This document shows, in pieces, positions 1 through 64,000 of a stretch of DNA of 64,000 nt. This stretch comes from Alphaproteobacteria bacterium (GTDB taxonomy: Bacteria; Pseudomonadota; Alphaproteobacteria; Micavibrionales; Micavibrionaceae). The stretch covers positions 60,016-124,015 of the forward strand of contig JAGNKE010000004.1 of assembly GCA_018000295.1 (NCBI GenBank). The letters are read 5' to 3'. Each line of letters begins with the position of its first letter. Within the stretch, counting starts at the first letter, position 1. The position numbers were made by a program, and so were the translations under genes. The notes under the pieces were generated by a model. That model did no database searches and was not told the DNA's origin. It saw only the letters and a program-made list of their open reading frames with translations.

Positions 1-192
1 AAAGGGATTATTTTACTCAAAACGAAGACACTCGGAAATTTATGCTGGTTTTTGGCTTTTTTTTGGTGTAGTAACGGCTATTCCCTAAAAATTGATCCTA
101 TAAAACGGCAAAAGCCGCCGCGACACAGGTCAATGAAGGGTAAAATAAAGACAGTCCTATCAAGGGCTTGTGGTTAAAGTTAAGAGGAAGCA

Positions 193-390
193 ATGGCAAA
201 AACCGGACCCGTGGAATATCTGCGTCAGGTCAGAAACGAAATGAAAAAAGTCACCTGGCCGTCCCGTCAGGAAACAACGGTCAGTATGATTGCGGTTTTT
301 ATTATGGTTTTTTTGGCATCGACCTTTCTCTTTTTTGCTGACCAAATCATCGCTTATCTGGTCCGCACAATTATGAGCATCGGGCTTTAA
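193..390 (+). CDS. secE: Preprotein translocase subunit SecE
   Basis: 65 aa ORF with one C-terminal TM helix and the motif EMKKVTWPSRQE typical of SecE. A GAGGAAG RBS lies just upstream, and the gene directly precedes nusG as in the canonical operon. Confidence 0.85.
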   Translation: MAKTGPVEYLRQVRNEMKKVTWPSRQETTVSMIAVFIMVFLASTFLFFADQIIAYLVRTIMSIGL

Positions 391-408
391 AGGAAAAGGA
401 TAAAGACA

Positions 409-942
409 ATGGCTAAACGCTGGTACGTTCTTCACGTTTATTCAGGTTTTGAAGCAAAGGTGGCCGAAGCCATCCGCGAAAAGGCAAAAAAACAGGGTCT
501 TGAGGACAAGATTGAGGAAATTCTTGTTCCGATGGAGGAGGTCGTCGAGGTGCGCCGCGGGCAGAAAGTTAGCGCCGAGCGCAAATTTTTCCCCGGCTAT
601 GTACTGGCGCGTTTGGATATGGACGATAACGTCTGGCACCTGATTAAAAACACACCCAAAGTCAGTGGCTTTCTGGGCGCAGGCGGCAATAAACCTGTCC
701 CGATCAGCGAAGCTGAGGCCCAAAGAATTTTAAGGCAGGTTCAGGAAGGGATCGAGCGTCCGCGTCCGTCGGTCATCTACGATATCGGCGAGGAGGTCAA
801 GGTGACCGAAGGCCCATTCGCCTCCTTCAACGGCTTTGTGGAAGAAATCGACGAGGAAAAGGCCAAGCTAAAGGTTTCTGTTTCAATCTTCGGTCGCGCC
901 ACCCCGGTGGAATTGGAGTTCAGCCAGGTCGAGAAGCTCTGA
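409..942 (+). CDS. nusG: Transcription termination/antitermination factor NusG
   Basis: 177 aa. The N-terminus RWYVLHVYSGFE is an NGN domain and GPFASFNGFVEEID is a C-terminal KOW motif. Its position after secE fits. Confidence 0.95.
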   Translation: MAKRWYVLHVYSGFEAKVAEAIREKAKKQGLEDKIEEILVPMEEVVEVRRGQKVSAERKFFPGYVLARLDMDDNVWHLIKNTPKVSGFLGAGGNKPVPISEAEAQRILRQVQEGIERPRPSVIYDIGEEVKVTEGPFASFNGFVEEIDEEKAKLKVSVSIFGRATPVELEFSQVEKL

Positions 943-945
943 GGC

Positions 946-1926
946 TTAACGGGCTTTATCCTTAAAAAACGCCCAAACCTCTTCGGCGGTCTCGAAATCC
1001 TTGTTCTGGCGACCCACGATGAGTAGGAAAAGCGCTCGGTAATGGTGCTTAAGGCTTGGCTCCGTGTGGCCACCGCCAATGACCTTTATCAGAGCCACGG
1101 GCGCTGGCCCGAAATACAAATATTTCCTTGCTGTGGTGCCGTCTTCCGGATCGTGGTCCGAAAAGTCTGTAATGACCGGACGGGGATCGGCACCGTTATT
1201 TATTACCCACCATGCAACGGAATTCTCGACCGACAAAACGGTCCCTCTGTGCTTTTGTTTGGCTTCTTTTGCAACGCGCCCACCTTCGTATGGTAGCAAA
1301 GGATCCTCAGTGCCATTGATAAAAAGTACAGGAACAGGCTTTTTTAAGAATTCACACGCGCTGAATTGAGGCATAGCCGCCGCCACTGGGGAGATCGCAG
1401 CAACTATTTCTGGAGCTTCCAAGGCTACGCGCAGGGACATATGCCCCCCATTGGAAGTTCCGGTTACATAAATTCTTTTGGCATCAACATTTTTCTCACG
1501 GATCAAAGTATGAATGAGCAGTTTGATGAAGCCAAGATCATCGGAATGTGTCTTAGATGATTTGTCCTTACGACAGTCGTTCCAGTCCTTAAATCTACCA
1601 GCGCTGACAAGCCCGTTCGGTATGGCAACGATAAATCTTTCGCGACGGGCCAGGTCCAGCCAGGTACGGTTTGGATTATTATCATTCATAATTTTTTGCA
1701 CACTGCCCGTATAACCGTGAAGGACAATAACGAGTGGACGCTTTGCTTCGATGTTTGGATATGGGTCGTAAAGATCATAGGTGCGCTCGATCCCTCCGGA
1801 AATAAGCCCTATATTATTGGTGTAGTCCTTAAGATCAAACGCACGGACCGGAGGAAAGGCCGTAACTAGGAACAGAAAAAGGCAAAAAACCCCGACCGCG
1901 ACACTTCTGAAAATAAAAGGCTTCAT
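946..1926 (-). CDS. Secreted alpha/beta-hydrolase esterase (PHB-depolymerase/LpqC-like family)
   Basis: The ORF track gives 946..1944. I prefer the Met7 start at 1926, which yields the signal peptide MKPFIFRSVAVGVFCLFLFLVTAFPPVRA. Motifs are VIVLHGYTGS and the nucleophile elbow GTSNGG (GxSxG). GC is visibly lower than in the flanking genes. Confidence 0.7.
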   Translation of the reverse strand: MKPFIFRSVAVGVFCLFLFLVTAFPPVRAFDLKDYTNNIGLISGGIERTYDLYDPYPNIEAKRPLVIVLHGYTGSVQKIMNDNNPNRTWLDLARRERFIVAIPNGLVSAGRFKDWNDCRKDKSSKTHSDDLGFIKLLIHTLIREKNVDAKRIYVTGTSNGGHMSLRVALEAPEIVAAISPVAAAMPQFSACEFLKKPVPVLFINGTEDPLLPYEGGRVAKEAKQKHRGTVLSVENSVAWWVINNGADPRPVITDFSDHDPEDGTTARKYLYFGPAPVALIKVIGGGHTEPSLKHHYRALFLLIVGRQNKDFETAEEVWAFFKDKAR

Positions 1927-1931
1927 GAATT

Positions 1932-2129
1932 CTAGGCGCTCCACATAATCTTGAACTGCTCGGGCTTCAAGACAAGTTGTACGAGAGTGTTTCCGACCCT
2001 GTCCAGAAATTCAACGGTGCAGGAGGGCTCAGGCTGTTCATGGACGGCGACGATAAACCCGTGCTTGCCGCTGACCAACCCGTATTCCGGGAGATCGATC
2101 GAAAGCGTGATGACATCGTCTTTTTTCAT
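1932..2129 (-). CDS. DUF4926-like small protein
   Basis: 65 aa. The pattern D-V-I-T-L..DLPEYGL..G..G.IV....EP...VEFLD..GNT......L...Q matches my memory of the DUF4926 family consensus. Its stop lies 5 nt upstream of the esterase start on the same strand. Confidence 0.55.
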   Translation of the reverse strand: MKKDDVITLSIDLPEYGLVSGKHGFIVAVHEQPEPSCTVEFLDRVGNTLVQLVLKPEQFKIMWSA

Positions 2130-2229
2130 GGAGCCCTTTTGGGTTCAGGTTTCTTATGCCCGCGTTCCCTCTATAGTCCAGCAATCGTTTTGCGGCAAGG
2201 GAAGGGGGCAATAGAGGTTAATTTTTTTC

Positions 2230-2258
2230 TTGATTGATCGGAACCAAGAGTTTATGGT
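2230..2258 (+). promoter_or_regulatory. Candidate sigma70-type promoter for rplK-rplA (TTGATT-N17-TATGGT)
   Basis: The hexamers were read directly from the sequence, about 80 nt upstream of the rplK start. There is no experimental support. Confidence 0.35.
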
Positions 2259-2339
2259 CCGCCAAATCGTTGTGGGAGGCGTTCTCAAAAAGCCCATTGG
2301 GCGCCGCACCACGAAACCTTAACCTTTAAGGAGTAGACA

Positions 2340-2768
2340 ATGGCAAAAAAAATAACAGGTTATATTAACCTGACCATCCCCGGCGGAGCGGCCAATCCGT
2401 CGCCGCCTGTAGGTCCAGCCCTCGGTCAGCAGGGCGTGAATATCATGGAATTCTGTAAGGCGTTCAACGCCCGTACGGAAAGCCAGAAAGGTGTTCCCAC
2501 GCCGGTTGTCATCACCGTTTATGAGGATCGTTCATTTACCTTCATCACCAAGACCCCGCCCGCAAGCTACTTCCTGCTGCAGGCCACCAAGCGTGAAAAG
2601 GGCTCCGGTACTCCCGGTCGTGAAGTTATTGCCCAAGTCAGAAAATCGCAGGTGCGCGAAATCGCCGAAAAGAAAATGGTCGATCTCAACGCCAACGATA
2701 TCGACGCGGCGATGAAAATTATTGAAGGCTCGGCCCGTTCTATGGGCATTGAAGTCGTGGAGGGATAA
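2340..2768 (+). CDS. rplK: 50S ribosomal protein uL11
   Basis: 142 aa with the hallmark [30 protein letters not shown]. The RBS is AAGGAG. Confidence 0.97.
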
Positions 2769-2771
2769 GTC

Positions 2772-3497
2772 ATGGCGAAAGCAGAAAGCAAGAAGAAATC
2801 CGAAGGCAAAAAGCCGAAAAAACAGCAGGTTGTGGTCGACCGCAACAAATTCTACGCCCTTGAGGAAGCTGTAAGCATTCTCAAGACCGCTGCGAAAGAC
2901 CGTAAATTCGATGAAACCATTGAAATTGCAATCAATCTTGCGGTTGACACCAAACACGCCGACCAGCAGGTCCGCGGGATGCTAAGCCTTCCCAACGGAA
3001 CCGGCGCGAAAGTCCGTGTAGCTGTCTTCGCCAAGGACGAAAAGGCCAAGGAAGCCAAGGCCGCCGGCGCTGATATTGTCGGAGCGGATGATCTGGCTGA
3101 AAGGATCCAGAAAGGCGAGATCGATTTTGACCGCTGCCTGGCAACCCCGGACATGATGGTTCTGGTTGGTCGCGTCGGTAAAATTCTTGGTCCCAAAGGC
3201 CTGATGCCCAACCCTAAACTCGGAACTGTGACGCCGAATATCGGCGAAGCGGTCAAATCCATGAAGGGTGGAGCAGTCGAATTCCGCGCCGAAAAAGCTG
3301 GGATCATTCACGCCCGCGTTGGCAAAGCCTCTTTCGACGAAGCCAAGCTGGTGGAAAACATCCGCGCCTTCTATGAGGCGATTATCCGGGCCAAACCCGC
3401 CGGAGCCAAAGGCAAATACATCAACAAGGTGTCCGTAACCTCGACCATGGGCCCGGGGATCAAGATTGATCCTGAAACCCTTCGCAAGACGGCCTAA
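2772..3497 (+). CDS. rplA: 50S ribosomal protein uL1
   Basis: 241 aa with motifs [12 protein letters not shown] and [15 protein letters not shown]. It starts 3 nt after rplK. Confidence 0.97.
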
Positions 3498-3523
3498 GTC
3501 GCACTAAAGCCGAACAGTTTTTA

Positions 3524-3557
3524 AGAAGCCCGGAAAAAATCCGGGCTTCTTTATTTT
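3524..3557 (+). terminator. Rho-independent terminator after rplA
   Basis: A 10-bp perfect stem AGAAGCCCGG / CCGGGCTTCT with a 7-nt loop, followed by TTATTTT. Confidence 0.8.
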
Positions 3558-3640
3558 GGCTCTTGTCAAAGACAAAAGATGTGATTAAGAGTCATTCTCA
3601 ATAAAGAGTAACTCTTACTATCATCAGGGAGCACAAGTTG

Positions 3641-4765
3641 ATGTACCGCAAAATGACCCTTTTATCCTGTGTTGCCATTACACTCTTCAGCCCGTCTCAG
3701 GCTAAGGCTGAAGGGTACATTCTGCAAAATCTGGTCGCAAACCGGCAGATTTATATGCCCGAAATCGTCGATCCGCAGATGGTCAACGCCTGGGGTCTGG
3801 CGATCCGTCCGGCGGGAGCGGGGGGTCATTTCTGGATCAATAACACCGATACAGGAACGGTCAGCCTTTATGTTGGCGATGTGGGCGGGAAAAAGCTCTT
3901 TCAGGATGATGTCAAGCGGATCACTCTGCCCGCCGCGGACCCGAAGGCCGAGCATTCCACTCCGACGGGGCAGGTCTTTAACGGCGTCGAGACGGAGTTC
4001 GTGGTGACGCATGATGGCATCACCGGCCCCAGCAAGTTCATATTCTGCACCGAAGACGGCACGATCATCGGCTGGACTGAAAAAAAGAATGACGATGGAA
4101 CTTTTATTCGTCCCTCTCATGGCGTGATTGCCGTCGATCAATCTAAGCAGGGAGCGATTTACAAGGGGATAACCGTTTCCGTCAACCGCGAAGGCGGAAA
4201 CCGACTTTATGCGGTGGACTTCGCCAACAACCGCGTCGATATATTCGATTCCTCATTTAAACCTTTGAAGATCGAAGGAGCATTCGCACATCCAGCCGGA
4301 GTTCCCTCCGATCACGCGCCCTTCAACGTGCAGGAGCTGGGCGGTATCCTCTATATAACCTATGCCAGACTGACAAAGGAACCCGGCGAGGAAGAGCAGG
4401 GCACCGGGCTGGGCTATCTTGCGGCCTTTGACTATGAAGGCAAGCTGATCCGCGAGTTCGAGGGCAGAAAAGATCTCGACGCCCCTTGGGGGCTGGCGAT
4501 TGCGACAGCAGACTTCGGTCAGGCGTCCGGCCGTCTGCTGGTCGGGAACTTCGGCAACGGCAAGATCGTGACATTTGATCTGGAAAGCGGCAAGCAGGCA
4601 GGCGTTTTGAAACGGCCAGATGGCAACCCGCTAGAAGTCGAGGGACTTTGGGGCATATTGTTCGGAAATGGTCAAAGCCTTGGCGATGCCAACGCACTCT
4701 ACTACGCCGCCGGCCCTGCCGAAGAAGCGGACGGAGTCTTCGGTAAAATCGTCTGGACTCCCTAA
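3641..4765 (+). CDS. TIGR03118-family secreted beta-propeller-like protein
   Basis: 374 aa counted from the ATG at 3641 (the track starts at the TTG at 3638). The signal peptide ends SQAKA. The motifs NLV....D..MVNAWGLAIRP..GGHFWINN, LYITYA, APWGLAIA..FG...G.LLVGNFGNGKI, GLWGILFGNG and YYAAGP...DGVFGKI match my memory of TIGR03118 proteins. Confidence 0.7.
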   Translation: MYRKMTLLSCVAITLFSPSQAKAEGYILQNLVANRQIYMPEIVDPQMVNAWGLAIRPAGAGGHFWINNTDTGTVSLYVGDVGGKKLFQDDVKRITLPAADPKAEHSTPTGQVFNGVETEFVVTHDGITGPSKFIFCTEDGTIIGWTEKKNDDGTFIRPSHGVIAVDQSKQGAIYKGITVSVNREGGNRLYAVDFANNRVDIFDSSFKPLKIEGAFAHPAGVPSDHAPFNVQELGGILYITYARLTKEPGEEEQGTGLGYLAAFDYEGKLIREFEGRKDLDAPWGLAIATADFGQASGRLLVGNFGNGKIVTFDLESGKQAGVLKRPDGNPLEVEGLWGILFGNGQSLGDANALYYAAGPAEEADGVFGKIVWTP

Positions 4766-5001
4766 AATTATACAGAAAACCCTTGACGGGCAGGTTTTCC
4801 TTCTATAGACCTGCCCGTAGTTTACAAAAACCTGTCAGGGACTGCAGGGGCTGAAGCTTAAAAAGCCTGCACAGATAGGAAGAATAAAAAGCCAATCCTA
4901 ATATCTAAGGCCGCTTTTGTTCTTTCAGACTGATCCCCGCAGGCGGCCAAAAGGCCGCTTTAGTTTTTTGGGAATTTAACTTTGATCGTGGAGACAAAAC
5001 C
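4766..5001 (+). promoter_or_regulatory. rplJ 5' leader with terminator-like hairpin (4941-4970) and a competing upstream pairing partner
   Basis: A GCGGCC-AAAA-GGCCGC hairpin followed by TTTAGTTTTTT lies 30 nt before the rplJ start. A second GGCCGC copy at 4909-4914 could pair with the same GCGGCC. This fits an L10-leader type attenuator. Confidence 0.45.
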
Positions 5002-5520
5002 ATGGGCATGAGCCGGGCAGAAAAGAACGAGGAAATCGTGGCGCTGAACCAGCGCTTTAACGAGGAAGAGCTTGTGGTCGTCACCCAGTATTCCGGTCTA
5101 ACCGTTAAGGAGCTCACCGACCTGCGGAACGAACTCCGCAAGAACGGTGCAAAATTCAAGGTTATTAAAAACCGCCTCGCACAGCGCGCCCTGAAAGGGA
5201 CGAAGTTCGAGAAGCTGGAGGATATGTTCGCCGGCCCGACCGGCATCGCCACCTCAAAAGACCCTGTGGCCGCCGCGAAAGTAACATTTGAATTCGCCAA
5301 GAAAAACCAGAAGCTGATTATCGTTGGCGCGGGCATGGGCGAAACGGTTCTCGATCCCAAGGGCGTGGAAGCGCTGGCCAAACTGCCGAGCCTTGACGAA
5401 ATCCGCTCCAGGCTGGTGGGTCTTCTGGTGGCGGCCCCGACCAAGCTGGCGGGAGTTCTGCAGGCTCCGGCCCGCGATCTGGTAGGTGTAACAAAGGCTT
5501 ACGGCGAGAAACAAGTTTAG
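5002..5520 (+). CDS. rplJ: 50S ribosomal protein uL10
   Basis: 172 aa in the conserved position upstream of rplL, with sequence typical of uL10 (e.g. VVVTQYSGLTVKELTDLR). The start could be Met1 or Met3. Confidence 0.94.
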   Translation: MGMSRAEKNEEIVALNQRFNEEELVVVTQYSGLTVKELTDLRNELRKNGAKFKVIKNRLAQRALKGTKFEKLEDMFAGPTGIATSKDPVAAAKVTFEFAKKNQKLIIVGAGMGETVLDPKGVEALAKLPSLDEIRSRLVGLLVAAPTKLAGVLQAPARDLVGVTKAYGEKQV

Positions 5521-5568
5521 TTTTAATTTTCAGAGAAATGATCAAGTTTAAATTCTAAGGAGGAAAAA

Positions 5569-5946
5569 ATGGCTGCTGATCTGAATAAAATTGTTGAACA
5601 ACTCTCGACCTTGACGGTTCTGGAGGCTGCGGAACTATCCAAGCTTCTCGAAGACAAGTGGGGTGTAACCGCTGCTGCGGCTGCTCCTGTCATGATGGCA
5701 GCGGCCGGACCTGGCGCGGCTCCTGTCGAAGAGAAGGACAGCTTCAATGTCGTTCTCGTTGACGGCGGCGCTAACAAGATCAACGTGATCAAGGAAGTCC
5801 GCGCAATCACCAGCCTCGGCCTGAAAGAAGCCAAGGATCTGGTCGAAGCGGGCGGCAAGACCGTTAAGGAAGGCGTCAAAAAGCCCGAGGCCGAGGAAAT
5901 CAAGAAGAAACTCGAAGCCGCCGGTGCCAAAGTCGAGCTGAAATAA
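5569..5946 (+). CDS. rplL: 50S ribosomal protein bL12
   Basis: 125 aa with an Ala/Pro-rich hinge ([18 protein letters not shown]) and the C-terminal domain KEAKDLVE...[13 protein letters not shown]. Confidence 0.97.
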
Positions 5947-6128
5947 TCTTCGCCTGAAACATCAAGCATTTCCCGCATGACTTTAAGGGTGTGGGAAATG
6001 CTAATATTTCATGGAATGAAGGTTGACAAACAGCAAAACGATGGTCCATATAGCTTACAAAATTTCTGAGACAGACGTGAAACCCGTACGCGTAACGGAT
6101 TCCGCTTTGCGGAAAAACTAGGGATTTG

Positions 6129-6174
6129 AACCTGTTACCCTGATATTGAAGGGGCAACAGGTTGTTTTTGTTTG
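6129..6174 (+). terminator. Attenuator-type hairpin plus T-run in the rplL-rpoB spacer
   Basis: The stem AACCTGTTACCC / GGGGCAACAGGTT (8+3 bp with one mismatch) has a 10-nt loop and is followed by GTTTTTGTTTG. It lies 43 nt before the rpoB start, and a partial terminator is classically found at this position. Confidence 0.55.
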
Positions 6175-6216
6175 CTTGATTAGCAACTTTTGGAATTTTT
6201 TAAAAGGTGAGAAGAA

Positions 6217-9200
6217 ATGAGCGCAGCCAAGACCTCAAGAGCAGTAACGCAGGCCAACGATATCAGCAGCTTTACCGGCCGCAAGAGGATCCGGCGCAAT
6301 TTCGGGCGTATCCGTGAAGTGGCCCAGATGCCTAACCTCATCGAGGTGCAGCGCAATTCCTACGAACTGTTCCTTCAGAAGGACGTTCGTGCCGAAGACC
6401 GTGCACTACGCGGCCTGCAGGAGGTCTTCTCCTCCGTCTTCCCGATCAAGGATTTCAGCGACCGTGCGGAAATCGACTTCGTAAAATTCGAATTCGAAGA
6501 TCCCAAATACGATGTGGATGAGTGTCAGCAGCGGGGGATGACTTACGCCGCCCCACTGCGCGTGACCTTGCGCCTCTCGGTCTTTGATGTGGATCCTGAT
6601 TCGGGCCTCCGTTCGATTCGGGACATCAAGGAGCAGGACGTCTATATGGTCGATATGCCCCAGATGACCAATAACGGAACCTTTGTCGTAAACGGCACGG
6701 AGCGGGTTATCGTCTCCCAGATGCACCGTTCCCCGGGCGTCTTCTTCGACCATGACAACGGCAAGACACACGTTTCCGGTAAATACCTCTTCTCGGCTCG
6801 TGTCATCCCCTACCGCGGCTCATGGCTCGATTTCGAATTCGATGCCAAGGACATCATGTTTGTCCGTATCGACCGTCGCCGCAAGCTGCCATTAACCACT
6901 CTGCTACGCTGTCTGGACAGCGCGGAAACCGAAAAACTCCGCAAAAAAGCGGAAGATAAAGGCGAAGAGCTGGATCCTTTGCTGGTTCAGGGGATGTCCA
7001 ATGAGGAAATCCTGAAGACATTCTACGATGTGATTGTCTACGAACAGGACAAAAAGGGCTGGCGCACGGCTTTCAACCCGGACAGGGTGCGCGGAATCAA
7101 GCTGAATTACGATCTGATCAACGCAAAAACCGGACGCACTGTCGCCAAGGCCGGGGAAAAGATTACCGCACGTGCGGCCAAGAAACTGGCCGAGGCCGGA
7201 TTGGAGGAAGTCCGCGTCGAAAGCGAAAATCTCGTCGGCAACTTCCTCGCCGTTGATATCTTTGACCAAAAAACCGGACTGGTTCTCTTCGAGGCCGGCC
7301 ATGAAATCGCGCAGGAAGATTTTGCCAAACTTGAGGAACTGGGAGTCAGCGAAATTCCTGTTCTGTCCATCGACTTCCTCAATGTTGGACCCTATATCCG
7401 CAATACGCTGCTGGCCGACAAGTGCGACACCCGTGAAGCCGCGCTGGTGGATATCTACCGCGTTATGCGACCCGGCGAACCCCCGACAGTGGAATCCGCC
7501 GAGGCGCTCTTCCAATCGCTCTTCTTCGATGCCGAGCGCTACGACCTGTCGTCCGTCGGTCGCGTCAAAATGAACGCCCGCTTGGATATTCAGGCGGATG
7601 ATCAGTTTCGCGTCCTCAGTAAGGCCGACATTCTGGCGATTGTAAAATACCTCCACGGCCTGAAGGACGGTCGCGGCGAGGTGGACGACATCGACAACCT
7701 CGGCAACCGCCGGGTCCGCTCGGTCGGCGAACTCATGGAAAATCAGATGCGTATTGGTCTTCTCCGCATGGAGCGGGCGATCCGCGAACGGATGTCCTCC
7801 GTGGATATCGACACCTATATGCCCCACGACCTGATCAACTCCAAACCGGCCCAGGCCGCCGTGCGCGAGTTTTTCGGCTCATCCCAGCTTTCCCAGTTTA
7901 TGGATCAGACCAACCCGCTCTCGGAAATCACGCACAAACGCCGCCTCTCCGCCCTTGGCCCCGGTGGTCTGACCCGTGAGCGCGCAGGCTTCGAAGTCCG
8001 TGACGTGCACCCGACCCATTACGGCCGGATATGTCCAATCGAAACGCCCGAAGGCCCGAATATTGGTCTGATCAACTCTCTGGCGACCTTTGCCCGCGTC
8101 AATAAATACGGTTTTATCGAAAGTCCTTACCGCAAGGTCTCCAAGGGCAAAGTAACGGACGAGGTTATTTATATGTCCGCCATGGAGGAAGCCAAGTACG
8201 TCATCGCACAGGCCAACTCCGTGCTCGATAAGTCGGGCAAGTTTGAAAGCGAACTCGTCTCCTGTCGTCAGGCTGGGGAGAACATCATGTCCCAGCCCGA
8301 AACGATCGAATATATTGACGTTTCGCCCAAGCAGATCGTCTCTGTCGCGGCCTCGTTGATCCCGTTCCTGGAGAACGACGACGCGAACCGCGCCCTCATG
8401 GGATCGAACATGATGCGTCAGGCCGTTCCGCTGCTGCGCTCGGCCGCCCCGATCGTCGGCACAGGCATGGAAGCAACAGTTGCGCGGGATTCCGGCGCCG
8501 CCGTCTCTGCCCGCCGCGCCGGTATTGTGACGAAAGTGGACGCGACACGGATCGTCGTTCAGGCAACCGAGTTTGAAAATGCTGACGATCCTGTGGTGGA
8601 TATCTACAAACTCTCCAAATTCCAGCGATCAAACCAGAACACCTGCATCAACCAGCGCCCGCTTGTAAAAGTCGGCGACGAGGTCAAGGCGGGCGATATC
8701 GTGGCGGACGGTCCTTCGACCGACCTCGGCGAACTCGCTCTGGGCCGCAACGTTCTCGTGGCGTTCATGCCTTGGAACGGTTATAACTTCGAGGACTCCA
8801 TCCTCATCTCCGAGCGCATCGTTAGCGACGACGTCTTCACCTCGATCCATATCGAGGAATTCGAGGTCATGGCCCGCGACACCAAGCTGGGAACCGAAGA
8901 AATCACCCGCGACATCCCCAACGTCGGCGAAGAGGCGCTCAAGCACCTTGACGAGGCGGGAATCGTGCACATCGGCGCCGAAGTCGCCCCCGGCGATATT
9001 CTGGTCGGTAAGGTGACACCCAAGGGCGAAAGCCCGATGACACCGGAGGAAAAACTCCTCCGTGCCATTTTCGGCGAGAAAGCTGCGGACGTGAAGGATA
9101 CCTCCCTGCGCCTGCCGCCCGGAGCCATCGGAACAATTGTCGAAGTCCGCGTCTTCAACCGCCGCGGCGTCGATAAGGATGCTCGAGCGCTTTCTATCGA

Positions 9201-10449
9201 GCAAGCCGAAATCGAGCGTCTGGCCAAAGACCGCGACGACGAGCGCCGCATCCTCGAAGATGGCTTCTACGGTCGTCTGGAACAAATGCTGGTCGGGCAG
9301 AAACTGGCCTCGGCTCCCAAGGAAGCCAAACTGAAAAAAGGCGAATCGATCAAGAAAGCCGATCTCGCGGAAATCAAGCGCGGCCTCTGGCGTCTTGTCT
9401 CTGTCGAAAGCGAGAAGCGCATGGCCGAGATTGAGGCTATGACCAAAACCTTCGATGCCGCCGTCGATGATCTCAAGAAACGCTTTGAAAACAAGGTCGA
9501 AAAACTGCAGCGCGGCGATGAACTGCCTCCTGGTGTGATGAAGATGGTCAAAGTCTTCGTGGCTGTAAAACGCAAGATGCAGCCAGGCGACAAGATGGCA
9601 GGACGTCACGGCAATAAGGGTGTGGTCTCCAAGATCATGCCGGCAGAGGACATGCCCTATCTGGATGACGGAACGCCTGTTGACCTCGTTCTGAACCCTC
9701 TGGGCGTGCCCTCGCGGATGAACGTGGGACAGATTCTCGAAACCCATCTGGGTTGGGCGTCCGCAAGCCTCGGCAAGCAGATCGGCCAGATTATCGCGGC
9801 CTTCGAAAACGCCAAAAAGCCGACCGAGCAGGAAATGAAAGACCTGCACGGCAAGCTCAAGGACGTTTACGGCGAACGCGAGTTCAAGGATCGTGTCAGC
9901 CAGCTTGAACAGGGCGACCTGATCGAGATGTGCAAGAACGTCAGCGTCGGTGTGCCGATGGCCACCCCCGTCTTCGACGGCGCACATGAACAGGACATCA
10001 CCGAGTTGCTGCAGAAGGCCGGCCTCGACCGCTCCGGTCAGGTCCGCCTGATCGACGGCCGCACAGGCGAATATTTCCACCGCCCGGTCACAGTCGGCTA
10101 CATGTACATGCTCAAGCTCCATCACCTTGTGGACGACAAGATTCACGCCCGTTCCATCGGGCCGTACTCTCTCGTCACGCAGCAGCCTCTGGGCGGTAAG
10201 GCCCAGTTCGGTGGCCAGCGCTTCGGGGAAATGGAAGTCTGGGCACTTCAGGCCTACGGTGCCGCCTATACGCTGCAGGAGATGCTGACCGTCAAGTCCG
10301 ACGACGTGGCGGGCCGCTCCAAGGTCTACGAGGCGATTGTGCGCGGTGAAGACAACTTCGAAATCGGCATCCCCGAATCCTTCAACGTCCTGACCAAGGA
10401 ACTGAAGGCTCTGGGCCTGAATGTCGATATGAAGCAAACCGCGAAGTAA
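6217..10449 (+). CDS. rpoB: DNA-directed RNA polymerase subunit beta
   Basis: 1410 aa with conserved blocks including [21 protein letters not shown] and [13 protein letters not shown]. Confidence 0.98.
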
Positions 10450-10473
10450 GGGTAAGGGCGCACGGAAAGACTG

Positions 10474-11196
10474 ATGCAAGCGATCGCGACATTCCTGTCT
10501 GCACTCGTTCTGGCGGCGTCCATCGCCGCCGGAGGCTTGTTCCTGCGCGAGGGGATGATCCGCTTCAACGCGCAGCAGGGGGTTGTCTCCGTCAAGGGGC
10601 TGGCGGAAAAGAGCGTGGAGGCCGATCTGGGCGTCTGGCGCATATCCCACAGCGTCAAGGAATGGGACCTTCCTGCCGCTCGCCAGAAGCTGCAGACCAA
10701 CCAGCAGGCGATCGAATCCTTCCTGAAACAGAATGGCTTCGCACCAGAGGAGTACGCCCGCAAGAGCATTTCCCTTTTTCAGGGCCGCGAAGTCACCGCA
10801 CAGGTCGGAGAGGTCCAGGAATACAAGAACACCTTTGAAATGACCCAGACCATTACGGTCCGCAGTCCCAAGGTGCGGGAGATCGAAAAGGCCGCACAGA
10901 ATACCTTCGCCTTGATCGCGCAGGACGTTCTGCTCACCAATTCCGACCCGGTGTATATGTACACCAAACTGAACGAGGTCAAGCCGGACATGATCGCCGA
11001 GGCGACCCGTAACGCACGCGACGCGGCCACTCGCTTCGCGCAGGATTCCAACAGCAAGGTGGGAAAGATTCTTTCCGCCGATCAGGGATGGTTCAATATC
11101 CTCTCCGCATACGGCGACGAGGTGGAAAACGAACAGGCCTCGATCGAGAAAAAGGTGCGCGTAGTAACCACAGTGAATTTCACCCTGGTTGATTAA
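10474..11196 (+). CDS. SIMPL/DUF541-like periplasmic protein (BP26/YggE-like)
   Basis: 240 aa with the N-terminal hydrophobic anchor [24 protein letters not shown]. The architecture is SIMPL-like: V.V.G.AEK.VEADL after the anchor, an AT.NAR..A..FA helix, and the terminal strand [13 protein letters not shown]. It starts 24 nt after the rpoB stop and ends 37 nt before the rpoC start. Confidence 0.65.
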
Positions 11197-11233
11197 AATC
11201 AGGACCAAGACAGAAGAGAAAAGGGCGAAGACG

Positions 11234-15445
<4,212 letters not shown>

Positions 15446-15475
15446 CACCGAATAATAATATGAACTGTATTTCTA

Positions 15476-15503
15476 AGAACCCCGAAAAGGGGTTCTTCTT
15501 TTA
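15476..15503. terminator. Bidirectional intrinsic terminator between convergent rpoC and the membrane-protein gene
   Basis: The stem AGAACCCC / GGGGTTCT has a GAAAA loop and is flanked by T-rich sequence (TCTTTTAT). Confidence 0.75.
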
Positions 15504-17228
15504 TGTGTGTTTACCCATCCTGACTTTGAAGCAAGAATAAAGAAAGAGAAATAGCCAGGCTACTAAGCCTGAAAGAGTGATCAAAGCGCCGACTTGCTCC
15601 TGAGGCAGAGCAGGTATGGAAAAAGACAATGTGTAGGCTCCTGGCGGTAAATTCACAGAAATCTGACCATAGGGCTCAAGAGGGCTTATCACCAAATCTT
15701 TGTGGTTGCCGTCTTCAAACGTAATCTGGGAACGCCAACCGACAAAATTAAATTGCCTCAAGATAAAAACTGTCGGATCTGGTGAATTAACTCGAAAAAC
15801 AATCTGCCTGGGCAAATTCTTCATAATCGTGACCTCGGCAAGAGGGCCGTCAAATCTCCATAGCGGGTACGCAGGCGTCTTTTCGACGAAATCATTGATG
15901 CTAACCCTCATTTCCTTGTTTTTCGGCATAAACTCGCCGGTAAGGATCCTGTTCTTGATACGGTATTCAAAAAACGCCGGGTCAGGATGCCACGAAAGCC
16001 TCACGAAGTTGAAGGTAAACAAACTGAGGGCAAAAAACGCGGCTGATATGAGGCAGAGGCTGTAAAAAGAGGTCAAACGGTCATTCTGTCTACCCGACGG
16101 AGGCATTGAAATAAAAAACGCGATCAAAGAAACGAAAAAAAAGTCCGAAAGCATCAGGAGCCGAAAAGGAAATTGAATTTTCTGTAAAGGTTCAAAAAGA
16201 ACCCAAAAGAAATGAGAAAAGGGCGTCATCAGGAAAAAACAAAAACCGGCAGAAAGCATGAAAGGAAGACCATCTTTGACTCTGCTTTCGTCCGAGTTGA
16301 TAAACAAATAAACAAACAGGGCAAGAGGAACAAAAAACTGAAAGCTGGCGATTGCAAAAAGCAGCGCTCCGTAGTTTTTGAAGACCGGAGGCCATGAAGA
16401 GGGGGGCCACCACAGGAACCATTGCTTGTAGTCATAAAAGGGGCCGCTCCAAAGCACCTGCGAACGCACGGAATCCAGGAGTGTTAAAGCAGGGTAAAGG
16501 TAAATGCCTGCAAGGCACCCGCCAAGAAAAAGACAAAACAGAAAAACGCCAAAGGCCGAAATCTTTTCAATACTACGGTTATGAGCAGTCAAAATACTGC
16601 AGCCCTTCGCAAAAACCAGAAAAGGTGTCACGAAAACGGCGCTGGGCAGGTGGGTGACAAGGAAAAGCGCATAGACTAGTGCCAGTAAGACACCAAGGGC
16701 ATACTTGGGGAAGGGCTGCCGTAAAGAAAGCAAAAACAGCAAGGGAATCCAAGCAAAGGCCGCAAATTCGGCCACGTTATTACGCTCGTAAACATCGATA
16801 AATAAATGGTAGGGCGCGATCATGTAAAGAAAGGCACCGACAACAGAAGCGTACCTTGAACAAAAAGATGAAAGCCAAAAGTAGCAGGTAATGCCTGATA
16901 AAATTAGGAAGAAAGAAACGTTAAAAATTAGAACATGAAGAGTATCAAACTGTTGAAGTCCGACGATATCAATAAAGTAGCTGACGTAATAAATCAGGGG
17001 AGGATAAAAAAACAGATTGGCGCCTCCAAAGCCGTGATTGATATTATGAAGCCACCTTGGGTATAGCTCTCCAGCTTGTACTTGTTCTTTAAATGCTTCA
17101 TAGGCTATGATTTGGTTCTTGTAGTCATCTCCGATGGGAAAACCGTTGAAAAACACAAACCAAAGAGCTCCTAAACCCATCAAGGCGATTAGGAAAAGAT
17201 CAACAAATACAGATCTTCTAATAAGCAA
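15501..17228 (-). CDS. Polytopic membrane protein, GT-C-like glycosyltransferase fold (PTPS-related/YfhO/ArnT-like)
   Basis: 575 aa with many TM segments. The N-terminal motif GDDYKNQI....F..QV.AGELYPRW....N.GFGGANLFFYPPLIYY recalls the membrane PTPS-related family. GC is clearly lower than in rpoC and rpsL. Confidence 0.5.
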   Translation of the reverse strand: MLIRRSVFVDLFLIALMGLGALWFVFFNGFPIGDDYKNQIIAYEAFKEQVQAGELYPRWLHNINHGFGGANLFFYPPLIYYVSYFIDIVGLQQFDTLHVLIFNVSFFLILSGITCYFWLSSFCSRYASVVGAFLYMIAPYHLFIDVYERNNVAEFAAFAWIPLLFLLSLRQPFPKYALGVLLALVYALFLVTHLPSAVFVTPFLVFAKGCSILTAHNRSIEKISAFGVFLFCLFLGGCLAGIYLYPALTLLDSVRSQVLWSGPFYDYKQWFLWWPPSSWPPVFKNYGALLFAIASFQFFVPLALFVYLFINSDESRVKDGLPFMLSAGFCFFLMTPFSHFFWVLFEPLQKIQFPFRLLMLSDFFFVSLIAFFISMPPSGRQNDRLTSFYSLCLISAAFFALSLFTFNFVRLSWHPDPAFFEYRIKNRILTGEFMPKNKEMRVSINDFVEKTPAYPLWRFDGPLAEVTIMKNLPRQIVFRVNSPDPTVFILRQFNFVGWRSQITFEDGNHKDLVISPLEPYGQISVNLPPGAYTLSFSIPALPQEQVGALITLSGLVAWLFLFLYSCFKVRMGKHT

Positions 17229-17320
17229 GGCTAATCCCCGTAAAACATATCCTTACAAGCTCCCTTAAACAATAGGGGCTTTGAGAACAGGCGGCAAACA
17301 GCTTTTAACAGATTCAAAGC

Positions 17321-17349
17321 TTGACACTCTTTTGACCCACAGCTATAGT
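17321..17349 (+). promoter_or_regulatory. Near-consensus sigma70 promoter (TTGACA-N17-TATAGT) upstream of rpsL
   Basis: The hexamers were read directly and lie about 330 nt upstream of the rpsL start codon. Confidence 0.55.
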
Positions 17350-17571
17350 CCGCGCCACTGATTACGGATTGGCTGGCTGTAAGCCGTTTCCGGGCCAAAG
17401 AATCGGCCTGTAAAAGGAGCTTAAACGCAGCTGTAGGCTTTATCGAAAGGGCTCGGGGTTGACCCCCAAAAGCACCAAGTAGGTCAAGCGCAACATCCGC
17501 CAATAAAGTGCTTGGATCTTCTTTAGCGCGGACCAGGCGGGCGGATGCTCTGCGGAAAAATGCGGATGTCA

Positions 17572-17600
17572 CTTGACAACCCGCAAAAATCCGCGCTACA
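17572..17600 (+). promoter_or_regulatory. Second promoter-like element (TTGACA-N17-CTACAT) upstream of rpsL
   Basis: The -35 hexamer is perfect and the -10 hexamer is weaker. It lies about 80 nt upstream of the rpsL start. Confidence 0.35.
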
Positions 17601-17679
17601 TGCCGCCATCCATGAAAGAAAATGCACGGCCCTGCGGTGCGGGGTTTTAATTTTGTTTAACGAAGGAGTGGGCAAAACG

Positions 17680-18051
17680 ATGCCAACCATTCAGCAGTTG
17701 ATCCGCAAGCCGCGGCAAAAAACGGTAAAACGCAAAAAGAACCGGGCGCTCAAAAGCAATCCGCAGCGCCGCGGCGTATGCACCCGCGTCTATACGACAA
17801 CCCCGAAAAAGCCGAACTCCGCGCTTCGGAAGGTTGCCAAGGTGCGTCTGACCACGGGCCTTGAGGTCATCTGCTACATCCCCGGCGAAGGTCACAATCT
17901 TCAAGAGCACTCCGTTGTTCTGGTCCGCGGGGGTCGGGTCAAGGACTTACCGGGCGTTCGCTATACGATCATCCGCGGAACCCTGGACACGCAGGGGGTT
18001 AAGGACCGCAGGAAGTCCCGTTCCCGTTACGGCGCCAAACGCCCGAAATAA
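17680..18051 (+). CDS. rpsL: 30S ribosomal protein uS12
   Basis: 123 aa from [12 protein letters not shown], with the motif [11 protein letters not shown]. The track ORF is extended 45 codons upstream (17545), which I reject. Confidence 0.97.
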
Positions 18052-18062
18052 GTATTAAGTGA

Positions 18063-18623
<561 letters not shown>

Positions 18624-18668
18624 TGACGCAGAATAAATAAGTAAACGGAACGGATAAAGAGAGACATC

Positions 18669-20783
18669 ATGGCACGCGAATACCCCTTGGACCGCTACCG
18701 CAACTTCGGGATTATGGCCCATATCGACGCTGGCAAGACCACGACGACCGAACGCGTTCTGTACTACACCGGCAAGTCCCACAAGATCGGCGAAGTGCAT
18801 GACGGTGCCGCCACCATGGACTGGATGGAGCAGGAGCAGGAGCGTGGGATCACGATTACCTCTGCCGCCACGACCACCTTCTGGAAAGGCCCGGAAAACG
18901 GAACATACCCTGGTGAAATGTTCCGCCTGAACATCATTGATACCCCCGGACACGTGGATTTCACGATTGAAGTCGAGCGCTCATTGCGCGTTCTTGACGG
19001 AGCTGTATGTCTGCTCGACGGCAACCAGGGCGTGGAGCCGCAGACCGAAACCGTCTGGCGTCAGGCTGACAAATACCGTGTCCCACGGATCATATTTGCC
19101 AACAAAATGGACAAAATCGGCGCCGATTTCTACGATTGCGTGGACAGCGTCAAAAAGCGTCTCGGCATTAATCCTCTTATTTTGACTCTTCCCATAGGTC
19201 TCGAAAGCGATTTCGTAGGCATCGTGGACCTTCTGAACATGAATGCGGTCATCTGGAACGCCGAAACCCTCGGAGCGTCCTTTGACATCGTTGAAATCCC
19301 CGCCGATCTTAAGGATAAGGCCAAGGAATACCGCGAAAAGCTCATCGAGCAGGCCGTAGAAATGGATGACGCCGCGATGGAGATGTATCTGGAAGGAAAA
19401 GAGCCGGATATCGCTACGCTCAAAAAATGTATCCGCAGGGGTACGATTGCCTTCAAAATTATTCCTATGATGTGCGGCTCGGCCTTCAAGAATAAAGGCG
19501 TACAGCCTCTGCTGGACGCGGTCGTCGATTATCTGCCCGGTCCGCTGGATGTGGGCGAAATGAAGGGCAAAAAGGTGGATTCCGATGAGGATGAAATCCG
19601 CAAACCTGACGATGCCGAGCCCTTCTCCGCTCTGGCCTTCAAGATTATGAACGACCCGTACGTAGGGACTCTCACATTCGCACGGATTTACTCGGGCGTG
19701 ATTGAATCCGGTTCGTATGTGCAAAACTCTGTTAAGGGTAAGCGCGAGCGTGTGGGCCGGATGCTGCTCATGCACTCCAATAACCGCGAGGAAATCAGTA
19801 TCGCGCACGCCGGAGATATCGTAGCGTTCGTAGGTCTCAAGGAAACAACAACCGGAGACACGCTCTGCGACGTCAACAAACAGGTTGTTCTTGAGCGCAT
19901 GGAGTTTCCCGAGCCCGTCATCGAAATTGCGGTAGAGCCGAAAACCAAAAGCGATCAGGAAAAAATGGGCATGGCGCTCCAGCGTCTAGCGGCCGAAGAT
20001 CCGTCTTTCCGCGTGTCCGTTGACCACGAGTCCGGTCAGACAATCATGAAGGGCATGGGCGAACTCCACCTCGACATTCTCGTGGACCGTATGCGCCGCG
20101 AATTTAAAGTGGAAGCCAATATCGGTAAGCCGCAGGTGGCTTACCGCGAGACGATCACAAGAAAAGCCAGCGTGACCTACACGCACAAGAAACAGACCGG
20201 CGGTGCCGGCCAGTTCGCAAAAATCGAGTTGGTTTTTGAACCGGGCGAACGCGGATCAGGCTTCGAATTTGAAAGCAAGATCGTCGGCGGCGCAGTTCCA
20301 AGGGAATACATCCCCGGCGTAGAAAAGGGTTTGGGTGTCGCCAAGGAAACAGGTGTCATCGTTGGCTTCCCCTGCGTGGATCTGAAGATCGCCCTCGTGG
20401 ACGGTTCGTACCACGATGTGGACTCCTCCGTTCTCGCCTTCGAAATCGCGGCCAAAGCCGCCTTTAAGGAAGGGATGGCGAAGGCTGGACCCCAGCTCCT
20501 TGAGCCGATGATGAAGGTCGAGGTCGTAACGCCCGAGGAGTACATGGGCGACATTATCGGCGATCTGAACTCCCGCCGTGGACAGATCAACAACATGGAA
20601 AATCGCGGAAATGCAAAGGTGATCACCGCTCTTGTGCCTCTGGCCCAGATGTTCGGCTACATCAACGATCTGCGTTCCAAATCGCAGGGCCGCGCACAAT
20701 ACACCATGCAGTTTGACCACTACGAGCCCGTCCCCTCCAACATCGCCGACGAGGTCAGGGCCAGCCTCGGCGGCAAAAGCTAA
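18669..20783 (+). CDS. fusA: Elongation factor G
   Basis: 704 aa with G-domain motifs [20 protein letters not shown] and NKMD. Confidence 0.98.
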
Positions 20784-20818
20784 CGTTTGAAAAGAAATTT
20801 TAAGGAAGGAAAAAGATC

Positions 20819-21997
<1,179 letters not shown>

Positions 21998-22023
21998 GAA
22001 CGCGAAAGGCACAGGAATAAACC

Positions 22024-22344
22024 ATGGAAACGCAAAGCATACGCATAACGCTCAAGGCCTTTGACCACCGCATCCTCGATACGGCGGCTTCGGAGATCGT
22101 GAATACGGCAAAACGAACCGGCGCCCGCGTTCGCGGCCCCGTGCCTTTGCCAAACCGCATCAAGCGCTTTACGGTCATCCGTTCCCCGCACGTGGACAAG
22201 CGTTCGCAGGAACAGTTCGAAATGCGGACCCACAAGCGGCTGATGGATATTGAAGACCCCACCCCCCAGACGATCGATGCTCTCATGAAGCTCGACCTTC
22301 CCTCCGGCGTGGATGTCGAAATCAAGATCGGTCAGGCGGCATAA
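22024..22344 (+). CDS. rpsJ: 30S ribosomal protein uS10
   Basis: 106 aa with the motif [14 protein letters not shown]. Confidence 0.97.
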
Positions 22345-22370
22345 GAAAAGAAATATTGGGGATTAACGCT

Positions 22371-22628
22371 ATGGCTAAAATTCTGAGATTTAAGGACGGA
22401 CAGATGATCAGCACGGACCGCATTACCGGGCTCGTGAAATTCGACCGCTATCCGGACAATACGCCAGTGGTGCAGGTCACAGGCATTGATGGTCATGTCA
22501 CCATCGAATGCGGCAGCGCTGCGGAGCAGGAGCAGGTGCTGCATACCCTTGGCAAGAAACTGGAAAGATATCATGACATTGAGGATATGACCGACCTCGA
22601 TGATAATATCAGCAAGAAAGTTAATTAA
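22371..22628 (+). CDS. Hypothetical 85-aa protein inserted between rpsJ and rplC
   Basis: An ATG at 22371 is preceded by GGGGA (the track starts at the TTG at 22356). The ORF runs in the same direction as the operon, 26 nt after rpsJ and 12 nt before rplC. It has an acidic C-terminus (DIEDMTDLDDN). I recognise no family. Confidence 0.5.
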   Translation: MAKILRFKDGQMISTDRITGLVKFDRYPDNTPVVQVTGIDGHVTIECGSAAEQEQVLHTLGKKLERYHDIEDMTDLDDNISKKVN

Positions 22629-22640
22629 AGGAAAACTGTT

Positions 22641-23399
22641 ATGAGAACAGGATTGATCGCAAGAAAAGAAGGCATGAGCCGGGTATTCGACGCCGAAGGG
22701 CGCCAGGTTCCCGTGACGGTGCTGAAGGTGGATGATTGTCAGGTCGTGTCGGTCCGCAGCGAGGCGAAAGATGGCTACGTCGCGCTCCAGATTGGCGCGG
22801 GCAAGGCGAAGGTCAAGCGCACAAGCAAATCCAACCGCGGCCATTTCGCCAAGGCGAAGGTCGAGCCGAAGAAAAAACTCGCCGAATTCCGTGTCACGAA
22901 TGAAAATGTTCTCGATGTTGGGGCCGAATTGGGCGTGAATCACTTTGTTCCCGGCCAGTTCGTCGATGTCACCGGCACGACGATCGGTAAGGGCTTCGCC
23001 GGCGGTATGAAACGCCATAATTTCGGCGGTCTTCGGGCTTCGCACGGCGTATCCGTCTCGCACCGTTCGCACGGTTCGACAGGTCAGCGTCAGGATCCTG
23101 GCCGCGTGTTCAAGGGCAAAAGAATGGCCGGACACATGGGCGATGTCCGTGCGACCAGCCAGAATCTGCTGGTCGTGGATGTGGACACCGACCTAGGCAT
23201 CATCCTCGTAAAGGGTGCGGTCCCCGGGGCGGAAAAGGGCTGGGTTTTGATCCGCGATGCGGTTAAGAAGCCCCTGCCCAAGGACGCGCCATTCCCGGCC
23301 GGTCTGAAACAGGCGGCTTCCGCTGCAAATGCGGAGGAAGAGTCTGCCGGGCCTGCACCGCAGGCAGAAAACGAAAATTCCGGTGAGGCAAAGGAATAA
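22641..23399 (+). CDS. rplC: 50S ribosomal protein uL3
   Basis: 252 aa with motifs [18 protein letters not shown] and [14 protein letters not shown]. It has a C-terminal extension of about 40 aa. Confidence 0.96.
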
Positions 23400-23402
23400 C
23401 CC

Positions 23403-24029
23403 ATGAAACTCGCAGTCAAAAATCTTGATAACAAGAACGTCGGTGAAATCACCCTCGATGAATCCGTATTCGGCGTCGAGGTGCGTAAGGACATTCTGCA
23501 CCGCATGGTGAACTATCAACTCTCCAAGCGCCGTGCAGGCACTCACAAGGTGCAGATGCGCTCCGAAGTTACTGGAACGGGCGCAAAGCCCTGGAAGCAA
23601 AAAGGCACGGGCCGCGCCCGGGCAGGCGACCTGAAAAGGCCGCAGGATCGTGGCGGCGGTGTGGTCTTCGGCCCGCATGTCCGTTCCCACGCATTCGATT
23701 TGCCGAAAAAGATTCGCAAGCTGGCCTTGAAAATCGCCCTGTCGGCCAAGGCAGCAGAAGGCAAGATCGTCATCATCGACGAAGTCAAGGCCAAGGAACA
23801 CAAGACCAAGCCGATGGCCGCAGCTCTCGCGAAACTGGGCATCAACTCAGCCCTCATCGTCGGCGGCAAGGAAATCGACGTGAATTTCGCCCGCGCAACG
23901 GCGAACATTCCGAGCATAGATGTTTTGACGTCTCAGGGGGCAAACGTGTATGACATCCTGCGCCGCGACGTTTTGGTGCTGACAAAGGAAGCGGTCAACG
24001 ACCTGACGGAAAAACTCAAGAGCGAATAA
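23403..24029 (+). CDS. rplD: 50S ribosomal protein uL4
   Basis: 208 aa in the conserved position, with a uL4-like sequence ([14 protein letters not shown]). Confidence 0.95.
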
Positions 24030-24052
24030 GGCACAGAAAAAGGATTGAGGCG

Positions 24053-24367
24053 ATGGCAAAGGCAAAAAAAGCAGAAGCGGCAGAATGGATGTACGAAATC
24101 ATCCGCCGTCCGCATGTGACCGAAAAGGCGACGATGGGCAGCCAGAACGCCCAGTTGACCTTCCGCGTCCCTGTCGAGGCGACGAAACCCAGGATCAAAC
24201 AGGCGGTAGAAGTTCTCTTCGGTGTAAAGGTGAAATCCGTCAATACATTGATTCAAAAGGGTAAGACCAAGCGTTTCCGGGGAATGAAAGGCCGCCGCTC
24301 CGATTTCAAAAAGGCGATCATCACTCTGGAGCCCGGACAGACGATCGATACCGAAACAGGAATTTAA
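24053..24367 (+). CDS. rplW: 50S ribosomal protein uL23
   Basis: 104 aa in the conserved position, with the motif [11 protein letters not shown]. Confidence 0.95.
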
Positions 24368-24426
24368 GAGCGTAAAGTTTTAACTATGGTGGTCCGCCGA
24401 TAAGGGATGATTAAAGGAAGAAGACG

Positions 24427-25257
24427 ATGGCACTGAAAAAATACAACCCTGTAACGCCCAGTCAGCGTCAGCTGATTCAGGTGGACCGCAAGGGACTCTG
24501 GAAAGGCGCACCGGAAAAGAAACTGACCGAAGGCAAGAAAAAGAGCGGCGGCCGCAATAACCACGGCCACATCACAACGCGCCATATCGGCGGCGGTCAC
24601 AAACAGCGCTACCGCATCATCGACTGGAAGCGTGATAAGAGAGACATCGAAGGCACCGTCCTGCGTCTGGAATACGACCCGAACCGCACGGCCTTCATCG
24701 CCCTGATCGAATATCCTGACGGTGATCGCCGCTATATCATCGCGCCCCAGCGTCTGGCGCCCGGCGCGAAAATCGTCGCGGGCGAAAGCGCGGACATCAA
24801 GCCCGGCAACGCCCTCCCGCTCAAAAATATGCCCGTGGGCACAATCATTCACAATATCGAAATGAAACCCGGCAAGGGCGCACAGATGGTCCGCTCCGCC
24901 GGAACCTTCGCGCAGCTTGTGGGCCGCGATCAGGGCTACGCCCAAATCCGTCTGGCATCCGGTGAGCTGCGCGTCGTCAGCGCCGAGTGCATGGCGACCG
25001 TGGGCGCAGTTTCTAACCCCGACCACATGAACGCCAACGACGGCAAGGCCGGACGCACCCGCTGGAAGGGCCGCCGCCCGACGGTCCGAGGCGTGGCCAT
25101 GAACCCGGTCGATCACCCGCACGGAGGCGGCGAGGGCCGTACATCGGGCGGACGTCATCCGGTTTCCCCGTGGGGCAAGCCAACCAAGGGCTATAAGACA
25201 CGCAAGAAGGCCAAGTGGACGAACAAGTCGATCATCCGCCGCCGTAAGAAGAAATAA
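24427..25257 (+). CDS. rplB: 50S ribosomal protein uL2
   Basis: 276 aa with motifs GGGHKQRYR and HPHGGGEGR. Confidence 0.98.
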
Positions 25258-25276
25258 GGTTTAAGGAGCAAAACAC

Positions 25277-25558
25277 ATGGCACGTAGCGTTTGGAAAGGC
25301 CCGTTCATTGAGAGAAATCTCCTCAAGAAGATCGAGGAGGCTCGTACGAGCGGCAAGAACACCATCATCAAAACCTGGTCGCGCCGCTCGACCATCCTGC
25401 CCAACATGGTGGGACTGACGTTTGGTGTCCACAATGGCCGGAAGTTCATCCCTGTTCTGGTGACAGACCAGATGATCGGCCATAAATTGGGCGAATTCGC
25501 GCCGACCCGCTCGTTCACCGGTCACGGCGGCGACAAGAAGGCGACCAAGGAAGCATAA
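25277..25558 (+). CDS. rpsS: 30S ribosomal protein uS19
   Basis: 93 aa starting [10 protein letters not shown]. Confidence 0.97.
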
Positions 25559-25578
25559 GGTAAGAAGGAAAATATATC

Positions 25579-25956
25579 ATGGGTCAATCTGCAAATCCCA
25601 AACGGCTGAAGGAAAACGAGGCGAAAGCATCCGCCAAGTATATCCGCATCAGTCCGCGCAAACTGAATCTCGTGGCACAGACTATCCGGGGCAAAAACGC
25701 TTCGAAGGCTCTGATCGACCTCGAATTCTCCAAAAAGCGCGTGTCTGAAAGCGTCCGCAAGCTCCTGCAGGCCGCTGTCGCAAACGCCGTGAACAATCAT
25801 AATCTGGATGCGGACCGTCTGGTCGTAGCGGAAGCCCATGTCGGCAAATCCGTCACCATGAAGCGCTTCCGCGCACGGGCCAAAGGGCGCGGCACACGCA
25901 TTATTAAACCGATAAGCAATATGACCATCATTCTTAAAGAAGCAGACGAGGCATAA
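25579..25956 (+). CDS. rplV: 50S ribosomal protein uL22
   Basis: 125 aa in the conserved position, with the motif YIRISPRKLNLVA. Confidence 0.96.
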   Translation: MGQSANPKRLKENEAKASAKYIRISPRKLNLVAQTIRGKNASKALIDLEFSKKRVSESVRKLLQAAVANAVNNHNLDADRLVVAEAHVGKSVTMKRFRARAKGRGTRIIKPISNMTIILKEADEA

Positions 25957-25959
25957 TTC

Positions 25960-26640
25960 ATGGGACAGAAAGTTAATCCAATAGGTATGAGGGTCGGCAT
26001 CAACCGGACGTGGGATTCCCGCTGGTACGCCGGACGCGATTATGCAGACAAGCTGGTTGAAGATCTCAAGCTGCGCGAATATATTTTTGAGCATCTGAAG
26101 CCTGCGGGCGTCAGCAAGGTGATCATCGAACGCGCCGCGAAACTCACGAAAGTGACGGTTCACACCGCCCGTCCCGGTGTAATCATCGGCAAGAAGGGCG
26201 CGGACATCGAAAAGCTCCGTCTGAACCTCTCCCGCCGTGCCGGCGGTGACGTCAGCCTGAATATCGTTGAAATTCGTAAACCGGAAATCGACGCCCAGCT
26301 CTGTGCTGAGGGCGTAGCCCAGCAGCTCGAGCGCCGCGTGTCATTCCGCCGCGCCATGAAGCGTGCCGTTCAGAACGCCCTTCGTTTCGGTGGTCTGGGG
26401 ATTCGGATTAACGTTTCGGGTCGTCTGGGCGGCGCCGATATCGCGCGTATGGAATGGTACCGCGAAGGCCGGGTGCCTCTGCATACTCTCCGGGCGGACA
26501 TTGACTACGGTACGGCTGAAGCGCTGACGACCTACGGGATCATCGGCGTGAAGGTCTGGATCTACAAGGGCGACATCATGGATCACGATCCGCTCGCCCG
26601 TGATAAGAGATCCGGTGATACCAAGGCCGGGGAGATTTAA
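25960..26640 (+). CDS. rpsC: 30S ribosomal protein uS3
   Basis: 226 aa starting [13 protein letters not shown], with a KH-domain region. Confidence 0.97.
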
Positions 26641-26863
26641 GGACTTTACCCCCTGAAAAAATTAGTTATAAAAGACTGGATTTTGACAGGAAAATGAGAT
26701 AAGGTTCCGCCGGATTTGCCAAGGCAGCCAAAAATCTCAAGCATATGGAAACTATTGTTCAGAGAACAAAAAGTCCATGTGACAAGATTTTTTTTGTGTG
26801 AGGCGTCCCCGGTGGGACAGAGATAAAAGAGTTTTAACAAGGTAAGCAAGACAGAGAATAAAG

Positions 26864-27289
26864 ATGTTAAGCCCCAAGAAGTTTAAGTTCCGCAAGCAGT
26901 TTAAGGGTCGTATCCGTGGCAATGCCAAGGGCGGAGCGACACTGGCCTTCGGCGAATATGGTTTGAAGGCTCTGCAGCCCGATCGAATCACTTCGCGCCA
27001 GATCGAGGCCGCACGCCGTGCGATCACCCGTCACCTGAAACGTCAGGGCAAGCTCTGGATCCGTGTCTTCCCCGATGTTCCGGTTTCAAAGAAGCCTCTT
27101 GAAGTGCGTCAGGGTAAAGGAAAGGGGCCGGTTGAATTCTGGGCCTGCCGGATCAAACCCGGTCGTATTATGTTCGAACTTGACGGCGTCTCCAAGGAGT
27201 TGGCCCGCGAAGCCTTGGACCTTGCTGCCGCCAAGTTGCCGATCAAGACCAAATTTGTGGCCCGTATCAATGCTGAGGAGAACCACTGA
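26864..27289 (+). CDS. rplP: 50S ribosomal protein uL16
   Basis: 141 aa starting [16 protein letters not shown]. Confidence 0.97.
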
Positions 27290-27579
27290 TGAACGTCGAA
27301 GATATCCGCGCAAAAACAGAAGACGAGTTGAAGGCTTTGTTGCTGGACCTTCGCAAGAACCAGTTCAACGCCCGCTTTCAGAAAACCCAGGGGACACTGG
27401 AAAACACGTCTGAAATCCGCAAGACGCGCCGCACCATCGCTCGTGTCAAAACCATTCTGACCGAAATGAAGGCCGGAACGCCAAAGGCCAAGAAGGCGAC
27501 GAAAAAAGTGGCGGATAAACCGAAAAAAGCCAAGGCAGAAACAAATAAGGCCGCGTCTAAAAAGACCAAGGCGGCATAA
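27289..27579 (+). CDS. rpmC: 50S ribosomal protein uL29 (with Lys-rich C-terminal tail)
   Basis: 96 aa. Its ATG overlaps the rplP TGA (ATGA). The core KTEDELKALLLDLRKNQFNARFQ is followed by a K/A/P-rich tail of about 35 aa. Confidence 0.9.
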   Translation: MNVEDIRAKTEDELKALLLDLRKNQFNARFQKTQGTLENTSEIRKTRRTIARVKTILTEMKAGTPKAKKATKKVADKPKKAKAETNKAASKKTKAA

Positions 27580-27600
27580 AGGATAAGAGGAGCAAAACAA

Positions 27601-28011
27601 ATGCCACGTCGGATACTCGAAGGGAATGTAGTCAGCGCAAAAAACAACAAGACCGTAACGGTCATCGTTGAACGCCGCTACATGCACCCTGTTTACAAAA
27701 AATATCTCAAGAGCACGCAAAAATTCACGGCGCATGATGAAGCCAACACCTGCAAGGAAGGCGAGCGTGTCCAGATCATCGAATGCCGCCCGCTCTCCCG
27801 TACGAAGCGTTGGGCGGTCATCGGCAAGGATGGGCAGGCGCTCCTCCCCCCCCGCAACTCCGAAAAGCGCAAGCTGAAATCCGGCCAAGCTCCGGCCGCT
27901 GAAAAGGCCGAAAGCAAAAAGGCCCGCAAGGACGAAGCCAAGACAAAAAAAGAGGCCGCCCCGAAAAAGGCTGTTTCTGAAAAGAAATCCAAAGCGAAGA
28001 AGGACGCCTGA
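27601..28011 (+). CDS. rpsQ: 30S ribosomal protein uS17 (with Lys-rich C-terminal tail)
   Basis: 136 aa. The core [32 protein letters not shown] is followed by a K/A/E-rich tail of about 60 aa. Confidence 0.9.
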
Positions 28012-28013
28012 TC

Positions 28014-28382
28014 ATGATTCAGATGCAATCCCGTCTGGCCGTAGCCGACAATAGCGGCGCCCGCGAAGTCCAGTGCATCAAGGTTCTGGGTGGCTCCCAC
28101 CGCCGGACCGCCAATATCGGCGATGTCATCGTGGTTTCGATCAAGGATGCTATTCCTCGTGGTCGCGTCAAAAAGGGCGAGGTCCGCCGCGCCGTGATCG
28201 TGCGCACGAAGTTCGGCCTCAAGCGCCGCTACGGCGAGCAGATCCGTTTCGACGGTAATGCCTGCGTACTTATCAACAATAACGGTGAGCCGATCGGCAC
28301 CCGTATTTTTGGCCCCGTGACCCGCGAACTGCGTGCGTCAGGTTACATGAAAATCATTTCTCTGGCATCGGAGGTGCTGTAA
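28014..28382 (+). CDS. rplN: 50S ribosomal protein uL14
   Basis: 122 aa starting [19 protein letters not shown]. Confidence 0.98.
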
Positions 28383-28384
28383 GG

Positions 28385-28708
28385 ATGACCAAGGCAGCGC
28401 GTAAAATAAAAAAAGGCGACAAAGTTGTCGTCCTCGCCGGTAAAGATCGCGGAGTAAAGGGTGAGGTTCTCAAAGTCCTCACCGAAGAAAACCGCGTGGT
28501 CGTGCAGGGCGTGAATATGGTAACCCGCCACCGCAAACCCTCCCAGCTCTCCGGCGGAGGAATTGAAAAAAAGGAATCGTCCATTCACGTATCCAACGTG
28601 GCGCTGCTTGACCCCAAGTCGGGGGAAGCAACGCGGGTCGGATACAAGGTACTCAAAGACGGGAAGAAAATCCGCGTCGCCCGCAAATCCGGCGAAACGA
28701 TTGAATAA
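28385..28708 (+). CDS. rplX: 50S ribosomal protein uL24
   Basis: 107 aa with the KOW motif [15 protein letters not shown]. Confidence 0.95.
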
Positions 28709-28729
28709 GGATAGAAAAGCGAGAAAGCC

Positions 28730-29272
28730 ATGAAACCGCGCTATAAAGAAATATACGAAAAGGAAATTGTACCCGCGCTCGACAAGAAGTTCGGTTACAA
28801 GAACCCGCACGAACGTCCGCGCCTCGACAAGATCGTCATTAACATGGGTGTCGGCGAAGCGACTCAAGACCGCAAGCACATCGATCAGGCTGTTAACGAC
28901 CTCTCTCTGATTGCAGGGCAAAAACCGGTGGTCTGCAAGGCAAAGAAATCCAACGCGTCGTTTAAAATCCGAGATGGCCAGTCGATTGGCGTGAAGGTCA
29001 CACTACGCGGCAACCGTATGTACGAATTTCTCGACCGTCTGGTGACCATTGCACTGCCCCGCGTCCGCGACTTCCGCGGCATTAACGGCAAAAGCTTCGA
29101 TGGCCGCGGCAACTACGCCATGGGCATCAAGGAGCATATCATCTTCCCGGAAATTACATACGATAAAGTAGACAAGATCCGGGGTATGGACATCATCGTC
29201 TGCACAACGGCAAAAAGCGACGAAGAGGCCAAGGAACTGCTGCGGGCTTTCAAGATGCCCTTTAGAAATTGA
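28730..29272 (+). CDS. rplE: 50S ribosomal protein uL5
   Basis: 180 aa in the conserved position, with motifs NMGVGEA and [13 protein letters not shown]. Confidence 0.97.
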
Positions 29273-29323
29273 TCGGCGAGTAAAACGAAGCATTAGAAAG
29301 ATAACAACAGGAAGACACAAACA

Positions 29324-29629
29324 ATGGCAAAACTCTGTTTGATAGAAAGAGACAAAAAACGCAGAAAGCTGGTTAAGAAGCTCGCGGTCAAGCGCGCGAA
29401 GCTTAAGGCGGCCGTGCGTAACCTCGACCTTTCGGCCGAAGAGCGTTTCGAGGCGATGCTGAAACTCGCTGAGATGCCCCGCAACTCCGCGAAGATACGC
29501 ATCCGCAACCGCTGCCAACTCACCGGGCGCCCGCGTGGTAACTTCCGCAAGTTTAGCCTGTCACGGATTGCATTGCGCGATCTGGCCGCCAAGGGTCAGC
29601 TCCCTGGCGTAACCAAGTCCAGCTGGTAA
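29324..29629 (+). CDS. rpsN: 30S ribosomal protein uS14 (long form)
   Basis: 101 aa ending [21 protein letters not shown]. Confidence 0.95.
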
Positions 29630-29645
29630 GTAGGAGGATTGAACG

Positions 29646-30044
29646 ATGAGCATGAATGATCCCCTCGGCGATATGTTGTCCCGCATCCGTAACGCCCAGA
29701 AAGCGAAACTGAAGATGGTGCAGTGCCCGCATTCGCGTTTGCATGAAAAAGTCTGTGAAGTTCTAAAAGACGAAGGTTACATCCGCGGGTACACGGTTCA
29801 GGATTTGGGCAGCAACCGCAAGTCTATAGAAGTTCAGCTAAAATACGCCGAAGGTCTTGGGGTAATCCGCCAGATCGACCGTATCTCGACTCCCGGTCGC
29901 CGGGTCTATACCAGCGTGAAGGATATGCCGCGCTTTTATAATGGTCTGGGCATTCTGGTCGTATCGACTCCGCAGGGCGTCCTCCCGGACTACAAGGCGC
30001 GGGCGGCCAATGTGGGCGGTGAAATTCTATGCCGGGTCTTCTAG
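29646..30044 (+). CDS. rpsH: 30S ribosomal protein uS8
   Basis: 132 aa with the motif DPLGDMLSRIRNA. Confidence 0.96.
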   Translation: MSMNDPLGDMLSRIRNAQKAKLKMVQCPHSRLHEKVCEVLKDEGYIRGYTVQDLGSNRKSIEVQLKYAEGLGVIRQIDRISTPGRRVYTSVKDMPRFYNGLGILVVSTPQGVLPDYKARAANVGGEILCRVF

Positions 30045-30085
30045 AAAGATCGGCGAAAACAGAAGCTTGATTGAGGAAAAGAGAA

Positions 30086-30646
30086 ATGTCTCGTATTGGT
30101 AAAAACCCGGTTGCAATCCCTGAAGGCGTCGATGTGCAGCTTCAGGGGCAGACTGTTAAGGTGAAAGGCAAGCTCGGTGAGCTGAGCCTCAACGTACACG
30201 ATGAAATCGGCGTGACGATTGAAGAGGCGGAAAGCGACGACGGCAAAAAGGGCAAGGTCGTTCGTCTGACACCGAAAACTGAAAACCCGGTTGCACGCGA
30301 AGTTTGGCCGACGATGCGGACCTTGGTGAATAACATGATCATTGGAGTAACCGAGGGCTACAAGAAAAAACTCGAAATACACGGCGTTGGCTTGCGGGCC
30401 AACCTTCAGGGTAAAGAAATCGTGATGAGTCTTGGATTCTCGCACGAGGTTCGCTACACAGTTCCTGCAGGGATTAAGGTTGAAATTGAAAAACAAACCG
30501 AACTGACCGTGAGCGGCATTGACAAGCAACGGGTCGGGCAGGTGTCCGCCGAAATCCGCGAACACAAAAAACCCGAGCCCTACAAGGGCAAGGGTATCCG
30601 CTACGCCGGGGAATATATCGCATACAAGGAAGGCAAGAAGAAGTAA
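30086..30646 (+). CDS. rplF: 50S ribosomal protein uL6
   Basis: 186 aa from MSRIGKNPV. The track starts 5 codons earlier at a TTG. Confidence 0.95.
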   Translation: MSRIGKNPVAIPEGVDVQLQGQTVKVKGKLGELSLNVHDEIGVTIEEAESDDGKKGKVVRLTPKTENPVAREVWPTMRTLVNNMIIGVTEGYKKKLEIHGVGLRANLQGKEIVMSLGFSHEVRYTVPAGIKVEIEKQTELTVSGIDKQRVGQVSAEIREHKKPEPYKGKGIRYAGEYIAYKEGKKK

Positions 30647-30655
30647 GGAAAAGTC

Positions 30656-31051
30656 ATGGCCAAGGCAGCATCCAGGAAACTCAAGCCCGCAGATCGCCGT
30701 ACGTTCCGTACGCGTAACAAGATCCGCAGGGTCAATATCGAGCAGAACAGCAAACGCGAGGTGCGCCCGCGCCTCTCCGTTTTCCGCTCGGGGAAACAGA
30801 TTTACGCTCAGGTTATCGACGACATTGGCGGCAAGACTCTGGCTTCGGCCTCCACTCTCGATAAGGAGTTGAAGGAAAAGCTGAAGAACGGAGCCAATAA
30901 GGATGCAGCCGTTGAAGTCGGAAAGCTCGTTGCCGAACGTGCAAAAAAGGCGGGCGTCAGCAAGGTTGTTTTCGACCGCGGACCCTACCTCTACCACGGT
31001 CGGGTGAAGGCATTGGCTGAAGGGGCACGCGAAGGCGGACTGGAATTTTAA
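30656..31051 (+). CDS. rplR: 50S ribosomal protein uL18
   Basis: 131 aa in the conserved position, ending [19 protein letters not shown]. Confidence 0.93.
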
Positions 31052-31070
31052 TCAAAAGGAAAAATGAAAT

Positions 31071-31634
31071 ATGGCACGTGCGTTTGAAAAGCAGAATCAA
31101 AACGAGGAACCCGAATTCATCGAGCGTTTGGTGGGTATCAACCGCGTGGCGAAAGTCGTAAAGGGCGGTCGTCGTTTTGCTTTCTCCGCGCTTGTAATCG
31201 TTGGCGACGGCAAGGGCCGTGTCGGCCACGGTCACGGCAAGGCCAAAGAAGTGCCCGAGGCGATCCGCAAGGCCACCGATCAGGCCCGCCGCAACATGAT
31301 CCGCGTTCCTCTTCGCGAAGGCCGCACTGTCCACCATGATGTGACGGGTACCGACGGCGCAGGCAAGGTCCACCTCCGCTCCGCTCCGCAGGGTACGGGA
31401 ATCATCGCCGGCGGCCCTATGCGCGCCGTGTTCGAGGCTCTAGGAATTCAGGACGTCGTCGCCAAGGCCATCGGCTCCAGCAACCCCTATAACATGGTGA
31501 ACGCGACCTTCGATGCGCTGAAGAAAATTCAGAGTCCGCGACATGTGGCGGCCCGCCGCAACAAGAAGGTCAGCGAAGTCGTCTCCAACCGCGAGATTCA
31601 GTCCAGCGATTCGCCCGAAGGATCCGAGGAATAA
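31071..31634 (+). CDS. rpsE: 30S ribosomal protein uS5
   Basis: 187 aa with motifs [14 protein letters not shown] and GTGIIAGG. Confidence 0.95.
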
Positions 31635-31667
31635 TATAGTAGGTTTATACGATTAAGGATTTGAACA

Positions 31668-31961
31668 ATGGCAGAAGAGACAAAAAAGGCAAAAAAACCT
31701 GCAGCGGAAAAGAAAGCTTCTCCGGCAAAAAAGGTGGCAGCCCCCAAAGAGTCTAAGGCGAAGAAACCTTCGCCTTCCGGAAAGACAGTTCGCGTCACGC
31801 AGATTGGCTCTCCAATCGGCCGCAAGGCTTACCAGCGCGCAACGCTGATCGGTCTCGGCCTGAACAAGCTGAACCGCACCAAGGAACTCGAAGACACACC
31901 CTCCGTGCGCGGCATGATCGCCAAGGTTAACCATCTGGTAAAGGTTGAGGACATCGCCTGA
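31668..31961 (+). CDS. rpmD: 50S ribosomal protein uL30 (with Lys-rich N-terminal extension)
   Basis: 97 aa. The core [32 protein letters not shown] is preceded by a K/A/P-rich segment of about 38 aa. Confidence 0.88.
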
Positions 31962-31996
31962 ACCTGCAGAAACAAAAAAATTAAGGAAAAACTATT

Positions 31997-32503
31997 ATGA
32001 AACTCAATACGCTAAAGCCGAGCGAAGGCTCAAAAAAAGTAAGAACCCGCCTCGGACGCGGTATTGGCTCCGGCAAGGGTAAAACCTCAGGGCGCGGAGT
32101 CAAGGGCCAGAAGGCCCGTACAGGCGTAGCCATAAAGGGCTTCGAGGGCGGCCAGATGCCGCTCTATCAGCGTATGCCCAAAATAGGTTTCCGTAACACT
32201 GCATTCGCAACCAAGTTGGTCGAACTGACCCTCGAAAACCTCCAGGAGGCGATTGACACCAAGAAACTAGACCCCAAAAAGCCGATTGATGAAGAAACGC
32301 TTGTTAAGGCGGGCGTGGTCAGCCGCAAGCGTGACGGGATCAAGTTGCTGGCAACCGGAACCCTGTCAGCGAAAGTTGATCTCAAACTGACCAAGGCCTC
32401 AAAAGCCGCTCAGGCTGCGGTGGAAAAGGCCGGAGGCAGCATTGAATTAGCTCCGGAAAAGCCGGCTAATCCAAAAAAATTGCCTAAAAAGGCAAAGAAG
32501 TAA
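31997..32503 (+). CDS. rplO: 50S ribosomal protein uL15
   Basis: 168 aa. The sequence [14 protein letters not shown]...[19 protein letters not shown] is typical of uL15. Confidence 0.93.
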
Positions 32504-32525
32504 CAGGCTGGGGCCACAAGAAAAC

Positions 32526-32560
32526 AAGCCCTTCCCCTAAAGGAAGGGCTTTTTCTTTTT
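32526..32560 (+). terminator. Rho-independent terminator immediately after rplO
   Basis: A 10-bp perfect stem AAGCCCTTCC / GGAAGGGCTT with a 6-nt loop, followed by TTTTCTTTTT. Confidence 0.8.
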
Positions 32561-32625
32561 GACATATTTTCCAAGCCCGATTAGTCTGTTAGCAGTATTT
32601 TCTGACCGTTAGGGGCTAAATCATT

Positions 32626-33474
32626 ATGCGTCGCTTGTTGCCACTTATTCCCTTGTGTTTACTGGTTTTCGTCATCTTTGTAGGCCAGGCGCAGGCGCAA
32701 TCCTGCCCCCGCTCCAACCCCGAAACCGAAGTAAAAAAAATAACATTAAAGACCAAATATTACCGCGGAACATCTGCTTGGTACTTAACGGCATGGACCG
32801 GTCACTGGGGCAAGGGTGTTGTCCTTGGGCTTCATACGGGTAAGGACGGAAATGCCCCTTTTTGGGCAGACTATGATGCCAAATTTGAGTTCACGCCTGT
32901 GCGCAACAACCCCAACGCGGTTTGTGTAAGTGTATCAAAAATAAAAATGAAGTTTTACATTCAGCCTGTAGTGCATATCGCATCCGAGTATCCTCAGGAA
33001 AGTTGTGAATTCAGGGAGGTTCTGAGGCATGAAAAAAAACACGTAAAGGTGACAAAGGAATGGCAGAAGGAATTCACCCCGCAGTTGCGTCGGGAGTTGA
33101 GAAGCATAGCTCATAAGATTCCGGCTTCTTCGCCAGTAGGAGAGCGCCAGATCCCGGCAACACAGCAAATGATGATGAACATAATTAAATCTCACCTGGA
33201 AAAATTTATGGAAAAAAAGGCGGTTCCTACCTTAGTTCGTCGCCAAGGAAAAGTTGATGACCCCTTGGAATATAAGTTGGTGCCGGAACGTTGCGAAAAC
33301 TGGCAAGATTACCATATTACAGCCTATGAGCCAGGGTATGAAAAAGATGACTCCGATGATAAGGGGGAGGGAGATGATGGAGACGAAGACGATTCTTCCG
33401 ACGATGACTCAGAATCAGATAATAATGATGATACCGGTGAAATTGGTGACCTTCCGGACTACGGAGCCAACTGA
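32626..33474 (+). CDS. Secreted HExxH protein, putative Zn-metallopeptidase (DUF922/COG5661-like), with a poly-acidic tail
   Basis: 282 aa. The signal peptide ends QAQA. The motif VLRHEKKHV (HExxH) follows a conserved Cys. It is clearly paralogous to the next ORF, and its C-terminal 47 aa are D/E/S-rich. Confidence 0.5.
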   Translation: MRRLLPLIPLCLLVFVIFVGQAQAQSCPRSNPETEVKKITLKTKYYRGTSAWYLTAWTGHWGKGVVLGLHTGKDGNAPFWADYDAKFEFTPVRNNPNAVCVSVSKIKMKFYIQPVVHIASEYPQESCEFREVLRHEKKHVKVTKEWQKEFTPQLRRELRSIAHKIPASSPVGERQIPATQQMMMNIIKSHLEKFMEKKAVPTLVRRQGKVDDPLEYKLVPERCENWQDYHITAYEPGYEKDDSDDKGEGDDGDEDDSSDDDSESDNNDDTGEIGDLPDYGAN

Positions 33475-33491
33475 TTCTTGTCTTTCCTTAA

Positions 33492-34217
33492 ATGCCCAGA
33501 AGTTTTTATAAAACAGTTAGTGCTATAAAAAGAACAGGTGTATTTCTTGTTTACGTACTTCTGATGTCAACATCAGCTAATGCTGGCGAGTTAGTTGACA
33601 AATGTCCTGTTTCACGCCCCGAGACGTTTCTAAAATCAAGGATTGCCGGTGCAGAGGTAACAAAAACAAAATCCGCCGTCGATATGACGGAATGGCAGCT
33701 TGGCCACAGCATGGCTCCAAGTGGTGGTCAGATTCTGGGGTTGGGTGGCGGGGAAATTGAAACTAGCTACAATGCGGAATTCGAAGTCTCTCCCTTCCAG
33801 ACCGGGTATTGCGTAGTTCTTCATGAAATCCGAGCGAAATTCATTGCAAAACCTCAAATACACGTTGCCAGCAATTTCGAGGAGGGGAGTTGCGAATACA
33901 GCGAGGTTCTCTTCCACGAGCAAAAGCACATAGAGGCACTTCGCCTTTTTCACCGAAAGCAGACTAAAAATCTAAGGGCAAAGCTGAGAGAAGTGTCAAA
34001 AGCAATCCCCGCTGTTAAGCCAGTCCCGCAAGAGGAGGTAAAGCGGATACAGAAAAAGCTTCTCCAGTATGTTCAGGTAGAGATGAATGGCTATTTTCAG
34101 GAAATTCTGAAAGAACTTCAGCAAACCCAGCAAAAAATCGACAGTCCCGAGGAATATCAGCGCGTGGCTAAAAAATGCCGGAAATGGGAACAAAAACTCT
34201 CGAAACAGCCGGATTGA
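33492..34217 (+). CDS. Secreted HExxH protein, paralogue of 32626..33474
   Basis: 241 aa with a signal peptide ending ANAGE. It shares these blocks with the upstream ORF: CP.S.PET, A.FE..P, SCE..EVL.HE.KH, IPA..PV and D.P.EY..V...C..W. Confidence 0.5.
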   Translation: MPRSFYKTVSAIKRTGVFLVYVLLMSTSANAGELVDKCPVSRPETFLKSRIAGAEVTKTKSAVDMTEWQLGHSMAPSGGQILGLGGGEIETSYNAEFEVSPFQTGYCVVLHEIRAKFIAKPQIHVASNFEEGSCEYSEVLFHEQKHIEALRLFHRKQTKNLRAKLREVSKAIPAVKPVPQEEVKRIQKKLLQYVQVEMNGYFQEILKELQQTQQKIDSPEEYQRVAKKCRKWEQKLSKQPD

Positions 34218-34323
34218 ACGCAAAGACTCTTAGCGGACAACCGCGAATCCGCTCTTGTGTCCCGGGAATCTTTTCATTATGACTGATTGACTGTTTTTTA
34301 AGAACCAAGAAAGAGAATAAGCG

Positions 34324-35679
34324 ATGGCATCGGCCGCTGAGCAACTCGCACGCAACGCCAACTGGGGCGCACTGGCAAAAGCCACGGAGCTAAAAAAGCG
34401 GATATATTTTGTCCTCGGTGCCCTTCTGGTGTACCGATTAGGAACCTATATTCCCGTTCCGGGGATCGATATCCGGGTCTGGGAGGAGATTTTCTCGCAA
34501 AAGGGCGGCGGAATTCTGGACATGTTCAATATGTTCTCCGGCGGTGCCTTGCAGCGGATGACGATCTTTGCTCTTAACATCATGCCCTATATCTCGGCCT
34601 CGATTATCATGCAGTTGGCCTCCTCGCTCTTCAAAGGCCTTGAAGAATTGAAAAAGGAAGGTGAACTGGGCCGGATGAAGATTAACCAGTACACGCGATA
34701 CTTGACGGTTCTTTTGGCCACCGTTCAGGCTTATGGCTTGGCGGTGGGTCTGGAATCGATGCAGGGACAGGCCGGCTCGGCTGTGCTCGACCCTGGGATG
34801 TTTTTCCGTATCTCCACAGTCATTACGATCGTCGGTGGCACGGTCTTCCTGATGTGGCTGGGCGAACAGATTACCCAGCGAGGAGTAGGGAATGGAACAT
34901 CCCTGATAATCTTCGCTGGGATCGTTGCCGAATTGCCTCGCGCCCTCGGCAGCACTTTGGAACTGGGACGGCAGGGAACGATCAGTCCGGCCGTGCTTCT
35001 GCTCCTCGCGGTCATGGTTGTGGCCGTCATTGGCCTGATCGTCTTCATGGAGCGCGCCCAGCGCCGGATCGTGGTCCAGTACCCGAAACGCCAGGTGGGC
35101 AATCGCATGACGGGGGGAGAGACAAACCACATCCCCTTGAAACTCAATACTTCAGGCGTGATCCCCCCGATTTTCGCGTCCTCTCTGCTGCTTCTGCCCC
35201 TCACGATTATTAAATTCGCAGGGGTCAATGGCGGAGATTTCTGGGCGGATGTCGAGCGTTACCTCGCCCACGGTCAACCGATCTACATGGCCCTGTTTGG
35301 TTCGCTGATTATTTTCTTTGCTTTTTTCTATACCGCGATTGTCTTCAATCCCGAGGAAAACGCGGAGACTCTCCGCAAATACGGTGGATTTGTTCCCGGT
35401 ATGCGTCCGGGTAAGAACACCGCAGACTATTTCGATTATGTCCTGACCCGAATCACGACGGTTGGCTCTCTTTATCTGGTCTTTATCTGCCTCCTGCCGG
35501 AGTTTATGGTATCGCAATACAGCGTCCCCTTCTATTTCGGTGGAACCAGTCTGCTAATCGTGGTCAGTGTCACCATGGATACGGTCGCGCAGATTCATTC
35601 GCATCTGATCGCCCATCAGTACGAGGGGCTGATTAAAAAGGCGAAGCTAGGGAATCGCGGCGGTGGACGCCGTAGGTAG
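34324..35679 (+). CDS. secY: Preprotein translocase subunit SecY
   Basis: 451 aa, polytopic, with motifs GALQRMTIFALNIMPYISASII and GGTSLLIVV. Confidence 0.97.
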   Translation: MASAAEQLARNANWGALAKATELKKRIYFVLGALLVYRLGTYIPVPGIDIRVWEEIFSQKGGGILDMFNMFSGGALQRMTIFALNIMPYISASIIMQLASSLFKGLEELKKEGELGRMKINQYTRYLTVLLATVQAYGLAVGLESMQGQAGSAVLDPGMFFRISTVITIVGGTVFLMWLGEQITQRGVGNGTSLIIFAGIVAELPRALGSTLELGRQGTISPAVLLLLAVMVVAVIGLIVFMERAQRRIVVQYPKRQVGNRMTGGETNHIPLKLNTSGVIPPIFASSLLLLPLTIIKFAGVNGGDFWADVERYLAHGQPIYMALFGSLIIFFAFFYTAIVFNPEENAETLRKYGGFVPGMRPGKNTADYFDYVLTRITTVGSLYLVFICLLPEFMVSQYSVPFYFGGTSLLIVVSVTMDTVAQIHSHLIAHQYEGLIKKAKLGNRGGGRRR

Positions 35680-35718
35680 AAAAGCTGAAAAGCCCGCATA
35701 GCAAGAGGAGCATGAGAT

Positions 35719-36309
35719 ATGAACATCATCATTTTCGGACCGCCCGGAGCAGGAAAAGGTACACAAGCCGCCAGAATCCAGACCGAGCACGGTCTCAAGC
35801 ATCTCTCGACGGGCGATATGCTGCGCGGCGAGGTCGCCCGGAAATCCGACCTCGGCCTCAAGCTCAAATCGATCATGGACGCTGGCCAGCTCGTCTCCGA
35901 CGATATCATGATCGAACTGATCGGCAACTGCGTCAGCGAACCTGACTGCGAAAAGGGCTTTATCCTTGATGGCTTCCCCCGCACGGTTCCGCAGGCGCAG
36001 GCGCTCGATGATACTCTACGCCATATGGCCCGTAAGGTGGATCATGTACTGGTGCTCGAAGTGGACGAAAAGGCCCTCCTTGACCGTATCCGCAACCGCG
36101 CCAAGGAAACCGGCGGAGCCCGCAGTGACGATAATGAAGAAGTTCTCAAAAAGCGCCTCAGCGAATACCGCGCCAAAACAGCCCCCGTCCTGCCCTATTA
36201 CGAGCAGAAAGGTCTATTGCGTAAAATCGACGGCATGAAGCCGATTGAGGAAGTCACCGCACGCATCGAAAATTTTCTGGGATCTTCCCTTTCAAAAAAG
36301 CACGCTTGA
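35719..36309 (+). CDS. adk: Adenylate kinase (short-lid form)
   Basis: 196 aa with the P-loop GPPGAGKGTQ, the motif LSTGDMLR, and no Cys4 lid. Confidence 0.96.
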   Translation: MNIIIFGPPGAGKGTQAARIQTEHGLKHLSTGDMLRGEVARKSDLGLKLKSIMDAGQLVSDDIMIELIGNCVSEPDCEKGFILDGFPRTVPQAQALDDTLRHMARKVDHVLVLEVDEKALLDRIRNRAKETGGARSDDNEEVLKKRLSEYRAKTAPVLPYYEQKGLLRKIDGMKPIEEVTARIENFLGSSLSKKHA

Positions 36310-36321
36310 TATGAGCCGGAG

Positions 36322-37209
36322 ATGAGTGACAATTTCGTTCTTGCCGTTCACGGCGGAGCCTTTATGAATCCTCGCGATTATTCGCAGCAAACAAACTTCA
36401 TCGAAAATTGTCTCAAATCTGGCTGGCGTGACCTGAAGGGCGGTCAATCGGCCCTCGAAGCCGTGGTCCAGGCGGTTGTCAAAATGGAAGACTCTGCCCT
36501 CTTCATCGCCGGAAAGGGCGCCGGCCCGAACTCCGAAGGCGACTATGAACTGGACGCCTCGCTGATGGAAGGCGAATCGGGAAAAGCCGGGGCTATAGCC
36601 GCCGTTCGGGGAATAAAAAACCCGATCATCGCGGCCCGCACAGTCATGGAGAAAACGCCTCACGTCCTGCTGGCGGGTCTGGGGGCGGAGCGTTTTCTGT
36701 CCGAACAGGGTTTGGAGCAGGTCAAAGACCCCGCGCACTATTTCACACCCTCCCATACGGAAAATCAGGTCATACCGCCCACGGCTCTAAGCTCCAGCCA
36801 TGGCACAGTGGGTGCGGTCGCTCTGGATCGGGACGGCAACCTCGCCGCCGCAACATCAACGGGTGGACTGGTGGGCAAGAGGGCGGGCCGGGTCGGGGAT
36901 TCGCCGATCATCGGTGCGGCAACGTGGGCGGATCGCAACCTCGCGGTATCCACCACGGGATACGGTGAATATTTTATGCGCGCCGTGGCAGCCTACGATG
37001 TCCTGGCCCGCTGTCTCTATGGAGGTAAAGCGCTCGAAGTGAGCGTTTCGGATGTATTGGACGGCATCAGAGACGCCGGAGGGTGGGGCGGACTGATCGC
37101 TCTGAACCGTAAGGGGGAAGTTTGTCTGGATTACCGCTGCGCCGGAATGCACCGCGGTTTTGTGAGGCACGATGGCGCCATTCACGCCAGAAGCCTCCCC
37201 GATATATGA
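36322..37209 (+). CDS. Isoaspartyl peptidase / L-asparaginase (Ntn hydrolase)
   Basis: 295 aa with the autoproteolysis/nucleophile motif HGTVGAVALD, plus TSTGG and GDSPIIGA. Confidence 0.85.
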   Translation: MSDNFVLAVHGGAFMNPRDYSQQTNFIENCLKSGWRDLKGGQSALEAVVQAVVKMEDSALFIAGKGAGPNSEGDYELDASLMEGESGKAGAIAAVRGIKNPIIAARTVMEKTPHVLLAGLGAERFLSEQGLEQVKDPAHYFTPSHTENQVIPPTALSSSHGTVGAVALDRDGNLAAATSTGGLVGKRAGRVGDSPIIGAATWADRNLAVSTTGYGEYFMRAVAAYDVLARCLYGGKALEVSVSDVLDGIRDAGGWGGLIALNRKGEVCLDYRCAGMHRGFVRHDGAIHARSLPDI

Positions 37210-37289
37210 AAAAGGTCTCAATCGGATCGAAAAAAGAGTCAAAAAGGCGCAAAAAAGACTCAATAATCAGATTTTCCCTATAAATTCAG

Positions 37290-37317
37290 TTGACGGAGCC
37301 TTTCGAATTCCTATAAT
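37290..37317 (+). promoter_or_regulatory. Near-consensus sigma70 promoter (TTGACG-N16-TATAAT) for rpsM-rpsK-rpoA-rplQ
   Basis: The hexamers were read directly and lie 160 nt upstream of the rpsM start. Confidence 0.65.
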
Positions 37318-37477
37318 GCGGCATCTCGAAAGGGGGCTTGCGCCTGCATAAAGGCAGCCGGAAGCTGAATGAAGTTTACAGACCGGCGCGGTGAAAGTTT
37401 AACGGACGGAGCCGTATACGGTCTGGCAAGAGCAGGAGCAAAGGGCTCCGGCTCGGAAAAATTGAAAGGAAAAGACT

Positions 37478-37858
37478 ATGGCACGTATTGCGGGGGTCAA
37501 CGTACCCGACAATAAACGCATCCCGATTGCTCTCACTTACATTCACGGCATTGGCCGCACATCGGCGCTGAAAATCTGCAAAAAGCTGGGCATTGATCTC
37601 CAGATGCGCATGGGGCAGGCTGACGAGGACACGCTCAACAGAATCCGTTCCGAAATCGAAAAGGGCGGCTTTAAGATCGAAGGCGATTTGCGCCGCGAAG
37701 TCTCCATGAATATCAAGCGCCTGATGGATATGCGCTGCTACCGGGGTCTCCGCCACCGCGCGGGTCTGCCCGTGCGCGGCCAGAGAACCATCACCAACGC
37801 ACGCACCCGCAAGGGACCGGCCAAGCCCATCGCCGGTAAGAAAATGGCGACCAAGTAA
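37478..37858 (+). CDS. rpsM: 30S ribosomal protein uS13
   Basis: 126 aa starting [14 protein letters not shown]. Confidence 0.97.
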
Positions 37859-37870
37859 AGGAGATACACA

Positions 37871-38254
37871 ATGGCTGCACCAAGAGCTAAAAGAAAAGAG
37901 AAAAAGAATATCGTTTCGGGCGTCGCGCACGTCAACTCGACATTCAACAACACGATTATCACCATCAGCGACGCCCAGGGCAACGTGGTGTCATGGTCGT
38001 CCTCAGGAACGATGGGCTTTAAAGGCTCCCGTAAATCAACCCCTTACGCGGCCCAGATGGCCGCCGAGGATGCGGGCCGCAAAGCACAGGAGCACGGCAT
38101 GAAGGAACTCGAAGTCCTCGTCAAGGGACCGGGGTCAGGCCGCGAATCCGCGCTGCGGGCATTGCAGATGGTCGGCTTCCTGATCAGGTCGATCAAGGAC
38201 GTCACGCCCGTTCCGCACAACGGCTGCCGCCCGCCCAAACGCCGCCGCGTATAA
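37871..38254 (+). CDS. rpsK: 30S ribosomal protein uS11
   Basis: 127 aa with motifs [18 protein letters not shown] and [16 protein letters not shown]. Confidence 0.97.
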
Positions 38255-38306
38255 CTGAAGCGAATTATTATTAGATCACAGGCACTTTTAACCAAAGAGC
38301 AGGAAC

Positions 38307-39326
38307 ATGTTGATACAGAAAAACTGGCAAGAACTGATTAAACCCGCGAAGCTTGAAGTCAAACCCAGCCGCCAGCCCAACACGGGTGTAGTGGTCGCTG
38401 AACCGCTCGAACGTGGCTTTGGCCTGACACTGGGCAACGCTTTGCGCCGTATACTCCTTTCATCGCTTCAGGGCGCGGCCGTCACGGCTGTCCAGATCGA
38501 GGGCGTATTGCACGAATTCTCTTCGATTGAAGGCGTGCGCGAGGACGTTACCGACATTATCCTGAACCTGAAGGCGCTCAGTGTGCGTATGCACTCCGAA
38601 GGCCCGAAAAGGATGCGCCTGTCCGCCGAAGGGCCATGTGAAGTTACCGCAGCGCAGATCGAGGCCGGGGCCGACATTGAGATCATGAACCCTGATCTTA
38701 TCATCTGCACTCTTGACAAGGGCGCAAGGCTGAACATGGAAATGACCGTGAACACTGGCAAGGGCTACCGTCCGGCATCAACGAACCGTCCGGAAGAAGC
38801 CCCTGTTGGGCTCATTCCGATCGATAGCGTCTTCTCGCCTGTCCGCAAGGTCACTTACGAAGTCACCGACACGCGCGTCGGCCAGATCACAGACTACGAC
38901 AAGCTGACCCTGACCGTAGAAACCAACGGCGTAATCAGCCCCGAAGATTCCGTAGCCTTCGCCGCCCGCATTCTTCAGGACCAACTGCAGATATTCGTAA
39001 ACTTCGATGAGCCTCAGGAAGTCAAGGAGAAATCCGAAGAGCAGGAGCTTCCCTTCAACCGCAACCTTCTCAAGAAGGTCGAAGAACTGGAACTGTCGGT
39101 CCGTAGCGCCAACTGCCTCAAGAACGACAACATCATTTACATCGGCGATCTCGTTCAGAAATCTGAGAGCGATATGCTCCGCACCCCGAACTTCGGCCGC
39201 AAATCCTTGAATGAAATCAAGGAAGTTCTGGCGCTGTTTGGTCTGCATCTCGGTATGCAGGTTGAGGGTTGGCCACCGGAGAATATCGAAGACCTCGTCC
39301 GTAAAATCGACGAGCAGCAGTTTTAA
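38307..39326 (+). CDS. rpoA: DNA-directed RNA polymerase subunit alpha
   Basis: 339 aa. It has the N-terminal domain motif [17 protein letters not shown] and the C-terminal domain motif [12 protein letters not shown]. Confidence 0.97.
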
Positions 39327-39507
39327 CCAATACTCAAGGTCGAATTCATACTTCGGCCTTGACTAGACCAAAAGGACAATGTGTCCACCCCTTCCATGAA
39401 ACGGCCCCTTTTCAAGGCAAGTGATGAAAGGAAATACCATGGCTCTTGTCCTATCCGGGGCAAGGCCGCAGCAGCCGAATAAAAACGGCAGGAAAGGAAA
39501 AGAAAAA

Positions 39508-39957
39508 ATGAGACATGGATTGAAACAGCGCAAGCTGAACCGTACCAGCAGCCACCGCAAGGCGATGCTGGCCAACATGGCTGCCGCTCTGATCAAACAT
39601 GAGCAGATTATAACGACCCTGCCGAAGGCCAAGGAACTCAAACCTTACGTCGAAAAACTAATCACCCTGGGCAAACAGGCGGCTGCGAACCCGAAAGTGG
39701 CTCTGGCCAAAAGGCGTCAGGCGATAGCGATCCTGAGGGATGCGGCGCAGGTCAGAAAACTCTTCGATGTTCTGGCCGAGCGCTATGAAGACCGCCCCGG
39801 CGGTTACACTCGCGTTCTCAAGGCCGGCTTCCGCTACGGCGATGCGGCGCCCAGAGCCGTCATTGAACTCGTGGACCGCGATCCCGAAGCAAAAGGTAAG
39901 GACTCCGGCCCTACCCAGTTCGACGATGAAATCGTCGAAGACCGGGAAACCGTTTAG
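39508..39957 (+). CDS. rplQ: 50S ribosomal protein bL17
   Basis: 149 aa from [20 protein letters not shown], the canonical bL17 N-terminus. The track ORF extends 29 codons upstream. Confidence 0.92.
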
Positions 39958-39985
39958 CAGACTTACATAAGTTGCAATCAACGAT

Positions 39986-40014
39986 AAAAGGCTCTTTGGA
40001 GCCTTTTGTTTTTC
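39986..40014 (+). terminator. Rho-independent terminator after rplQ
   Basis: The stem AAAGGCTC / GAGCCTTT has a TTTG loop and is followed by TGTTTTTC. Confidence 0.8.
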
Positions 40015-40053
40015 AATAAAGTTTAACCAGCGCAAAAAAACAGTACCAGTCAG

Positions 40054-40854
40054 CTAAAGAATGGAAACATTATCAATCAGCCGCGTCTTCCCAAGCCAGA
40101 CGGCGGCCAGAATTCGCCCCCAGCGAACCTTGATGTAATCGACGCGTTTGAAACCGCTCCTGAGAAGTTTCTCAGCAGCCTCGGCGCAGGCATCTTCCCC
40201 CTTTTCACCTTCGCGCATGGCATCGGCAGCGGCGGATAACACACGATTGAGGGTACGGGCAACAATGAGTTCTTCGGGCGAAAGGTAAGCGTTTCGGGAG
40301 GAAAGGGCAAGACCGTCCGCATCGCGTATGATCGGTCCTCCCACGATTCGAATGGGGAGCTTGAGAGCCTCCACCATCTCGCGGATCACCTGTAATTGCT
40401 GGAAATCTTTTTCTCCAAACACAGCTACATCAGGCTTAACGGCGTGAAAAAGCCGGCTGACGACATTCACCACCCCGCCGAAAAAATGCGGCCGGAAATC
40501 GCTCTCAAGCCCCTCGGCAGAGGGGCCGGGGTTAATCGCAGACCCGAAACCGTCAGGATAAATTTCGGCGGCGGAGGGAAGAAAGACGACATCCGCGCCT
40601 GCAGATTTGAGCAACGCAAGATCGGTCTCTTCGGTGCGGGGATAAGAGCAGAAATCCTCATGCGGGGCAAACTGCGTTGGGTTGACAAAAATACTGACGA
40701 CCACGCAATCGGTTTCGCGCCGTGCGGTCTGAACAAGAGAAAGATGCCCTTCATGAAGGGCGCCCATTGTGGGAACAAAACCAATTATGCGACCGTCTGA
40801 AGGAGCATTCAGGTCAAGTGCTTCAAGCGCGGATCGTGTGCGAACGACATTCAT
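40054..40854 (-). CDS. panC: Pantoate--beta-alanine ligase
   Basis: 266 aa with the motif [17 protein letters not shown]. Confidence 0.93.
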
Positions 40855-41687
40855 GTCTTAGTTTTAGCATCTGCTTTATAAACATGACTCTCATCGGGAA
40901 AGGCTCGGACCCGCACATCCTCGGCATACGAAGAGACCGCATCAGTAATGATCTTCCCCAGATTGGCGTACGTCTTTACGAATTTGGGCGTATGATCGAC
41001 GGTCAAACCGAGAAGATCTTCGGTAACCAGAATCTGCCCATCGCAAGCCGGAGAAGCGCCAATTCCAATCGTTGGAATGGAGACGGCCAACGTGATTGCG
41101 CGGGCCACGGGCTCGACTGTGCCTTCTATAAGAATGGCAAACGCCCCTGCGGCTTCGACGGCACGGGCATCCTCTATGAGAGCATCCGCCTCATCGGGCG
41201 TTTTCCCCTTAATCTTGTAACCCCCTTCTTTCAAGACAGACTGAGGCTTCAAACCAATATGCGCCATGACGGGGATACCTTTTGATGAGAGATGGGCAAT
41301 AGTCTCTTGCATCTCGCGCCCTCCCTCAAGTTTGACCCCGTCGCAGCCGGTCTCCGTCATAAGCCTGAGAGCGTTCTGGTACGCCAAGGCAGAGGACTGT
41401 TCATACGTGTCATAGGGCATATCAACTAACACACACGCCTTACGGCGTTTACGCATGACGGCCCGCCCGTGTGCGATCAGCATATCCAGCGTGACGGTCA
41501 GTGTGTTGTCCATTCCGTACAACGCCATTCCCATGGAATCGCCGACCAGCAGAATATCGCAATGCGGATCCAGAAGTTGGGCCATAGGGGCGGAATAGGC
41601 TGTAAGACAAACCAGAGGCGCAGCAGAGTTCTTCCGCGCCCGGATGTCGGAGATGCTCAGACGTAAAGGATGAAGATCCGGAGTCAT
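40851..41687 (-). CDS. panB: 3-methyl-2-oxobutanoate hydroxymethyltransferase
   Basis: 278 aa with motifs [14 protein letters not shown] and [13 protein letters not shown]. It overlaps panC by 4 nt. Confidence 0.93.
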
Positions 41688-41701
41688 AGCGCCCTAACGT
41701 T

Positions 41702-43204
41702 ATGAATCAAAAGCATTTTTCCATGAAGTATTGCAACAAAAAGCAACCTGTTTTATACAACTTCGCTATGCTTAACAGAATTCTTTTCCCCATACTAGCT
41801 TTGCTTATGACCCTTTCCTTAAGTTTGCCGCTATTCCAGTCCGGCAATGCAAAGCTCGCCGCGCAGGAGCTTCCGCAAAACCGCGAACAAATCCGGCTTT
41901 CCTTCGCTCCGCTGGTCAAAAAAGTCAAGCCCGCAGTGGTCAACATATACACCAAGCGCGTAGTCGCTCCACAAAACCCGTTCATGGCCGACCCATTTTT
42001 TCGCCAGTTTTTCAGAAACAATATGCTCGATATGCCGATGCGTCAGCATATCGAGGCCTCTTTGGGATCGGGTGTCATTTTACAGCCCGACGGTTTGGTC
42101 GCCACCAACGCCCATGTCATAGACTCGGCAACCGAAATCGTGGTTGTTTTAACGGACGGAAGGGAGTTTCCAGCGCAGATCGCCCTGATTGACAAAGCAT
42201 CTGATCTGGCCTTGCTGCGGATAGACCCCGGTTCAGAAAACCTGCCTTTTGTCACACTCAAGCCCAGCGAGTCGCTGGAGGTTGGCGATCTGGTTTTAGC
42301 CATCGGTAACCCCTTCGGTGTAGGTCAGACAGTGACAAGCGGTATCGTCTCAGCGCAGGGACGATCGTCTCTGGACATTAATGATTTCAATTTCTTCATC
42401 CAGACCGACGCCGCGATTAACCCCGGAAACTCGGGTGGTCCTTTGGTCGCCATGGATGGCGGGGTCGTCGGAATCAATACCGCCATTTTTTCAAGCAGCG
42501 GCGGCTCACTGGGCATCGGTTTTGCCATCCCTTCGGAAATGGTGGCGACCGTGGTGGCGGCCGAAAAAAGCGGGCACAGAAATGAAAAAGGGGTCGTGCG
42601 CCCCTGGCTGGGCGTAAATGCACAAACGGTAACGTCGGAAATTGCCAACGGTCTAGGCTTACCGCGCCCCGGCGGCGCTTTGATCGCGGACATGAACCCG
42701 GCGAGTCCGTTACTCAAGGCCGGGGCGAAGCCGGGAGATATCGTTATAAGCGTTAACGGCCACGCCATTCATAACGCTGCAGAAATGAAATTCCGTATGG
42801 CCACCGTTCCAGTCGGGGAAAAGGCCCAACTCGAAATCCTGCGTGAAGACAAGATCCTGACTTTAACGCTGCAGGCTTTGCCGCCGCCGGACGATCCGCC
42901 AAGGCAGGAAACAACACTCAAGGGCCGCCATATGCTGAATGGCGTGACCATCGCGAACCTGAATCCAGCCGTTGCTGCCGACATTGATTACATCGGCCCG
43001 GAACAGGGTGTGATTGTTCTCCGCGTGCCCCAGAAAATGCGCCAGCGGTTCCTTTCATCAGGAGACATCATTTTGGAAATAAATGACAAGAAAATGAAAA
43101 CTGTAACGGATGTCATAAAAGCAATCGGAACACCTGAGCTTAAAGGATACACTCTGGTATTGCTCAGCCAAGGCCGTACGAAGACAATTTTTTTTGGATA
43201 TTAA
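41702..43204 (+). CDS. Periplasmic serine endoprotease, DegP/DegQ/HtrA family
   Basis: 500 aa with the trypsin-like core (TNAHV, DLALLR, GNSGGPL) and two PDZ-like regions. The true start may be Met23 (41768), which begins the signal peptide. Confidence 0.9.
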   Translation: MNQKHFSMKYCNKKQPVLYNFAMLNRILFPILALLMTLSLSLPLFQSGNAKLAAQELPQNREQIRLSFAPLVKKVKPAVVNIYTKRVVAPQNPFMADPFFRQFFRNNMLDMPMRQHIEASLGSGVILQPDGLVATNAHVIDSATEIVVVLTDGREFPAQIALIDKASDLALLRIDPGSENLPFVTLKPSESLEVGDLVLAIGNPFGVGQTVTSGIVSAQGRSSLDINDFNFFIQTDAAINPGNSGGPLVAMDGGVVGINTAIFSSSGGSLGIGFAIPSEMVATVVAAEKSGHRNEKGVVRPWLGVNAQTVTSEIANGLGLPRPGGALIADMNPASPLLKAGAKPGDIVISVNGHAIHNAAEMKFRMATVPVGEKAQLEILREDKILTLTLQALPPPDDPPRQETTLKGRHMLNGVTIANLNPAVAADIDYIGPEQGVIVLRVPQKMRQRFLSSGDIILEINDKKMKTVTDVIKAIGTPELKGYTLVLLSQGRTKTIFFGY

Positions 43205-43351
43205 GAGAGATAACTGAATGAAGACTAATTTTTAAACATGAATAAAGGCAGGATCCTTTCATGGACAATCTTGTGGCCGGGGAACTACATTCTTCAGTTT
43301 CAAAATAGCATCGCAAAAAACAGTCCGTAAACAGTCAATTCAGCTGCAGCC

Positions 43352-43669
43352 TCAAATATTTTCATAAGACAAATCTTGTTCGGAGCGTCCAAAAAGCCTA
43401 AAGCCCAAAAATCCACCAATCTCAGAAAAAGATAAATTGCTGGGCTTATAAGAGGACATACTAAGTAAAAGCATATCCCGCTCAAATTCCTCTTTTTCCA
43501 CTTCATGATTTCTGCCCCGGTCAGCCGAACGCTGCATACGGGCGTTTGTTCTAAAGCTCAGCCACGCTGAATCTCGCCTCAAAGAGCCGTTGTTCGAAGG
43601 GTCATAATCCTGGAAAGACCTCCGTAGATGATCATCGTCAGTAGAAGGATCGTAAGCAAAAAGAGTCAT
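43352..43669 (-). CDS. Orphan small protein A (105 aa), paralogue of 43948..44247
   Basis: It shares an N-terminal block (DDDHLRRSFQDYDPSNNGSL vs SDDIRSFQDINPTAGNLG) and a C-terminal block (PSNLSFSEIGGFLGFRLFG vs PSSEIGVVRGIGLGGLG) with protein B. Its coding GC is normal, unlike the AT-rich flanks. Confidence 0.5.
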   Translation of the reverse strand: MTLFAYDPSTDDDHLRRSFQDYDPSNNGSLRRDSAWLSFRTNARMQRSADRGRNHEVEKEEFERDMLLLSMSSYKPSNLSFSEIGGFLGFRLFGRSEQDLSYENI

Positions 43670-43861
43670 AATATCACCATAAGCAAATTATAAAAAAATA
43701 CATAATAAAATGCAAATAAAAAAACAGTAGACAAATCCGAAAGTAAAACAATAAAGCATCAATAACGATTATAATAAAACAAAAAAATAAATTGAATAAT
43801 ATTACATCTCCTTGATGTAGACATAGTTCTGATTTTTGTAAAAATAGCTTCGAAAATGAAA
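43670..43861. other. Very AT-rich upstream tract of small-protein gene A
   Basis: About 190 nt dominated by A/T runs (e.g. AAATTATAAAAAAATACATAATAAAATGCAAATAAAAAAAC), in strong contrast to the window-wide composition. Confidence 0.8.
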
Positions 43862-43896
43862 AAGGCGCCGAACCCGCTCGGACGCCCCTTTCCCCC
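43862..43896 (-). terminator. Rho-independent terminator of small-protein gene B
   Basis: Minus-strand hairpin GGCG-T-CCGA GCGGGT TCGG CGCC (8 bp with a 1-nt bulge), followed by TTTTTCATTTTC. It lies 52 nt after the gene B stop. Confidence 0.6.
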
Positions 43897-43947
43897 AACT
43901 TCAAAGGCTTTTTCGCCTTACTTCTCTTGTCTAAAATTCTTACTCGT

Positions 43948-44247
43948 TCAGCCGTAATCCAATTCCTTATGCAAGCTCTGCACAACGGCGGCAAAATTAA
44001 TTGAGCCAAGCCCCCCTAAGCCGATCCCCCTGACGACACCGATCTCTGAACTCGGTCTAAAGCCGTCCAGCATAACTTTAGATGCAGAGGACCAGTCCCC
44101 GCCACCCCTTCTGGTCGCGGCCGCCCTTATGTCTTGACCTCTTGTCCTGTTAATCTCTCGGGCGGCACCACGCGTAAAAGAACCCTTATCGCCAAGATTC
44201 CCAGCGGTGGGATTGATATCCTGAAATGAGCGAATGTCATCTGACAT
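43948..44247 (-). CDS. Orphan small protein B (99 aa), paralogue of 43352..43669
   Basis: The ATG at 44247 is preceded by AAGGAG with a 7-nt spacer (the track ORF starts 17 codons earlier). The gene has its own terminator and shares sequence blocks with protein A. Confidence 0.6.
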   Translation of the reverse strand: MSDDIRSFQDINPTAGNLGDKGSFTRGAAREINRTRGQDIRAAATRRGGGDWSSASKVMLDGFRPSSEIGVVRGIGLGGLGSINFAAVVQSLHKELDYG

Positions 44248-44440
44248 CTTTTTTCTCCTTACAAGGTCAATATAATAAACAAAGCATAGAACTGTCAAGA
44301 AAAAACAATGTATTTTTTATTATTAATAATACTTAAACTATACAATAAAAGTAATTATTACACAAAAAAAATAAATAAACAGCATAATAAAAAGGCACTT
44401 TATTATAATAATATACTACATAGTGCCGATTTTGGGGCAG
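44248..44440. other. Very AT-rich upstream tract of small-protein gene B
   Basis: About 190 nt of A/T-dominated sequence (e.g. TTATTATTAATAATACTTAAACTATACAATAAAAGTAATTATTACACAAAAAAAATAAATAAAC). Confidence 0.8.
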
Positions 44441-44620
44441 ATGGTTCCGATTTTGAAAAAATAATCACAGGAGGTAAGAACCCCGAGTCATTTCGATGCA
44501 TAATCGGGGTCAAGCTCTTGTTTTATGGGGAGTTTCAGGCCATGATGAGCGGCGCGTGTGTTCGGCCCTGAACCGGGGATGCGCCTTTGGGCAAAGTAAT
44601 AAAAAACGGATTATTTGGTG

Positions 44621-46237
44621 ATGAAAGACATTGTTTCCCTCTGTAAACGTCGCGGTTTTATCTTCGCAGCCTCCGAAATCTATGGAGGAATCAACGGATT
44701 CTGGGACTACGGCCCGCTGGGCGTAGAATTAAAGAACAACCTGCGCGACCGCTGGTGGAAGGATATGGTGGTCACGCCGCCGATTGGCCCGGACGGCAGC
44801 CCCGTGGAGATCGTCGGCGTCGATTCGGCCATCATCCAGAACCCGAAAGCCTGGGTCGCCTCCGGCCATGTCGGCGGCTTTTCCGACCCGATGCAGACCT
44901 GCCGCAAGTGTAAAAAGCTTTTCCGAGCCGACCATGTATGGGATATGCTCAAGGATTGCGAATGGGTTTTGTCGTTTGCGGACGCATTTGGCGAAAGCGG
45001 CGATAGCGAATCTCTGAAATTTGATAGCGGCAAGGCTTTGCGGTGGGCGGAAACGAAGGGCAAAAAACTGGCTCCGGGCCTCGCTTTAGTTCGCAATCCG
45101 CAAGTGACGATGTCTTGGCTGGCGCAGGATTTACAGGAGAAGGCCGGAGCAACAGAGTTTTCCGGTCCGGCGTCTATTGTCGAGATTTTGCAATACATGG
45201 CCACGGAACAGAAGGCAGCCACAGGGTTGCAGACTCCTTGCCCGAATTGCGGCGGCGATTTGACGGAACCGCGTGATTTCAACCTTATGTTCGAATCGCA
45301 CGCGGGCGCAATCAAGGATGACTCAAGCAAAGTCTATCTCCGCCCCGAAACGGCGCAGGGGATTTTCCTCAATTACAAAAACGTTCTCGACTCCTCGCGC
45401 GTCCGCGTCCCCTTCGGCATCGCGCAGATCGGCAAGGCCTTCCGCAACGAGGTCAACCCGCGCAACTTCATCTTCCGTTCGCGGGAATTTGAACAGATGG
45501 AACTCGAATGGTTCTGCCACCCGGATGAAGCCAAAATGTGGCGCGACTTCTGGTTCGCCGAGCGTCAACGCTTCTGGAAATCTGTGGGCCTCTCCAGCGC
45601 GAATCTTCAGATGCGCGACCACGATTCGGACGAACTTTCACACTACGCCAAGGCGGGCCTCGGCACAGCGGACATCGAATACCGCTTCCCCTTCACCGCG
45701 CCGGGTTACGGCGAGTTGGAGGGAATCGCCCACCGCTGCGCCTTCGACCTGACGCAGCATCAGGAACATTCGGGCGCGAAGCTGGAATATATGGACCCGA
45801 CCGATTCGAAAATCCGCTATATGCCGCACGTCATCGAGCCCGCGGCGGGCCTCTCCCGTGGCGTTTTGGCCCTGATCTGCGAGGCCTACACCGTAGACGA
45901 GAAACGCCCCTCGGGCCTTTACCTGAATTTCCACCCCTCCATGGCGCCGAAAAAAGCCGCGATCCTGCCCCTGACCGCGAAAGAGGAGCACGTTCCCCTC
46001 GCACAAAAGCTTTATCTGGATATCCGAGAGGATTTCGCCGTCGATCTCGACATCAAGCAGAATATAGGCAAACGCTACGCAAGGCAGGATGAAATCGGCA
46101 CGCCTTTCTGCTTTACGGTCGACAACGAAAGCACGGCAGACCATTCCGTGACGGTGCGCGACCGCAACACCATGGCGCAGGAACGCATCCATATGGATAA
46201 GGTAAAATCGTTCTTGCACGAAAAGATGAAGGCCTGA
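44621..46237 (+). CDS. glyQS: Glycine--tRNA ligase, homodimeric (alpha2) type
   Basis: 538 aa from MKDIVSLCKRRGF. The motifs are SEIYGGINGFWDYGPLGVELKNN, FNLMF, RPETAQGIF, FRNE..PRNFIFR.REFEQME and GKRYARQDEIGTP. Confidence 0.92.
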   Translation: MKDIVSLCKRRGFIFAASEIYGGINGFWDYGPLGVELKNNLRDRWWKDMVVTPPIGPDGSPVEIVGVDSAIIQNPKAWVASGHVGGFSDPMQTCRKCKKLFRADHVWDMLKDCEWVLSFADAFGESGDSESLKFDSGKALRWAETKGKKLAPGLALVRNPQVTMSWLAQDLQEKAGATEFSGPASIVEILQYMATEQKAATGLQTPCPNCGGDLTEPRDFNLMFESHAGAIKDDSSKVYLRPETAQGIFLNYKNVLDSSRVRVPFGIAQIGKAFRNEVNPRNFIFRSREFEQMELEWFCHPDEAKMWRDFWFAERQRFWKSVGLSSANLQMRDHDSDELSHYAKAGLGTADIEYRFPFTAPGYGELEGIAHRCAFDLTQHQEHSGAKLEYMDPTDSKIRYMPHVIEPAAGLSRGVLALICEAYTVDEKRPSGLYLNFHPSMAPKKAAILPLTAKEEHVPLAQKLYLDIREDFAVDLDIKQNIGKRYARQDEIGTPFCFTVDNESTADHSVTVRDRNTMAQERIHMDKVKSFLHEKMKA

Positions 46238-46251
46238 TCGATCTAAAAACT

Positions 46252-47139
46252 TTAAAGCCCATACTGCGAACGGGCCAAGCGGTCTTCAACCGCATCGATC
46301 AGATCGTCGGGCAGAGAGGAGGCGGAGGAAACACCGCCTCCGCGCAGATCAAACAGCGCCGACCACCATTTGCGCGGCGCTGAAAATTCAAGAAACTTGA
46401 CGTCCTTTCCAAACCGCGCCCTGCAAAACGCCCGCATTTCGGCAAAACCGTCGATGAACCCGTTCTCAAGCGCACCGCCGCCCGTCCAGAACGCGCCCTC
46501 GAACAAATCCTTGTCTTCGCCCTTGAGCTTTTCGCCCCGCCGCTCGCGCACCCAGTCTTTGAAAACCGCGTGCATATCCTTTTGAATTTCAGAGAGGCGC
46601 TTCACATCCGCCGCCTTTTCGGGCTCAAACGGATCGAGAAACGATTTATCCTTCCCCGCCGTGTGGATTCGCCGCTCGACTCCGGCCTTTTCGATCAGAT
46701 CCTTCATGCCGAAGGAGGCGGAAATCACGCCCACCGACCCGACGATGGACATTTTCTGCGCGTAAATCTCATCCGCCGCGCAGGCCAGCCAGTATCCGCC
46801 GCTCGCCGCCAGATCCTCGACAAAAGCGAGGACAGGAATTTTCTTCTCCTCCGCCAGAGCGCGAATCTGTCCGGCGATCAACGCGCTCTGCGCCCCCGAC
46901 CCGCCGGGGCTGTTAATCACAAGCGCAATGGCCTTGAGCGGCTGCGCCTCGAAGGCCTTCTCGATCAGCGGAGCAAACCGCTCATGGCTGATCCCGCTGC
47001 GTCCGCCGAGGCTGGTATCGCGGATCACCCCAGCCAGCCGCAGCACGGCAATTTTCGGCTTCGGCGCAAACCATTGCCCGACCATCGGCGCCTTGGCCAG
47101 CACCGTCCGGGTTTTATGAAGGGCTTTTCGAGCGCACAT
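46252..47139 (-). CDS. S49-family signal peptide peptidase (SppA/SohB-like)
   Basis: 295 aa with motifs INSPGGSG and LAASGGYWLACAADEIYA. Confidence 0.85.
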   Translation of the reverse strand: MCARKALHKTRTVLAKAPMVGQWFAPKPKIAVLRLAGVIRDTSLGGRSGISHERFAPLIEKAFEAQPLKAIALVINSPGGSGAQSALIAGQIRALAEEKKIPVLAFVEDLAASGGYWLACAADEIYAQKMSIVGSVGVISASFGMKDLIEKAGVERRIHTAGKDKSFLDPFEPEKAADVKRLSEIQKDMHAVFKDWVRERRGEKLKGEDKDLFEGAFWTGGGALENGFIDGFAEMRAFCRARFGKDVKFLEFSAPRKWWSALFDLRGGGVSSASSLPDDLIDAVEDRLARSQYGL

Positions 47140-47346
47140 ATTATAACTTTCCTACCGATATGAATTTCGCCGATCTTAACCTAAACAACTAGGGGTACCG
47201 TAGAATTTTTTCAGCCAACTACCATGCCCCTTGCAAATGAAGTAAGAGCCTAGCAATGACAGCAAACTAAATCCATGGTAAGCACCTCTAGAGAAAATCG
47301 TAAAAACACAAATATAATTTAATCTTCGAGCAAAACATTAAAAAGC

Positions 47347-47883
47347 ATGTTTAACATTTTTAGATTTAAAAAAAATCGCCCAAAATTGGATGAAGTTAAT
47401 TCTAATCAAGTGCTTGATGAAATATTATATTTGAGCAATAGAGAGGACTACCTAGGCAAAGCAGCACTAGCAAAACATGCATCTAAGGCAGCCATTAAAC
47501 TTGGAGAATATGATAAAGCATGGAGTTTATTGCATGAGCAAAAAATGCTGTATTTATCGCATGCACAAAACCAAAAATGGAATGCAAAATATATTTTTGC
47601 ATTAGAAGGTACTGTATCTGAGGAACTTGCAAATATTTTACGTCTTGAAGGTAAGCATGACCAAGCTTTAGTTCATATTCTTTACTGGATAATTACGTCT
47701 CAAAATACTACGAAGAGACAGGAGAAAAAGCTAATAGCTTATCTGGGACGCTGTAAGTTTAAGAGTGTTACTATTGAAGATATTAAGAGTTTTATTGAAG
47801 GAAATAAGCCACATCCTGACTTAGCAACGATCCAATTCAAAGTGCGCGATTGGAGAGATAGTCAAGATAAGGCTTTAAGGTGA
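47347..47883 (+). CDS. Hypothetical protein (178 aa) in a low-GC patch
   Basis: A long ORF in a clearly AT-richer segment (47.16-47.90 kb). It has no signal peptide and looks helical/TPR-like. I recognise no family. Confidence 0.45.
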   Translation: MFNIFRFKKNRPKLDEVNSNQVLDEILYLSNREDYLGKAALAKHASKAAIKLGEYDKAWSLLHEQKMLYLSHAQNQKWNAKYIFALEGTVSEELANILRLEGKHDQALVHILYWIITSQNTTKRQEKKLIAYLGRCKFKSVTIEDIKSFIEGNKPHPDLATIQFKVRDWRDSQDKALR

Positions 47884-47916
47884 TAAATGGCCATCTGGAT
47901 CGGCTGGATTTTGATT

Positions 47917-48639
47917 TTAAAACAAACCCTCCCCATCTCGCAACACCCTCTCCGCCGCCGCTGTATACGCCCCGTCCGCCTCATGCAGCACGAGTCCGGG
48001 GTGAATGACCGTGGGCGTCTTGCGGTTCCTGATCGCCCTTAAAATCACCCGCTTCGCCGGAACCCCCGCCCGCGGCCAGAGGGGGAGTATCTCCACCGCG
48101 CCGAATCTCTTTCCCAAAGCTTGAATAATCGTATGAGTTTCCCCCGCCATGTGAATGACCGTCAAAGTCCCGCCGTTTTTAAGATTGCGGAACCCCGCAT
48201 CGATCCAGTCCTTGAGATTCAAATCCTCCGCCATATGCCCCCGCGCCAAAGCCTTCGAGGGGGAGGGGGAGGGCGTGTGCTTTCCCAACTCGGAAAAAGG
48301 CGGGTTGGCGATGACGTGATCCTGCGGCGCCCCTTCATAATCTCTTATATCCGCGCAAACAAAAGATGCCGCAACGCCGTTCAGCGCAGCGTTCCTGTCC
48401 GCCAGCGCCACATGATCCGCTTGTATGTCGATCCCCGACAGAGCTATCCCCGGTACCCGCGCCGCCACGCACAGCCCGGCGCTGCCCACCCCGCAGCCGA
48501 GATCCAGCACATTCTGCCCCGCCTTGGCCGGACAGGCCGCCGCCAGCATCACGCTGTCCAGAGAGGTGCGGAACCCCTCGGCAGGCTGATAAAGCTGAAC
48601 GCGCCGGTTCAGCACATGGATAGGATCGTCTGCGCTCAT
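47917..48639 (-). CDS. Class I SAM-dependent methyltransferase (TrmN6/YfiC-like N6-adenine MTase signature)
   Basis: 240 aa with the SAM-binding motif VLDLGCGVG and the catalytic-type motif NPPF (VIANPPFSE). Confidence 0.7.
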   Translation of the reverse strand: MSADDPIHVLNRRVQLYQPAEGFRTSLDSVMLAAACPAKAGQNVLDLGCGVGSAGLCVAARVPGIALSGIDIQADHVALADRNAALNGVAASFVCADIRDYEGAPQDHVIANPPFSELGKHTPSPSPSKALARGHMAEDLNLKDWIDAGFRNLKNGGTLTVIHMAGETHTIIQALGKRFGAVEILPLWPRAGVPAKRVILRAIRNRKTPTVIHPGLVLHEADGAYTAAAERVLRDGEGLF

Positions 48640-48649
48640 GCAGGAAGTA

Positions 48650-49657
48650 TTAGCCGTTCAGCCGCCGTTTGTCATCAGACGCCGCAGGCTTTGCGTCCTC
48701 CTGCGGGGCTGGGTTCAGGTCCGATTGGCTGAGAAGCATCAGATCGACCGGATTGGTCATCAGGTTCTTGAATGGCTGCGGTGGCAGCTGTTTGCCCCTA
48801 AAAACGCTCTCCTCCAAATGGGCCATCGGCTTGACGGGCAGGGCGGGGATCGCACTTGGTGCCTGATGCAGGGCGGTGAATTCATGGAAATCGTAGACCT
48901 TGCCCATCGGCGCCTGAGTGCTGGCGCGGGTCTTAGCCGGATAAAGCGAATTGGTGGCGTTGGGGGCAGGGGTGTCGTTGCGGGCCACCAAGAAGGTGGA
49001 GGCATCGGGCGTGGTCCCTTCGATTTGGAATTTTTTGTCGAAGAACTGATAAACCTGCTCCAGCGTCCGCGGCTTGCCCGTCTGGGAATCGTAGAACACG
49101 CCGCGGTTCGACCGCGCCGCCTTGGGAAAAAGGTCCGCCGCCGGGGTCAGGGCGTTTTCATCCTTGGCGTTCAGGAAGGAGGACGCGCCGCCCGCACCCA
49201 GGAAATGCGCGAGATATAGCTCGGTCGCGCCGACCTCCCCGCCCCAGAGTTTATCAAGCGTCTGCTCGTTTTCCAATGCGAATTCAGCCGCCATCTGCGC
49301 GGAGACGACCGGATCGTTCCGCAGAGCCAGAATCTCCTTCTTCGCGGCCTTGTCCTTCACCCGGAACCGCGAATCGATTTTATCCGCCAGATCGCCCAGC
49401 CCGTATTCCTCGCCATGTTCCTTGATCATCGCCAGCCATGTGCGGTCGATGAACTGGTAAAGCCCCGTGGCCGAACTGGTCCCCGCTTTGGCTTTCGGGT
49501 TGAAATTGCTCTCCGCCTTCGCCTGCTGCAGCAGATAGGCAAAATCGACCCCCGTGGCATCGCTGGCCTGGGCAATCGCCTCCACCACCGGGGTCGGCGC
49601 CTTGTGGGTCAGCGCCGTTAAATCCTTGTTTTGTATTACGTTTGTTAATCCGTTCAT
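48650..49657 (-). CDS. Lytic transglycosylase (SLT domain) protein
   Basis: 335 aa. The motif AKAESNFNP....SSATGLYQF is typical of family-1 SLT catalytic domains. Confidence 0.75.
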   Translation of the reverse strand: MNGLTNVIQNKDLTALTHKAPTPVVEAIAQASDATGVDFAYLLQQAKAESNFNPKAKAGTSSATGLYQFIDRTWLAMIKEHGEEYGLGDLADKIDSRFRVKDKAAKKEILALRNDPVVSAQMAAEFALENEQTLDKLWGGEVGATELYLAHFLGAGGASSFLNAKDENALTPAADLFPKAARSNRGVFYDSQTGKPRTLEQVYQFFDKKFQIEGTTPDASTFLVARNDTPAPNATNSLYPAKTRASTQAPMGKVYDFHEFTALHQAPSAIPALPVKPMAHLEESVFRGKQLPPQPFKNLMTNPVDLMLLSQSDLNPAPQEDAKPAASDDKRRLNG

Positions 49658-49748
49658 GTCATACTCGAGTCAGAGACAGGGCTGTACGCGAAATTCCTCG
49701 AAGACTCCGTGCAACCCCCGTGCCAAAAAACTTTGGGAGAAGACGGAT

Positions 49749-51260
49749 ATGAGTGATTATGCCCCCCCGGTCGAGGAGATGCTGACGATGCTTTTTGATG
49801 TTCACGGCTTCGCGCACCCGGACATCGACCGCGAAACTGCGAAATCCATATTGGAAGAGGCAGCCAAATTGGCGTCCGAAGTGCTGGCTCCCCTCAACCA
49901 TCCCGGCGACAAGGCAGGCGCTAAATTTGACAGCGGAACCGTCACAACCGCCCCCGGCTTTAAGGATGCCTATAAGCAATACTGCGCGGGCGGCTGGAAC
50001 GCCGTGCCCTTCGATCCCGAATATGGCGGCCAGGGGCTGCCATGGGGGCTGGCCTTCTGTATTCAGGAAATGTGGCAGGGCGCGAATATGTCCTTCGGCC
50101 TGTGTCCGCTTCTCAATCAGGGTGCGGTCGAGGCCATTTCGCTCCACGGCTCGCCGGAGCAAAAAAGTAAATACCTTCCCAAACTCATTTCCGGTGAATG
50201 GACCGGGACGATGAATCTGACCGAATCGCAGGCCGGTTCCGACCTCGGCCTCATTCGCACAAAGGCGGAGAAACAGGCGGACGGCACCTATAAAGTTACG
50301 GGTCAGAAAATTTTCATTACCTACGGCGAGCATGATATGGCGGAGAATATCATCCACCTCGTTCTTGCACGTACGCCGGACGCCCCGCCGGATGTCAAAG
50401 GCATCTCGCTCTTTATCGTGCCGAAATTCATGGAGGGCGGCTCTCGCAACGCTGTGCGCTGTATCGGGCTGGAACACAAGCTCGGCATCCACGCATCCCC
50501 GACCTGCACGATGGAATTCGACGGGGCGGTCGGTACACTGATAGGGGAGGAAAATATGGGCCTGAAATATATGTTCACCATGATGAACAACGCCCGCCTC
50601 TCCGTCGGTTTGCAGGGCGTGGCCATCGCCGAACGGGCATACCAGAAAGCGTACGCCTATGCCCATCAACGCGTACAGGGCAAGTCTCCTGTGACGGGCG
50701 AACGCGTGGTCATCGCCGAACACGCTGACGTGCGCCGAATGCTGCAAGAGATGAAGGATCAGATCACCGCAGGGCGGGGGATGACTCTGGAGGCGGCCGT
50801 AGCCTTGGATCAGGCCGCGGCAGGAGATGAGGATGCCCGGAAAAAGGTTGAATTGCTAACCCCGATCGTTAAGGCCTGGTGCACCGATATGGCCTGCGAG
50901 GTCACGTCCACCGCCTTACAAGTCTTCGGCGGCATGGGATACATCGAGGAAACAGGCATCGCCCAGTTATTCCGTGATGCGCGCATCCTTCCCATTTACG
51001 AGGGCACAAACGGCATCCAGGCCGCTGACCTCGTCTTCCGCAAAATCATTCACGATGAGGGGAGGACAGTAAACAATTATCTTGGAAAACTTGAGGGAGT
51101 GGTCAAGGCCGAAGATCTGGAGGAAGTTCGCAAAAAAACAAACGAAATCATAAAATCGGGCTACAACAAAAACACTACATTAACAAGCCTGCTAGCCTAT
51201 CCATACCTAAAAGCGATCAGTAGCCTCTTGGCAAAAAAATACACAAAAAAGCTAGTTTAA
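49749..51260 (+). CDS. Acyl-CoA dehydrogenase (long FadE-like type with N-terminal AcylCoA_DH_N-like segment)
   Basis: 503 aa from MSDYAPPVEEML (the track ORF starts 65 codons earlier). The motifs are LTESQAGSDL, FITYGEHD and IYEGTNGIQAADL. The last ~200 nt become AT-rich. Confidence 0.88.
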   Translation: MSDYAPPVEEMLTMLFDVHGFAHPDIDRETAKSILEEAAKLASEVLAPLNHPGDKAGAKFDSGTVTTAPGFKDAYKQYCAGGWNAVPFDPEYGGQGLPWGLAFCIQEMWQGANMSFGLCPLLNQGAVEAISLHGSPEQKSKYLPKLISGEWTGTMNLTESQAGSDLGLIRTKAEKQADGTYKVTGQKIFITYGEHDMAENIIHLVLARTPDAPPDVKGISLFIVPKFMEGGSRNAVRCIGLEHKLGIHASPTCTMEFDGAVGTLIGEENMGLKYMFTMMNNARLSVGLQGVAIAERAYQKAYAYAHQRVQGKSPVTGERVVIAEHADVRRMLQEMKDQITAGRGMTLEAAVALDQAAAGDEDARKKVELLTPIVKAWCTDMACEVTSTALQVFGGMGYIEETGIAQLFRDARILPIYEGTNGIQAADLVFRKIIHDEGRTVNNYLGKLEGVVKAEDLEEVRKKTNEIIKSGYNKNTTLTSLLAYPYLKAISSLLAKKYTKKLV

Positions 51261-52115
51261 CGTAAAAGTGCGCTGTTCGTTCTGACACTTGCTCATCGTC
51301 ATGCGCGCAAGAGCTCCAGTAGAATTAGAAGAAACTCTGGTTCCCTCAAGACCTTCGAATCCTTTTGCAAATTGATTTGCGTAACATTCACAAAATTTCT
51401 TTACATTCTTGAGATGAAGGGGCAGAAGGGCGGGTTTAGAAATACAGTCCTTATAAAGAAATCCAGCCATCTGAGTGCCATTAAGACAAACGCCTTTAAG
51501 TGTTGATAGAATAGAATCACGACTTGGGAGACGCCCTAATTCCTTTCTCTTAGCAACAAACTCAGAAGCCAAACACTTGCAATCATGGTATATGGGCATA
51601 TAAGCATCAGCTTGACACCACTCAAAGACATAGTTAGCTTCTTTAACCTCCGCCTCTGTGAATTCCTCTCTTTCTTCTCCTTGATCAGAGTTAAGAGCGG
51701 ACTTGTCTTCCGAATTCTTAAGGCACAACGCACGCACATCAGAAAAAACTTGCTTATGAGAAGCCTCATCGCCCCGGGACATTCGTGCAACAAGATACTC
51801 ACCGGCAAGGCATTTACAATCATGTTGCAAACTTAACTGCTCATTATTAGAACAGGCCTTATAAAAACGCTGAGCTTCGTTAATTTGCTGATCGGACGCT
51901 TTGCTGATATCAACAGCATCCTTATGAGATTCAATCGGCTGGCCCGACTGCTCTTCAGTACCAGAATCTGAGCCTGCAGCAGAGTGTTCAAGCACCTGAG
52001 CTTTCTCATCGAAGGCTTGAGAATCATCAGACTCCAACCCCTGACCATAAGCGCTCACGGAAGAAAAAATGGCAAAAGCTACAATAAAAATAAAAACGCG
52101 CACGTCAATTCCCAT
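51252..52115 (-). CDS. Secreted Cys-repeat protein (three ~55-aa 4-Cys repeats)
   Basis: 287 aa with the signal peptide FIFIVAFAIFSSVSAYG. The repeats are FYKAC-x11-HDCKCLAGEYLVAR-x..-ALC, FEWC-x9-HDCKCLASEFVAKR-x..-GVC, and a degenerate third (YKDC...FCECYANQF...SKC). GC is lower than in the core genes. Confidence 0.55.
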   Translation of the reverse strand: MGIDVRVFIFIVAFAIFSSVSAYGQGLESDDSQAFDEKAQVLEHSAAGSDSGTEEQSGQPIESHKDAVDISKASDQQINEAQRFYKACSNNEQLSLQHDCKCLAGEYLVARMSRGDEASHKQVFSDVRALCLKNSEDKSALNSDQGEEREEFTEAEVKEANYVFEWCQADAYMPIYHDCKCLASEFVAKRKELGRLPSRDSILSTLKGVCLNGTQMAGFLYKDCISKPALLPLHLKNVKKFCECYANQFAKGFEGLEGTRVSSNSTGALARMTMSKCQNEQRTFTLN

Positions 52116-52180
52116 ACAACAACAACCGACAAGGGAATTATAGCATTATGAAAGGCGAAAAACCAACGGAACTTAAGAGA

Positions 52181-52729
52181 TCAGGCCTTTGCCTTTTTCC
52201 AGAACATAAAGCGCGAAGCACCCGCGTTACTATTAGCATTCTGGTTGCCCGCGCTAAGCTTTTTCGCTGCCGGAGCGGCACCCGGCTCAGTCCCCTGAGA
52301 GCTGCGTTTGGGCTTGATTTTCAGGTCCATTTCACGGACTTCAGCCCTTAAATCCTCGATTTGCTTATGGGTATGCTGGGTGGTCAGCAAAACCTGATTA
52401 GCCTGATTTTCCCACTTATCGCGCTGATCACGCAGATCCTCGATCTGCTCTTGCGCGTTTTCAAGCCGGAGTTCCAGCAATTTTATTTCAAGAGCCAGAC
52501 GCTCTTTGTCGATATCGCTGTCAACCGACACCGGAGCGTTTTGCGCGGCGCCCGCATTAAGGCTTTCCGGCTTGATGCCGAAGACGCGCTCCAGTTCCGA
52601 CACATCGATGACCCTCCGGTCATTCTGATCCAGCGCATAAGACAGCTTGCCGCTGTTCATGGCTCTCTGAATGGTGGATTTAGACTTCCCTGTCAGGACA
52701 GCGGCTCTTTGCGCTCCTACTTTTGCCAT
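52181..52729 (-). CDS. HTH DNA-binding protein with C-terminal coiled coil (mobile-element-like)
   Basis: 182 aa. The N-terminus AAVLTGKSKSTIQRAMNSGKLSY is a helix-turn-helix, followed by heptad-rich LEIKLLELRLENAQEQIEDLRDQRDKWE. Confidence 0.55.
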   Translation of the reverse strand: MAKVGAQRAAVLTGKSKSTIQRAMNSGKLSYALDQNDRRVIDVSELERVFGIKPESLNAGAAQNAPVSVDSDIDKERLALEIKLLELRLENAQEQIEDLRDQRDKWENQANQVLLTTQHTHKQIEDLRAEVREMDLKIKPKRSSQGTEPGAAPAAKKLSAGNQNANSNAGASRFMFWKKAKA

Positions 52730-52875
52730 TGCGACGACCCTCTTTGAATGACCTCTGATACATAAGCGGTACCATGTGACCCTCTAACGGATCAATCCAC
52801 CGCATCAAAACATCCACAGGCTTCTGCAAGTTGAACGTGAACAGGAAATACTAACAGACAGGAAAGACAGGACGA

Positions 52876-53688
52876 TTAGGCCGCTTCTTTCTCAAGGCGC
52901 TCATTCAGCAACTGGCTCAGCAGGTGCCACTTTGAACCGGAAAAGAGATGAGCGTATATAAACGGAATCCAGCCGTTTTTTCGGAACTCAAGAAAAGTCT
53001 TGTCGTCCAGCGCATCGAGTTTTTTCTGATCGATGATTCGGAAGCCGGAAAAATTAACAACCCTGTTCCCGGCAAGCTCAATCCGGACCCCGCGAGGATC
53101 GGCGAGGAGATCTTTTTCAACCAAGGCCTTGCTGAAATCCAGCGTTTGCTGGGCGGCGGCATGATAGGACTTGCAGAACTCAAGCGCATCCTTGGAAAGC
53201 TGGCTGGGGGTTCCGTCTTTTTCGAAAAAGGCACGGTCGGAACCCTTTTCGACCACACTGTCGTCCAGATCGACGCAAAGAGTCAACTGGTCCTTGGTAG
53301 GCATCTCCGAAAAGATAAACGGATAGCGCCGGATATAGGCGGGGATATAAGTATGCTTGTTCCATTGCCCCCGCGAATCAACGAACAAATTCTCATTGTC
53401 GCGCAGACCGAGGATAGCAACCGGCGTAGCGTTTCCGTCGGGACTAAAGGCGATAGGATACGAATCGGCGATCTGCGTCATCTCGATGAGGTTCACCGGA
53501 ACGGCATTCGCGGTGCTGGTAAACTCAAAGCCAAAATTGCGCTTCAGGGACAAATCGGAATGCTTTTTGGCATCCAGGGGCTCAGGGTGAGAATAAAAGA
53601 GCGGAAGGTTGGCCGCAGGGGGTTGCTTCGCTCCGCCGTCTTGATTACCGGATGCTTTCTTCTCAGATTTTCCTTCAGATTTGGCCAT
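52876..53688 (-). CDS. SapC-family protein
   Basis: 270 aa. The pattern PLFYSHPEPLD..KH..L......F.F......VPVNL.E......YPIAF......PVAILGLRDNENLFVD..G.W....YIPAYIRRYPFIF matches my memory of the SapC family. Confidence 0.7.
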   Translation of the reverse strand: MAKSEGKSEKKASGNQDGGAKQPPAANLPLFYSHPEPLDAKKHSDLSLKRNFGFEFTSTANAVPVNLIEMTQIADSYPIAFSPDGNATPVAILGLRDNENLFVDSRGQWNKHTYIPAYIRRYPFIFSEMPTKDQLTLCVDLDDSVVEKGSDRAFFEKDGTPSQLSKDALEFCKSYHAAAQQTLDFSKALVEKDLLADPRGVRIELAGNRVVNFSGFRIIDQKKLDALDDKTFLEFRKNGWIPFIYAHLFSGSKWHLLSQLLNERLEKEAA

Positions 53689-53947
53689 AAAAATTCCTCT
53701 GGTACGGTATTTGAATTGGGTTCACGGATATTTCAGGGATCATAGGCAAAGTATCTGGCGCTTTGCAACGGTTTTTGAAAAATCGCCGACTTTCGCCCCT
53801 TAATTTTAGCGAAAAGAGAGTTAAAAACAGGTTTAAACCCCTTAAAGGAAGCCATTTATTTGTTTTCATCGCCTATAAAATGGTTTACGTTCGCGGGGTT
53901 TAAAGTAAGGCCAGATTTCAAAGAAACACAACAGAAGGACAGTTGTC

Positions 53948-55300
53948 ATGCGGATCGCAATGGTCGGAACGGGATATGTAGGTCTGGTCTCGGGAACCTG
54001 TTTCGCGGAGTTCGGTCATACGGTCGTCTGCGTCGATAAGGACGCCGGGAAGATCGAAACTCTCAAGCAGGGCAAAATTCCCATTTTTGAGCCGGGCCTG
54101 GAAGACCTTCTGGAGCGACAGATCGAATCCGGACGTATAGAATTTACCACCGACATCAAGGCCGCCGTGAAAGACGCGCAGGCCGTTTTTATCGCCGTGG
54201 GTACACCCTCACGCCGTTACGGCCGGGATGCGGACCTGTCCTATGTCTACGAGGCGGCCCGCGAGATTGCCCGCAACATCAAGGGCTACACCGTTGTCAT
54301 CAATAAATCGACCGTGCCGGTCGGAACCGGTGCCGAAGTCGAGCGCATCATCCGTGAAGAGCGTCCCGAGGCCGATTTCGACGTCGCCTCCAATCCCGAA
54401 TTCCTGCGCGAGGGAGCGGCCATAGAGGATTTCATGCGCCCCGACCGCGTGGTGGTTGGCGTGACGGGTCAAAAAGCGCAGGACGTGCTGCGCGAAATCT
54501 ACCGTCCCCTCAATCTCAACGAAACGCCCATCATGTTCACGGGCCGCGAAACCGCAGAAGTCATCAAATACGCGGCCAATGCCTTTCTGGCCACCAAGAT
54601 CACCTTCATCAACGAAGTCGCTGATCTCTGTGAAAAAGTCGGCGCGGACGTCCAACAGGTCGCCAAGGGCATCGGTCTGGATGGCCGGATCGGCGGCAAA
54701 TTCCTCCATGCCGGACCCGGCTACGGCGGCTCGTGCTTCCCCAAGGATACGCTGGCGCTGGCCCGTACCGGCCAGAAATTCAGTGCCCCCCAGCGCATTG
54801 TGGAAACGGTCGTGGCGGTGAACGAGGACCGCAAGGCCAGAATGGCCGACAAGGTGATGGACGTCTTCGGCGGCAACGTACGCGGCCGACGGATCGGCAT
54901 TCTCGGCGTCTCTTTCAAGCCCAATACAGATGATATGCGCGATGCCCCCTCCCTGACCATCATCCCCATCCTCCAGCAGGCAGGAGCGAATGTCGCGGCC
55001 TACGACCCCGAGGCGATGGACCATGCCAAGACGATGATTGAGGACGTCGAATGGTGCAAAAGCGCCTATGATGTAGCCAAGGATGCCGACGCGCTGGTGA
55101 TTATCACCGAATGGAACGAATTCCGCGCCCTCGACCTCAAGCGCATCGCAAGCACCATGAAATCCCCCTGCATCGTGGACCTCCGCAACATCTACAAAAT
55201 CCCGGAAATGCAGGAAAATCACTTCCATTATGTCTCGATTGGGCGTAAAGAAGTCTGCCCGGAAACGAATGTGGGCCTCAAAAAAGTCTCGAACGCCTAG
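53948..55300 (+). CDS. ugd: UDP-glucose 6-dehydrogenase
   Basis: 450 aa with the Rossmann motif VGTGYVGLVSG, the catalytic motif GGSCFPKD, and GVSFKPNTDDMR. Confidence 0.93.
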   Translation: MRIAMVGTGYVGLVSGTCFAEFGHTVVCVDKDAGKIETLKQGKIPIFEPGLEDLLERQIESGRIEFTTDIKAAVKDAQAVFIAVGTPSRRYGRDADLSYVYEAAREIARNIKGYTVVINKSTVPVGTGAEVERIIREERPEADFDVASNPEFLREGAAIEDFMRPDRVVVGVTGQKAQDVLREIYRPLNLNETPIMFTGRETAEVIKYAANAFLATKITFINEVADLCEKVGADVQQVAKGIGLDGRIGGKFLHAGPGYGGSCFPKDTLALARTGQKFSAPQRIVETVVAVNEDRKARMADKVMDVFGGNVRGRRIGILGVSFKPNTDDMRDAPSLTIIPILQQAGANVAAYDPEAMDHAKTMIEDVEWCKSAYDVAKDADALVIITEWNEFRALDLKRIASTMKSPCIVDLRNIYKIPEMQENHFHYVSIGRKEVCPETNVGLKKVSNA

Positions 55301-55331
55301 CGCTATGGCAGTAACTGGATAGGGATTGAAG

Positions 55332-56147
55332 ATGTATAAATACCTTGATGAACTCGAAGCCAAGAGCGTTTACATCATCCGCGAAGCCTATAACCGCGTG
55401 GACCCGCTCTGTATGCTCTGGTCCATCGGTAAGGACTCAACCGCGCTGCTCTGGCTGGTCCGTAAAGCTTTTCTTGGTCGTGTGCCTTTTCCCATGGTTC
55501 TGCTGGATACGGGCATGGAAATGCAGGAGGTTTACGATTTCCGCGACCGGATCATCAAGGAGTGGGAACTGAACTGCATCAACCATATGTGCCCGCCCGA
55601 GGAGGATATGGACCAGACCCTTCCTCCTGCCACGCGCTCCGCTATGCGGAAGACCGAAGGTTTGAAAACGCTTCTGCGTGAACATAATTTCAAGGGCGTG
55701 ATTGCGGGCATCCGTCGTGACGAGCAAGGGCTGCGGGCCAAGGAGCGCGTCTTTTCCCCGCGCACCATCGACGGCAACTGGGACTTCAAGGACCAGCCCC
55801 CCGAATTCTGGGACCAATACAAAACCGAATTCCCGGAAGGGGCGCATCTGCGGATTCACCCGATCCTGCACTGGACGGAACTCGATATCTGGCGCTATAC
55901 GCAGCGCGAAAACATTCCCTGTTGCGATCTCTACTTTGCCCGCAAGGACGCGAAGACAGGAAAAATGATGCGCTACCGTTCTCTGGGCGAGAAGAACATT
56001 ACCTTCCCTGTCGAAAGCGGCGCCCGCAACATACAGGAAATTCTTCATGAACTGGAGACGACAAACACTTCGGAGAGGGCGGGACGCTCTATGGACAAGG
56101 AAACCGAGGACAGTTTCGAGCGTCTGCGGGCGTCCGGCTATATGTGA
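55332..56147 (+). CDS. cysD: Sulfate adenylyltransferase subunit 2
   Basis: 271 aa from MYKYLDELEAKS with the PAPS-reductase-fold motif SIGKDSTALLWL. Confidence 0.92.
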   Translation: MYKYLDELEAKSVYIIREAYNRVDPLCMLWSIGKDSTALLWLVRKAFLGRVPFPMVLLDTGMEMQEVYDFRDRIIKEWELNCINHMCPPEEDMDQTLPPATRSAMRKTEGLKTLLREHNFKGVIAGIRRDEQGLRAKERVFSPRTIDGNWDFKDQPPEFWDQYKTEFPEGAHLRIHPILHWTELDIWRYTQRENIPCCDLYFARKDAKTGKMMRYRSLGEKNITFPVESGARNIQEILHELETTNTSERAGRSMDKETEDSFERLRASGYM

Positions 56148-56177
56148 TAAAGCTATTACGCAGGTTGAAAAAAGAGA

Positions 56178-58148
56178 ATGAGCGCAGAACCAGCAATCAA
56201 GATCGTAAAAAGTGACAAGGTGAAGCGGAAGCAAAGCACGCATCAGCAGCTCCGCGTGGTCATCGTGGGCCACGTCGATCATGGAAAATCCACCCTGATC
56301 GGGCGTCTGCTCTATGACACGAACTCGCTCCCCGAAGGTAAGGCCGAGGAAATCGAAGCCATCTGCAAACGGCGCGGAACGGACGTTGTCGAATGGTCCT
56401 TCGTGCTGGATGCCTTTCAGGCCGAGCGCGATCAGGCCATTACCATCGACTCGACGCAAATTTGGTTTTCCACCGACCACCGCGATTACGTGATTATCGA
56501 CGCGCCAGGGCACCGCGAATTTCTGAAGAATATGATTTCCGGCGCCGCAGCCGCCGATGCCGCCATCCTCGTCGTTGACGGGTCGGAAGGCGTACAGGAG
56601 CAGACCCGCCGCCACGCCTATTTGCTTCACCTTCTGGGCCTGCAGCAAATCGCGGTCGTCGTCAACAAGATGGATATGGTCAAGCATGACCCCGAGGCGT
56701 TCGAGAATGTCTCCCGCGAAGTGCGTGATTACCTGCATTCCATCGGCGTCACCCCACGCTTTATCATCCCCATCTCCGCCCGCCACGGCGACATGATCGC
56801 CGGACGCGGCGATTCGATGGACTGGTATTCCGGCAAGACTCTGATCGAAGTTCTGGACAGTTTCGAGAACGCCACGCTGCCCGTCTCGCGCCCGCTGCGT
56901 TTCCCGGTGCAGGACGTCTACCGTTTTCAGGAAAAGCGGATCATTGTGGGCCGCGTTGAAAGCGGCATTCTCCGCAAGGGCGACCGTCTGATGTTCTCCC
57001 CCGGCAACGAGGAAGCGACCGTGACCTCCATCGAAGTCTGGCCCGAGGATAAGGACAAGGTCGAGGCCCGCCCCGGCGAGGCGATAGGCATCACACTGGA
57101 CCAGCGTCTGTTCGTCGAGCGCGGTCACATCGGCTCGCACACCAAGAACCCGCCGATGCTCTCCAACGTGTTCAGATCGAGCATCTTCTGGCTCTCGCAA
57201 AAGGCGCTGAGGGTCGGTAATTCATATAAAATCCGTTATGGCTCGCACGAAGCCATGGTGACGGTTCAGTCCATCGATAAGGTGATCGATACACAAGACT
57301 TGGCGGATCAAGCCGACAAGAGCGAGGTCAAGCGCAACACGGTAGCGGAAATCACCCTGCGCGCCCGTGATCTGCTGCCCATCGACCCTTACGTGGACAA
57401 TGAGCGTTTGGGCCGGATTGTCATATACGAAGGCTACGACATCGCGGGCGGCGGTGTGATCAGTATGGAAGGCTATGCCGACCAGCGCCGCAGACGCGCC
57501 CCCAAATCCGAAAACATCCATAAGGTCGAACACCTGCTCAACCACGATGTTCGCGCAAAACGCGCTGGGCACAGGGGCGGTGTCTTCTGGTTCACCGGAC
57601 TCTCCGGCTCAGGAAAATCCACCCTCGCCATGGCGGTTGAAAAAGCGCTCTTCGAAAAAGGCCACGCGACCTACGTTCTGGACGGCGATAATATCCGCCA
57701 CGGTCTGAACCGCGATCTGGGCTTCTCTCCGAAAGACCGCTCGGAAAACATCCGCCGGATCGGTCATGTCGCTGCACTGATGGCCGATGCCGGGGTCGTC
57801 GTGATTTCGGCCTTTATATCGCCCTACCGCGCCGACCGCGAACGCGCCCGCAGCGCCGCGCAGGATCGCTTCAATGAAATTTACATTTCCGCTGACATTG
57901 ATACGTGCGAAAAGCGCGATCCGAAGGGACTCTACAAAAAGGCACGGGCAGGGGAGATCAAGGATTTCACCGGAATCGATTCGCCCTACGAAAAACCTGA
58001 AAATCCTGAGTTGATCGTGGACAGCGCCCGTCAGGACGTCGAAACCTGCGTCGAGCAAATCGTGGCCTATATTGAACGCCAGATTGCTCTAGGTGACCTC
58101 GCCGGGGACGGCAAGGGCAGGGAACAGGTTCTCGACTATGTCGTCTAA
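56178..58148 (+). CDS. cysNC: Bifunctional sulfate adenylyltransferase subunit 1 / adenylylsulfate kinase
   Basis: 656 aa. The GTPase domain has [15 protein letters not shown] and NKMD. The C-terminal APS kinase has the P-loop [11 protein letters not shown]. Confidence 0.93.
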
Positions 58149-58962
58149 GCTCCTCCTCCACCGCGCCGCGCTCTGCAACAGGGTGCGGAGAATCGCGTTG
58201 GAAGCGGGTCAGATCACTCTCGATTACTTTGATGAAGCCGGATACCAGGGCGCAGACGCAAAGGCGGACGGCTCGCCCGTCACCTTGGCCGATCAGGAAG
58301 CCGAAAAACTCATCCAGCAGAAACTCGACGAAATGTTGCCCGGCATCCCGATGATCGGAGAAGAGGCCAGCGCCGCCGGACACAAACCCGAACTTGCAGG
58401 GCAGGAGTATTTCTGGCTGGTTGATCCGCTCGACGGCACCAAGGAATTTATCTCCGGCAAGGGCGATTACACGGTCAATATTGCTCTTATTCACAAAGGT
58501 GAGCCGATTCTCGGCGTCGTCTATGCCCCCGCCATCGGGGAACTTTACGCGGGCTATACGGAGGAGAACGGAACACGTAAGGCGCTCCGCTGGCTGGAAG
58601 ACACCGAATCGGAAAAAGACATTCATGTCCGCAAGCCCCCGAAAGAGGGTCTGACCGTCGTCGCCAGCAAAAGCCACGGCAGCGCCCAGCGCCTTGACCA
58701 GTACCTCAGCGAACATAAGATCGAAAAGCTGCTGAAGCGCGGCAGTTCCCTGAAAATATGCGTAATCGCCGCCGGTAAGGCCGATCTTTACCCCCGCTTC
58801 GGCCCGACGTGCGAATGGGATACCGCCGCCGGGGACGCAGTTTTGCGCGCCGCCGGAGGGATTATAAAGGATTTTCAAGGAAAGCCGCTGGTTTACGGGG
58901 GGGCGAATCCGCAATTCCTTAACCCTGAATTCGTGGCCGCTCCGATGGGGTTTTTTGAGTAA
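58138..58962 (+). CDS. cysQ: 3'(2'),5'-bisphosphate nucleotidase
   Basis: 274 aa from MSSKLL. The start overlaps the cysNC stop by 11 nt. The inositol-monophosphatase family motifs are [12 protein letters not shown] and WDTAAG. Confidence 0.85.
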
Positions 58963-59100
58963 AGCCCCCTTCTTTTCGCTTTTTCGCAGTTTTTTTTTGT
59001 TTCCGGACCCCTTACCCTGCTAAAATGACACTCTGTCAATCGGCGGGTTTTGATTGTATCATGCACGGACCCGGTGGCTTATGTAAGGATTCTGACGGCG

Positions 59101-59769
59101 ATGCGGACACTCATCATTTTTTCGTTCCTGATTTCTGGCTTGCTTTTTTCAATGATTCCGGCCCCGGCCTTCGCACAGGGCGTTGATGAATTCGAGGAGA
59201 TCGACGTGGAGGGGGCGGCCTTCCCGGACACCAAGCGCGGCTGTGCCAAACGCGCCTCCTTCAAGGTGGCGATGGCCGATCTGTATAAAAAGGGCGAAGA
59301 CCCCAAGGATCTGACCGAAATGAAAATCATCAAACCGATCGTCCAGAAGGTCTATGATGAAGTCGGCACCAAAGGACTGACACAGTTTTACGTAGACACC
59401 CTCGAAGAGTATGAGGAATGCGGCAAGAACGCCAAGGCGGAGAGAAACTCGGAACGGGAAGCCCAGCAGGTTGTGGTTTACGAATCCTGCAGCGGTATCA
59501 ACGAAGTGACCCTCGAAGCGCTTGAAGCAGCGAAAGCGGGACGCTCAAAGGATTCCCTGATCTCCCGCGCCGAAAACAAAAGGCTCAACGTCAAGGGCAC
59601 GACCCTCGAAAAGGTCGAGGCTCCGGCTGTCTATCTGGTTGAACAGATTTTCACCAAGGCCGAAACCTCCTATGACGATGCCGTCGATTTCGCGGTCAAG
59701 ATCGGCATGACCTGCCTGAACAGCCGCGACCGCGACCCGCCGGTCAAGAAGGACATGACCAAGCCGTAG
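59101..59769 (+). CDS. Hypothetical secreted protein (222 aa)
   Basis: The signal peptide is MRTLIIFSFLISGLLFSMIPAPAFA. The protein has 4 Cys and is rich in charged residues. I recognise no family. Confidence 0.5.
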   Translation: MRTLIIFSFLISGLLFSMIPAPAFAQGVDEFEEIDVEGAAFPDTKRGCAKRASFKVAMADLYKKGEDPKDLTEMKIIKPIVQKVYDEVGTKGLTQFYVDTLEEYEECGKNAKAERNSEREAQQVVVYESCSGINEVTLEALEAAKAGRSKDSLISRAENKRLNVKGTTLEKVEAPAVYLVEQIFTKAETSYDDAVDFAVKIGMTCLNSRDRDPPVKKDMTKP

Positions 59770-59946
59770 AACTTTTGACGGTCTTTTCGGTCCTCTTTTA
59801 TATTCAAAAAACACTATAAAAACCGCGCCCTCGGCTTTTGCGGGCAGGTGCGCAACGATATTTGCATTATCATTTTAATTGGGGTATAAAAGAAGCACAG
59901 AAAAATTCTGTTAAATTATAAAACATTCATAAATAAAGGGAAGATC

Positions 59947-60705
59947 ATGTCTAAGAAAGATAAAGCGAGTGATGCGGTGGCCTTGGCTTTGGCCGGAGTA
60001 TTAACGGTAACCTCTGTTCCGGCGGGTTCAACGGCGAATTCAATGCCCGACACCCTCAACCATCCGGCGCCCATCACCGAAATGGCCTCGATCAACCGCA
60101 GCCCGACGATGACATTGCCTCCGGGCGTTGAGCTTCCCGCCGATAGCATCAACCCCGGCCAATCCACCCAACCCGCACAGGCGCAGCCGATCAGGTATTT
60201 GGATGTCACAAAAGACACGCAGCAAGGCTGGGCGTTGGCTCAAACAACTGCTGCTTCAGCCTCCAGAAACAACAGGGTTGTCATCATATCCTATCTCGAC
60301 CCCCCGACGACCAGAGCCTTGTATGATGCGGCGGTTCCCTTTACCCAGCCGCCGACCAACCTGCCGGTTGTCGGCTTGATCCGGTCTCCCTCGGCCCCTC
60401 CAAGTGTATCGGTCACACCCAATCCTCTGGGCTTCGATGTTTTTTTTAATGGATCTGTTATACCGCCTATGGAAAAGCCAGACCCGAGGTTTACACGGAC
60501 GGATCAGCTAAGCGCCTTTATGCGCGGAATCCACAGAAACCATTTCGCCGCCGCAACAGCGTCTGTTAGTCCCGATACGCGCTTGGCCGTTAACATGGCC
60601 ACAGGCGGTAAATCCTCTGGCGGAAGCGGTTCGGCTACGGGCAGCGGCTCGGCGGGTGGCAAATCGGGCGATCTCGCCGCCGTGAACTTCAACCCGGATT
60701 TCTAG
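59947..60705 (+). CDS. Hypothetical Pro/Ser/Thr-rich exported protein with a Gly/Ser-rich C-terminus (252 aa)
   Basis: It has an N-terminal hydrophobic segment ALALAGVLTVTSVPAG, a Pro-rich body, and the C-terminal GGKSSGGSGSATGSGSAGGKSG. The RBS is AAAGGGAAG. Confidence 0.5.
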   Translation: MSKKDKASDAVALALAGVLTVTSVPAGSTANSMPDTLNHPAPITEMASINRSPTMTLPPGVELPADSINPGQSTQPAQAQPIRYLDVTKDTQQGWALAQTTAASASRNNRVVIISYLDPPTTRALYDAAVPFTQPPTNLPVVGLIRSPSAPPSVSVTPNPLGFDVFFNGSVIPPMEKPDPRFTRTDQLSAFMRGIHRNHFAAATASVSPDTRLAVNMATGGKSSGGSGSATGSGSAGGKSGDLAAVNFNPDF

Positions 60706-60724
60706 TAAAAGACAGCCTAAACAC

Positions 60725-60750
60725 AAAACGCCCGTCAAGACGGGCGTTTT
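60725..60750. terminator. Bidirectional intrinsic terminator between convergent orphan genes
   Basis: The stem AAAACGCCCG / CGGGCGTTTT (10 bp) has a TCAAGA loop. The A-run and T-run make it functional in both directions. Confidence 0.8.
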
Positions 60751-60775
60751 CTCGTGGCGGGGTCGGGAGAAAAAA

Positions 60776-62158
60776 CTAGACCTTCATTCCTCCGGCGCCG
60801 GACGTGCCCGTGCTGTAGGAAGCGATGCGGTCCTTCTCGACCGCGGTCGCGGCAAGGGTAGAATCGGCGCTGGCCACAGCGGCCGCCGGGATTTCTCCGT
60901 TCGTGGCGCGGGCGAAGGTGGCGGAAATCGGCTTGATCCCGCTGGCCGTATCGTCCATCCCTAACTCGGCGGCAAACGATCCCGTCGCACGCGGCGTGGA
61001 AGGGACATTGGCCCCGGTCAGGACGCCCGATGGGATCAAATCGATCAGCTTCATGTCAGGGACAGGGATTTGCAGACCCGGCGGCAACAACGCATTCACA
61101 GGGGCCAATAACTCCCGCGTTGTTTCAGGAAGCTGCGCGGTGCGGGGCGGCGGCGCAGCAGAAGGCAATTCAGTATCGAAACCAAGAGCGGCAACATTCC
61201 CAAAAGCATCGTCAGGACTAGAAGAAGTAACCGCAACGGCCTTATCACTCGACAAAAGACCAGTCTGAGTCAAGGCAGTCGCCTGCTCGTTCCGCGAAAG
61301 CCCATCCTGATTATTCAAAACAACAGCATTAACATCCCGGAAACCCATATCTGAGGATGCACGGCTCTTGATTTCAGCAACTGCTGCCGGATCGCCCGCG
61401 CTGGCACCCTTAATCTGATTTCGCAGTTCGGGATTACTCTTCAGTAACGCATCACGATCTCTTTGAGCGCGGATTAACTGATCGATATACTGATCTCTCT
61501 GCCGCTGCACATCGCGCATCCTCAGCCTGTTTTCCTGCTCATCGCGCTGCCATTTTTCCTGATCGAAGCTTCCATCGGCCTTGAAATAGGCATTGGGATC
61601 AAGTCCGGCCTCTTGAATCGCCTGACGTAACTGCTCTCTTTTCGCATAGGCGTTAAGCGTGTTGTCGTTAATATCGGCATCGTTGCCAAGATCGAAAGCC
61701 TTGTCGAACGCATTGATTTTCTTGTCGAGTTCACCGATCTTTTTTTCGAGTTCCGCAATCCGCGCATCCAACTCCGCCAGCCGCCGCGCCGCCTCATACT
61801 GCTCAAGCATGAGATGCAGCAGATCGTCGGCCTCGCGTTCGCGCTTCTTAGCCTCGTCGAGATCGTCTGAGCGAACCGGACCAACTACAGCATAGCCGGC
61901 CTTGTTGACCGAGCCGGAACCACCATCCATGCTCTGGTCTATACCGTAATCCAACAGAAATCTGCCGAGCTTCGACGGAGGAGACCCGAAATCATGACCC
62001 GGATCGTCGCCATCCAGCCCGTCCATGCGGTACTGTGTATCGTTCGCGCTTTCGGCGTCTGCTGTCTGTTCGGCGGCAGGATTTGTGGCGTCGTGTTCTT
62101 CGTCAAGAACGAGCTTGTTGGCTACGCTAGCACCCACGTCAGTCACTTTAAAACCCAC
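60776..62158 (-). CDS. Hypothetical coiled-coil protein (460 aa)
   Basis: It has an acidic N-terminus, a central heptad-rich region of about 170 aa (ARRLAELDARIAELEKKIGELDKKINAFDKAF ... RDQYIDQLIRAQRDRDALL), and a Pro/Ala/Ser-rich C-terminal half. The start is uncertain: it is a GTG in the track with no clear RBS. Confidence 0.5.
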   Translation of the reverse strand: MGFKVTDVGASVANKLVLDEEHDATNPAAEQTADAESANDTQYRMDGLDGDDPGHDFGSPPSKLGRFLLDYGIDQSMDGGSGSVNKAGYAVVGPVRSDDLDEAKKREREADDLLHLMLEQYEAARRLAELDARIAELEKKIGELDKKINAFDKAFDLGNDADINDNTLNAYAKREQLRQAIQEAGLDPNAYFKADGSFDQEKWQRDEQENRLRMRDVQRQRDQYIDQLIRAQRDRDALLKSNPELRNQIKGASAGDPAAVAEIKSRASSDMGFRDVNAVVLNNQDGLSRNEQATALTQTGLLSSDKAVAVTSSSPDDAFGNVAALGFDTELPSAAPPPRTAQLPETTRELLAPVNALLPPGLQIPVPDMKLIDLIPSGVLTGANVPSTPRATGSFAAELGMDDTASGIKPISATFARATNGEIPAAAVASADSTLAATAVEKDRIASYSTGTSGAGGMKV

Positions 62159-62556
62159 ACACGTTAGTAAAGACTATACTAACGGAGAGGGTATCTCCTA
62201 AAAGTTAATATTATGTAAATACTATAACCTTTTATTCCAATTACATTTTGAGATCCGAAGACTGTCGCCTGTATAAAATCCGTGGCCGAGACGGTAGGCT
62301 AAGGTATCCCCCCTGTAACACTATGTTCCGTATGGTTTTTTCAAACTCTTATGCACGGAATAGAAAAAAACTACGCCTTTTTTTTGTGATTTGCAAACAA
62401 ATTTAGATTTTTTTTTCAAAACCGGAACTAATATTCAATCCCTTGAATATAAAGGAGTTTTTCGCGAGAAAAAGAGGGGGAGTAACCCTATGATATTTCA
62501 TAATTAATTACCATAATGATCAATTAATAGACGATCATACAAAAATAATTCGTATA
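62159..62556. other. AT-rich 400-bp intergenic tract upstream of the coiled-coil gene
   Basis: It contains long A/T homopolymer runs (AAAAAAACTACGCCTTTTTTTTGTGATTTGCAAACAAATTTAGATTTTTTTTTC) and ends with ...CATAATTAATTACCATAATGATCAATTAATAG. Confidence 0.8.
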
Positions 62557-63792
62557 TTAACTTTGCCTAATATTAAGCTCTTCCGGGGAAGGGTTTAAAG
62601 TCGCTCGGACCAGATGATAAAGGGCAAGGACATAGATCATAACGCCGATCCAGTGGCTCTGCCATAACCCATAGGAAATCGCGGCAACAAGCAGGACCAG
62701 CAGGAACAGGGTCAGGCCGCAGCGGGCGCTTTCCGAGCCTTCCCGGCGCAAGGCCTCGAGAATCGTGCCCAGAAGGGCGCAACCCCACACCGCGCCGGCA
62801 AACCCGAAATCCACCCAGAGCTGCAGCGCGAAATTATGCGGGTGCAGCACACTGTCCTCACGGTGATAAAGCCGCGCATGATCGAACGACTCAACATACC
62901 GGGTCGCATCCATCCCGTGCCCGGCCAAAGGGTTTTGCAGCGCATAGCGGCTGGTAAAATCCCAGATCTCCATCCGTGCCCCCGCATAACCGCTCTTCAG
63001 CCACGGCAGAGTTTGGGCATCGGCGGCCAGCGTGGCGAACATCCATTGCGCCAGCCACGGAGCGGTCAGAAGCAAAAGGCATAGGAACGCCGCCAGTACC
63101 CTATGCCCTGGCCGCCATCCCGCCGGATACAGGAAATAAACCCCGAATCCGAAAACAAAGGCCAGTTGCGCCACCTGCGCCTGTGAGAGAGCCAGCATCA
63201 GAACAATCGCGCCGAACAGGGTCGAACCGAGAAAAAGACGCATCTGCGGCGGCGCATCCCAGACCCGGATCAGGCTAAGCGCGGCAAACGCGCATAACAC
63301 GATATTGACCGCCCCGCGGTTCAGGACGGCGGTGCTGATGGTCCGCGCTGGATCAGTGTCGTGAAAAACCTGATAGAGCGGCATCCTGAACGAAAGCTCC
63401 GCCGCTCCTATAAGAGCGGCCAGCGTCAGCAGGGCGGGAAAGACCCATGCGTTGTTTTTGAGGCTTTGCGGATCAAGGGTCCGGCAGACGGCTATCAGAA
63501 AAACGCCGCTGAAAATGAGCGCTCCCGTCGTAACCGCCTTCCAGATAACCTCCTCAGGATGGCCGGAAGAAAAGGCGCTCAAACCGCACAGCAAACTGAT
63601 GCCCAAAGCGATCAGAAGATAGAATCGGCTGAGGGGCAGGGGCTGTTGACGCACAACAACTAGAAAGATATACGCCCCCAGCCCCAGTGCCGAAGGCAAA
63701 AACGTCATAAACCGTGGCAGCACAACCGAGATCAGCGGCAGACAAGAAAAAGCCAGAAGAAAATAAAAGGTGAAATCGCGCCGGACAGTCAT
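62557..63792 (-). CDS. O-antigen ligase / Wzy_C-family polytopic membrane protein
   Basis: 411 aa with about 10-12 TM segments. A periplasmic loop carries RYALQNPLAGHG....Y.........HPHNFALQLWVDFGFAG, typical of O-antigen ligase-like proteins. Confidence 0.65.
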   Translation of the reverse strand: MTVRRDFTFYFLLAFSCLPLISVVLPRFMTFLPSALGLGAYIFLVVVRQQPLPLSRFYLLIALGISLLCGLSAFSSGHPEEVIWKAVTTGALIFSGVFLIAVCRTLDPQSLKNNAWVFPALLTLAALIGAAELSFRMPLYQVFHDTDPARTISTAVLNRGAVNIVLCAFAALSLIRVWDAPPQMRLFLGSTLFGAIVLMLALSQAQVAQLAFVFGFGVYFLYPAGWRPGHRVLAAFLCLLLLTAPWLAQWMFATLAADAQTLPWLKSGYAGARMEIWDFTSRYALQNPLAGHGMDATRYVESFDHARLYHREDSVLHPHNFALQLWVDFGFAGAVWGCALLGTILEALRREGSESARCGLTLFLLVLLVAAISYGLWQSHWIGVMIYVLALYHLVRATLNPSPEELNIRQS

Positions 63793-63945
63793 AATTATAA
63801 GTCCTGAAAATTAAAGCCTGCATTCTCTCACCCGACCGCAAAAAAACAACCCTCGGCCCGCAATAAATTTTCCAAGTTTTTGCCTGTACAAGGCGTCCTA
63901 TTGTTATAGGATGGGGAAAATGTTCCCTATCATGGTTAAAAATGA

Positions 63946-64000
63946 ATGCCGGACGCTGAGGACAAGGAGCTGATCAAACGGGCGCAGGCCGGTGATACAG
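63946..64000 (+). CDS. Partial CDS (first 18 codons), possibly an ECF-type sigma-70 factor
   Basis: An ATG at 63946 follows an in-frame TGA. The translation MPDAEDKELIKRAQAGDT resembles the typical ECF sigma N-terminus (..L..RAQ.GD). It is truncated by the window end. Confidence 0.3.
   Translation, partial: MPDAEDKELIKRAQAGDT

Follow-up and report, generated by a model that had tools for sequence, protein, structure and literature searches.

Probable layered, mostly old insertions in the ribosomal and RNA polymerase gene array of a Micavibrionales lineage

The secE-to-rplQ array of the window, by which we mean the whole 64,000-nt stretch of DNA analysed, keeps its core gene order and is interrupted at seven junctions by nine non-core genes. 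We consider it likely that this block consists of lineage-specific, layered and mostly old insertions into a core array, which the order Micavibrionales tolerates unusually well. All testable inserts are held under purifying selection, with dN/dS values of 0.05–0.19 at a dS of about 1–2 within the genus.

The core array and its occupied junctions

The canonical order reported by the initial annotation is intact, with 39 of 39 core genes in place between 193 and 39957 (secE-nusG-rplKAJL-rpoBC-rpsLG-fusA-tuf-S10-spc-secY-adk-rpsMK-rpoA-rplQ). Pfam family matches lie far over cut-off for 37 core products, and rpoB and rpoC are 72–99% identical to their orthologues in 40 relatives. The seven occupied junctions and their nine non-core genes were also found as first described. 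The features are as follows.

193–942 (+): secE-nusG (PF00584, PF02357)
946–1944 (−): secreted alpha/beta-hydrolase (esterase), convergent with nusG (PF00326, PF02230 and PF00756 over cut-off)
1932–2129 (−): DUF4926 small protein (PF16277, E = 4.6e-15)
2340–3497 (+): rplK-rplA (Pfam)
3523–3551 (+): terminator-like hairpin 3' of rplA (12-bp stem, then T run)
3595–4765 (+): gene for a secreted TIGR03118 protein, preceded by its own promoter-like site, 3595–3624 (TIGR03118, E = 5e-120)
4766–5001 (+): putative native rplJ promoter and leader, including a hairpin, 4941–4960
5002–10449 (+): rplJ-rplL-rpoB (Pfam; orthologues)
10474–11196 (+): SIMPL/DUF541 anchored protein between rpoB and rpoC (PF04402)
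11234–15445 (+): rpoC (orthologues in relatives)
15475–15497 (no strand): hairpin common to the convergent rpoC and membrane-protein gene
15501–17228 (−): GT-C-like polytopic membrane protein, 575 aa
17229–17676 (no strand): divergent control region with predicted str-operon promoter, 17321–17349 (TTGACA-17-TATAGT)
17677–22344 (+): rpsL-rpsG-fusA-tuf-rpsJ (Pfam)
22371–22628 (+): clade-specific 85-aa orphan between rpsJ and rplC (true start 22371)
22641–32503 (+): rplC to rplO, S10 and spc genes (Pfam)
26641–26863 (+): genus-specific non-coding rpsC/rplP spacer with a conserved hairpin inside
32526–32551 (no strand): terminator-like hairpin 3' of rplO
32559–34217 (+): HExxH paralogue pair (32626–33474, 33492–34217) behind a promoter-like box, 32559–32587 (TTGACA-17-TAGTCT)
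34255–36309 (+): conserved block 5' of secY, then secY-adk (Pfam; block kept in G000, G001 and G004)
36322–37209 (+): isoaspartyl-peptidase/asparaginase-family gene (PF01112, Asparaginase_2, E = 6e-80, 269 bits)
37290–39957 (+): alpha-operon promoter-like site, 37290–37317 (TTGACG-16-TATAAT), then rpsM-rpsK-rpoA-rplQ (Pfam)

The suggestion that so many interruptions are unusual is supported by comparison. The genome of the window has six junctions of at least 400 nt, besides the 300-nt orphan junction, whereas 11 of 12 alphaproteobacteria from other families have none or one (the exception, a single genome, has four). Micavibrio aeruginosavorus ARL-13, of the same family, and G157 each have five. 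At the alpha operon, an Alpha_RBS-like match scores under the gathering threshold. The 223-nt spacer between rpsC and rplP constitutes an eighth interruption, which is non-coding.

Inserts at predicted transcription-unit borders

Five of the seven junctions would be borders between transcription units, at which inserts may form separate units or 3' extensions of existing ones. At nusG/rplK and rpoC/rpsL, the inserted genes would be read as separate units from the opposite strand. In the product of the gene convergent with nusG, a signal peptide can be read from the sequence, as can a nucleophile elbow (GTSNG). Its reading as an esterase holds at the level of the alpha/beta-hydrolase models, whereas PHB-depolymerase models score under cut-off. 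It has a GC3 of 0.50 and orthologues of 48–52% identity in G001, G003 and G005, is frameshifted in G002 and is absent from G004. The DUF4926 gene overlaps the esterase start by 13 nt, matches its family at 55 bits (cut-off 29), and evolves at a dN/dS of 0.05–0.12. It was found in each of the five genus genomes (G001–G005) in which the retrieved sequence spans this junction.

The product of the gene between rpoC and rpsL is indeed a polytopic membrane protein, with conserved YPRW and PYH motifs. Its description as GT-C-like derives solely from relatives that match PF10131 or PF09586: the protein itself has no Pfam match, whereas among 91 relatives 30 match PF10131, five PF09586 (two with both) and one PF04138. 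The gene has a GC3 of 0.48, its product is 47–61% identical between species, and G004 lacks it. In the adjoining control region, an open reading frame at 17231–17572 (−) was rejected as a gene, with a dN/dS of 0.76–1.05 and the predicted str promoter within it.

At rplA/rplJ and rplO/secY, the inserts are probably self-promoted units behind terminators. A G+C-rich hairpin with a T run also stands 3' of rplA in G005, where the spacer was read by eye, and the promoter-like box of the TIGR03118 gene is kept in that genome. The coding part (3638–4765) matches TIGR03118 at 400 bits (cut-off 80) and has a dN/dS of 0.06. The gene is limited to one subclade (G000, G002 and G005), and the downstream stretch 4766–5001 is homologous to the entire rplA/rplJ spacer of the empty-site genomes G001, G003 and G004.

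The HExxH pair stands at rplO/secY in every genus member searched, and G001 and G004 retain its promoter-like box. The two paralogues are 28–31% identical to each other and share signal peptides, four invariant cysteines and an invariant HExxH motif; they have a GC3 of 0.45–0.48 and no match in Pfam, PDB sequences or PDB folds. In Micavibrionales, rplO already closes with a terminator-like hairpin where the insert is absent, and an equivalent hairpin and T run follow rplO in the insert-free G010, G030 and G032.

The peptidase-family gene begins 12 nt past adk and may be a 3' extension of that unit. It is present in six of six genus relatives, at a dN/dS of 0.13–0.19, and a search of 34 further genomes of the order did not find it in 33, the remaining one (G038) having a distant copy of 37% identity.

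Genes within the rpoBC and S10 operons

Only the SIMPL gene and the orphan appear to be wedged co-directionally inside operons. The SIMPL gene, which matches its family at 64 bits (cut-off 25), leaves gaps of 24 nt to the rpoB stop and 37 nt to the rpoC ATG. A ribosome-binding site precedes both its start and that of rpoC, and no intergenic terminator or promoter was found around it among the sequence signals at rpoB/rpoC. The orphan is separated from rpsJ by 26 nt and from rplC by 12 nt, with a ribosome-binding site in each spacer. Given these short spacers, the inserts' own ribosome-binding sites and the lack of a terminator, the rpoBC and S10 transcripts should include these two genes. Judged from such signals, core-operon transcripts can carry only these two inserts and the appended peptidase gene.

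The SIMPL gene occupies rpoB/rpoC in six of six genus relatives, at a dN/dS of 0.09–0.14, and its codon usage is close to that of rpoB and rpoC. Across the order, a rpoB/rpoC gap of at least 400 nt occurs in 18 of 118 genomes (13 genera), compared with three of 143 other alphaproteobacteria, an occupancy ratio that we put at about ten. In at least 13 Micavibrionales genera, the junction holds unrelated, co-directional cargo, which outside the genus of the window is heterogeneous and includes a toxin-antitoxin-like pair and methyltransferase, RidA-like, YciI-like and deaminase-like genes. SIMPL proteins of the same subfamily stand at this junction in g1 and in G157 (g49). These genera are not sisters, and thus a simple vertical history fails unless there were several losses.

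The orphan has 41 of 85 positions invariant, a dN/dS of 0.09 and very few relatives in two protein libraries. It lies at rpsJ/rplC in every genus member searched. Its distant relatives (43–51% identity) sit between S10 and L3 in four of four cases, and the family as a whole does so in eight of eight lineages with readable context. It would have entered this junction before the genus diverged.

Age of the inserts and competing explanations

The DUF4926, SIMPL, orphan, HExxH and peptidase-family genes occupy the same sites genus-wide, at saturated dS and under purifying selection. This sharing marks most inserts as an old trait rather than recent insertions. The initial annotation had set such an old lineage trait against an insertion hot spot; the sharing spans the whole genus, but other genera lack these inserts at these junctions. 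The genus ancestor may have fixed the DUF4926, SIMPL, HExxH and peptidase-family genes, with TIGR03118 probably gained later in one subclade. In line with this layering, the species tree, in which G004 is basal and G005 groups with (G000, G002), matches the distribution of the esterase and GT-C-like genes, absent solely from the basal species, and of TIGR03118.

Relaxed operon constraint in the lineage, one of two causes first proposed, gains support and would reach the family and order, as unrelated cargo occupies the same junctions in other genera; general genome fluidity of the order might lie behind this tolerance. The other proposal was selection that ties envelope and secreted functions to growth-rate-regulated transcription; in these predators, the core operons would give such proteins growth-phase, here attachment-phase, transcription. 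It is weakly supported at best, and we regard it as rather unlikely. Six of the nine products, rather than five as first counted, carry a signal peptide or anchor. With a background of about 30% among genome ORFs, this enrichment is marginal (p about 0.03–0.06 in a crude test), and the two HExxH genes count as one event. The rpoBC-like codon usage of the SIMPL gene would fit such coupling, whereas the rpoB/rpoC cargo of other genera is functionally mixed. In ARL-13, the spacers by the inserted hypothetical genes GMV_2140, 2141, 2144, 2148 and 2153 rise from 0 in attack phase to 14–62 in attachment phase (PMC3189940 supplement), but that phase transcribes 80% of ARL-13 genes anyway. Moreover, three insert genes run antisense to the operons on either side, and the TIGR03118 gene and HExxH pair appear insulated by terminator-like hairpins and their own promoter-like boxes.

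Diverse accessory genes reportedly cluster in a few core-flanked intervals, or horizontal-transfer hot spots, as described by Oliveira, Touchon, Cury and Rocha in 2017. Classical hot spots show within-species turnover, often with mobile elements inside. The inserts of the window differ in comprising one or two genes each, in being stable within the genus and differing only between genera, and in having no flanking direct repeats or tRNA genes. That they are young foreign DNA is largely refuted by the genus comparison and very improbable, as eight of nine are common to species whose flanking genes have a dS of about 1–2. The TIGR03118 gene is subclade-limited, and the esterase and GT-C-like proteins are just 47–61% identical across species, as recent transfer might predict. 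The low GC first noted for several inserts holds for the GC3 of four (esterase, GT-C-like, HEX1 and HEX2; 3rd–7th percentile), but the other five are native-like, and the low values vary among species and give no clean sign of foreign origin. Exchange of cargo between genera by homologous recombination, with the conserved flanks as homology arms, could account for the SIMPL genes of g1 and G157. However, similarity between G000 and G157 shows no local rise at the rpoB 3' or rpoC 5' end relative to six other genera, and the two SIMPL proteins share only 50% identity, making any transfer ancient; we find this route improbable. Assembly chimeras are a negligible prospect, as every junction recurs in independent assemblies, among them two one-contig genomes (G002, G004) and contigs of metagenomes from other samples.

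Comparison with described arrays

The layered insertions favoured here have a close parallel in ARL-13, which likewise has extra genes at nusG/rplK, rplA/rplJ, rpoC/rpsL and adk/rpsM, and whose supercluster is transcribed solely in attachment phase (PMC3189940), its ribosomal-protein spacers reading 18–97 (PMC3189940 supplement). However, none of the nine inserts of the window is found at these junctions in ARL-13, where rpoB and rpoC lie 21 nt apart, S10/L3 holds no gene and rplO/secY is empty.

For E. coli and B. subtilis operons generally, Price, Arkin and Alm (2006) described new genes that join native ones and are expressed from native promoters, with appending at operon ends common and insertion within existing operons rare, and ORFans that evolve under purifying selection (PMC1480536). 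The peptidase gene after adk would follow the common route, and the SIMPL gene and orphan the rare one. In contrast to that general case, the insertions here hit the most conserved operons known, a single 40-kb array has accumulated several layers, and unrelated cargo re-uses its junctions across the order.

In Bradyrhizobium diazoefficiens and Actinomyces israelii, genes part rplKA from rplJL, comparable to the non-core gene at the rplA/rplJ operon border of the window. The same study describes the rplKAJL-rpoBC locus as universally conserved, with no gene reported between rpoB and rpoC (bioRxiv 10.1101/2025.04.14.645983), whereas here that junction is filled throughout the genus and repeatedly through the order.

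Accessory genes in the secE-to-rplQ supercluster

Gene order in the secE-to-rplQ array is a textbook case of conservation by selection, and to our knowledge the adjacency of rpoB and rpoC is treated as near-universal. In the genome under study (G000; 2.68 Mb, 53.8% G+C), which belongs to the uncultured genus g1 of the Micavibrio family, distinct from the genus of M. aeruginosavorus ARL-13, the canonical alphaproteobacterial order is kept for all 39 core genes between 193 and 39957: secE-nusG-rplKAJL-rpoBC-rpsLG-fusA-tuf-S10-spc-secY-adk-rpsMK-rpoA-rplQ. Thirty-seven of the 39 core products match their own Pfam families with scores far over the cut-off, and rpoB and rpoC share 72–99% identity with their orthologues in 40 relatives. 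One relative, G147, is ARL-13 itself: its rpoB/rpoC junction (2150576-2150597) agrees in coordinates with the spacer given beside GMV_2142 in the ARL-13 supplement (PMC3189940), which makes family f1 the Micavibrio family; its order is presumably Micavibrionales. Nine non-core genes are spread over seven junctions, so that the initial annotation was correct both in its inventory of occupied junctions and in describing the core order as intact.

Non-core genes of the supercluster (window coordinates, strand, product, junction, remarks)
946-1944, minus: alpha/beta-hydrolase (esterase); nusG/rplK; overlaps the DUF4926 gene
1932-2129, minus: DUF4926 protein; nusG/rplK; PF16277
3638-4765, plus: TIGR03118 protein; rplA/rplJ; NCBIfam model
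10474-11196, plus: SIMPL/DUF541 protein; rpoB/rpoC; PF04402
15501-17228, minus: 575-aa polytopic membrane protein (GT-C-like); rpoC/rpsL; relatives with PF10131 or PF09586
22371-22628, plus: 85-aa orphan; rpsJ/rplC; homologue alignment
32626-33474 and 33492-34217, plus: HExxH paralogue pair; rplO/secY; invariant HExxH
36322-37209, plus: Asparaginase_2 / isoaspartyl-peptidase-family gene; adk/rpsM; PF01112

Among the insert products, exported or membrane proteins number six of nine and not five. Low GC, which had been noted for several inserts, holds for four of them, namely the esterase, the GT-C-like gene and the HExxH pair (GC3 0.45–0.50, 3rd–7th percentile of the genome's ORFs); the SIMPL, TIGR03118, peptidase, DUF4926 and orphan genes have native-like GC3. 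Every junction was found again in independent assemblies, which excludes an assembly chimera, and delivery by a mobile element was discarded, as the inserts have neither flanking direct repeats nor tRNA genes. An ORF at 17231-17572 (minus strand) was rejected as a tenth insert and as a gene, given a dN/dS of 0.76–1.05 and the str promoter (TTGACA-17-TATAGT) lying inside it. Among the core products, uL29, uS17 and uL30 (27472-28011, 31668-31781) measure 96, 136 and 97 aa, against Pfam domains of 57, 68 and 51 positions.

Several inserts match family models above the cut-off. The SIMPL protein scores 64.4 bits against PF04402 (cut-off 25.2), covering 163 of 205 model positions, and has a hydrophobic N-terminus (hydropathy 2.38 over 12 residues) that counts as an export signal or anchor. 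The TIGR03118 protein reaches 400.5 bits against its NCBIfam model (cut-off 79.95) and the DUF4926 protein 55.2 bits against PF16277 (cut-off 29.1). The peptidase-family product matches PF01112 at 269 bits and carries the autoprocessing GT motif, in HGTVGAV. Against NF007589, the equivalog model for E. coli-type IaaA, it scores 216.6 bits, under the cut-off of 567; its sequence is best described as that of an Asparaginase_2 (Ntn hydrolase) family member rather than an established IaaA equivalog.

For other inserts the assignment is looser. The esterase matches generic alpha/beta-hydrolase models and misses the cut-offs of the PHB-depolymerase models (TIGR01840, 60.3 versus 107.85 bits; NF050058, 115.8 versus 150 bits). 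The label GT-C-like is supported through relatives only: the membrane protein itself has no Pfam match even at E = 10, PF10131 (PTPS_related) and PF09586 (YfhO) included, and one or the other of these two domains is carried by relatives at 25–39% identity. Its motifs YPRW and PYH are conserved. In the HExxH proteins, H135, E136 and H139 are invariant in all 16 sequences. Searches of Pfam, NCBIfam and PDB sequences returned no match for the pair, and a structural model (pLDDT 68.8) gave no Foldseek match at E ≤ 0.001; the absence of both sequence and fold matches argues against a known metallopeptidase or DUF family.

Predicted operon-embedded inserts and transcription-unit borders

With promoters and terminators called as consensus matches backed by conservation alone, five of the seven junctions appear to be transcription-unit borders. 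At nusG/rplK both inserts lie on the strand opposite to the core genes, as does the GT-C-like gene at rpoC/rpsL, which has a hairpin in common with rpoC (15475-15497). The 3' end of rplA carries a 12-bp hairpin followed by a T run (3523-3551), and the TIGR03118 gene lies downstream of it, behind a promoter-like box conserved in the genus relative G005. The 236 nt on the 3' side of this gene (4766-5001) are homologous to the whole rplA/rplJ spacer, rplJ promoter and leader included, of genomes in which the site is empty, which indicates that the gene was dropped cleanly between two operons.

A strong hairpin likewise marks the 3' end of rplO (32526-32551). The HExxH pair is preceded by a promoter-like box (TTGACA-17-TAGTCT) conserved in three species, and a conserved block lies 5' of secY. 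In three genomes of other genera that have no insert here (G010, G030, G032), rplO is also followed by a hairpin and T run, with a further 100–150 nt to secY. Thus, rplO/secY was already a unit border in the order, and the insert can be dismissed as the cause of the uncoupling of secY from rplO. At adk/rpsM, 12 nt separate the peptidase gene from adk; the gene lies upstream of a putative alpha-operon promoter (TTGACG-16-TATAAT) and would be an appendage to the secY-adk unit.

The truly operon-embedded inserts are probably the SIMPL gene and the orphan only. The former is separated by 24 nt from the rpoB stop and by 37 nt from the rpoC ATG, the latter by 26 nt from rpsJ and by 12 nt from rplC. 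Both have a ribosome-binding site, a scan of the intergenic stretches around them found no terminator or promoter, and the codon use of the SIMPL gene is like that of rpoB and rpoC. We infer that both are co-transcribed with their host operons. The marks of an embedded gene used by Price, Arkin and Alm (same direction as the operon, short spacers, no intervening terminator or promoter; PMC1480536) are shared by these two genes.

Inside the S10 operon, the rpsC/rplP spacer (26641-26863) is non-coding and genus-specific: it measures 223–291 nt throughout the six genomes of the genus, against 43–146 nt in other genera. A conserved core, about 115 nt long, contains an invariant 8-bp stem (CATATGGA/TCCATGTG) enclosing an inner stem with 2–3 compensatory changes, and a run of 7–8 T comes 7–8 nt later. 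The spacer has no plus-strand ORF of at least 40 aa and no Rfam match, and may form a structured RNA or attenuator. The Rfam scan of 1-41000 (E ≤ 0.1) returned just an Alpha_RBS-like match under the gathering score and one chance-level match.

Age of the inserts and the 85-aa orphan

In a tree of rpoB and rpoC, G004 is the basal species of the genus, followed by the groups (G005,(G000,G002)) and (G001,G003). The SIMPL gene at rpoB/rpoC and the peptidase-family gene are present in all six genus relatives; the latter was absent at 1e-5 from 33 of 34 other genomes of the order, the exception being a distant copy in G038 (37% identity). The DUF4926 gene is found in G001-G005, and the orphan and HExxH pair in G001, G002 and G004, in each case all the genomes whose fetched stretch covers the junctions concerned. 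Within the genus, the esterase and GT-C-like genes are missing only from G004, where a 693-aa carboxyltransferase-like gene adjoins DUF4926 and rpoC/rpsL measures 355–400 nt. TIGR03118 is confined to G000, G002 and G005, for which one gain in this subclade is the simplest reading.

Flanking core genes are essentially saturated between species (dS about 0.7–2.8), and inserts common to the genus at such distances rule out a recent burst of insertion. All inserts have a dN/dS of 0.05–0.19 wherever dS allows an estimate. The esterase and GT-C-like protein evolve fast, keeping 47–61% identity between species versus 94% for RpoC. The initial annotation had held that the same inserts, with native composition, in close and distant relatives alike would count against an insertion hot spot; such sharing is seen inside the genus and not outside it.

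In G002, which is 99% identical at RpoC, the esterase (locus L001, G002:C1, ~813000-814000) is frameshifted by a 2-nt insertion near codon 203; the gene differs at 3.3% of bases, exceeding its neighbours. The frameshift reflects either decay to a pseudogene or a sequencing (long-read indel) error. Two draft assemblies of the genus (contigs G003:C11 and G006:C3; loci L012 and L014) end at tuf, some 5.4 kb past rpoC, as would be expected if tuf had a second copy that collapses in assembly.

The orphan has a deeper history. It starts at 22371 and is 85 aa long; the 90-aa ORF from 22356 is not the gene. Six orphan clusters of 84–87 aa were recovered by word-indexed searching of 5.8 billion proteins, and five more, with one chance-level match, by profile searching of 1.84 billion representatives. 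The family alignment has 41 invariant positions out of 85. Its four most distant members (43–51% identity) all lie between S10 and L3, starting 0–3 nt past the S10 stop in three and 11 nt past it in one. On their contigs S10 is 85–90% identical to that of the window, compared with 92–95% within the genus and at most about 81% in other genera. The gene thus occupies this site in seven distinct lineages (the four distant ones, the window, G001 and G004), or eight with the near-identical G002, and its presence at the same site in the distant relatives indicates that it predates the genus. In the structural model (pLDDT 71.5), a helix caps a sheet of five strands and the acidic tail is disordered; this predicted fold gave weak PH-domain-like matches only (E ~0.15, TM 0.5–0.6). 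The constant position of the gene and the strong constraint on it would make a function linked to S10-operon expression or to the translation machinery plausible.

Junction occupation across the order

To judge how unusual the block is, the 39 core genes were located in the corresponding region of other genomes, and junctions 400 nt or longer were counted.

Supercluster junctions of at least 400 nt
Window genome: 6, plus the 300-nt orphan junction
Genus relatives: 4-6
M. aeruginosavorus ARL-13: 5
G157 (genus g49): 5
G034 (other genus): 4
G032 (other genus): 2
G010, G030 (other genera): 1 each
Other alphaproteobacterial families (12 genomes): 0-1 in 11 of 12; 4 in G227

The claim that seven interrupted junctions are unusual therefore stands for the class, yet within its own family the block lies at the upper end of a trend. 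The rpoB/rpoC gap was further compared between genomes of the order and other alphaproteobacteria, about one per family. The order sample (n = 118) has a median gap of about 60 nt, with at least 400 nt in 18 genomes from 13 genera, as genus and family labels are assigned by the genome database tool; the other sample (n = 143) has a median of 71 nt, with at least 400 nt in three genomes. In these samples relatives are non-independent and sampling is non-exhaustive. Cargo at rpoB/rpoC also occurs in two further genera, seen in the first sample of relatives (G018, G024).

Across the genera of the order this cargo is mutually unrelated, comprising in other genera an FkbM-like methyltransferase, a nucleotidyltransferase with a DUF86/HEPN-like partner, small lipoproteins, RidA-like, YciI-like and cytidine-deaminase-like genes, and small orphans. 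All clear ORFs at rpoB/rpoC are co-directional with rpoBC, and at operon borders either orientation occurs, a pattern that fits a rule by which co-directional genes alone survive inside an operon. The unrelated genomes G007 (locus L057, G007:C7:37450-38300) and G265 (locus L066, G265:C18:5160-6640) both have a small co-directional nucleotidyltransferase gene at this junction, which on reading looks MNT-like; in G007 a DUF86/HEPN-like gene comes next, giving a toxin-antitoxin-like pair.

A SIMPL homologue (50% identity) followed by NUDIX-like and GIY-YIG-like genes occupies rpoB/rpoC in G157 (locus L055, G157:C1:1715700-1718200), a genome whose rplO/secY interval is 5.2 kb. The SIMPL proteins of g1 and g49, which are not sister genera in the rpoB and rpoC tree, form one clade with a G030 copy located elsewhere in its genome; SIMPL genes of other genera, also at sites elsewhere in their genomes, form a second clade. 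This distribution could stem from a single old insertion that was lost several times, or from two separate captures. Recombination-mediated transfer between g1 and G157 is a minor alternative that would equally place related SIMPL genes at the same junction, but the flanks show no local spike of similarity pointing to recent recombination.

The initial annotation had also proposed selection for coupling exported functions to growth. In the RNA-seq supplement for ARL-13, spacers beside inserted hypothetical genes have values of 0 in attack phase and 14–62 in attachment phase, and ribosomal-protein spacers 18–97 (PMC3189940). This shows that genes placed in the supercluster can share its growth-phase pattern, and selected coupling is possible for the SIMPL, orphan and peptidase genes. 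It is unlikely to explain the whole pattern, because export enrichment among the insert products is marginal, some inserts are antisense or insulated, cargo elsewhere is heterogeneous, the ARL-13 data come from a different genus and different genes, and attachment-phase transcription covers 80% of the genes of ARL-13 (PMC3189940). A broader and rather improbable idea is that the Micavibrionales core superoperon is a lineage-wide landing pad in which growth-phase (attachment-phase) transcription domesticates foreign and orphan genes. On this view one or more of these genes would have become a new clade-specific partner of the translation or transcription machinery, the case in point being the 85-aa protein, whose place between uS10 and uL3 is the same in all carrier lineages.

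New operon pairs often arise through an ORFan inserted beside a native gene, and genes are commonly appended to operon ends but rarely inserted into an operon that already exists (Price, Arkin and Alm, PMC1480536). The inserts of the window obey these rules of operon growth; unlike the cases of Price et al., they involve the most conserved operons, several layers of insertion and junctions re-used across an order. A preprint describes rplKAJL-rpoBC as universally conserved, the only exceptions it notes being two species in which other genes separate rplKA from rplJL (bioRxiv 10.1101/2025.04.14.645983). Our literature search for insertions at bacterial rpoB/rpoC returned nothing relevant, and we did not find recurrent occupation of this junction described. 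An order in which rpoB and rpoC are repeatedly split by unrelated co-directional genes, together with a genus that keeps nine passengers over deep divergence, constitutes a natural experiment that can separate constraint from history in the conservation of supercluster order. The SIMPL gene inside rpoBC and the S10-operon orphan are candidates for genes acquiring core-operon expression.

The class-level comparison genome G227 (loci L108-L110, G227:C1:1196001-1244000) branches beside the order in the rpoBC tree, and its four long junctions include an rpoB/rpoC gap of 418 nt; tolerance of such interruptions may thus extend past the order.

Follow-up and report, generated by a model that had tools for sequence, protein, structure and literature searches.

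According to our analysis, the interval which separates rpoB from rpoC in the window (the whole stretch of 64,000 nucleotides that was analysed) measures 784 nt and harbors a single ORF of 240 amino acids. The geometry claimed for it in an earlier reading of this DNA, made from the sequence only (here the sequence-only reading), was found to be exact, with the ORF located on the + strand, 24 nt past the rpoB stop and 37 nt ahead of the rpoC ATG. All six RpoB domains were confirmed by Pfam and five RpoC domains score above the cut-off, and the window RpoB is 99% identical to the RpoB of an NCBI MAG. A TTG codon at 11189 was considered as an earlier rpoC start and rejected, since the N terminus MNELMNLF, encoded from the ATG at 11234, is common to all relatives. 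The features of the locus are collected in Table 1, where rplJ and rplL are the upstream genes of the operon normally driving rpoBC. The window shares with the canonical rplKAJL-rpoBC operon, as known from E. coli, the gene order rplK-rplA ... rplJ-rplL-rpoB ... rpoC, the location on one strand and a terminator past rpoC, but it differs in that a 723-bp unrelated gene parts rpoB from rpoC, which does not directly follow rpoB across a short non-coding spacer as in the canonical contiguous pair. The known variants of this junction, namely the rpoB-rpoC fusion of Helicobacter and Wolbachia and the rpoC1/rpoC2 split of cyanobacteria and plastids, have no inserted gene. The rpoB-SIMPL-rpoC arrangement is an unusual operon layout, given that nearly all other bacteria have the two genes side by side, and no new kind of system.

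Table 1. Features of the rpoB-SIMPL-rpoC locus, with positions in the window
Feature	Position	Strand	Evidence or remark
rplJ	5002-5520	+	ORF; upstream gene, same order with Pfam L10 match in relatives
rplL	5569-5946	+	ORF; upstream gene, same order with Pfam L7/L12 match in relatives
rpoB, beta subunit, 1410 aa	6217-10449	+	Six Rpb2 Pfam domains
rpoB-SIMPL spacer, 24 nt	10450-10473	+	Shine-Dalgarno-like GGAAAG at 10464-10469
SIMPL/DUF541 gene, 240 aa, ATG start	10474-11196	+	Pfam PF04402; cjSLP-type helix-anchored subfamily
N-terminal hydrophobic helix, codons 6-24	10489-10545	+	Membrane anchor or uncleaved signal
GC-rich 11-bp hairpin and U-rich tail, inside helix-coding region	10508-10544	+	Terminator scan (hairpin 10508-10534)
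SIMPL domain, residues 38-240	10585-11193	+	Pfam match residues 38-207; conserved motif residues 163-182
SIMPL-rpoC spacer, 37 nt	11197-11233	+	3' part 11216-11233 is GAGAAAAGGGCGAAGACG, a purine-rich rpoC translation-initiation leader
rpoC, beta' subunit, 1403 aa	ATG 11234, end 15445	+	Rpb1 domains 1-5
Terminator-like hairpin closing the rpoBC transcription unit	15475-15497	+	9-bp stem and T-run; fold z-score -2.0

The inserted ORF encodes a protein of about 26 kDa, and the SIMPL/DUF541 identity proposed by the sequence-only reading was borne out by the Pfam profile search (PF04402, E=2.2e-17, 64.4 bits against a cut-off of 25.2), in which residues 38-207 match positions 1-163 of the 205 in the profile. 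The proteins of the relatives all carry precomputed PF04402 matches, and no NCBIfam model matches the ORF. The exact window protein is present in NCBI as [quoted passage not shown] (MBK9585703.1 and others), and a 95%-identical version, QQS57986.1, is encoded on a 2.77-Mb contig. An AlphaFold2 monomer prediction, made from 37 homologues, is confident (pLDDT 88.4) and consists of a helix spanning residues 2-33, then a domain with the two-lobed alpha/beta fold of BP26 and of the Campylobacter jejuni SIMPL-like protein (cjSLP). A Foldseek search of the PDB with this model retrieved cjSLP (7c50, E=1e-15, TM 0.63/0.76) and Brucella BP26 (4hvz, E=6e-11), the remaining matches being weak and ferredoxin-like.

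The solved chains closest in sequence to the window protein are 10am (E=6e-25), which is deposited as "Periplasmic protein" at full length and with 9 chains, and 7c50 (E=9e-24); residues 8-230 of 10am align with residues 9-239 of the window protein. Since the family profile matches 10am (E=5e-64, positions 7-239) and 7c50 (E=1e-61) far better than BP26 (only E=1e-4), the window protein is assigned to the helix-anchored, cjSLP-type SIMPL subfamily. With the C. jejuni protein (7c50/7c51; 10am) it shares a length of about 230-240 residues, one N-terminal hydrophobic helix, a homology which is collinear over the full length, helix included, and the motif YTKLNDIKPxMIxEATxNAR, although the identity between the two is only about 30%. 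Among 37 diverse homologues the columns N167, K170, P171, A177, T178, A181 and A185 are invariant. Our literature search found no function for the C. jejuni protein or for the helix-anchored subfamily. Homologues fall into tiers of 95%, about 80%, 70-72%, 50% and then about 40% identity to the window protein; a search of 1.84 billion representative proteins returned 2,389 SIMPL clusters at E<=1e-3, three of which lie above the plateau at about 40%. Within the SIMPL family, the layout is limited to a very small branch.

The N-terminal membrane anchor or signal sequence postulated earlier is present as one hydrophobic segment, evident both in the sequence, where codons 6-24 have a 19-residue Kyte-Doolittle mean of 2.06, and in the N-terminal helix of the AlphaFold2 model. 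A single segment of this type was seen in 108 of the approximately 118 subfamily sequences examined; there is no lipobox Cys. The charge bias around the helix is weak across the subfamily and reversed in the embedded core clade, where no K/R residues precede the helix and two follow it, a pattern that, as far as sequence can tell, does not favour an N-in/C-out topology. By analogy, and drawing on relatives only, the SIMPL domain would most likely be periplasmic. The relatives in question, Brucella BP26/Omp28 (4hvz) and E. coli YggE, belong to the same Pfam family and have the same two-lobed fold; both carry a cleavable Sec signal peptide and are soluble in the periplasm, and BP26 assembles into large oligomeric rings. 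The window protein differs from them in its uncharged N terminus, in a helix without a clear cleavage site and in a structural-alignment identity of about 13%. To our knowledge, neither BP26 nor YggE is encoded in an RNA polymerase operon.

Nei-Gojobori estimates for the SIMPL gene in six genomes gave dN/dS values of 0.06-0.16 where dS could be estimated (0.8-2.5; otherwise saturated), and its dN is about two to three times that of rpoB and rpoC in the same genome pairs. The GC content (0.578) and GC3 (0.76) resemble those of rpoB and rpoC, and the codon adaptation index, calculated against ribosomal-protein, rpoBC, fusA and tuf genes, is 0.69, compared with 0.70 for rpoB, 0.72 for rpoC and 0.56±0.09 for the other genes of the window. 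We detected neither a compositional break at the gene nor direct or inverted repeats bracketing it. The ORF is intact in all independent assemblies examined except L010, a MAG with a frameshift 11 codons ahead of the normal stop; this is most likely a sequencing error, because an intact twin (P0008) exists in a sister assembly. The sequence-only reading had named misassembly and decay into a pseudogene as outcomes that would undo it. Neither holds: the layout is seen again in about eight independent assemblies (from NCBI, ENA, JGI and Logan, L016 and L017 included), on contigs which include ones of 2.1 Mb (L004), 2.4 Mb (L003) and 2.77 Mb, and the low dN/dS, together with the intact twin of the sole frameshifted copy, is at odds with a pseudogene. 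On these sequence-based grounds, the SIMPL ORF is deemed a real, functional and long-resident protein-coding gene.

As for expression signals, a scan of positions 4500-16500 which covers sigma-70 consensus sites only found no sigma-70-like promoter (4.3 expected in shuffled sequence), and strong terminator-like hairpins on the + strand were detected in the same interval only upstream of rplJ (4941) and past rpoC (15475). Neither promoters nor convincing + strand terminators were found in the corresponding gaps of L003 and L004. The earlier statement that no promoter or terminator flanks the SIMPL gene is therefore upheld as far as such signals are detectable, the one candidate being a weak intragenic hairpin. 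An internal rpoC promoter in 10900-11233 was rejected at the consensus level, given that the scan is empty and that synonymous conservation shows no rise toward the 3' end of the gene. Synonymous-site identity is in fact flat along the whole ORF (0.48-0.81, mean 0.625, and 0.56-0.70 in the last 30 codons), which argues against a hidden conserved rpoC promoter or RNA element. Neither the rpoB-SIMPL nor the SIMPL-rpoC spacer folds better than shuffled sequence, and Rfam reports no RNA family anywhere in the 64-kb window.

The codon usage of the SIMPL gene is typical of highly expressed genes, and the gene has its own Shine-Dalgarno sequence, whose predicted anti-Shine-Dalgarno duplex (-3.9 kcal/mol) is near in strength to those of rpoB (-4.8 kcal/mol) and rpoC (-4.6 kcal/mol). 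In the relatives the rpoB-SIMPL spacers measure 15-32 nt and carry GGAG, GGAGG or GGGGAA at a matching distance. The rpoC leader GAGAAAAGGGCGAAGACG is kept in all core relatives, and an AAAAGGG motif, like that of the window leader, precedes rpoC in the SIMPL-free relative L014, from which we conclude that the insertion left the initiation region of rpoC itself intact. Because no promoter, convincing terminator or hidden conserved element was found, the best inference from the sequence is that the SIMPL gene is co-transcribed with rpoBC by read-through. The sequence-only reading went too far when it described the protein as expressed stoichiometrically with RNA polymerase, since co-transcription does not fix protein ratios.

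When we inspected genomes for the same arrangement, rpoB-SIMPL-rpoC was identified, besides the window, in L001/L009 (GCA_020638365.1), L002, L003, L007, L008, L010 and L011, with RpoB 87-94% identical among all of these; scans of genome and metagenome loci returned only close relatives. MAGs labelled Micavibrio sp. are among the RpoB relatives at 81-83% identity, and the label of L007 is Pseudobdellovibrionaceae, the family to which NCBI assigns Micavibrio. The host group, a small one of uncultured bacteria whose MAGs derive from activated sludge and wastewater, is probably formed by Micavibrio-related Alphaproteobacteria, an assignment that rests on record labels. A more distant genome, L004 (RpoB 80%, SIMPL 50% identical), has five genes in the gap, encoding a 95-aa protein, SIMPL, a NUDIX protein, a GIY-YIG protein and an 89-aa PQ-loop protein, with REP-like double hairpins between the last three genes and ahead of rpoC. 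At a still greater distance, the low-GC P0012 (42% identity) is embedded too, on 1.4-kb contigs which start with the C terminus of RpoB and end with ATGAATGAACTGATGAACCTCTTTGG, coding MNELMNLFG. P0013 (41% identity) instead sits between argS and a dGTPase gene, and the loci compared between its host and the window have no genes in common.

Ordinary rpoB-rpoC spacers were found in the SIMPL-free relatives L012 (95 nt, RpoB 85%) and L013 (36 nt, RpoB 84%). The gaps of L014, L015 and L020 measure 211-313 nt and have called ORFs of 81, 80 and 59 aa, which show no similarity to one another or to SIMPL; when the small ORFs of the L004 gap are compared with those of L014, L015 and L020, again no homology is detectable, and we do not claim them as real genes. 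Searches for SIMPL remnants in the SIMPL-free gaps of the relatives gave only matches at noise level.

Neighbor joining of 65 SIMPL proteins places P0011, P0012 and P0013 with the core group in a single clade (193 of 200 bootstraps), in which P0012 is the first branch and P0011 and P0013 are sisters (173 of 200). The embedded clade spans three divergent host lineages. Since the embedded P0012 branches first, residence within rpoBC appears to be the ancestral state of this SIMPL lineage, and residence next to argS a secondary one. The tree of concatenated RpoB and RpoC recovers the core clade in all 300 replicates, separates the core, L013 and L014 from L004, L015 and L020 in 300 of 300, and never unites the core with L004 (0 of 300). 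The SIMPL-bearing genomes fall on both sides of this split and are hence not monophyletic. We considered whether L004 had received the insert together with its rpoB and rpoC flanks, and rejected this because the flanks show no local excess of identity. To explain this by a single ancient insertion, at least three clean losses or, alternatively, same-site transfers between lineages have to be assumed, because SIMPL-free genomes with empty, remnant-free gaps lie between the bearers.

A parallel case was found in three contigs (L018 and L019 with P0016, L021 with P0015) that have the order gatC-gatA-SIMPL-gatB. Here too a helix-anchored SIMPL is encoded on the same strand, tightly packed between the subunit genes of an essential enzyme, but the operon and the hosts are others and the spacers still shorter: the gatA stop abuts the SIMPL ATG (0-1 nt), and 6 nt separate SIMPL from gatB, distances that, read from the sequence, suggest translational coupling. 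The SIMPL proteins of these loci are 60% identical while the GatA proteins are 85% identical, and they form a separate clade which is sister to the embedded rpoBC clade. Taken together with P0013 beside argS, the gatCAB context shows that residence of this subfamily in essential operons is not specific to RNA polymerase.

We consider it probable that the SIMPL gene is a functional, long-resident passenger of the rplJL-rpoBC operon, reached by read-through transcription, with a ribosome-binding site of its own and a membrane-anchored envelope protein as product. RNA polymerase starting at the rplJ or rplK promoters would run through rpoB, SIMPL and rpoC on one mRNA, and ribosomes would initiate independently at the SIMPL Shine-Dalgarno sequence and once more at rpoC, whose ancestral leader is retained; because of this independent initiation at both genes, the insertion would neither fuse nor disrupt the synthesis of beta or beta'. 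The N-terminal helix would insert in the inner membrane and the SIMPL domain would most likely be extracytoplasmic, like BP26 and YggE, and may there serve an envelope role, which is a placement and not a mechanism. The operon position would provide constitutive, growth-rate-coupled and fairly high expression and would imply no role in transcription. The insertion would be old in the SIMPL lineage and later lost or moved in several hosts, with the sister clade having moved likewise into gatCAB.

A different view is that the insert acts as a regulatory spacer, in which an internal promoter, a processing site or a 5' attenuator hairpin uncouples beta' from beta and the protein is secondary. This we judge unlikely. 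It draws on a GC-rich hairpin, followed by a U-rich tail, that recurs 35-70 nt from the ORF start in the window and in L001, L007, L010 and L004 (in L004 the tail is U7), and on the precedent of E. coli, which controls rplJL-rpoBC by attenuation upstream of rpoB. The hairpins, however, stand in shifted registers among the relatives, their consensus fold reaches a mere -2.9 kcal/mol and their z-scores lie mostly within those of shuffled sequences, for which reasons a conserved intragenic terminator or attenuator at 10508-10544 was rejected; promoter-like sites were not found, synonymous conservation is flat and the protein is under strong purifying selection throughout. The hairpin in the window is probably incidental, a by-product of Ala/Gly and Phe-Phe-Leu codons, and as a weak attenuator it could possibly lower read-through, judging by its predicted fold.

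A functional link with RNA polymerase would require either that a cytoplasmic SIMPL domain contacts RNA polymerase or the translation machinery, or that transertion tethers the rpoBC (or gatCAB) mRNA and locus to the membrane, which would localise the synthesis or assembly of the enzyme. The position held across a deep divergence, with SIMPL proteins down to 42% identity, the occurrence of the subfamily within gatCAB, an information-processing operon, and beside argS, and the charges around the helix (0 K/R before, 2 after), which fit a cytoplasmic C-terminal domain at least equally, are all in line with this idea. Yet the characterized SIMPL proteins BP26 and YggE are periplasmic with cleavable signals, the PDB names 4hvz "26 kDa periplasmic immunogenic protein" and 10am "Periplasmic protein", close host relatives do without the gene in the gap, the three genomic contexts share no single partner, and the Foldseek likeness to ribosomal protein uS10 is weak (TM 0.2-0.5, E about 1e-3) and amounts to a generic ferredoxin-like lobe; we hold such a link to be quite unlikely. 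About equally doubtful is the broader proposal that helix-anchored SIMPL proteins specialize in essential information-processing operons and, by co-translational membrane insertion or through a SIMPL domain facing the cytoplasm, couple enzyme synthesis or assembly to the inner membrane, so that the position would reflect function and be no neutral accident. A recent horizontal or mobile insertion (island cargo, a defence gene or a homing element), or an assembly chimera, is highly improbable. In its favor are the gap of L004, with a GIY-YIG nuclease gene, a NUDIX gene resembling the PADLOC candidate PDC-S07 and REP-like repeats, and the lack of a simple match between host and SIMPL trees. In the window, on the other hand, composition and codon usage are those of rpoB and rpoC, the gap holds no flanking repeats and no mobility gene, the rpoB and rpoC flanks lack the excess similarity that would mark co-transfer, and the same site is occupied, with saturated synonymous divergence, in many independent assemblies, contigs of closed-genome size included. 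In the PADLOC search (E<=0.01) SIMPL had no match and only the L004 NUDIX protein matched PDC-S07; in the absence of repeats, a compositional break or a PADLOC match, a mobile element, island or defence gene is largely refuted. It is barely conceivable that the long spacer holds just a relic devoid of function or an ORF annotated in error: the frameshift of L010, 11 codons before the normal stop, would fit, but that copy has its intact twin, the dN/dS of 0.06-0.16 by itself refutes the idea, most of the SIMPL profile is matched, the alignments with PDB homologues run through the entire protein and the fold is confidently predicted.

The operon layout is what is new, and what is known is the SIMPL family and the automatic NCBI annotation of the gene. 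In our full-text literature search no account of a bacterial rpoB-X-rpoC layout came up, in agreement with the sequence-only reading, which was aware of none, but the layout is not unique to the window. The reservation attached to that reading, namely that an arrangement already widespread and annotated in the clade would be less novel, applies in part, as the layout is conserved in a clade, the gene is already annotated automatically in NCBI MAG records and gatCAB offers a parallel. With this parallel, the layout is a comparative-genomics observation of moderate interest, whose practical impact would be modest unless a linkage to RNA polymerase proves functional.

The rpoB-rpoC pair is among the most conserved gene pairs of bacteria and is often taken as invariant in work on gene order, in the assessment of MAG quality and in models of beta/beta' balance. 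An unrelated membrane-protein gene, kept under selection between the two across deeply diverged lineages, shows that this junction tolerates an extra cistron, and it offers a natural system for asking how the balance of beta and beta' holds with another gene translated between them. Judging by the gatA-SIMPL-gatB parallel, one poorly understood SIMPL subfamily may tend repeatedly to ride in essential operons, and such residence implies constitutive, growth-coupled expression, a clue to the function of SIMPL/DUF541 proteins.

In the 2.1 Mb contig of one relative (L004), the gap between rpoB and rpoC is occupied by several genes besides that for SIMPL, the helix-anchored SIMPL/DUF541 protein. 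The full set encodes, in order, a 95-aa unknown protein, SIMPL, a NUDIX protein, a GIY-YIG nuclease, and an 89-aa PQ-loop/half-SWEET protein, and the NUDIX product resembles the PADLOC candidate PDC-S07 (E=1e-16). Among the SIMPL-free relatives, which include two MAGs labelled Micavibrio sp., the gap measures 211 to 313 nt in L014, L015, and L020. The small ORFs called in these three gaps, and the one upstream of SIMPL in L016, are candidate genes only, with no likeness to one another or to any Pfam family.

Features of the rpoB-rpoC gaps, the surrounding cluster, and the gatCAB loci
Locus	Position	Strand	Feature	Remarks
L004	5679-8056		rpoB-rpoC gap	2.4 kb; five same-strand genes
L004	~7181-7250, 7574-7660, 7953-8030		REP-like double-hairpin repeat	Three copies
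L014	9262-9507		Gap ORF	81 aa
L015	9283-9525		Gap ORF	80 aa
L020	10264-10443		Gap ORF	59 aa
L016	~162-309		ORF upstream of SIMPL	~48 aa; stop overlaps SIMPL start (TAATG)
L012	9315-9409		rpoB-rpoC spacer	95 nt; contains hairpin (GGGCTTCTCG...CGAGGAGCCC), then short T-run
L018	2526-3248		SIMPL	gatC-gatA-SIMPL-gatB
L019	261-983		SIMPL	gatC-gatA-SIMPL-gatB
L021	3297-4028		SIMPL	gatC-gatA-SIMPL-gatB
Window	946-1944	-	Alpha/beta-hydrolase gene	Between nusG and rplK
Window	3638-4765	+	375-aa protein gene	Between rplA and rplJ; no Pfam match
Window	15501-17228	-	575-aa protein gene	Between rpoC and rpsL; no Pfam match; low GC (0.44); CAI 0.42
Window	32626-34217	 	Low-GC ORF(s)	GC 0.44-0.47; low codon adaptation
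Window	51252-52115	 	Low-GC ORF(s)	GC 0.44-0.47; low codon adaptation

The spacer hairpin of the SIMPL-free relative L012 could be an attenuator acting between rpoB and rpoC. Within the SIMPL ORF itself, the helix-coding 5' end contains a GC-rich hairpin with a U-rich run behind it, at 10508-10544 of the window and at equivalent positions in four relatives (L001, L004, L007, and L010), the tail being U7 in L004. The register of these hairpins varies among genomes and their statistics are weak; they are probably a by-product of the coding sequence, and partial attenuation is a lesser, conceivable reading.

The SIMPL ORF of L010 (6001-6760, MAG HKST-UBA22) is frameshifted 11 codons upstream of the normal stop, with another frame still encoding the conserved tail VTTVNFSLVD*. 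Since the near-identical ENA protein P0008 is intact, the frameshift probably arose through an error in sequencing or assembly. In P0017, a 250-aa predicted protein from a 2.2 kb ENA contig, an unrelated N-terminal portion (PF26109) is followed by sequence that matches the C-terminal 40% of an embedded-type SIMPL at 85% identity; a chimeric contig or a rearrangement is the likely origin. The MAG containing L007 (CAZOVG010000011.1) is labelled 'Pseudobdellovibrionaceae', in the phylum Bdellovibrionota, where NCBI places Micavibrio; the RpoB of this MAG shares 93% identity with that of the window and clusters with alphaproteobacterial MAGs. The label is a consequence of this placement and does not denote a different phylum.

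The window's secE-nusG-rplKAJL-rpoBC-rpsLG cluster, normally compact, carries three insertions besides SIMPL. The same kinds of junction are occupied by other extra genes in L015 and L020, the latter having two ORFs between rplL and rpoB. Elsewhere in the window, the further low-GC ORFs look foreign to the genome by composition.

SIMPL proteins of a sister clade, also within the helix-anchored subfamily, are encoded inside another essential operon, gatC-gatA-SIMPL-gatB. Here the gatA stop lies immediately next to the SIMPL ATG, with just 6 nt between SIMPL and gatB. When two of these genomes were compared, GatA showed 85% identity, whereas SIMPL showed 60%.

Follow-up and report, generated by a model that had tools for sequence, protein, structure and literature searches.

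Paralogous genes for predicted exported HExxH proteins between rplO and secY in a Micavibrio-like genome: an uncharacterized family of putative metal-dependent hydrolases

In the spc operon of the E. coli type, secY is co-transcribed with rplO. HExxH proteins, of which two are considered here at the boundary between these genes, include several described groups. The metzincins carry the extended motif HExxHxxGxxH together with a Met-turn, and in the aspzincins, whose motif is GTxDxxYG, an Asp downstream of HExxH is the third zinc ligand. DUF922 (PF06037; COG5661, 'predicted secreted Zn-dependent protease') comprises small exported bacterial proteins with a beta-rich N-terminal half containing a conserved Cys, an HExxH helix whose motif is invariant in the alignment, and an acidic motif downstream; its C-terminus reads YDxxTxHGxxQGAVFP, about 42 residues past the HExxH motif. 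DUF922 is itself a zincin by prediction only (PMC3650047). A sequence search of the PDB found no solved relative for it.

Here, we report an analysis of the rplO-secY junction in a window of 64,000 nucleotides, the window being the whole stretch of DNA analysed. The order on the forward strand is rplO, a terminator, two genes termed A and B, and then secY and adk. The order rpmD-rplO ... secY-adk is retained both here and in the E. coli-type operon, but in this bacterial order secY is set off from rplO by a terminator and a promoter-like block, also where the two inserted genes are missing. The features are as follows.

31997-32503, + strand: rplO (uL15), open reading frame, last gene of the upstream ribosomal-protein unit
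32526-32558, + strand: intrinsic-terminator-like hairpin (32526-32551) with T-run
32559-32587, + strand: promoter-like element for A and B, TTGACA (32559-32564), 17 nt, TAGTCT (32582-32587)
32626-33474, + strand: gene A, open reading frame, predicted exported HExxH protein of 282 aa (signal peptide, residues 1-24; core, 25-229; disordered acidic tail, 230-282)
33028-33042, + strand: HEKKH motif of A (residues 135-139)
33256-33258, + strand: Asp211 of A, invariant in relatives
33492-34217, + strand: gene B, open reading frame, predicted exported HExxH protein of 241 aa (signal peptide, residues 1-31)
33915-33929, + strand: HEQKH motif of B
34140-34142, + strand: Asp217 of B
34254-34293, + strand: promoter-like block before secY, conserved among relatives
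34324-35679, + strand: secY, open reading frame, downstream unit
35719-36309, + strand: adk, open reading frame, downstream unit

The initial annotation of this DNA, which our results support in part, described A and B as tandem paralogues, and sequence comparison agrees (28% identity over 223 residues, E 4e-30). B starts 17 nt past the end of A, and an intervening terminator was not found. A strong terminator had also been placed after rplO (32526-32560), and a terminator-like element is present there. Its hairpin reads AAGCCCTTCC-CCTAAA-GGAAGGGCTT and is followed by TTTCTTTTT; the stem has 10-11 pairs, six of them G-C, and folding gives a free energy of -24.4 kcal/mol with a z-score of -2.6. 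With a G+C-rich hairpin and a U-run directly after it at the 3' end of rplO, the element has the form of a Rho-independent terminator and is a predicted termination site. An Rfam search gave only chance-level sub-threshold matches over this element. A hairpin with a T-run follows rplO at 27 of 30 loci (16 of 18 genomes with HExxH genes at the junction, termed insert-bearing, and 11 of 12 insert-free genomes), the position being kept while the stem sequence varies from genome to genome.

Two promoter-like elements frame the pair. Both are poor matches to the E. coli sigma-70 consensus, and a consensus scan flagged neither of them. The first, TTGAC[AT]-N17-TAnnnT located 54-69 nt past the rplO stop, occurs in 12 of the 18 insert-bearing genomes versus 0.9% of shuffled regions; the scan missed it because its -10 hexamer has only three of six consensus matches, and transcription of the A/B unit may start from it. 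The second contains CTTGTGT, with TATGAC (34278-34283) lying 17 nt past TTGTGT (34255-34260), followed by TGATTGACTG. The corresponding pattern, CTTG-N17-C(A/T)TTA(T/A), is found 64-77 nt upstream of the secY start in 17 of the 18 insert-bearing genomes, and the block, a probable promoter, aligns with an equivalent block in most insert-free relatives. It had been proposed that the insert uncoupled secY from the spc operon and that transcription of secY-adk must consequently come either from a promoter within 34218-34323 or from read-through of the insert. A conserved promoter-like block does lie in this interval, but it predates the insert. As insert-free rplO-secY relatives already have both the terminator and the promoter-like block, the proposed uncoupling was not upheld: by these comparisons, the rplO-secY break is evidently not caused by the insertion.

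The insertion is ancient: the arrangement with one or two copies between rplO and secY is common to 18 related genomes of several genera, among which rplO identity falls to about 65%. More widely, rplO is 52-99% identical in 58 of 61 related genomes and secY identity among relatives is 73-99%; in seven other genomes, secY does not lie within 1.5 kb of rplO. All 31 spc-located copies form one clade (SH-aLRT 96) separate from the folD-linked clade, and A and B each form a genus-wide clade in the tree. The best explanation is that these copies go back to one ancient insertion event and a later tandem duplication. The alternative is a recent, lower-G+C islet of two proteases that split secY from the spc operon and left it dependent on read-through or a new promoter. 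Its attraction lies in base composition: as originally remarked, A and B have a low G+C content (46.6% and 45.6%, respectively; genome, 53.8%), in GC3 (0.48 and 0.45) they rank near the 4th-5th percentile of long ORFs, and in the genome of the window and its closest sister both measures are clearly below those of the flanks and of the paralogues C and D. However, the G+C of A and B tracks the flanks in sister species, and the shared gene order, the genus-wide clades and the presence of terminator and secY block in insert-free relatives all count against a recent islet, as does the single spc clade against independent insertions. A recent island is thus ruled out by gene order, tree and sister-species G+C, and the islet explanation as a whole is very improbable.

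Both genes are under purifying selection. Measured against the sister species, dN/dS is 0.12 for A and 0.10 for B, and because these values are close to 0.1 we regard A and B as functional; together with their conservation, they rule out a pseudogene or spurious ORF. The spc-located copies nevertheless evolve several times faster than the neighbouring genes.

Export of both products is predicted from signal peptides read directly from the sequence, in agreement with the initial annotation. A begins with MRR, a hydrophobic core and AQA|QSC, and B has a hydrophobic core followed by ANA|GE, both of Sec type. Family members as a rule begin with a stretch resembling a signal peptide, and few have a lipobox (3 of 127). 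The shared Cys positions and HExxH motifs are borne out: H135, E136, H139, D211 and C100 (A numbering) occur in all 134 aligned relatives, C27 in 131 of 131, C127 in 133 of 134 and C223 in 132 of 133, and Y216, close to D211, is near-invariant. Lack of conservation of the motif in homologues had been named beforehand as a ground for refuting the initial proposal; every homologue examined (134 of 134) keeps it.

These residues do not place A and B in a named family. Pfam and NCBIfam scans of both proteins gave nothing meaningful, and neither collection has a model for the family. The proposed resemblance to DUF922 lies in general features, as the A/B family shares the features of size, export, Cys-containing beta-rich half, invariant HExxH helix and downstream acidic motif given above. 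In contrast to DUF922, the A/B family ends in RQxxIDTPEEYxRVxxxC about 72 residues past the motif, with two 37-residue helices between, and its four-Cys pattern is different. Membership of DUF922 is set by a gathering score of 27 bits; the HMM gave no match to A or B at E <= 10 and none in the whole genome, and the matches to eight of 111 relatives were sub-threshold (best, 20.5 bits). Comparison of the family with DUF922 by hhalign, in which the Cys-bearing strand and HExxH helix align co-linearly, gave a probability of 6.4-6.9% and an E of 0.005 against a shallow DUF922 alignment that gained three sequences when widened by a word-based protein search. As the C-terminal DUF922 motif is also absent, membership was rejected, and DUF922 may at best be a remote relative.

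Other HExxH groups fared no better. The only Pfam families recurring sub-threshold in more than three members were eCIS_core (10 of 111) and DUF922, both HExxH families, which amounts to a weak zincin-like signal; Peptidase_M56, also an HExxH family, did so in two of 111. eCIS_core/DUF4157 (PF13699) and Peptidase_M56 (PF05569) show local likeness around the HExxH helix, but this is confined to the motif helix and below curated cut-offs, and the domain contexts are unrelated. At the motif, A and B read HEKKHVKVTKEW and HEQKHIEALRLF, respectively; without Gly at +3 and His at +6, they lack the extended metzincin motif. HExxH, a downstream Asp (here D211, the sole invariant downstream candidate for a third metal ligand among the 134 relatives) and a nearby Tyr (Y216) are shared with the aspzincins, although spacing and surrounding motif differ and neither a sequence nor a structure match to aspzincins was found. 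In databases, cluster members are named 'hypothetical protein' or, for Sel1 fusions, 'tetratricopeptide repeat protein'; the family is unnamed, uncharacterized and mostly alphaproteobacterial.

In two confident AlphaFold models (pLDDT 84.5 and 95.6), HExxH lies in an alpha-helix, as it does in zincins, and this helix comes after a conserved strand; it spans residues 127-164 in one model, with the motif at 135-139, and residues 101-137 in the other, with the motif at 109-113. The metallopeptidase-like fold anticipated by the initial annotation was not found, however. Foldseek searches with the two models gave nothing with E < 0.3 in the PDB or E < 0.1 in BFVD (best E 0.14-0.39, TM-scores <= 0.2), and PDB sequence searches with a single protein and a profile returned coiled-coil or helical noise only. 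No solved or viral structure resembled either model, and these searches accordingly do not establish a zincin fold. By a simple register count of the helical hairpin, Asp211 would fall 2-3 turns off the two His. It sits in a D-T/S-P-E-E helix-capping context and could therefore be structural instead of catalytic.

We favour, with moderate confidence, an old, separately promoted two-gene unit that encodes exported, disulfide-bonded, metal-dependent hydrolases. The unit, with its own promoter, would occupy a pre-existing gap from the rplO terminator to the secY promoter. Each product would be exported by Sec and, after cleavage by signal peptidase I, retain about 200 residues, in which the four conserved Cys probably form two disulfides. 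The invariant HExxH lies early in a helix of 37 residues, and with the invariant Asp (211 in A, 217 in B) about 72 residues later it would most likely make up a metal (zinc) site in which Glu is the general base. The proteins may then be metal-dependent hydrolases, most likely peptidases, that are secreted or act in the periplasm.

The distribution of the family bears on this assignment. The family comprises about 765 clusters at 50% identity (E <= 1e-3) and is present in 57 of 61 genomes of the order and in 45 of 201 sampled alphaproteobacterial genomes, representing about one-fifth of the sampled families and including genomes of 0.9-1.4 Mb. Four copies occur in the genome of the window (A, B and the paralogues C and D), and GMV_2114 of M. 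aeruginosavorus ARL-13 is a presumed orthologue. Published material on that strain includes an RNA-seq expression table (PMC3189940). The ancestral paralogue lies between acnA and the genes folD and yggT, neighbours that gave no functional clue.

Retention in very small genomes and in nearly all genomes of the order suggests envelope housekeeping, and A and B could be hydrolases other than peptidases, such as a peptidoglycan amidase/endopeptidase or another envelope-remodelling enzyme with a candidate role in maintaining the envelope and in assembling machines that span it. Accessory cell-wall enzymes are frequent in secretion-system clusters, and a full family member lies directly 3' of virB3-virB4 in five MAGs of gut alphaproteobacteria; the N-terminal Sel1 repeats of some members also fit. 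We nevertheless consider this unlikely, as there is no similarity to known peptidoglycan hydrolase families in Pfam or NCBIfam, HExxH is far more typical of peptidases, and a VirB4 search of the window's own genome found none.

The same five MAGs raise a further explanation, that the proteins are not enzymes but elongated envelope proteins with a structural or adhesive function, a VirB5-like minor pilus or tip component being one example; His, Glu and Asp would then bind a structural metal or a partner. A position directly after virB4 recalls VirB5/TraC-type proteins, as do the signal peptide, the size (about 220 aa) and the long hairpin of helices, and the lack of a zincin-like structural match for either model is in keeping with this. 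The strict invariance of the HExxH Glu in 134 of 134 relatives, however, is a catalytic signature rather than that of a structural site. VirB5/TraC was also absent from the Pfam matches of 111 members and from the Foldseek matches, and most family-bearing genomes, including that of the window, have no link to type IV secretion. VirB5/TraC membership was rejected, the position in five MAGs being the only resemblance to VirB5, and a non-enzymatic role is improbable.

Beyond the favoured assignment as metal-dependent hydrolases, we tentatively envisage a broader picture that, taken whole, is possible but doubtful. The family might be a new class of HExxH metalloenzyme without the zincin fold, built from a long beta-hairpin on a long helical hairpin with a two-disulfide clamp. 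It might act as a conserved periplasmic factor in Alphaproteobacteria, serve as a virB3-virB4-X accessory in some lineages, and have been duplicated beside secY in Micavibrio-like predators, where its fast evolution could reflect a role at the interface with prey or the cell surface.

In this bacterial order, the rplO-secY junction marks a natural break between operons, bounded by a terminator and a probable promoter, and foreign genes can therefore settle there harmlessly; in one clade a single HExxH gene or a pair occupies it, and elsewhere rplO and secY are no longer adjacent at all. The family is present in nearly all Micavibrio-like genomes and is expanded in these predators, and the fast evolution of the spc-locus copies makes them candidates for roles directed at the envelope or at prey. 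A second, independent setting for the function is provided by the linkage virB3-virB4-X of gut alphaproteobacteria. The analysis thus defines an uncharacterized family whose strictly kept, catalytic-looking signature and confident fold without a solved counterpart make it well suited to biochemical and structural work.

Two paralogous genes, A and B (28% identity, E 4e-30), lie between rplO and secY on contig C11 of a 2.68-Mb genome; related loci come from MAGs labelled 'Micavibrio sp.' or 'Alphaproteobacteria bacterium'. The initial annotation had described the order rplO-terminator-A-B-secY and the paralogy of the pair correctly, and all elements were located where it had placed them; its interpretation is borne out in part.

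Features of the rplO-secY interval (window coordinates)
ends at 32503: rplO
32526-32551: rplO terminator hairpin, 10-11 bp, G+C-rich, followed by a T-run; -24.4 kcal/mol, z-score -2.6
32559-32587: promoter-like element of A/B, TTGACA-N17-TAGTCT, directly after the rplO T-run
32626-33474: gene A, 282 aa
33492-34217: gene B, 241 aa
34254-34283: promoter-like block before secY (CTTG(T/C)..N17..TTTAT in insert-free spacers)
34324-35679: secY, then adk

The genes are separated by a terminator-free gap of 17 nt, and a spacer of 106 nt separates B from secY. The lower G+C noticed earlier is real: A and B have 46.6% and 45.6%, respectively, compared with a genome value of 53.8%, which puts them near the 4th-5th percentile of long ORFs. 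This reduction is limited to the window's species and its closest sister; elsewhere in the genus the genes resemble their flanks. GC3 is 0.45-0.48 in A and B versus 0.77 in paralogue C, a further family copy of the same genome. A 295-aa Ntn-hydrolase gene (isoaspartyl peptidase/asparaginase-like; 36322-37209) lies 3' of adk on the same strand; as far as the published locus numbering goes (PMC3189940), it is apparently missing from Micavibrio aeruginosavorus ARL-13.

Both products begin with a positively charged segment and a hydrophobic core, followed by an Ala-x-Ala site (AQA|QSC in A and ANA|GE in B). The signal peptides proposed at the outset are thus confirmed on reading the sequences and are predicted to be of the signal-peptidase I type rather than lipoprotein signals, with which family-wide heuristics concur. 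The HExxH motif is kept in homologues: His135, Glu136 and His139 (gene A numbering), together with Asp211 and Cys100, are present in every sequence of a 134-member alignment, and Cys27 (131/131), Cys127 (133/134), Cys223 (132/133) and Tyr216 (131/134) are near-invariant; Gln207 is strongly conserved (120/134). Sequence data could not yield a stronger catalytic-looking signature. We infer that Asp211 could be the third ligand and that disulfide pairing occurs. The AlphaFold2 model of A has a pLDDT of 84.5 with a core above 95, and that of mature B a pLDDT of 95.6 and a pTM of 0.88. The two share an element order: two short strands, a short helix and a long beta-hairpin (strands of ~20 residues), then the conserved loop ASNFxxGSC and a 37-residue helix carrying HExxH two turns in, and finally another helix of 37 residues, followed by the invariant Asp and a short helix ending at the last Cys. 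Residues 230-282 of A (33313-33471) form an acidic Asp/Glu/Ser tail that is predicted to be disordered (pLDDT <50). This tail occurs only in the A orthologues of the window's genome, its sister species G002 and the related genome G005 (280-282 aa); those of G003, G006 and G004 (234-236 aa) end without it, and the 258-aa ORF of G001 has a doubtful start, probably set too early.

The resemblance to DUF922/COG5661 put forward in the initial annotation is remote at most. Neither A nor B matches any Pfam or NCBIfam model. Among 111 members, the sub-threshold Pfam families that recur are three, all HExxH families (eCIS_core in 10, DUF922 in 8 and Peptidase_M56 in 2), none reaching its cut-off in any member. 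Against a DUF922 alignment assembled from genomes and the protein database, profile-profile comparison gave a co-linear alignment that takes in the HExxH helix and the strand bearing the Cys, but at a probability of only 6-7% and E 0.005. DUF922, whose own status as a zincin is a prediction (PMC3650047), has the C-terminal motif YDxxTxHG, whereas the A/B family has RQxxIDTPEEY in its place. Membership was rejected because A and B lack a Pfam match, their relatives stay below threshold and the C-terminal motif differs. Nor was the expected metallopeptidase-like fold recognized: Foldseek searches of the PDB with both confident models, and of BFVD, returned nothing similar (best E 0.14-0.39, TM-scores <=0.2). 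The family is new and unnamed, neither DUF922 nor recognisably zincin by fold, and A and B are predicted exported proteins, probably metal-dependent hydrolases.

The terminator was also borne out. A hairpin with a T-run follows rplO in 16 of 18 genomes that have the insert, and likewise in 11 of 12 relatives with rplO directly before secY; the stem sequences vary. The promoter-like block stands 64-77 nt before secY in 17/18 insert-bearing genomes, and insert-free spacers (60-335 nt) already hold it. At 34254-34283 and its equivalents (17/18 relatives) it reads CTTG-N17-C(T/A)TTAT, closer to alphaproteobacterial promoter consensus forms than to the E. coli sigma-70 consensus. It had been argued that the insert uncoupled secY, leaving secY-adk to a promoter within 34218-34323 or to read-through. 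A conserved promoter-like block is indeed present there, but neither it nor the rplO-secY uncoupling is a consequence of the insert, since insert-free relatives already have both terminator and block. Read-through from A/B into secY is likely, as no convincing terminator follows B. A TTGACA-N17-TAGTCT-type element upstream of A is kept in 12/18 genomes versus 0.9% of shuffled spacers; it and the secY block depart from the E. coli consensus, and neither was called by a simple promoter scan. An Rfam search of the locus returned no family. Seven further relatives have no secY within 1.5 kb of rplO (L060, L063, L068, L070, L075, L076, L079), and rearrangements recur at the junction within this order. 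Among secY-distant relatives, a tilS-like gene follows rplO in G018, and a D-Ala-D-Ala carboxypeptidase-like gene lies downstream in G028. From these comparisons, the junction appears to have been an operon boundary in this order before the insertion, a family gene having settled between terminator and promoter.

The insertion itself is ancient. Family genes stand between rpmD-rplO and secY-adk in 7/7 genomes of the genus, always as a pair, and in eleven genomes outside it, as one or two copies (there rplO identity goes down to ~65%, secY to ~78%). For M. aeruginosavorus ARL-13, we infer from the locus numbering, as far as the paper provides it, that the L15-secY interval has room for one gene, GMV_2114. 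A maximum-likelihood tree indicates one origin: it places the 31 spc-located copies, without exception, in a single clade (SH-aLRT 96), apart from that of paralogue C and its order-wide orthologues. Within the genus, A orthologues form one clade (support 100) and B orthologues another (support 99, 6/7 genomes), which dates the duplication to the origin of the genus or earlier; the tree does not resolve the deeper branches. Both genes are under purifying selection (dN/dS versus the sister species 0.12 for A and 0.10 for B), with an amino-acid divergence within the genus 4-8x that of rplO and secY. Across 31997-35679, dS against the sister-species locus L005 is a mosaic (rplO 0.03, A 0.065, B 0.32, secY 0.44), a pattern suggestive of recombination with a breakpoint close to the A/B boundary.

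A full HMMER search of 1.84 billion representatives returned 765 clusters (E <= 1e-3), mostly of 210-250 aa, and members are named 'hypothetical protein' in source records. Longer members carry N-terminal Sel1 repeats (P0115, P0116, P0129, P0146, P0147, P0158), and in P0154 the HExxH domain is preceded by a COQ9 domain. The family occurs in 57/61 genomes of the order (1-5 copies each) and in 45/201 of a class-wide sample, often in tandem and also in genomes of 0.9-1.4 Mb. The window's genome has four copies: A, B, C (contig C1) and D (contig C22). Orthologues of C sit in a conserved folD(-)/yggT(-)/X(+)/acnA(+) locus, X being the family member; C is this order-wide ancestral copy (G000:C1:32700-33110, L003:1222-1953; also L015-L023, L041, L082). 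That reduced genomes keep the family, and that it is retained across the order, points to a basic role of the ancestral copy in the envelope. Five gut or rumen alphaproteobacterial MAGs, Candidatus Enterousia included, have a full-length member, with every invariant residue present, immediately after virB3-virB4, abutting or overlapping the virB4 end (L042:1043-4453, L044:1131-4465, L046:1245-4600, L047:1083-4432, L045:1-1557); variable genes lie downstream (rml genes, dnaG/topA, sufD). This suggests that in that lineage the family is linked to a type IV secretion system, where X may have an accessory role in secretion; a search of the window's own genome found no VirB4. The conspicuous location of A and B has an ordinary explanation, and the A/B family is a well-defined target whose fold may be new.

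What the first reader, a model, noticed from the sequence alone, without database searches (positions are those of the whole stretch)
43205..44620. Two paralogous orphan small-protein genes, each an independent unit behind an extremely AT-rich upstream tract
There are two minus-strand genes, A (43352-43669, 105 aa) and B (43948-44247, 99 aa). Their products share two conserved blocks. The N-terminal block is DD.(L/I)R(R)SFQD(Y/I)(D/N)P(S/T)..(N)G.L. The C-terminal block is (K/R)PS..SEIG...G(F/I)(R/G)L(F/G)G. The middles are Arg-rich and polar. Neither has a signal peptide or a recognisable domain. Gene B has a textbook RBS (AAGGAG-N7-ATG) and its own terminator (43862-43896). Each gene is preceded by about 190-370 nt that is among the most AT-rich sequence in the window, while the coding parts have normal GC. 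That contrast argues the ORFs are real and that the upstream tracts are specialised promoter or silencer regions, targets for nucleoid-associated or xenogeneic-silencing proteins. This is a duplicated, independently terminated, probably tightly regulated small-protein family of unknown function between degP and glyQS. It is the best candidate here for an undescribed module, with possible roles as effectors, stress peptides or toxin-like proteins. I also considered a RiPP-precursor reading, because both have a Gly-Gly about 20 residues before the C-terminus. No maturation or export genes are nearby.
Basis: partly seen in the sequence, partly recalled or inferred. Interest (0 to 1): 0.7.

Follow-up and report, generated by a model that had tools for sequence, protein, structure and literature searches.

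The report
Orphan disordered small-protein gene pair
Two neighbouring genes in a Micavibrio-like bacterium encode related ~100-residue proteins with no predicted stable fold and no known relatives, each driven by a strong promoter behind a very AT-rich control region whose length stays fixed across distant relatives; what the proteins do is unknown.

Summary
A (43352-43669) and B (43948-44247) are real minus-strand genes under purifying selection (dN/dS about 0.1-0.2). They are true paralogues: profile-profile probability is 97%, and intermediate forms occur in relatives. Exhaustive searches found only about 16 family members, all in a Micavibrio-related alphaproteobacterial clade. There is no hit in Pfam, NCBIfam, PDB, PHROGs or PADLOC. 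AlphaFold gives no confident fold.

B sits in a fixed position, transcribed divergently from glyS. A arose by a roughly 600-bp tandem duplication that also copied the control region, and its product later became acidic.

The AT-rich tract is not anonymous foreign DNA awaiting silencing. It contains two sites 21 bp apart, then a sequence-variable spacer of 115-117 bp, then a conserved T-rich block abutting a near-consensus TTGACA-N18-TATATT promoter, then a strong ribosome-binding site. This geometry is kept to within 1 bp in 21 of 22 loci, including distant genomes where the protein in that position is no longer recognisably related.

RiPP, toxin-antitoxin and non-coding readings are rejected; the EF-hand hit is unsupported.

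My best inference is abundant disordered partner-binding proteins, expressed from a promoter controlled by a factor bound 11 helical turns upstream. Function is unproven.

The parts
43948..44247 (-). Gene B: 99-aa Gly-rich (16%), mildly basic (pI 9.5) protein predicted to be disordered. It is the ancestral member occupying the fixed position divergent from glyS.
   Evidence: ORF. Orthologues at the same position in L001, L003, L008, L009, L010, L082 and L087. dN/dS is 0.13-0.20. AlphaFold mean pLDDT 54.5. Physical properties.
44255..44260 (-). Shine-Dalgarno AAGGAG, 7 nt before the ATG of B. It lies inside a conserved short leader (A)TCATAAGGA(G/A).
   Evidence: Sequence. Conserved across about 25 loci.
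44269..44298 (-). B promoter: TTGACA-N18-TATATT (sigma-70 type, 11 of 12 matches).
   Evidence: Scan. TTGAC is invariant among the 7 close relatives and at least 80% conserved across the 21 loci that share the conserved promoter block; the -10 element is conserved as TATATT, TAGGAT or TAGATT.
44299..44318 (-). Conserved T-rich block abutting the -35 element (AAAAATACATTGTTTTTTC; wider consensus TTTTTACATGnTTTTTTTC). It is either UP-element-like or a protein-binding site.
   Evidence: Unique in the window (0 expected by chance). Mean pairwise identity is 68% over 19 divergent loci, against 37% in the adjacent spacer.
44319..44419 (.). AT-rich spacer (GC 0.15). Its sequence is variable but its length is fixed. 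Measured from the end of the proximal site to the TTTTTCTTGAC block it is 115-117 bp, about 11 helical turns.
   Evidence: Site-to--35 distances are 156-158 and 135-137 bp in 21 of 22 loci. Spacer identity is 0.37 against 0.33 for shuffled sequence, while the glyS side of the same intergenic region varies by 129-288 bp. A/T-tract phasing at 10.5-11 bp gives z=2.8, p=0.009.
44420..44456 (-). Two direct repeats 21 bp apart (in the B reading direction, CAAAATCGGAACCAT and CAAAATCGGCACTAT). This is a putative binding site for an unidentified factor.
   Evidence: repeat family D2. Conserved in the clade and in distant Micavibrio-like loci.
43859..43919 (-). B 3' element: a small hairpin (AAGGCGAAAAAGCCTT) followed by an intrinsic terminator (AAAGGGGCGTCCGA...TCGGCGCCTTTTT).
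   Evidence: Conserved after B in all relatives. In L010 a second copy follows the A-type gene.
43823..43837 (-). A single copy of the same site (AAAAATCAGAACTAT) upstream of A, 121 bp from A's -35 element. It is a remnant of the duplicated control region.
   Evidence: repeat families D1, D2 and D8, offset 583-617 bp between the A and B upstream regions. Degenerate copies also lie upstream of the A-type genes in L001 and L010.
43687..43716 (-). A promoter: TTTGCA-N18-TATAAT. The L001 orthologue has TTGACT-N18-TATAAT.
43352..43669 (-). Gene A: 105-aa acidic (pI 5.1) paralogue with one predicted long helix (residues 35-72) and disordered ends.
   Evidence: ORF. Orthologues P0004, P0008 and P0013, and A-type genes in L010 and L008. 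dN/dS about 0.11. AlphaFold mean pLDDT 59.1. Physical properties.

Best explanation
A and B are two real, separately transcribed paralogous genes. They belong to an undescribed family of proteins of about 85-107 residues restricted to a Micavibrio-related alphaproteobacterial clade. The proteins are hydrophilic, have no signal peptide, transmembrane segment or Cys pattern, and are largely disordered.

Shown:
- B is the ancestral gene in a fixed chromosomal position, transcribed divergently from glyS.
- A arose by a tandem duplication of about 600 bp that copied both the gene and its control region. A then drifted to an acidic protein.
- The very AT-rich tract upstream of B is a conserved promoter module. 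It consists of two sites 21 bp apart, a spacer of 115-117 bp whose sequence varies but whose length is fixed, a conserved T-rich block, a near-consensus sigma-70 promoter, and a short leader with a strong ribosome-binding site.

Inferred:
- A DNA-binding factor occupies the tandem sites and communicates with RNA polymerase, or with a second site at the T-rich block. It does so across an intrinsically bent or looped spacer of 11 helical turns. This would switch an otherwise very strong promoter.
- The proteins are abundant when expressed. They act by binding a partner through short conserved motifs: N-terminal RSFQDINPxAGN, central F-x-P-S-S-E-(I/V)-G, and an acidic-aromatic C-terminus (ELDYG). 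These motifs flank a basic (B-type) or acidic (A-type) helix. They do not act as enzymes or as folded domains.
For: Genes are real:
- dN/dS is 0.11 (A) and 0.19 (B) against L001, and 0.13-0.20 for B in three closer pairs.
- Reading frames, start codons, ribosome-binding sites and the terminator are conserved.

Paralogy:
- hhalign of B-type against A-type profiles gives 97.2% probability, E=4e-11.
- The L010 A-type gene matches both A and B.
- The upstream regions are also paralogous (repeat families D1, D2 and D8).

Orphan family:
- 11 proteins matched among 5.8 billion clusters.
- 10 true hits among 1.84 billion representatives read exhaustively by HMMER.
- Nothing in Pfam, NCBIfam, PDB, PHROGs or PADLOC.

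Disorder:
- AlphaFold mean pLDDT is 54.5 and 59.1 with 11-sequence alignments.
- GRAVY ranges from -0.2 to -1.1 and B-type proteins are 13-18% Gly. No 19-residue window is hydrophobic enough for a membrane span.

Control module:
- Conserved blocks are seen in alignment A6.
- The promoter block and leader are conserved in about 25 loci, including loci whose protein at that position is unrecognisable.
- Site-to-promoter distance is 156-158 and 135-137 bp in 21 of 22 loci.
- Spacer identity is near random (0.37 against 0.33), while the glyS-side distance varies from 129 to 288 bp.
- A/T-tract phasing at 10.5-11 bp gives z=2.8.
- A copy of the site is retained upstream of A, where no glyS is adjacent.
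Against: - There is no expression, protein or binding data of any kind. Promoter strength, the bound factor and looping are all inferred from sequence.
- The tandem sites lie between two divergent genes and could serve glyS instead of B, or both. A third copy of the site elsewhere in the window has the orientation it would have relative to glyS.
- The phasing signal is modest and was tested only against mononucleotide shuffles.
- Low pLDDT from a shallow alignment does not prove disorder.
- Around A the geometry is looser (121-146 bp).
- The partner-binding role has no direct support. It is only the usual mode of action of small disordered proteins that carry conserved short motifs.
- Homology of the small ORFs found in the same position in distant genomes is shown only for L041 and L044 (64-74% probability). 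For the others it rests on position and promoter conservation alone.
Confidence: 0.5

Rival explanations
1. The AT-rich tracts are targets of nucleoid-associated or xenogeneic-silencing proteins (H-NS, MucR or Lsr2-like), and the genes are tightly silenced, possibly acquired, cargo such as effectors or toxins.
For: The tracts are the most AT-rich DNA in the window, with minimum GC of 0.16-0.19. Phased A/T tracts are also what such proteins prefer. MucR-type proteins exist in Alphaproteobacteria (background knowledge, not tested here).
Against: - The position is syntenic and vertically inherited across many genomes.
- Coding GC is ordinary.
- The promoter is near-consensus and conserved.
- Spacer length is fixed to within 1 bp while its sequence drifts. 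Length-indifferent coating of AT-rich DNA does not predict that.
- There are specific conserved sites rather than mere AT richness.
Confidence: 0.15
2. The tandem sites and part of the tract belong to glyS, as an upstream regulatory site or second promoter for the synthetase. The small gene merely shares the intergenic region.
For: The sites lie 165-186 nt upstream of the glyS ATG and are conserved wherever glyS has this neighbour. The third copy, at 62410-62431, has the orientation it would have relative to glyS with respect to its own downstream gene.
Against: The distance to the glyS ATG varies from 129 to 288 bp (sd 33), whereas the distance to the small-gene promoter is fixed to within 1 bp. 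A copy of the site moved with the duplicated small gene A, away from glyS. A separate conserved glyS promoter, TTGTTT-N17-CATGAT, lies closer to glyS.
Confidence: 0.2
3. The proteins are exported effectors or regulators that lack a Sec signal. They would be exported through a type I system, or through the flagellar type III apparatus in the way FlgM is, and would act outside the cell or on prey.
For: - Size, predicted disorder, a Ser/Gly/Asn-rich N-terminus and fast sequence divergence resemble FlgM-like and other non-Sec substrates.
- The host lineage is related to predatory Micavibrio.
- In M. aeruginosavorus most highly expressed attack-phase genes are hypothetical (PMC3189940).
Against: - No FlgM Pfam match at E up to 1.
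- The promoter is sigma-70 type, not sigma-28 type.
- No secretion or flagellar genes are adjacent.
- dN/dS of 0.13-0.20 shows purifying rather than diversifying selection.
- M. aeruginosavorus has an acetyltransferase in that position instead.
Confidence: 0.12
4. They are bulk protective hydrophilin-type stress proteins, hydrophilic and Gly-rich like YciG, YjbJ or CsbD. Composition rather than specific binding would matter.
For: B-type proteins are 13-18% Gly with negative GRAVY and no predicted fold. Proteins in the same position in other genomes keep their composition while their sequence drifts.
Against: Specific motifs are strongly conserved within the clade, with RSFQDINPxAGN and ELDYG nearly invariant. 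A-type proteins are only 3-10% Gly. There is no KGG or CsbD match in Pfam.
Confidence: 0.1
5. RiPP precursors cleaved at the Gly-Gly, or a toxin-antitoxin pair with a basic B and an acidic A.
For: Small size, a Gly-Gly in B, and opposite net charge of A and B.
Against: - No Cys (0 in most members). The Gly-Gly is not conserved in A-type proteins.
- No maturation, transporter or immunity genes lie within about 6 kb in any locus.
- A and B are homologues of each other with separate promoters and a terminator between them.
- B occurs without A in L003, L009, L082 and L087.
- No PADLOC hit.
Confidence: 0.03
6. The ORFs are not translated and the functional products are small RNAs.
For: The promoter, leader and terminator are better conserved than the protein sequence across distant genomes.
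Against: dN/dS is well below 1 with dS saturated. An open frame of 70-140 codons with a conserved Shine-Dalgarno sequence and ATG is kept in every genome. Conserved peptide motifs are present. No Rfam match at E up to 1.
Confidence: 0.03

Closest known systems
FlgM (anti-sigma-28 factor, Pfam PF04316)
   Same: About 90-100 residues, intrinsically disordered when free, a Ser/Thr/Gly-rich N-terminus, very low sequence conservation between lineages, and action by binding a partner through a C-terminal helical segment.
   Different: No sequence or profile match. The promoter is sigma-70 type and the gene is not in a flagellar cluster. The conserved motifs (RSFQDINPxAGN, ELDYG) are unrelated to the FlgM C-terminal domain.
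Bacterial hydrophilins and small stress proteins (YciG/KGG repeat, YjbJ/CsbD)
   Same: Small, Gly-rich, very hydrophilic, no stable fold, encoded as single-gene units.
   Different: No homology. This family has lineage-specific conserved linear motifs, and the A paralogue is not Gly-rich.
Promoters controlled from phased upstream sites over bent or looped AT-rich DNA (E. coli rrnB P1 with Fis sites and UP element; gal operators about 113 bp apart with HU). From background knowledge.
   Same: A strong sigma-70 core promoter, an A/T-rich block abutting the -35 element, upstream protein sites an integral number of helical turns away, and an AT-rich intervening segment.
   Different: The site sequence (CAAAAYCGRAACTAT, two copies 21 bp apart) matches no regulator motif I could recall. 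The bound factor is unknown and whether it activates or represses is unknown. The 1-bp length conservation is seen across genomes whose GlyRS is only about 60% identical.
NepR (alphaproteobacterial anti-sigma factor of the general stress response)
   Same: A small, partly disordered alphaproteobacterial regulator with one binding helix.
   Different: No sequence similarity was recognised by eye, and I did not identify or name a NepR model in the Pfam output, where no family reached significance. The gene is not next to ecfG or phyR, and the promoter lacks a GGAAC-N16-17-CGTT EcfG motif in working register (sequence inspection).

Membership tests
FlgM (PF04316) | Match to the FlgM C-terminal sigma-28-binding domain profile | tested here: not met
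   hmmscan against Pfam at E up to 1 on 11 family members and on 25 ORFs from the same position in other genomes: no FlgM hit.
FlgM (PF04316) | Location in a flagellar regulon, or a sigma-28 or class II flagellar promoter | tested here: not met
   Neighbours are degP, panBC and glyS. The promoter is TTGACA-N18-TATATT.
RiPP precursor peptide | Adjacent maturation enzyme, protease or transporter genes | tested here: not met
   Within about 6 kb the only gene families are GlyRS, S49 peptidase, acyltransferase, HtrA/DegP, PanB and PanC, plus L17 and RpoA in L001 and a methyltransferase and an SLT-like protein in L003/L004.
RiPP precursor peptide | Conserved leader cleavage motif (Gly-Gly) and a modifiable core (Cys/Ser/Thr pattern) | tested here: not met
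   The Gly-Gly is absent from A-type members and most members have no Cys.
Type II toxin-antitoxin pair | Two unrelated, co-transcribed, always co-occurring genes | tested here: not met
   A and B are homologues. They have separate promoters with a terminator between them. B occurs alone in 4 lineages.
EF-hand (PF13499), weak hit in A | Score above the gathering threshold and a conserved 12-residue Ca-binding loop | tested here: not met
   19 bits against a cutoff of 30, in 1 of 11 members only. The loop is not conserved in the orthologue P0004 (DYDVLNSRSSRR).
Xenogeneically silenced (H-NS/MucR/Lsr2-target) island | Horizontally acquired, AT-rich coding DNA with patchy distribution | tested here: not met
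   Coding GC is 0.53 and 0.43 against 0.54 for the window. The position is syntenic across dozens of genomes.
Xenogeneically silenced (H-NS/MucR/Lsr2-target) island | Binding of the silencer to the tract | not testable with these tools
   Needs ChIP-seq or EMSA.
Hydrophilins (Gly >6%, high hydrophilicity) | Composition criteria | tested here: inconclusive
   B-type proteins meet the Gly criterion (13-18%) and have GRAVY -0.2 to -0.7. A-type proteins have 3-10% Gly. The criteria are compositional and do not establish homology or function.
Known cis-regulatory or small RNA families (Rfam 15) | Covariance-model match in 42800-44900 | tested here: not met
   Only chance-level hits to eukaryotic snoRNA models and a ctRNA at E 0.1-0.8, far below gathering scores. 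No hit at gathering thresholds anywhere in the window.

The most novel reading that the evidence does not exclude
The position next to glyS holds a clade-wide, very highly expressed, fast-evolving disordered protein. Its promoter is governed by a rigid nucleoprotein architecture not described before: two sites 21 bp apart, held exactly 11 helical turns from a T-rich block and a consensus promoter by a bent AT-rich spacer. The protein itself may feed back on this module, or act on RNA polymerase or the nucleoid, as a lifestyle switch specific to Micavibrio-like bacteria, which are thought to be predatory or epibiotic.
Probability: 0.12. Interest if true: 0.7.

Novelty: new variant of a known kind. 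Interest (0 to 1): 0.45.

Why it matters
The protein family is undescribed, with no curated family, structure or named relative. It is confined to an uncultured Micavibrio-related lineage, so it is one of many lineage-specific small proteins of unknown function.

What sets it apart is the control region. It combines a near-consensus promoter with upstream tandem sites whose distance is conserved to the base pair, even though the intervening AT-rich DNA and the encoded protein both diverge almost to randomness. This gives a clean, testable case of a spacing-constrained bacterial promoter. It also makes the small protein a reasonable candidate for an abundant, switchable factor in a poorly understood group of presumed bacterial predators.

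If the proteins turn out to be ordinary stress proteins, the finding is of local interest only.

Tried and rejected
- **Hypervariability.** GlyRS is 99% identical between the window and L001, while A is 62% and B about 50%. That looked like diversifying selection. It is a recombination mosaic instead: degP, panB and panC in the same block are equally divergent (64-67% nt, dN 0.23-0.28) and dN/dS of A and B is low.
- **Structure.** Two AlphaFold runs gave pLDDT 54-59, too low for a meaningful fold search.
- **P0017.** This 747-aa protein with 8 matching stretches is a low-complexity tandem repeat and not a relative.
- **Wider homology.** Iterating an HMM over all ORFs of 86 loci did not recruit the small ORFs found in the same position in distant genomes (best L044, E=0.016). 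Profile-profile comparison supports only L041 and L044.
- **Sigma factor motifs.** By eye, sigma-54, sigma-28, ECF (GGAAC) and alphaproteobacterial LexA (GTTC-N7-GTTC) patterns do not fit the tandem sites in register. This was inspection of the sequences, not a formal scan.
- **GANTC site.** A GANTC site in the hairpin next to the glyS promoter is conserved, but GANTC is not rare in this window (2.8 per kb), so no weight was put on it.
- **Expression data.** The M. aeruginosavorus ARL-13 table was checked. That genome has an acetyltransferase in this position, so it gives no information on this family.
- **Genome-contig scan.** A scan with family peptide patterns found nothing. The second scan used GlyRS instead and supplied the comparative loci.
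- **Metagenome scan.** It added only one locus, from the same species as L082.
Full report
**1. The observation**

Both ORFs exist as described on the minus strand: A at 43352-43669 (105 aa) and B at 43948-44247 (99 aa).

B has these expression signals:
- AAGGAG, then 7 nt, then ATG.
- A TTGACA-N18-TATATT promoter match at 44298-44269.
- A canonical intrinsic terminator at about 43859-43891, conserved in relatives.

A has a TTTGCA-N18-TATAAT match at 43716-43687. I found no convincing terminator for A.

The two upstream tracts are the most AT-rich DNA in the whole 64-kb window. Their minimum GC is 0.16 and 0.19 in 150-nt windows, against 0.54 overall. The coding regions have GC of 0.53 (B) and 0.43 (A).

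The flanking genes are an HtrA/DegP protease (Trypsin_2 plus PDZ domains) and a single-chain GlyRS (tRNA-synt_2b plus HGTP_anticodon). The synthetase is not glyQS.

**2. Are A and B related, and are they genes?**

Pairwise BLASTP is only borderline (E=0.019). Relatives settle the question.
- Locus L010 carries a B-type gene and an A-type gene in tandem. Its A-type gene matches both A (1e-10) and B (2.6e-5). L008 has the same arrangement.
- An 11-sequence alignment is collinear. It shows an N-terminal RSFQDINPxAGN block, a charged middle, an F-x-P-S-S-E-(I/V)-G block, and an acidic-aromatic C-terminus.
- Profile-profile comparison of B-type against A-type members gives 97.2% probability, E=4e-11.

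Evidence for protein coding:
- Against the syntenic genome L001 (GCA_963852345.1), dN/dS is about 0.11 for A and 0.19 for B.
- For B in three closer pairs dN/dS is 0.13-0.20, similar to GlyRS in the same pairs.

Both are therefore protein-coding genes under purifying selection.

I first read the contrast between 99% GlyRS identity and 50-62% identity for A and B as hypervariability. It is not. A block running from the middle of B through panC is uniformly divergent (64-68% nt, dS saturated), while its flanks are 92-95% identical. This is a recombination mosaic.

**3. Distribution and identity**

The window comes from an alphaproteobacterium related to Micavibrio. The closest GlyRS sequences among species-representative genomes are 74-77% identical and come from MAGs labelled Rhodospirillales, Alphaproteobacteria or Micavibrio. 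Several of these are from activated sludge.

The family is extremely narrow:
- 11 proteins among 5.8 billion clusters.
- 10 true hits among 1.84 billion representatives read exhaustively by HMMER. The eleventh hit, P0017, is a spurious low-complexity repeat.
- One additional metagenome locus.

No member matches Pfam, NCBIfam, PDB sequences, PHROGs or PADLOC. The weak EF-hand hit in A scores 19 bits against a cutoff of 30. It occurs in one member only and its loop is not conserved.

AlphaFold with the family alignment gives mean pLDDT of 54.5 for B and 59.1 for A. The only feature in A is one long helix at residues 35-72.

Physical properties:
- The proteins are hydrophilic, with no membrane-spanning stretch and essentially no Cys.
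- B-type members are Gly-rich (13-18%) and neutral to basic.
- A-type members are acidic (pI 4.6-5.5).

**4. Evolutionary history**

B is always found immediately upstream of glyS and divergent from it, in the conserved order panC, panB, degP, small gene, glyS.

A-type genes are present in the window lineage, L001, L008 and L010. They are absent from L003, L009, L082 and L087.

The A upstream region is paralogous to the B upstream region. Direct-repeat families are offset by 583-617 bp, and one of them includes a copy of the upstream site. The duplication therefore copied the gene together with its control region.

**5. What the AT-rich tract is**

Seven clade members were aligned across the region between B and glyS. 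About 25 more distant loci were then stacked without gaps. The comparison shows a modular control region. Read in the direction of B, it contains:
- Two sites 21 bp apart, CAAAAYCGRAACTAT (window 44420-44456).
- A spacer of 115-117 bp with GC of 0.15-0.27.
- A conserved T-rich block, TTTTTACATGnTTTTTTTC, abutting TTGAC.
- A -10 element (TATATT, TAGGAT or TAGATT).
- A short leader, (A)TCATAAGGA(G/A), carrying the ribosome-binding site.

The key result is geometric:
- In 21 of 22 loci the two sites start 156-158 and 135-137 bp before TTGAC.
- Spacer sequence identity is almost random, 0.37 against 0.33 for shuffled sequence.
- The other side of the same intergenic region, from the sites to the glyS ATG, varies from 129 to 288 bp.
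- A/T tracts in the spacer show modest helical phasing at 10.5-11 bp (z=2.8, p=0.009 against mononucleotide shuffles).

A fixed-length, sequence-free spacer of about 11 helical turns is the signature of a face-of-the-helix constraint between a bound factor and the promoter. It is not what generic coating of AT-rich DNA would produce.

A single copy of the site also sits 121 bp upstream of A's -35 element. The L001 and L010 A-type genes keep degenerate copies at 125-146 bp. These copies argue that the sites serve the small genes rather than glyS. glyS has its own conserved TTGTTT-N17-CATGAT promoter at 44518-44546.

**6. The same position in distant genomes**

Many more distant Micavibrio-like loci keep the same promoter module and an ORF of 70-140 codons at the same place. 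These ORFs typically begin MS..., have a Ser/Gly/Asn-rich N-terminus and a basic middle, and often end in an acidic-aromatic C-terminus.

Sequence homology to A and B is detectable only for L041 and L044 (64-74% probability, E about 3-6e-5). HMM iteration did not recruit the rest. I treat the others as probable orthologues by position, not as proven family members.

The position is not universal. L068, L071 and M. aeruginosavorus ARL-13 have an acetyltransferase there. The published ARL-13 expression data therefore say nothing about this family (PMC3189940).

**7. Mechanism: shown and inferred**

Shown:
- A and B are real paralogous genes forming an orphan family.
- There is no predicted globular fold.
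- Each gene is an autonomous transcription unit by sequence signals.
- The control module is conserved and its spacing is rigid.

Inferred, at about 0.5 overall:
- An unidentified DNA-binding factor at the tandem sites acts on a very strong sigma-70 promoter across a bent or looped AT-rich spacer.
- The proteins are abundant when expressed and work by binding a partner through their conserved short motifs and central helix.

I cannot say whether the upstream factor activates or represses. I cannot name the partner. The acidic-aromatic C-terminus and the neighbouring PDZ protease are only a weak lead, and no operon link exists because the genes are convergent.

**8. Rival explanations**

- Silencing of foreign DNA is disfavoured by synteny, normal coding GC and the length constraint.
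- The sites could belong to glyS, or to both genes. This remains possible at about 0.2.
- Export without a Sec signal, in the manner of FlgM or a type I substrate, is not excluded. There is no profile match, no flagellar context, no sigma-28 promoter and no sign of diversifying selection.
- A bulk hydrophilin role conflicts with the sharply conserved motifs.
- RiPP, toxin-antitoxin and non-coding RNA readings fail specific tests (see the membership table).

**9. Novelty and verdict**

The protein family is new in the sense that nothing curated resembles it. However, nothing shown here demands a new kind of mechanism. Small disordered binding proteins, and promoters controlled from phased upstream sites, are both known kinds.

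I rate it as a new variant of a known kind, with interest 0.45. The most distinctive and testable element is the base-pair-precise promoter geometry, which persists across genomes where both the spacer and the encoded protein have drifted almost to randomness.

Noticed in passing
window 44481-44623 (+): glyS has its own conserved sigma-70-like promoter, TTGTTT (44518-44523), N17, CATGAT (44541-44546), and a conserved 5'UTR of about 75 nt. A GC-rich hairpin (44481-44509) lies just upstream of the promoter; a hairpin is present at this place in relatives but its sequence differs. The conserved glyS start is ATG 44621 (MKDIV), not the TTG at 44615 given by the ORF list. No Rfam family matches this region.
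   Followed up: partly
window 62410-62431 (+): A third copy of the upstream site with its T-run (TTTTTTTCAAAACCGGAACTAAT) lies in another AT-rich intergenic region (62299-62643, minimum GC 0.27). It is about 260 nt upstream of a 460-aa ORF (60776-62158, minus strand) with no Pfam match, whose sequence looked low-complexity and coiled-coil-like by eye (no prediction was run). This may be a second member of the same regulon.
   Followed up: partly
window 47217-47883: A 600-nt AT-rich stretch (minimum GC 0.24) contains a 178-aa ORF (47347-47883, plus strand) with no Pfam match. Its coding GC is about 0.33, so unlike A and B this one does look compositionally foreign.
   Followed up: no
window about 40050-44150 versus L001 5493-9535: There is a recombination mosaic between two otherwise roughly 92-95% identical genomes. 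The block from mid-B through A, degP, panB and panC is only 64-68% identical with saturated dS. GlyRS, S49 peptidase and rpoA/L17 on either side have dS of 0.2-0.3.
   Followed up: yes
L001 2176-3375; L003 2353-3543 (window 46237-46252): Relatives carry an Acyl_transf_3 gene between glyS and the next gene on that side (the S49 peptidase in L001, a methyltransferase in L003). The window lacks this gene, and here glyS and the S49 gene are 14 nt apart.
   Followed up: no
Loci L026, L030, L034-L037, L041, L042, L044, L046-L049, L058, L061, L064, L065, L086 (about 4300-4700, minus strand): Distant Micavibrio-like genomes keep the same promoter module and a small Ser/Gly/Asn-rich ORF in the position divergent from glyS, although the protein sequence is mostly unrecognisable. 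L068, L071 and M. aeruginosavorus ARL-13 have a GNAT acetyltransferase there instead.
   Followed up: partly
window 41702-41768: The ORF list starts degP at ATG 41702 (500 aa), but orthologues start at MLNR..., which corresponds to 41768 (478 aa). That leaves a divergent panB-degP intergenic region of about 80 nt rather than 14 nt.
   Followed up: no
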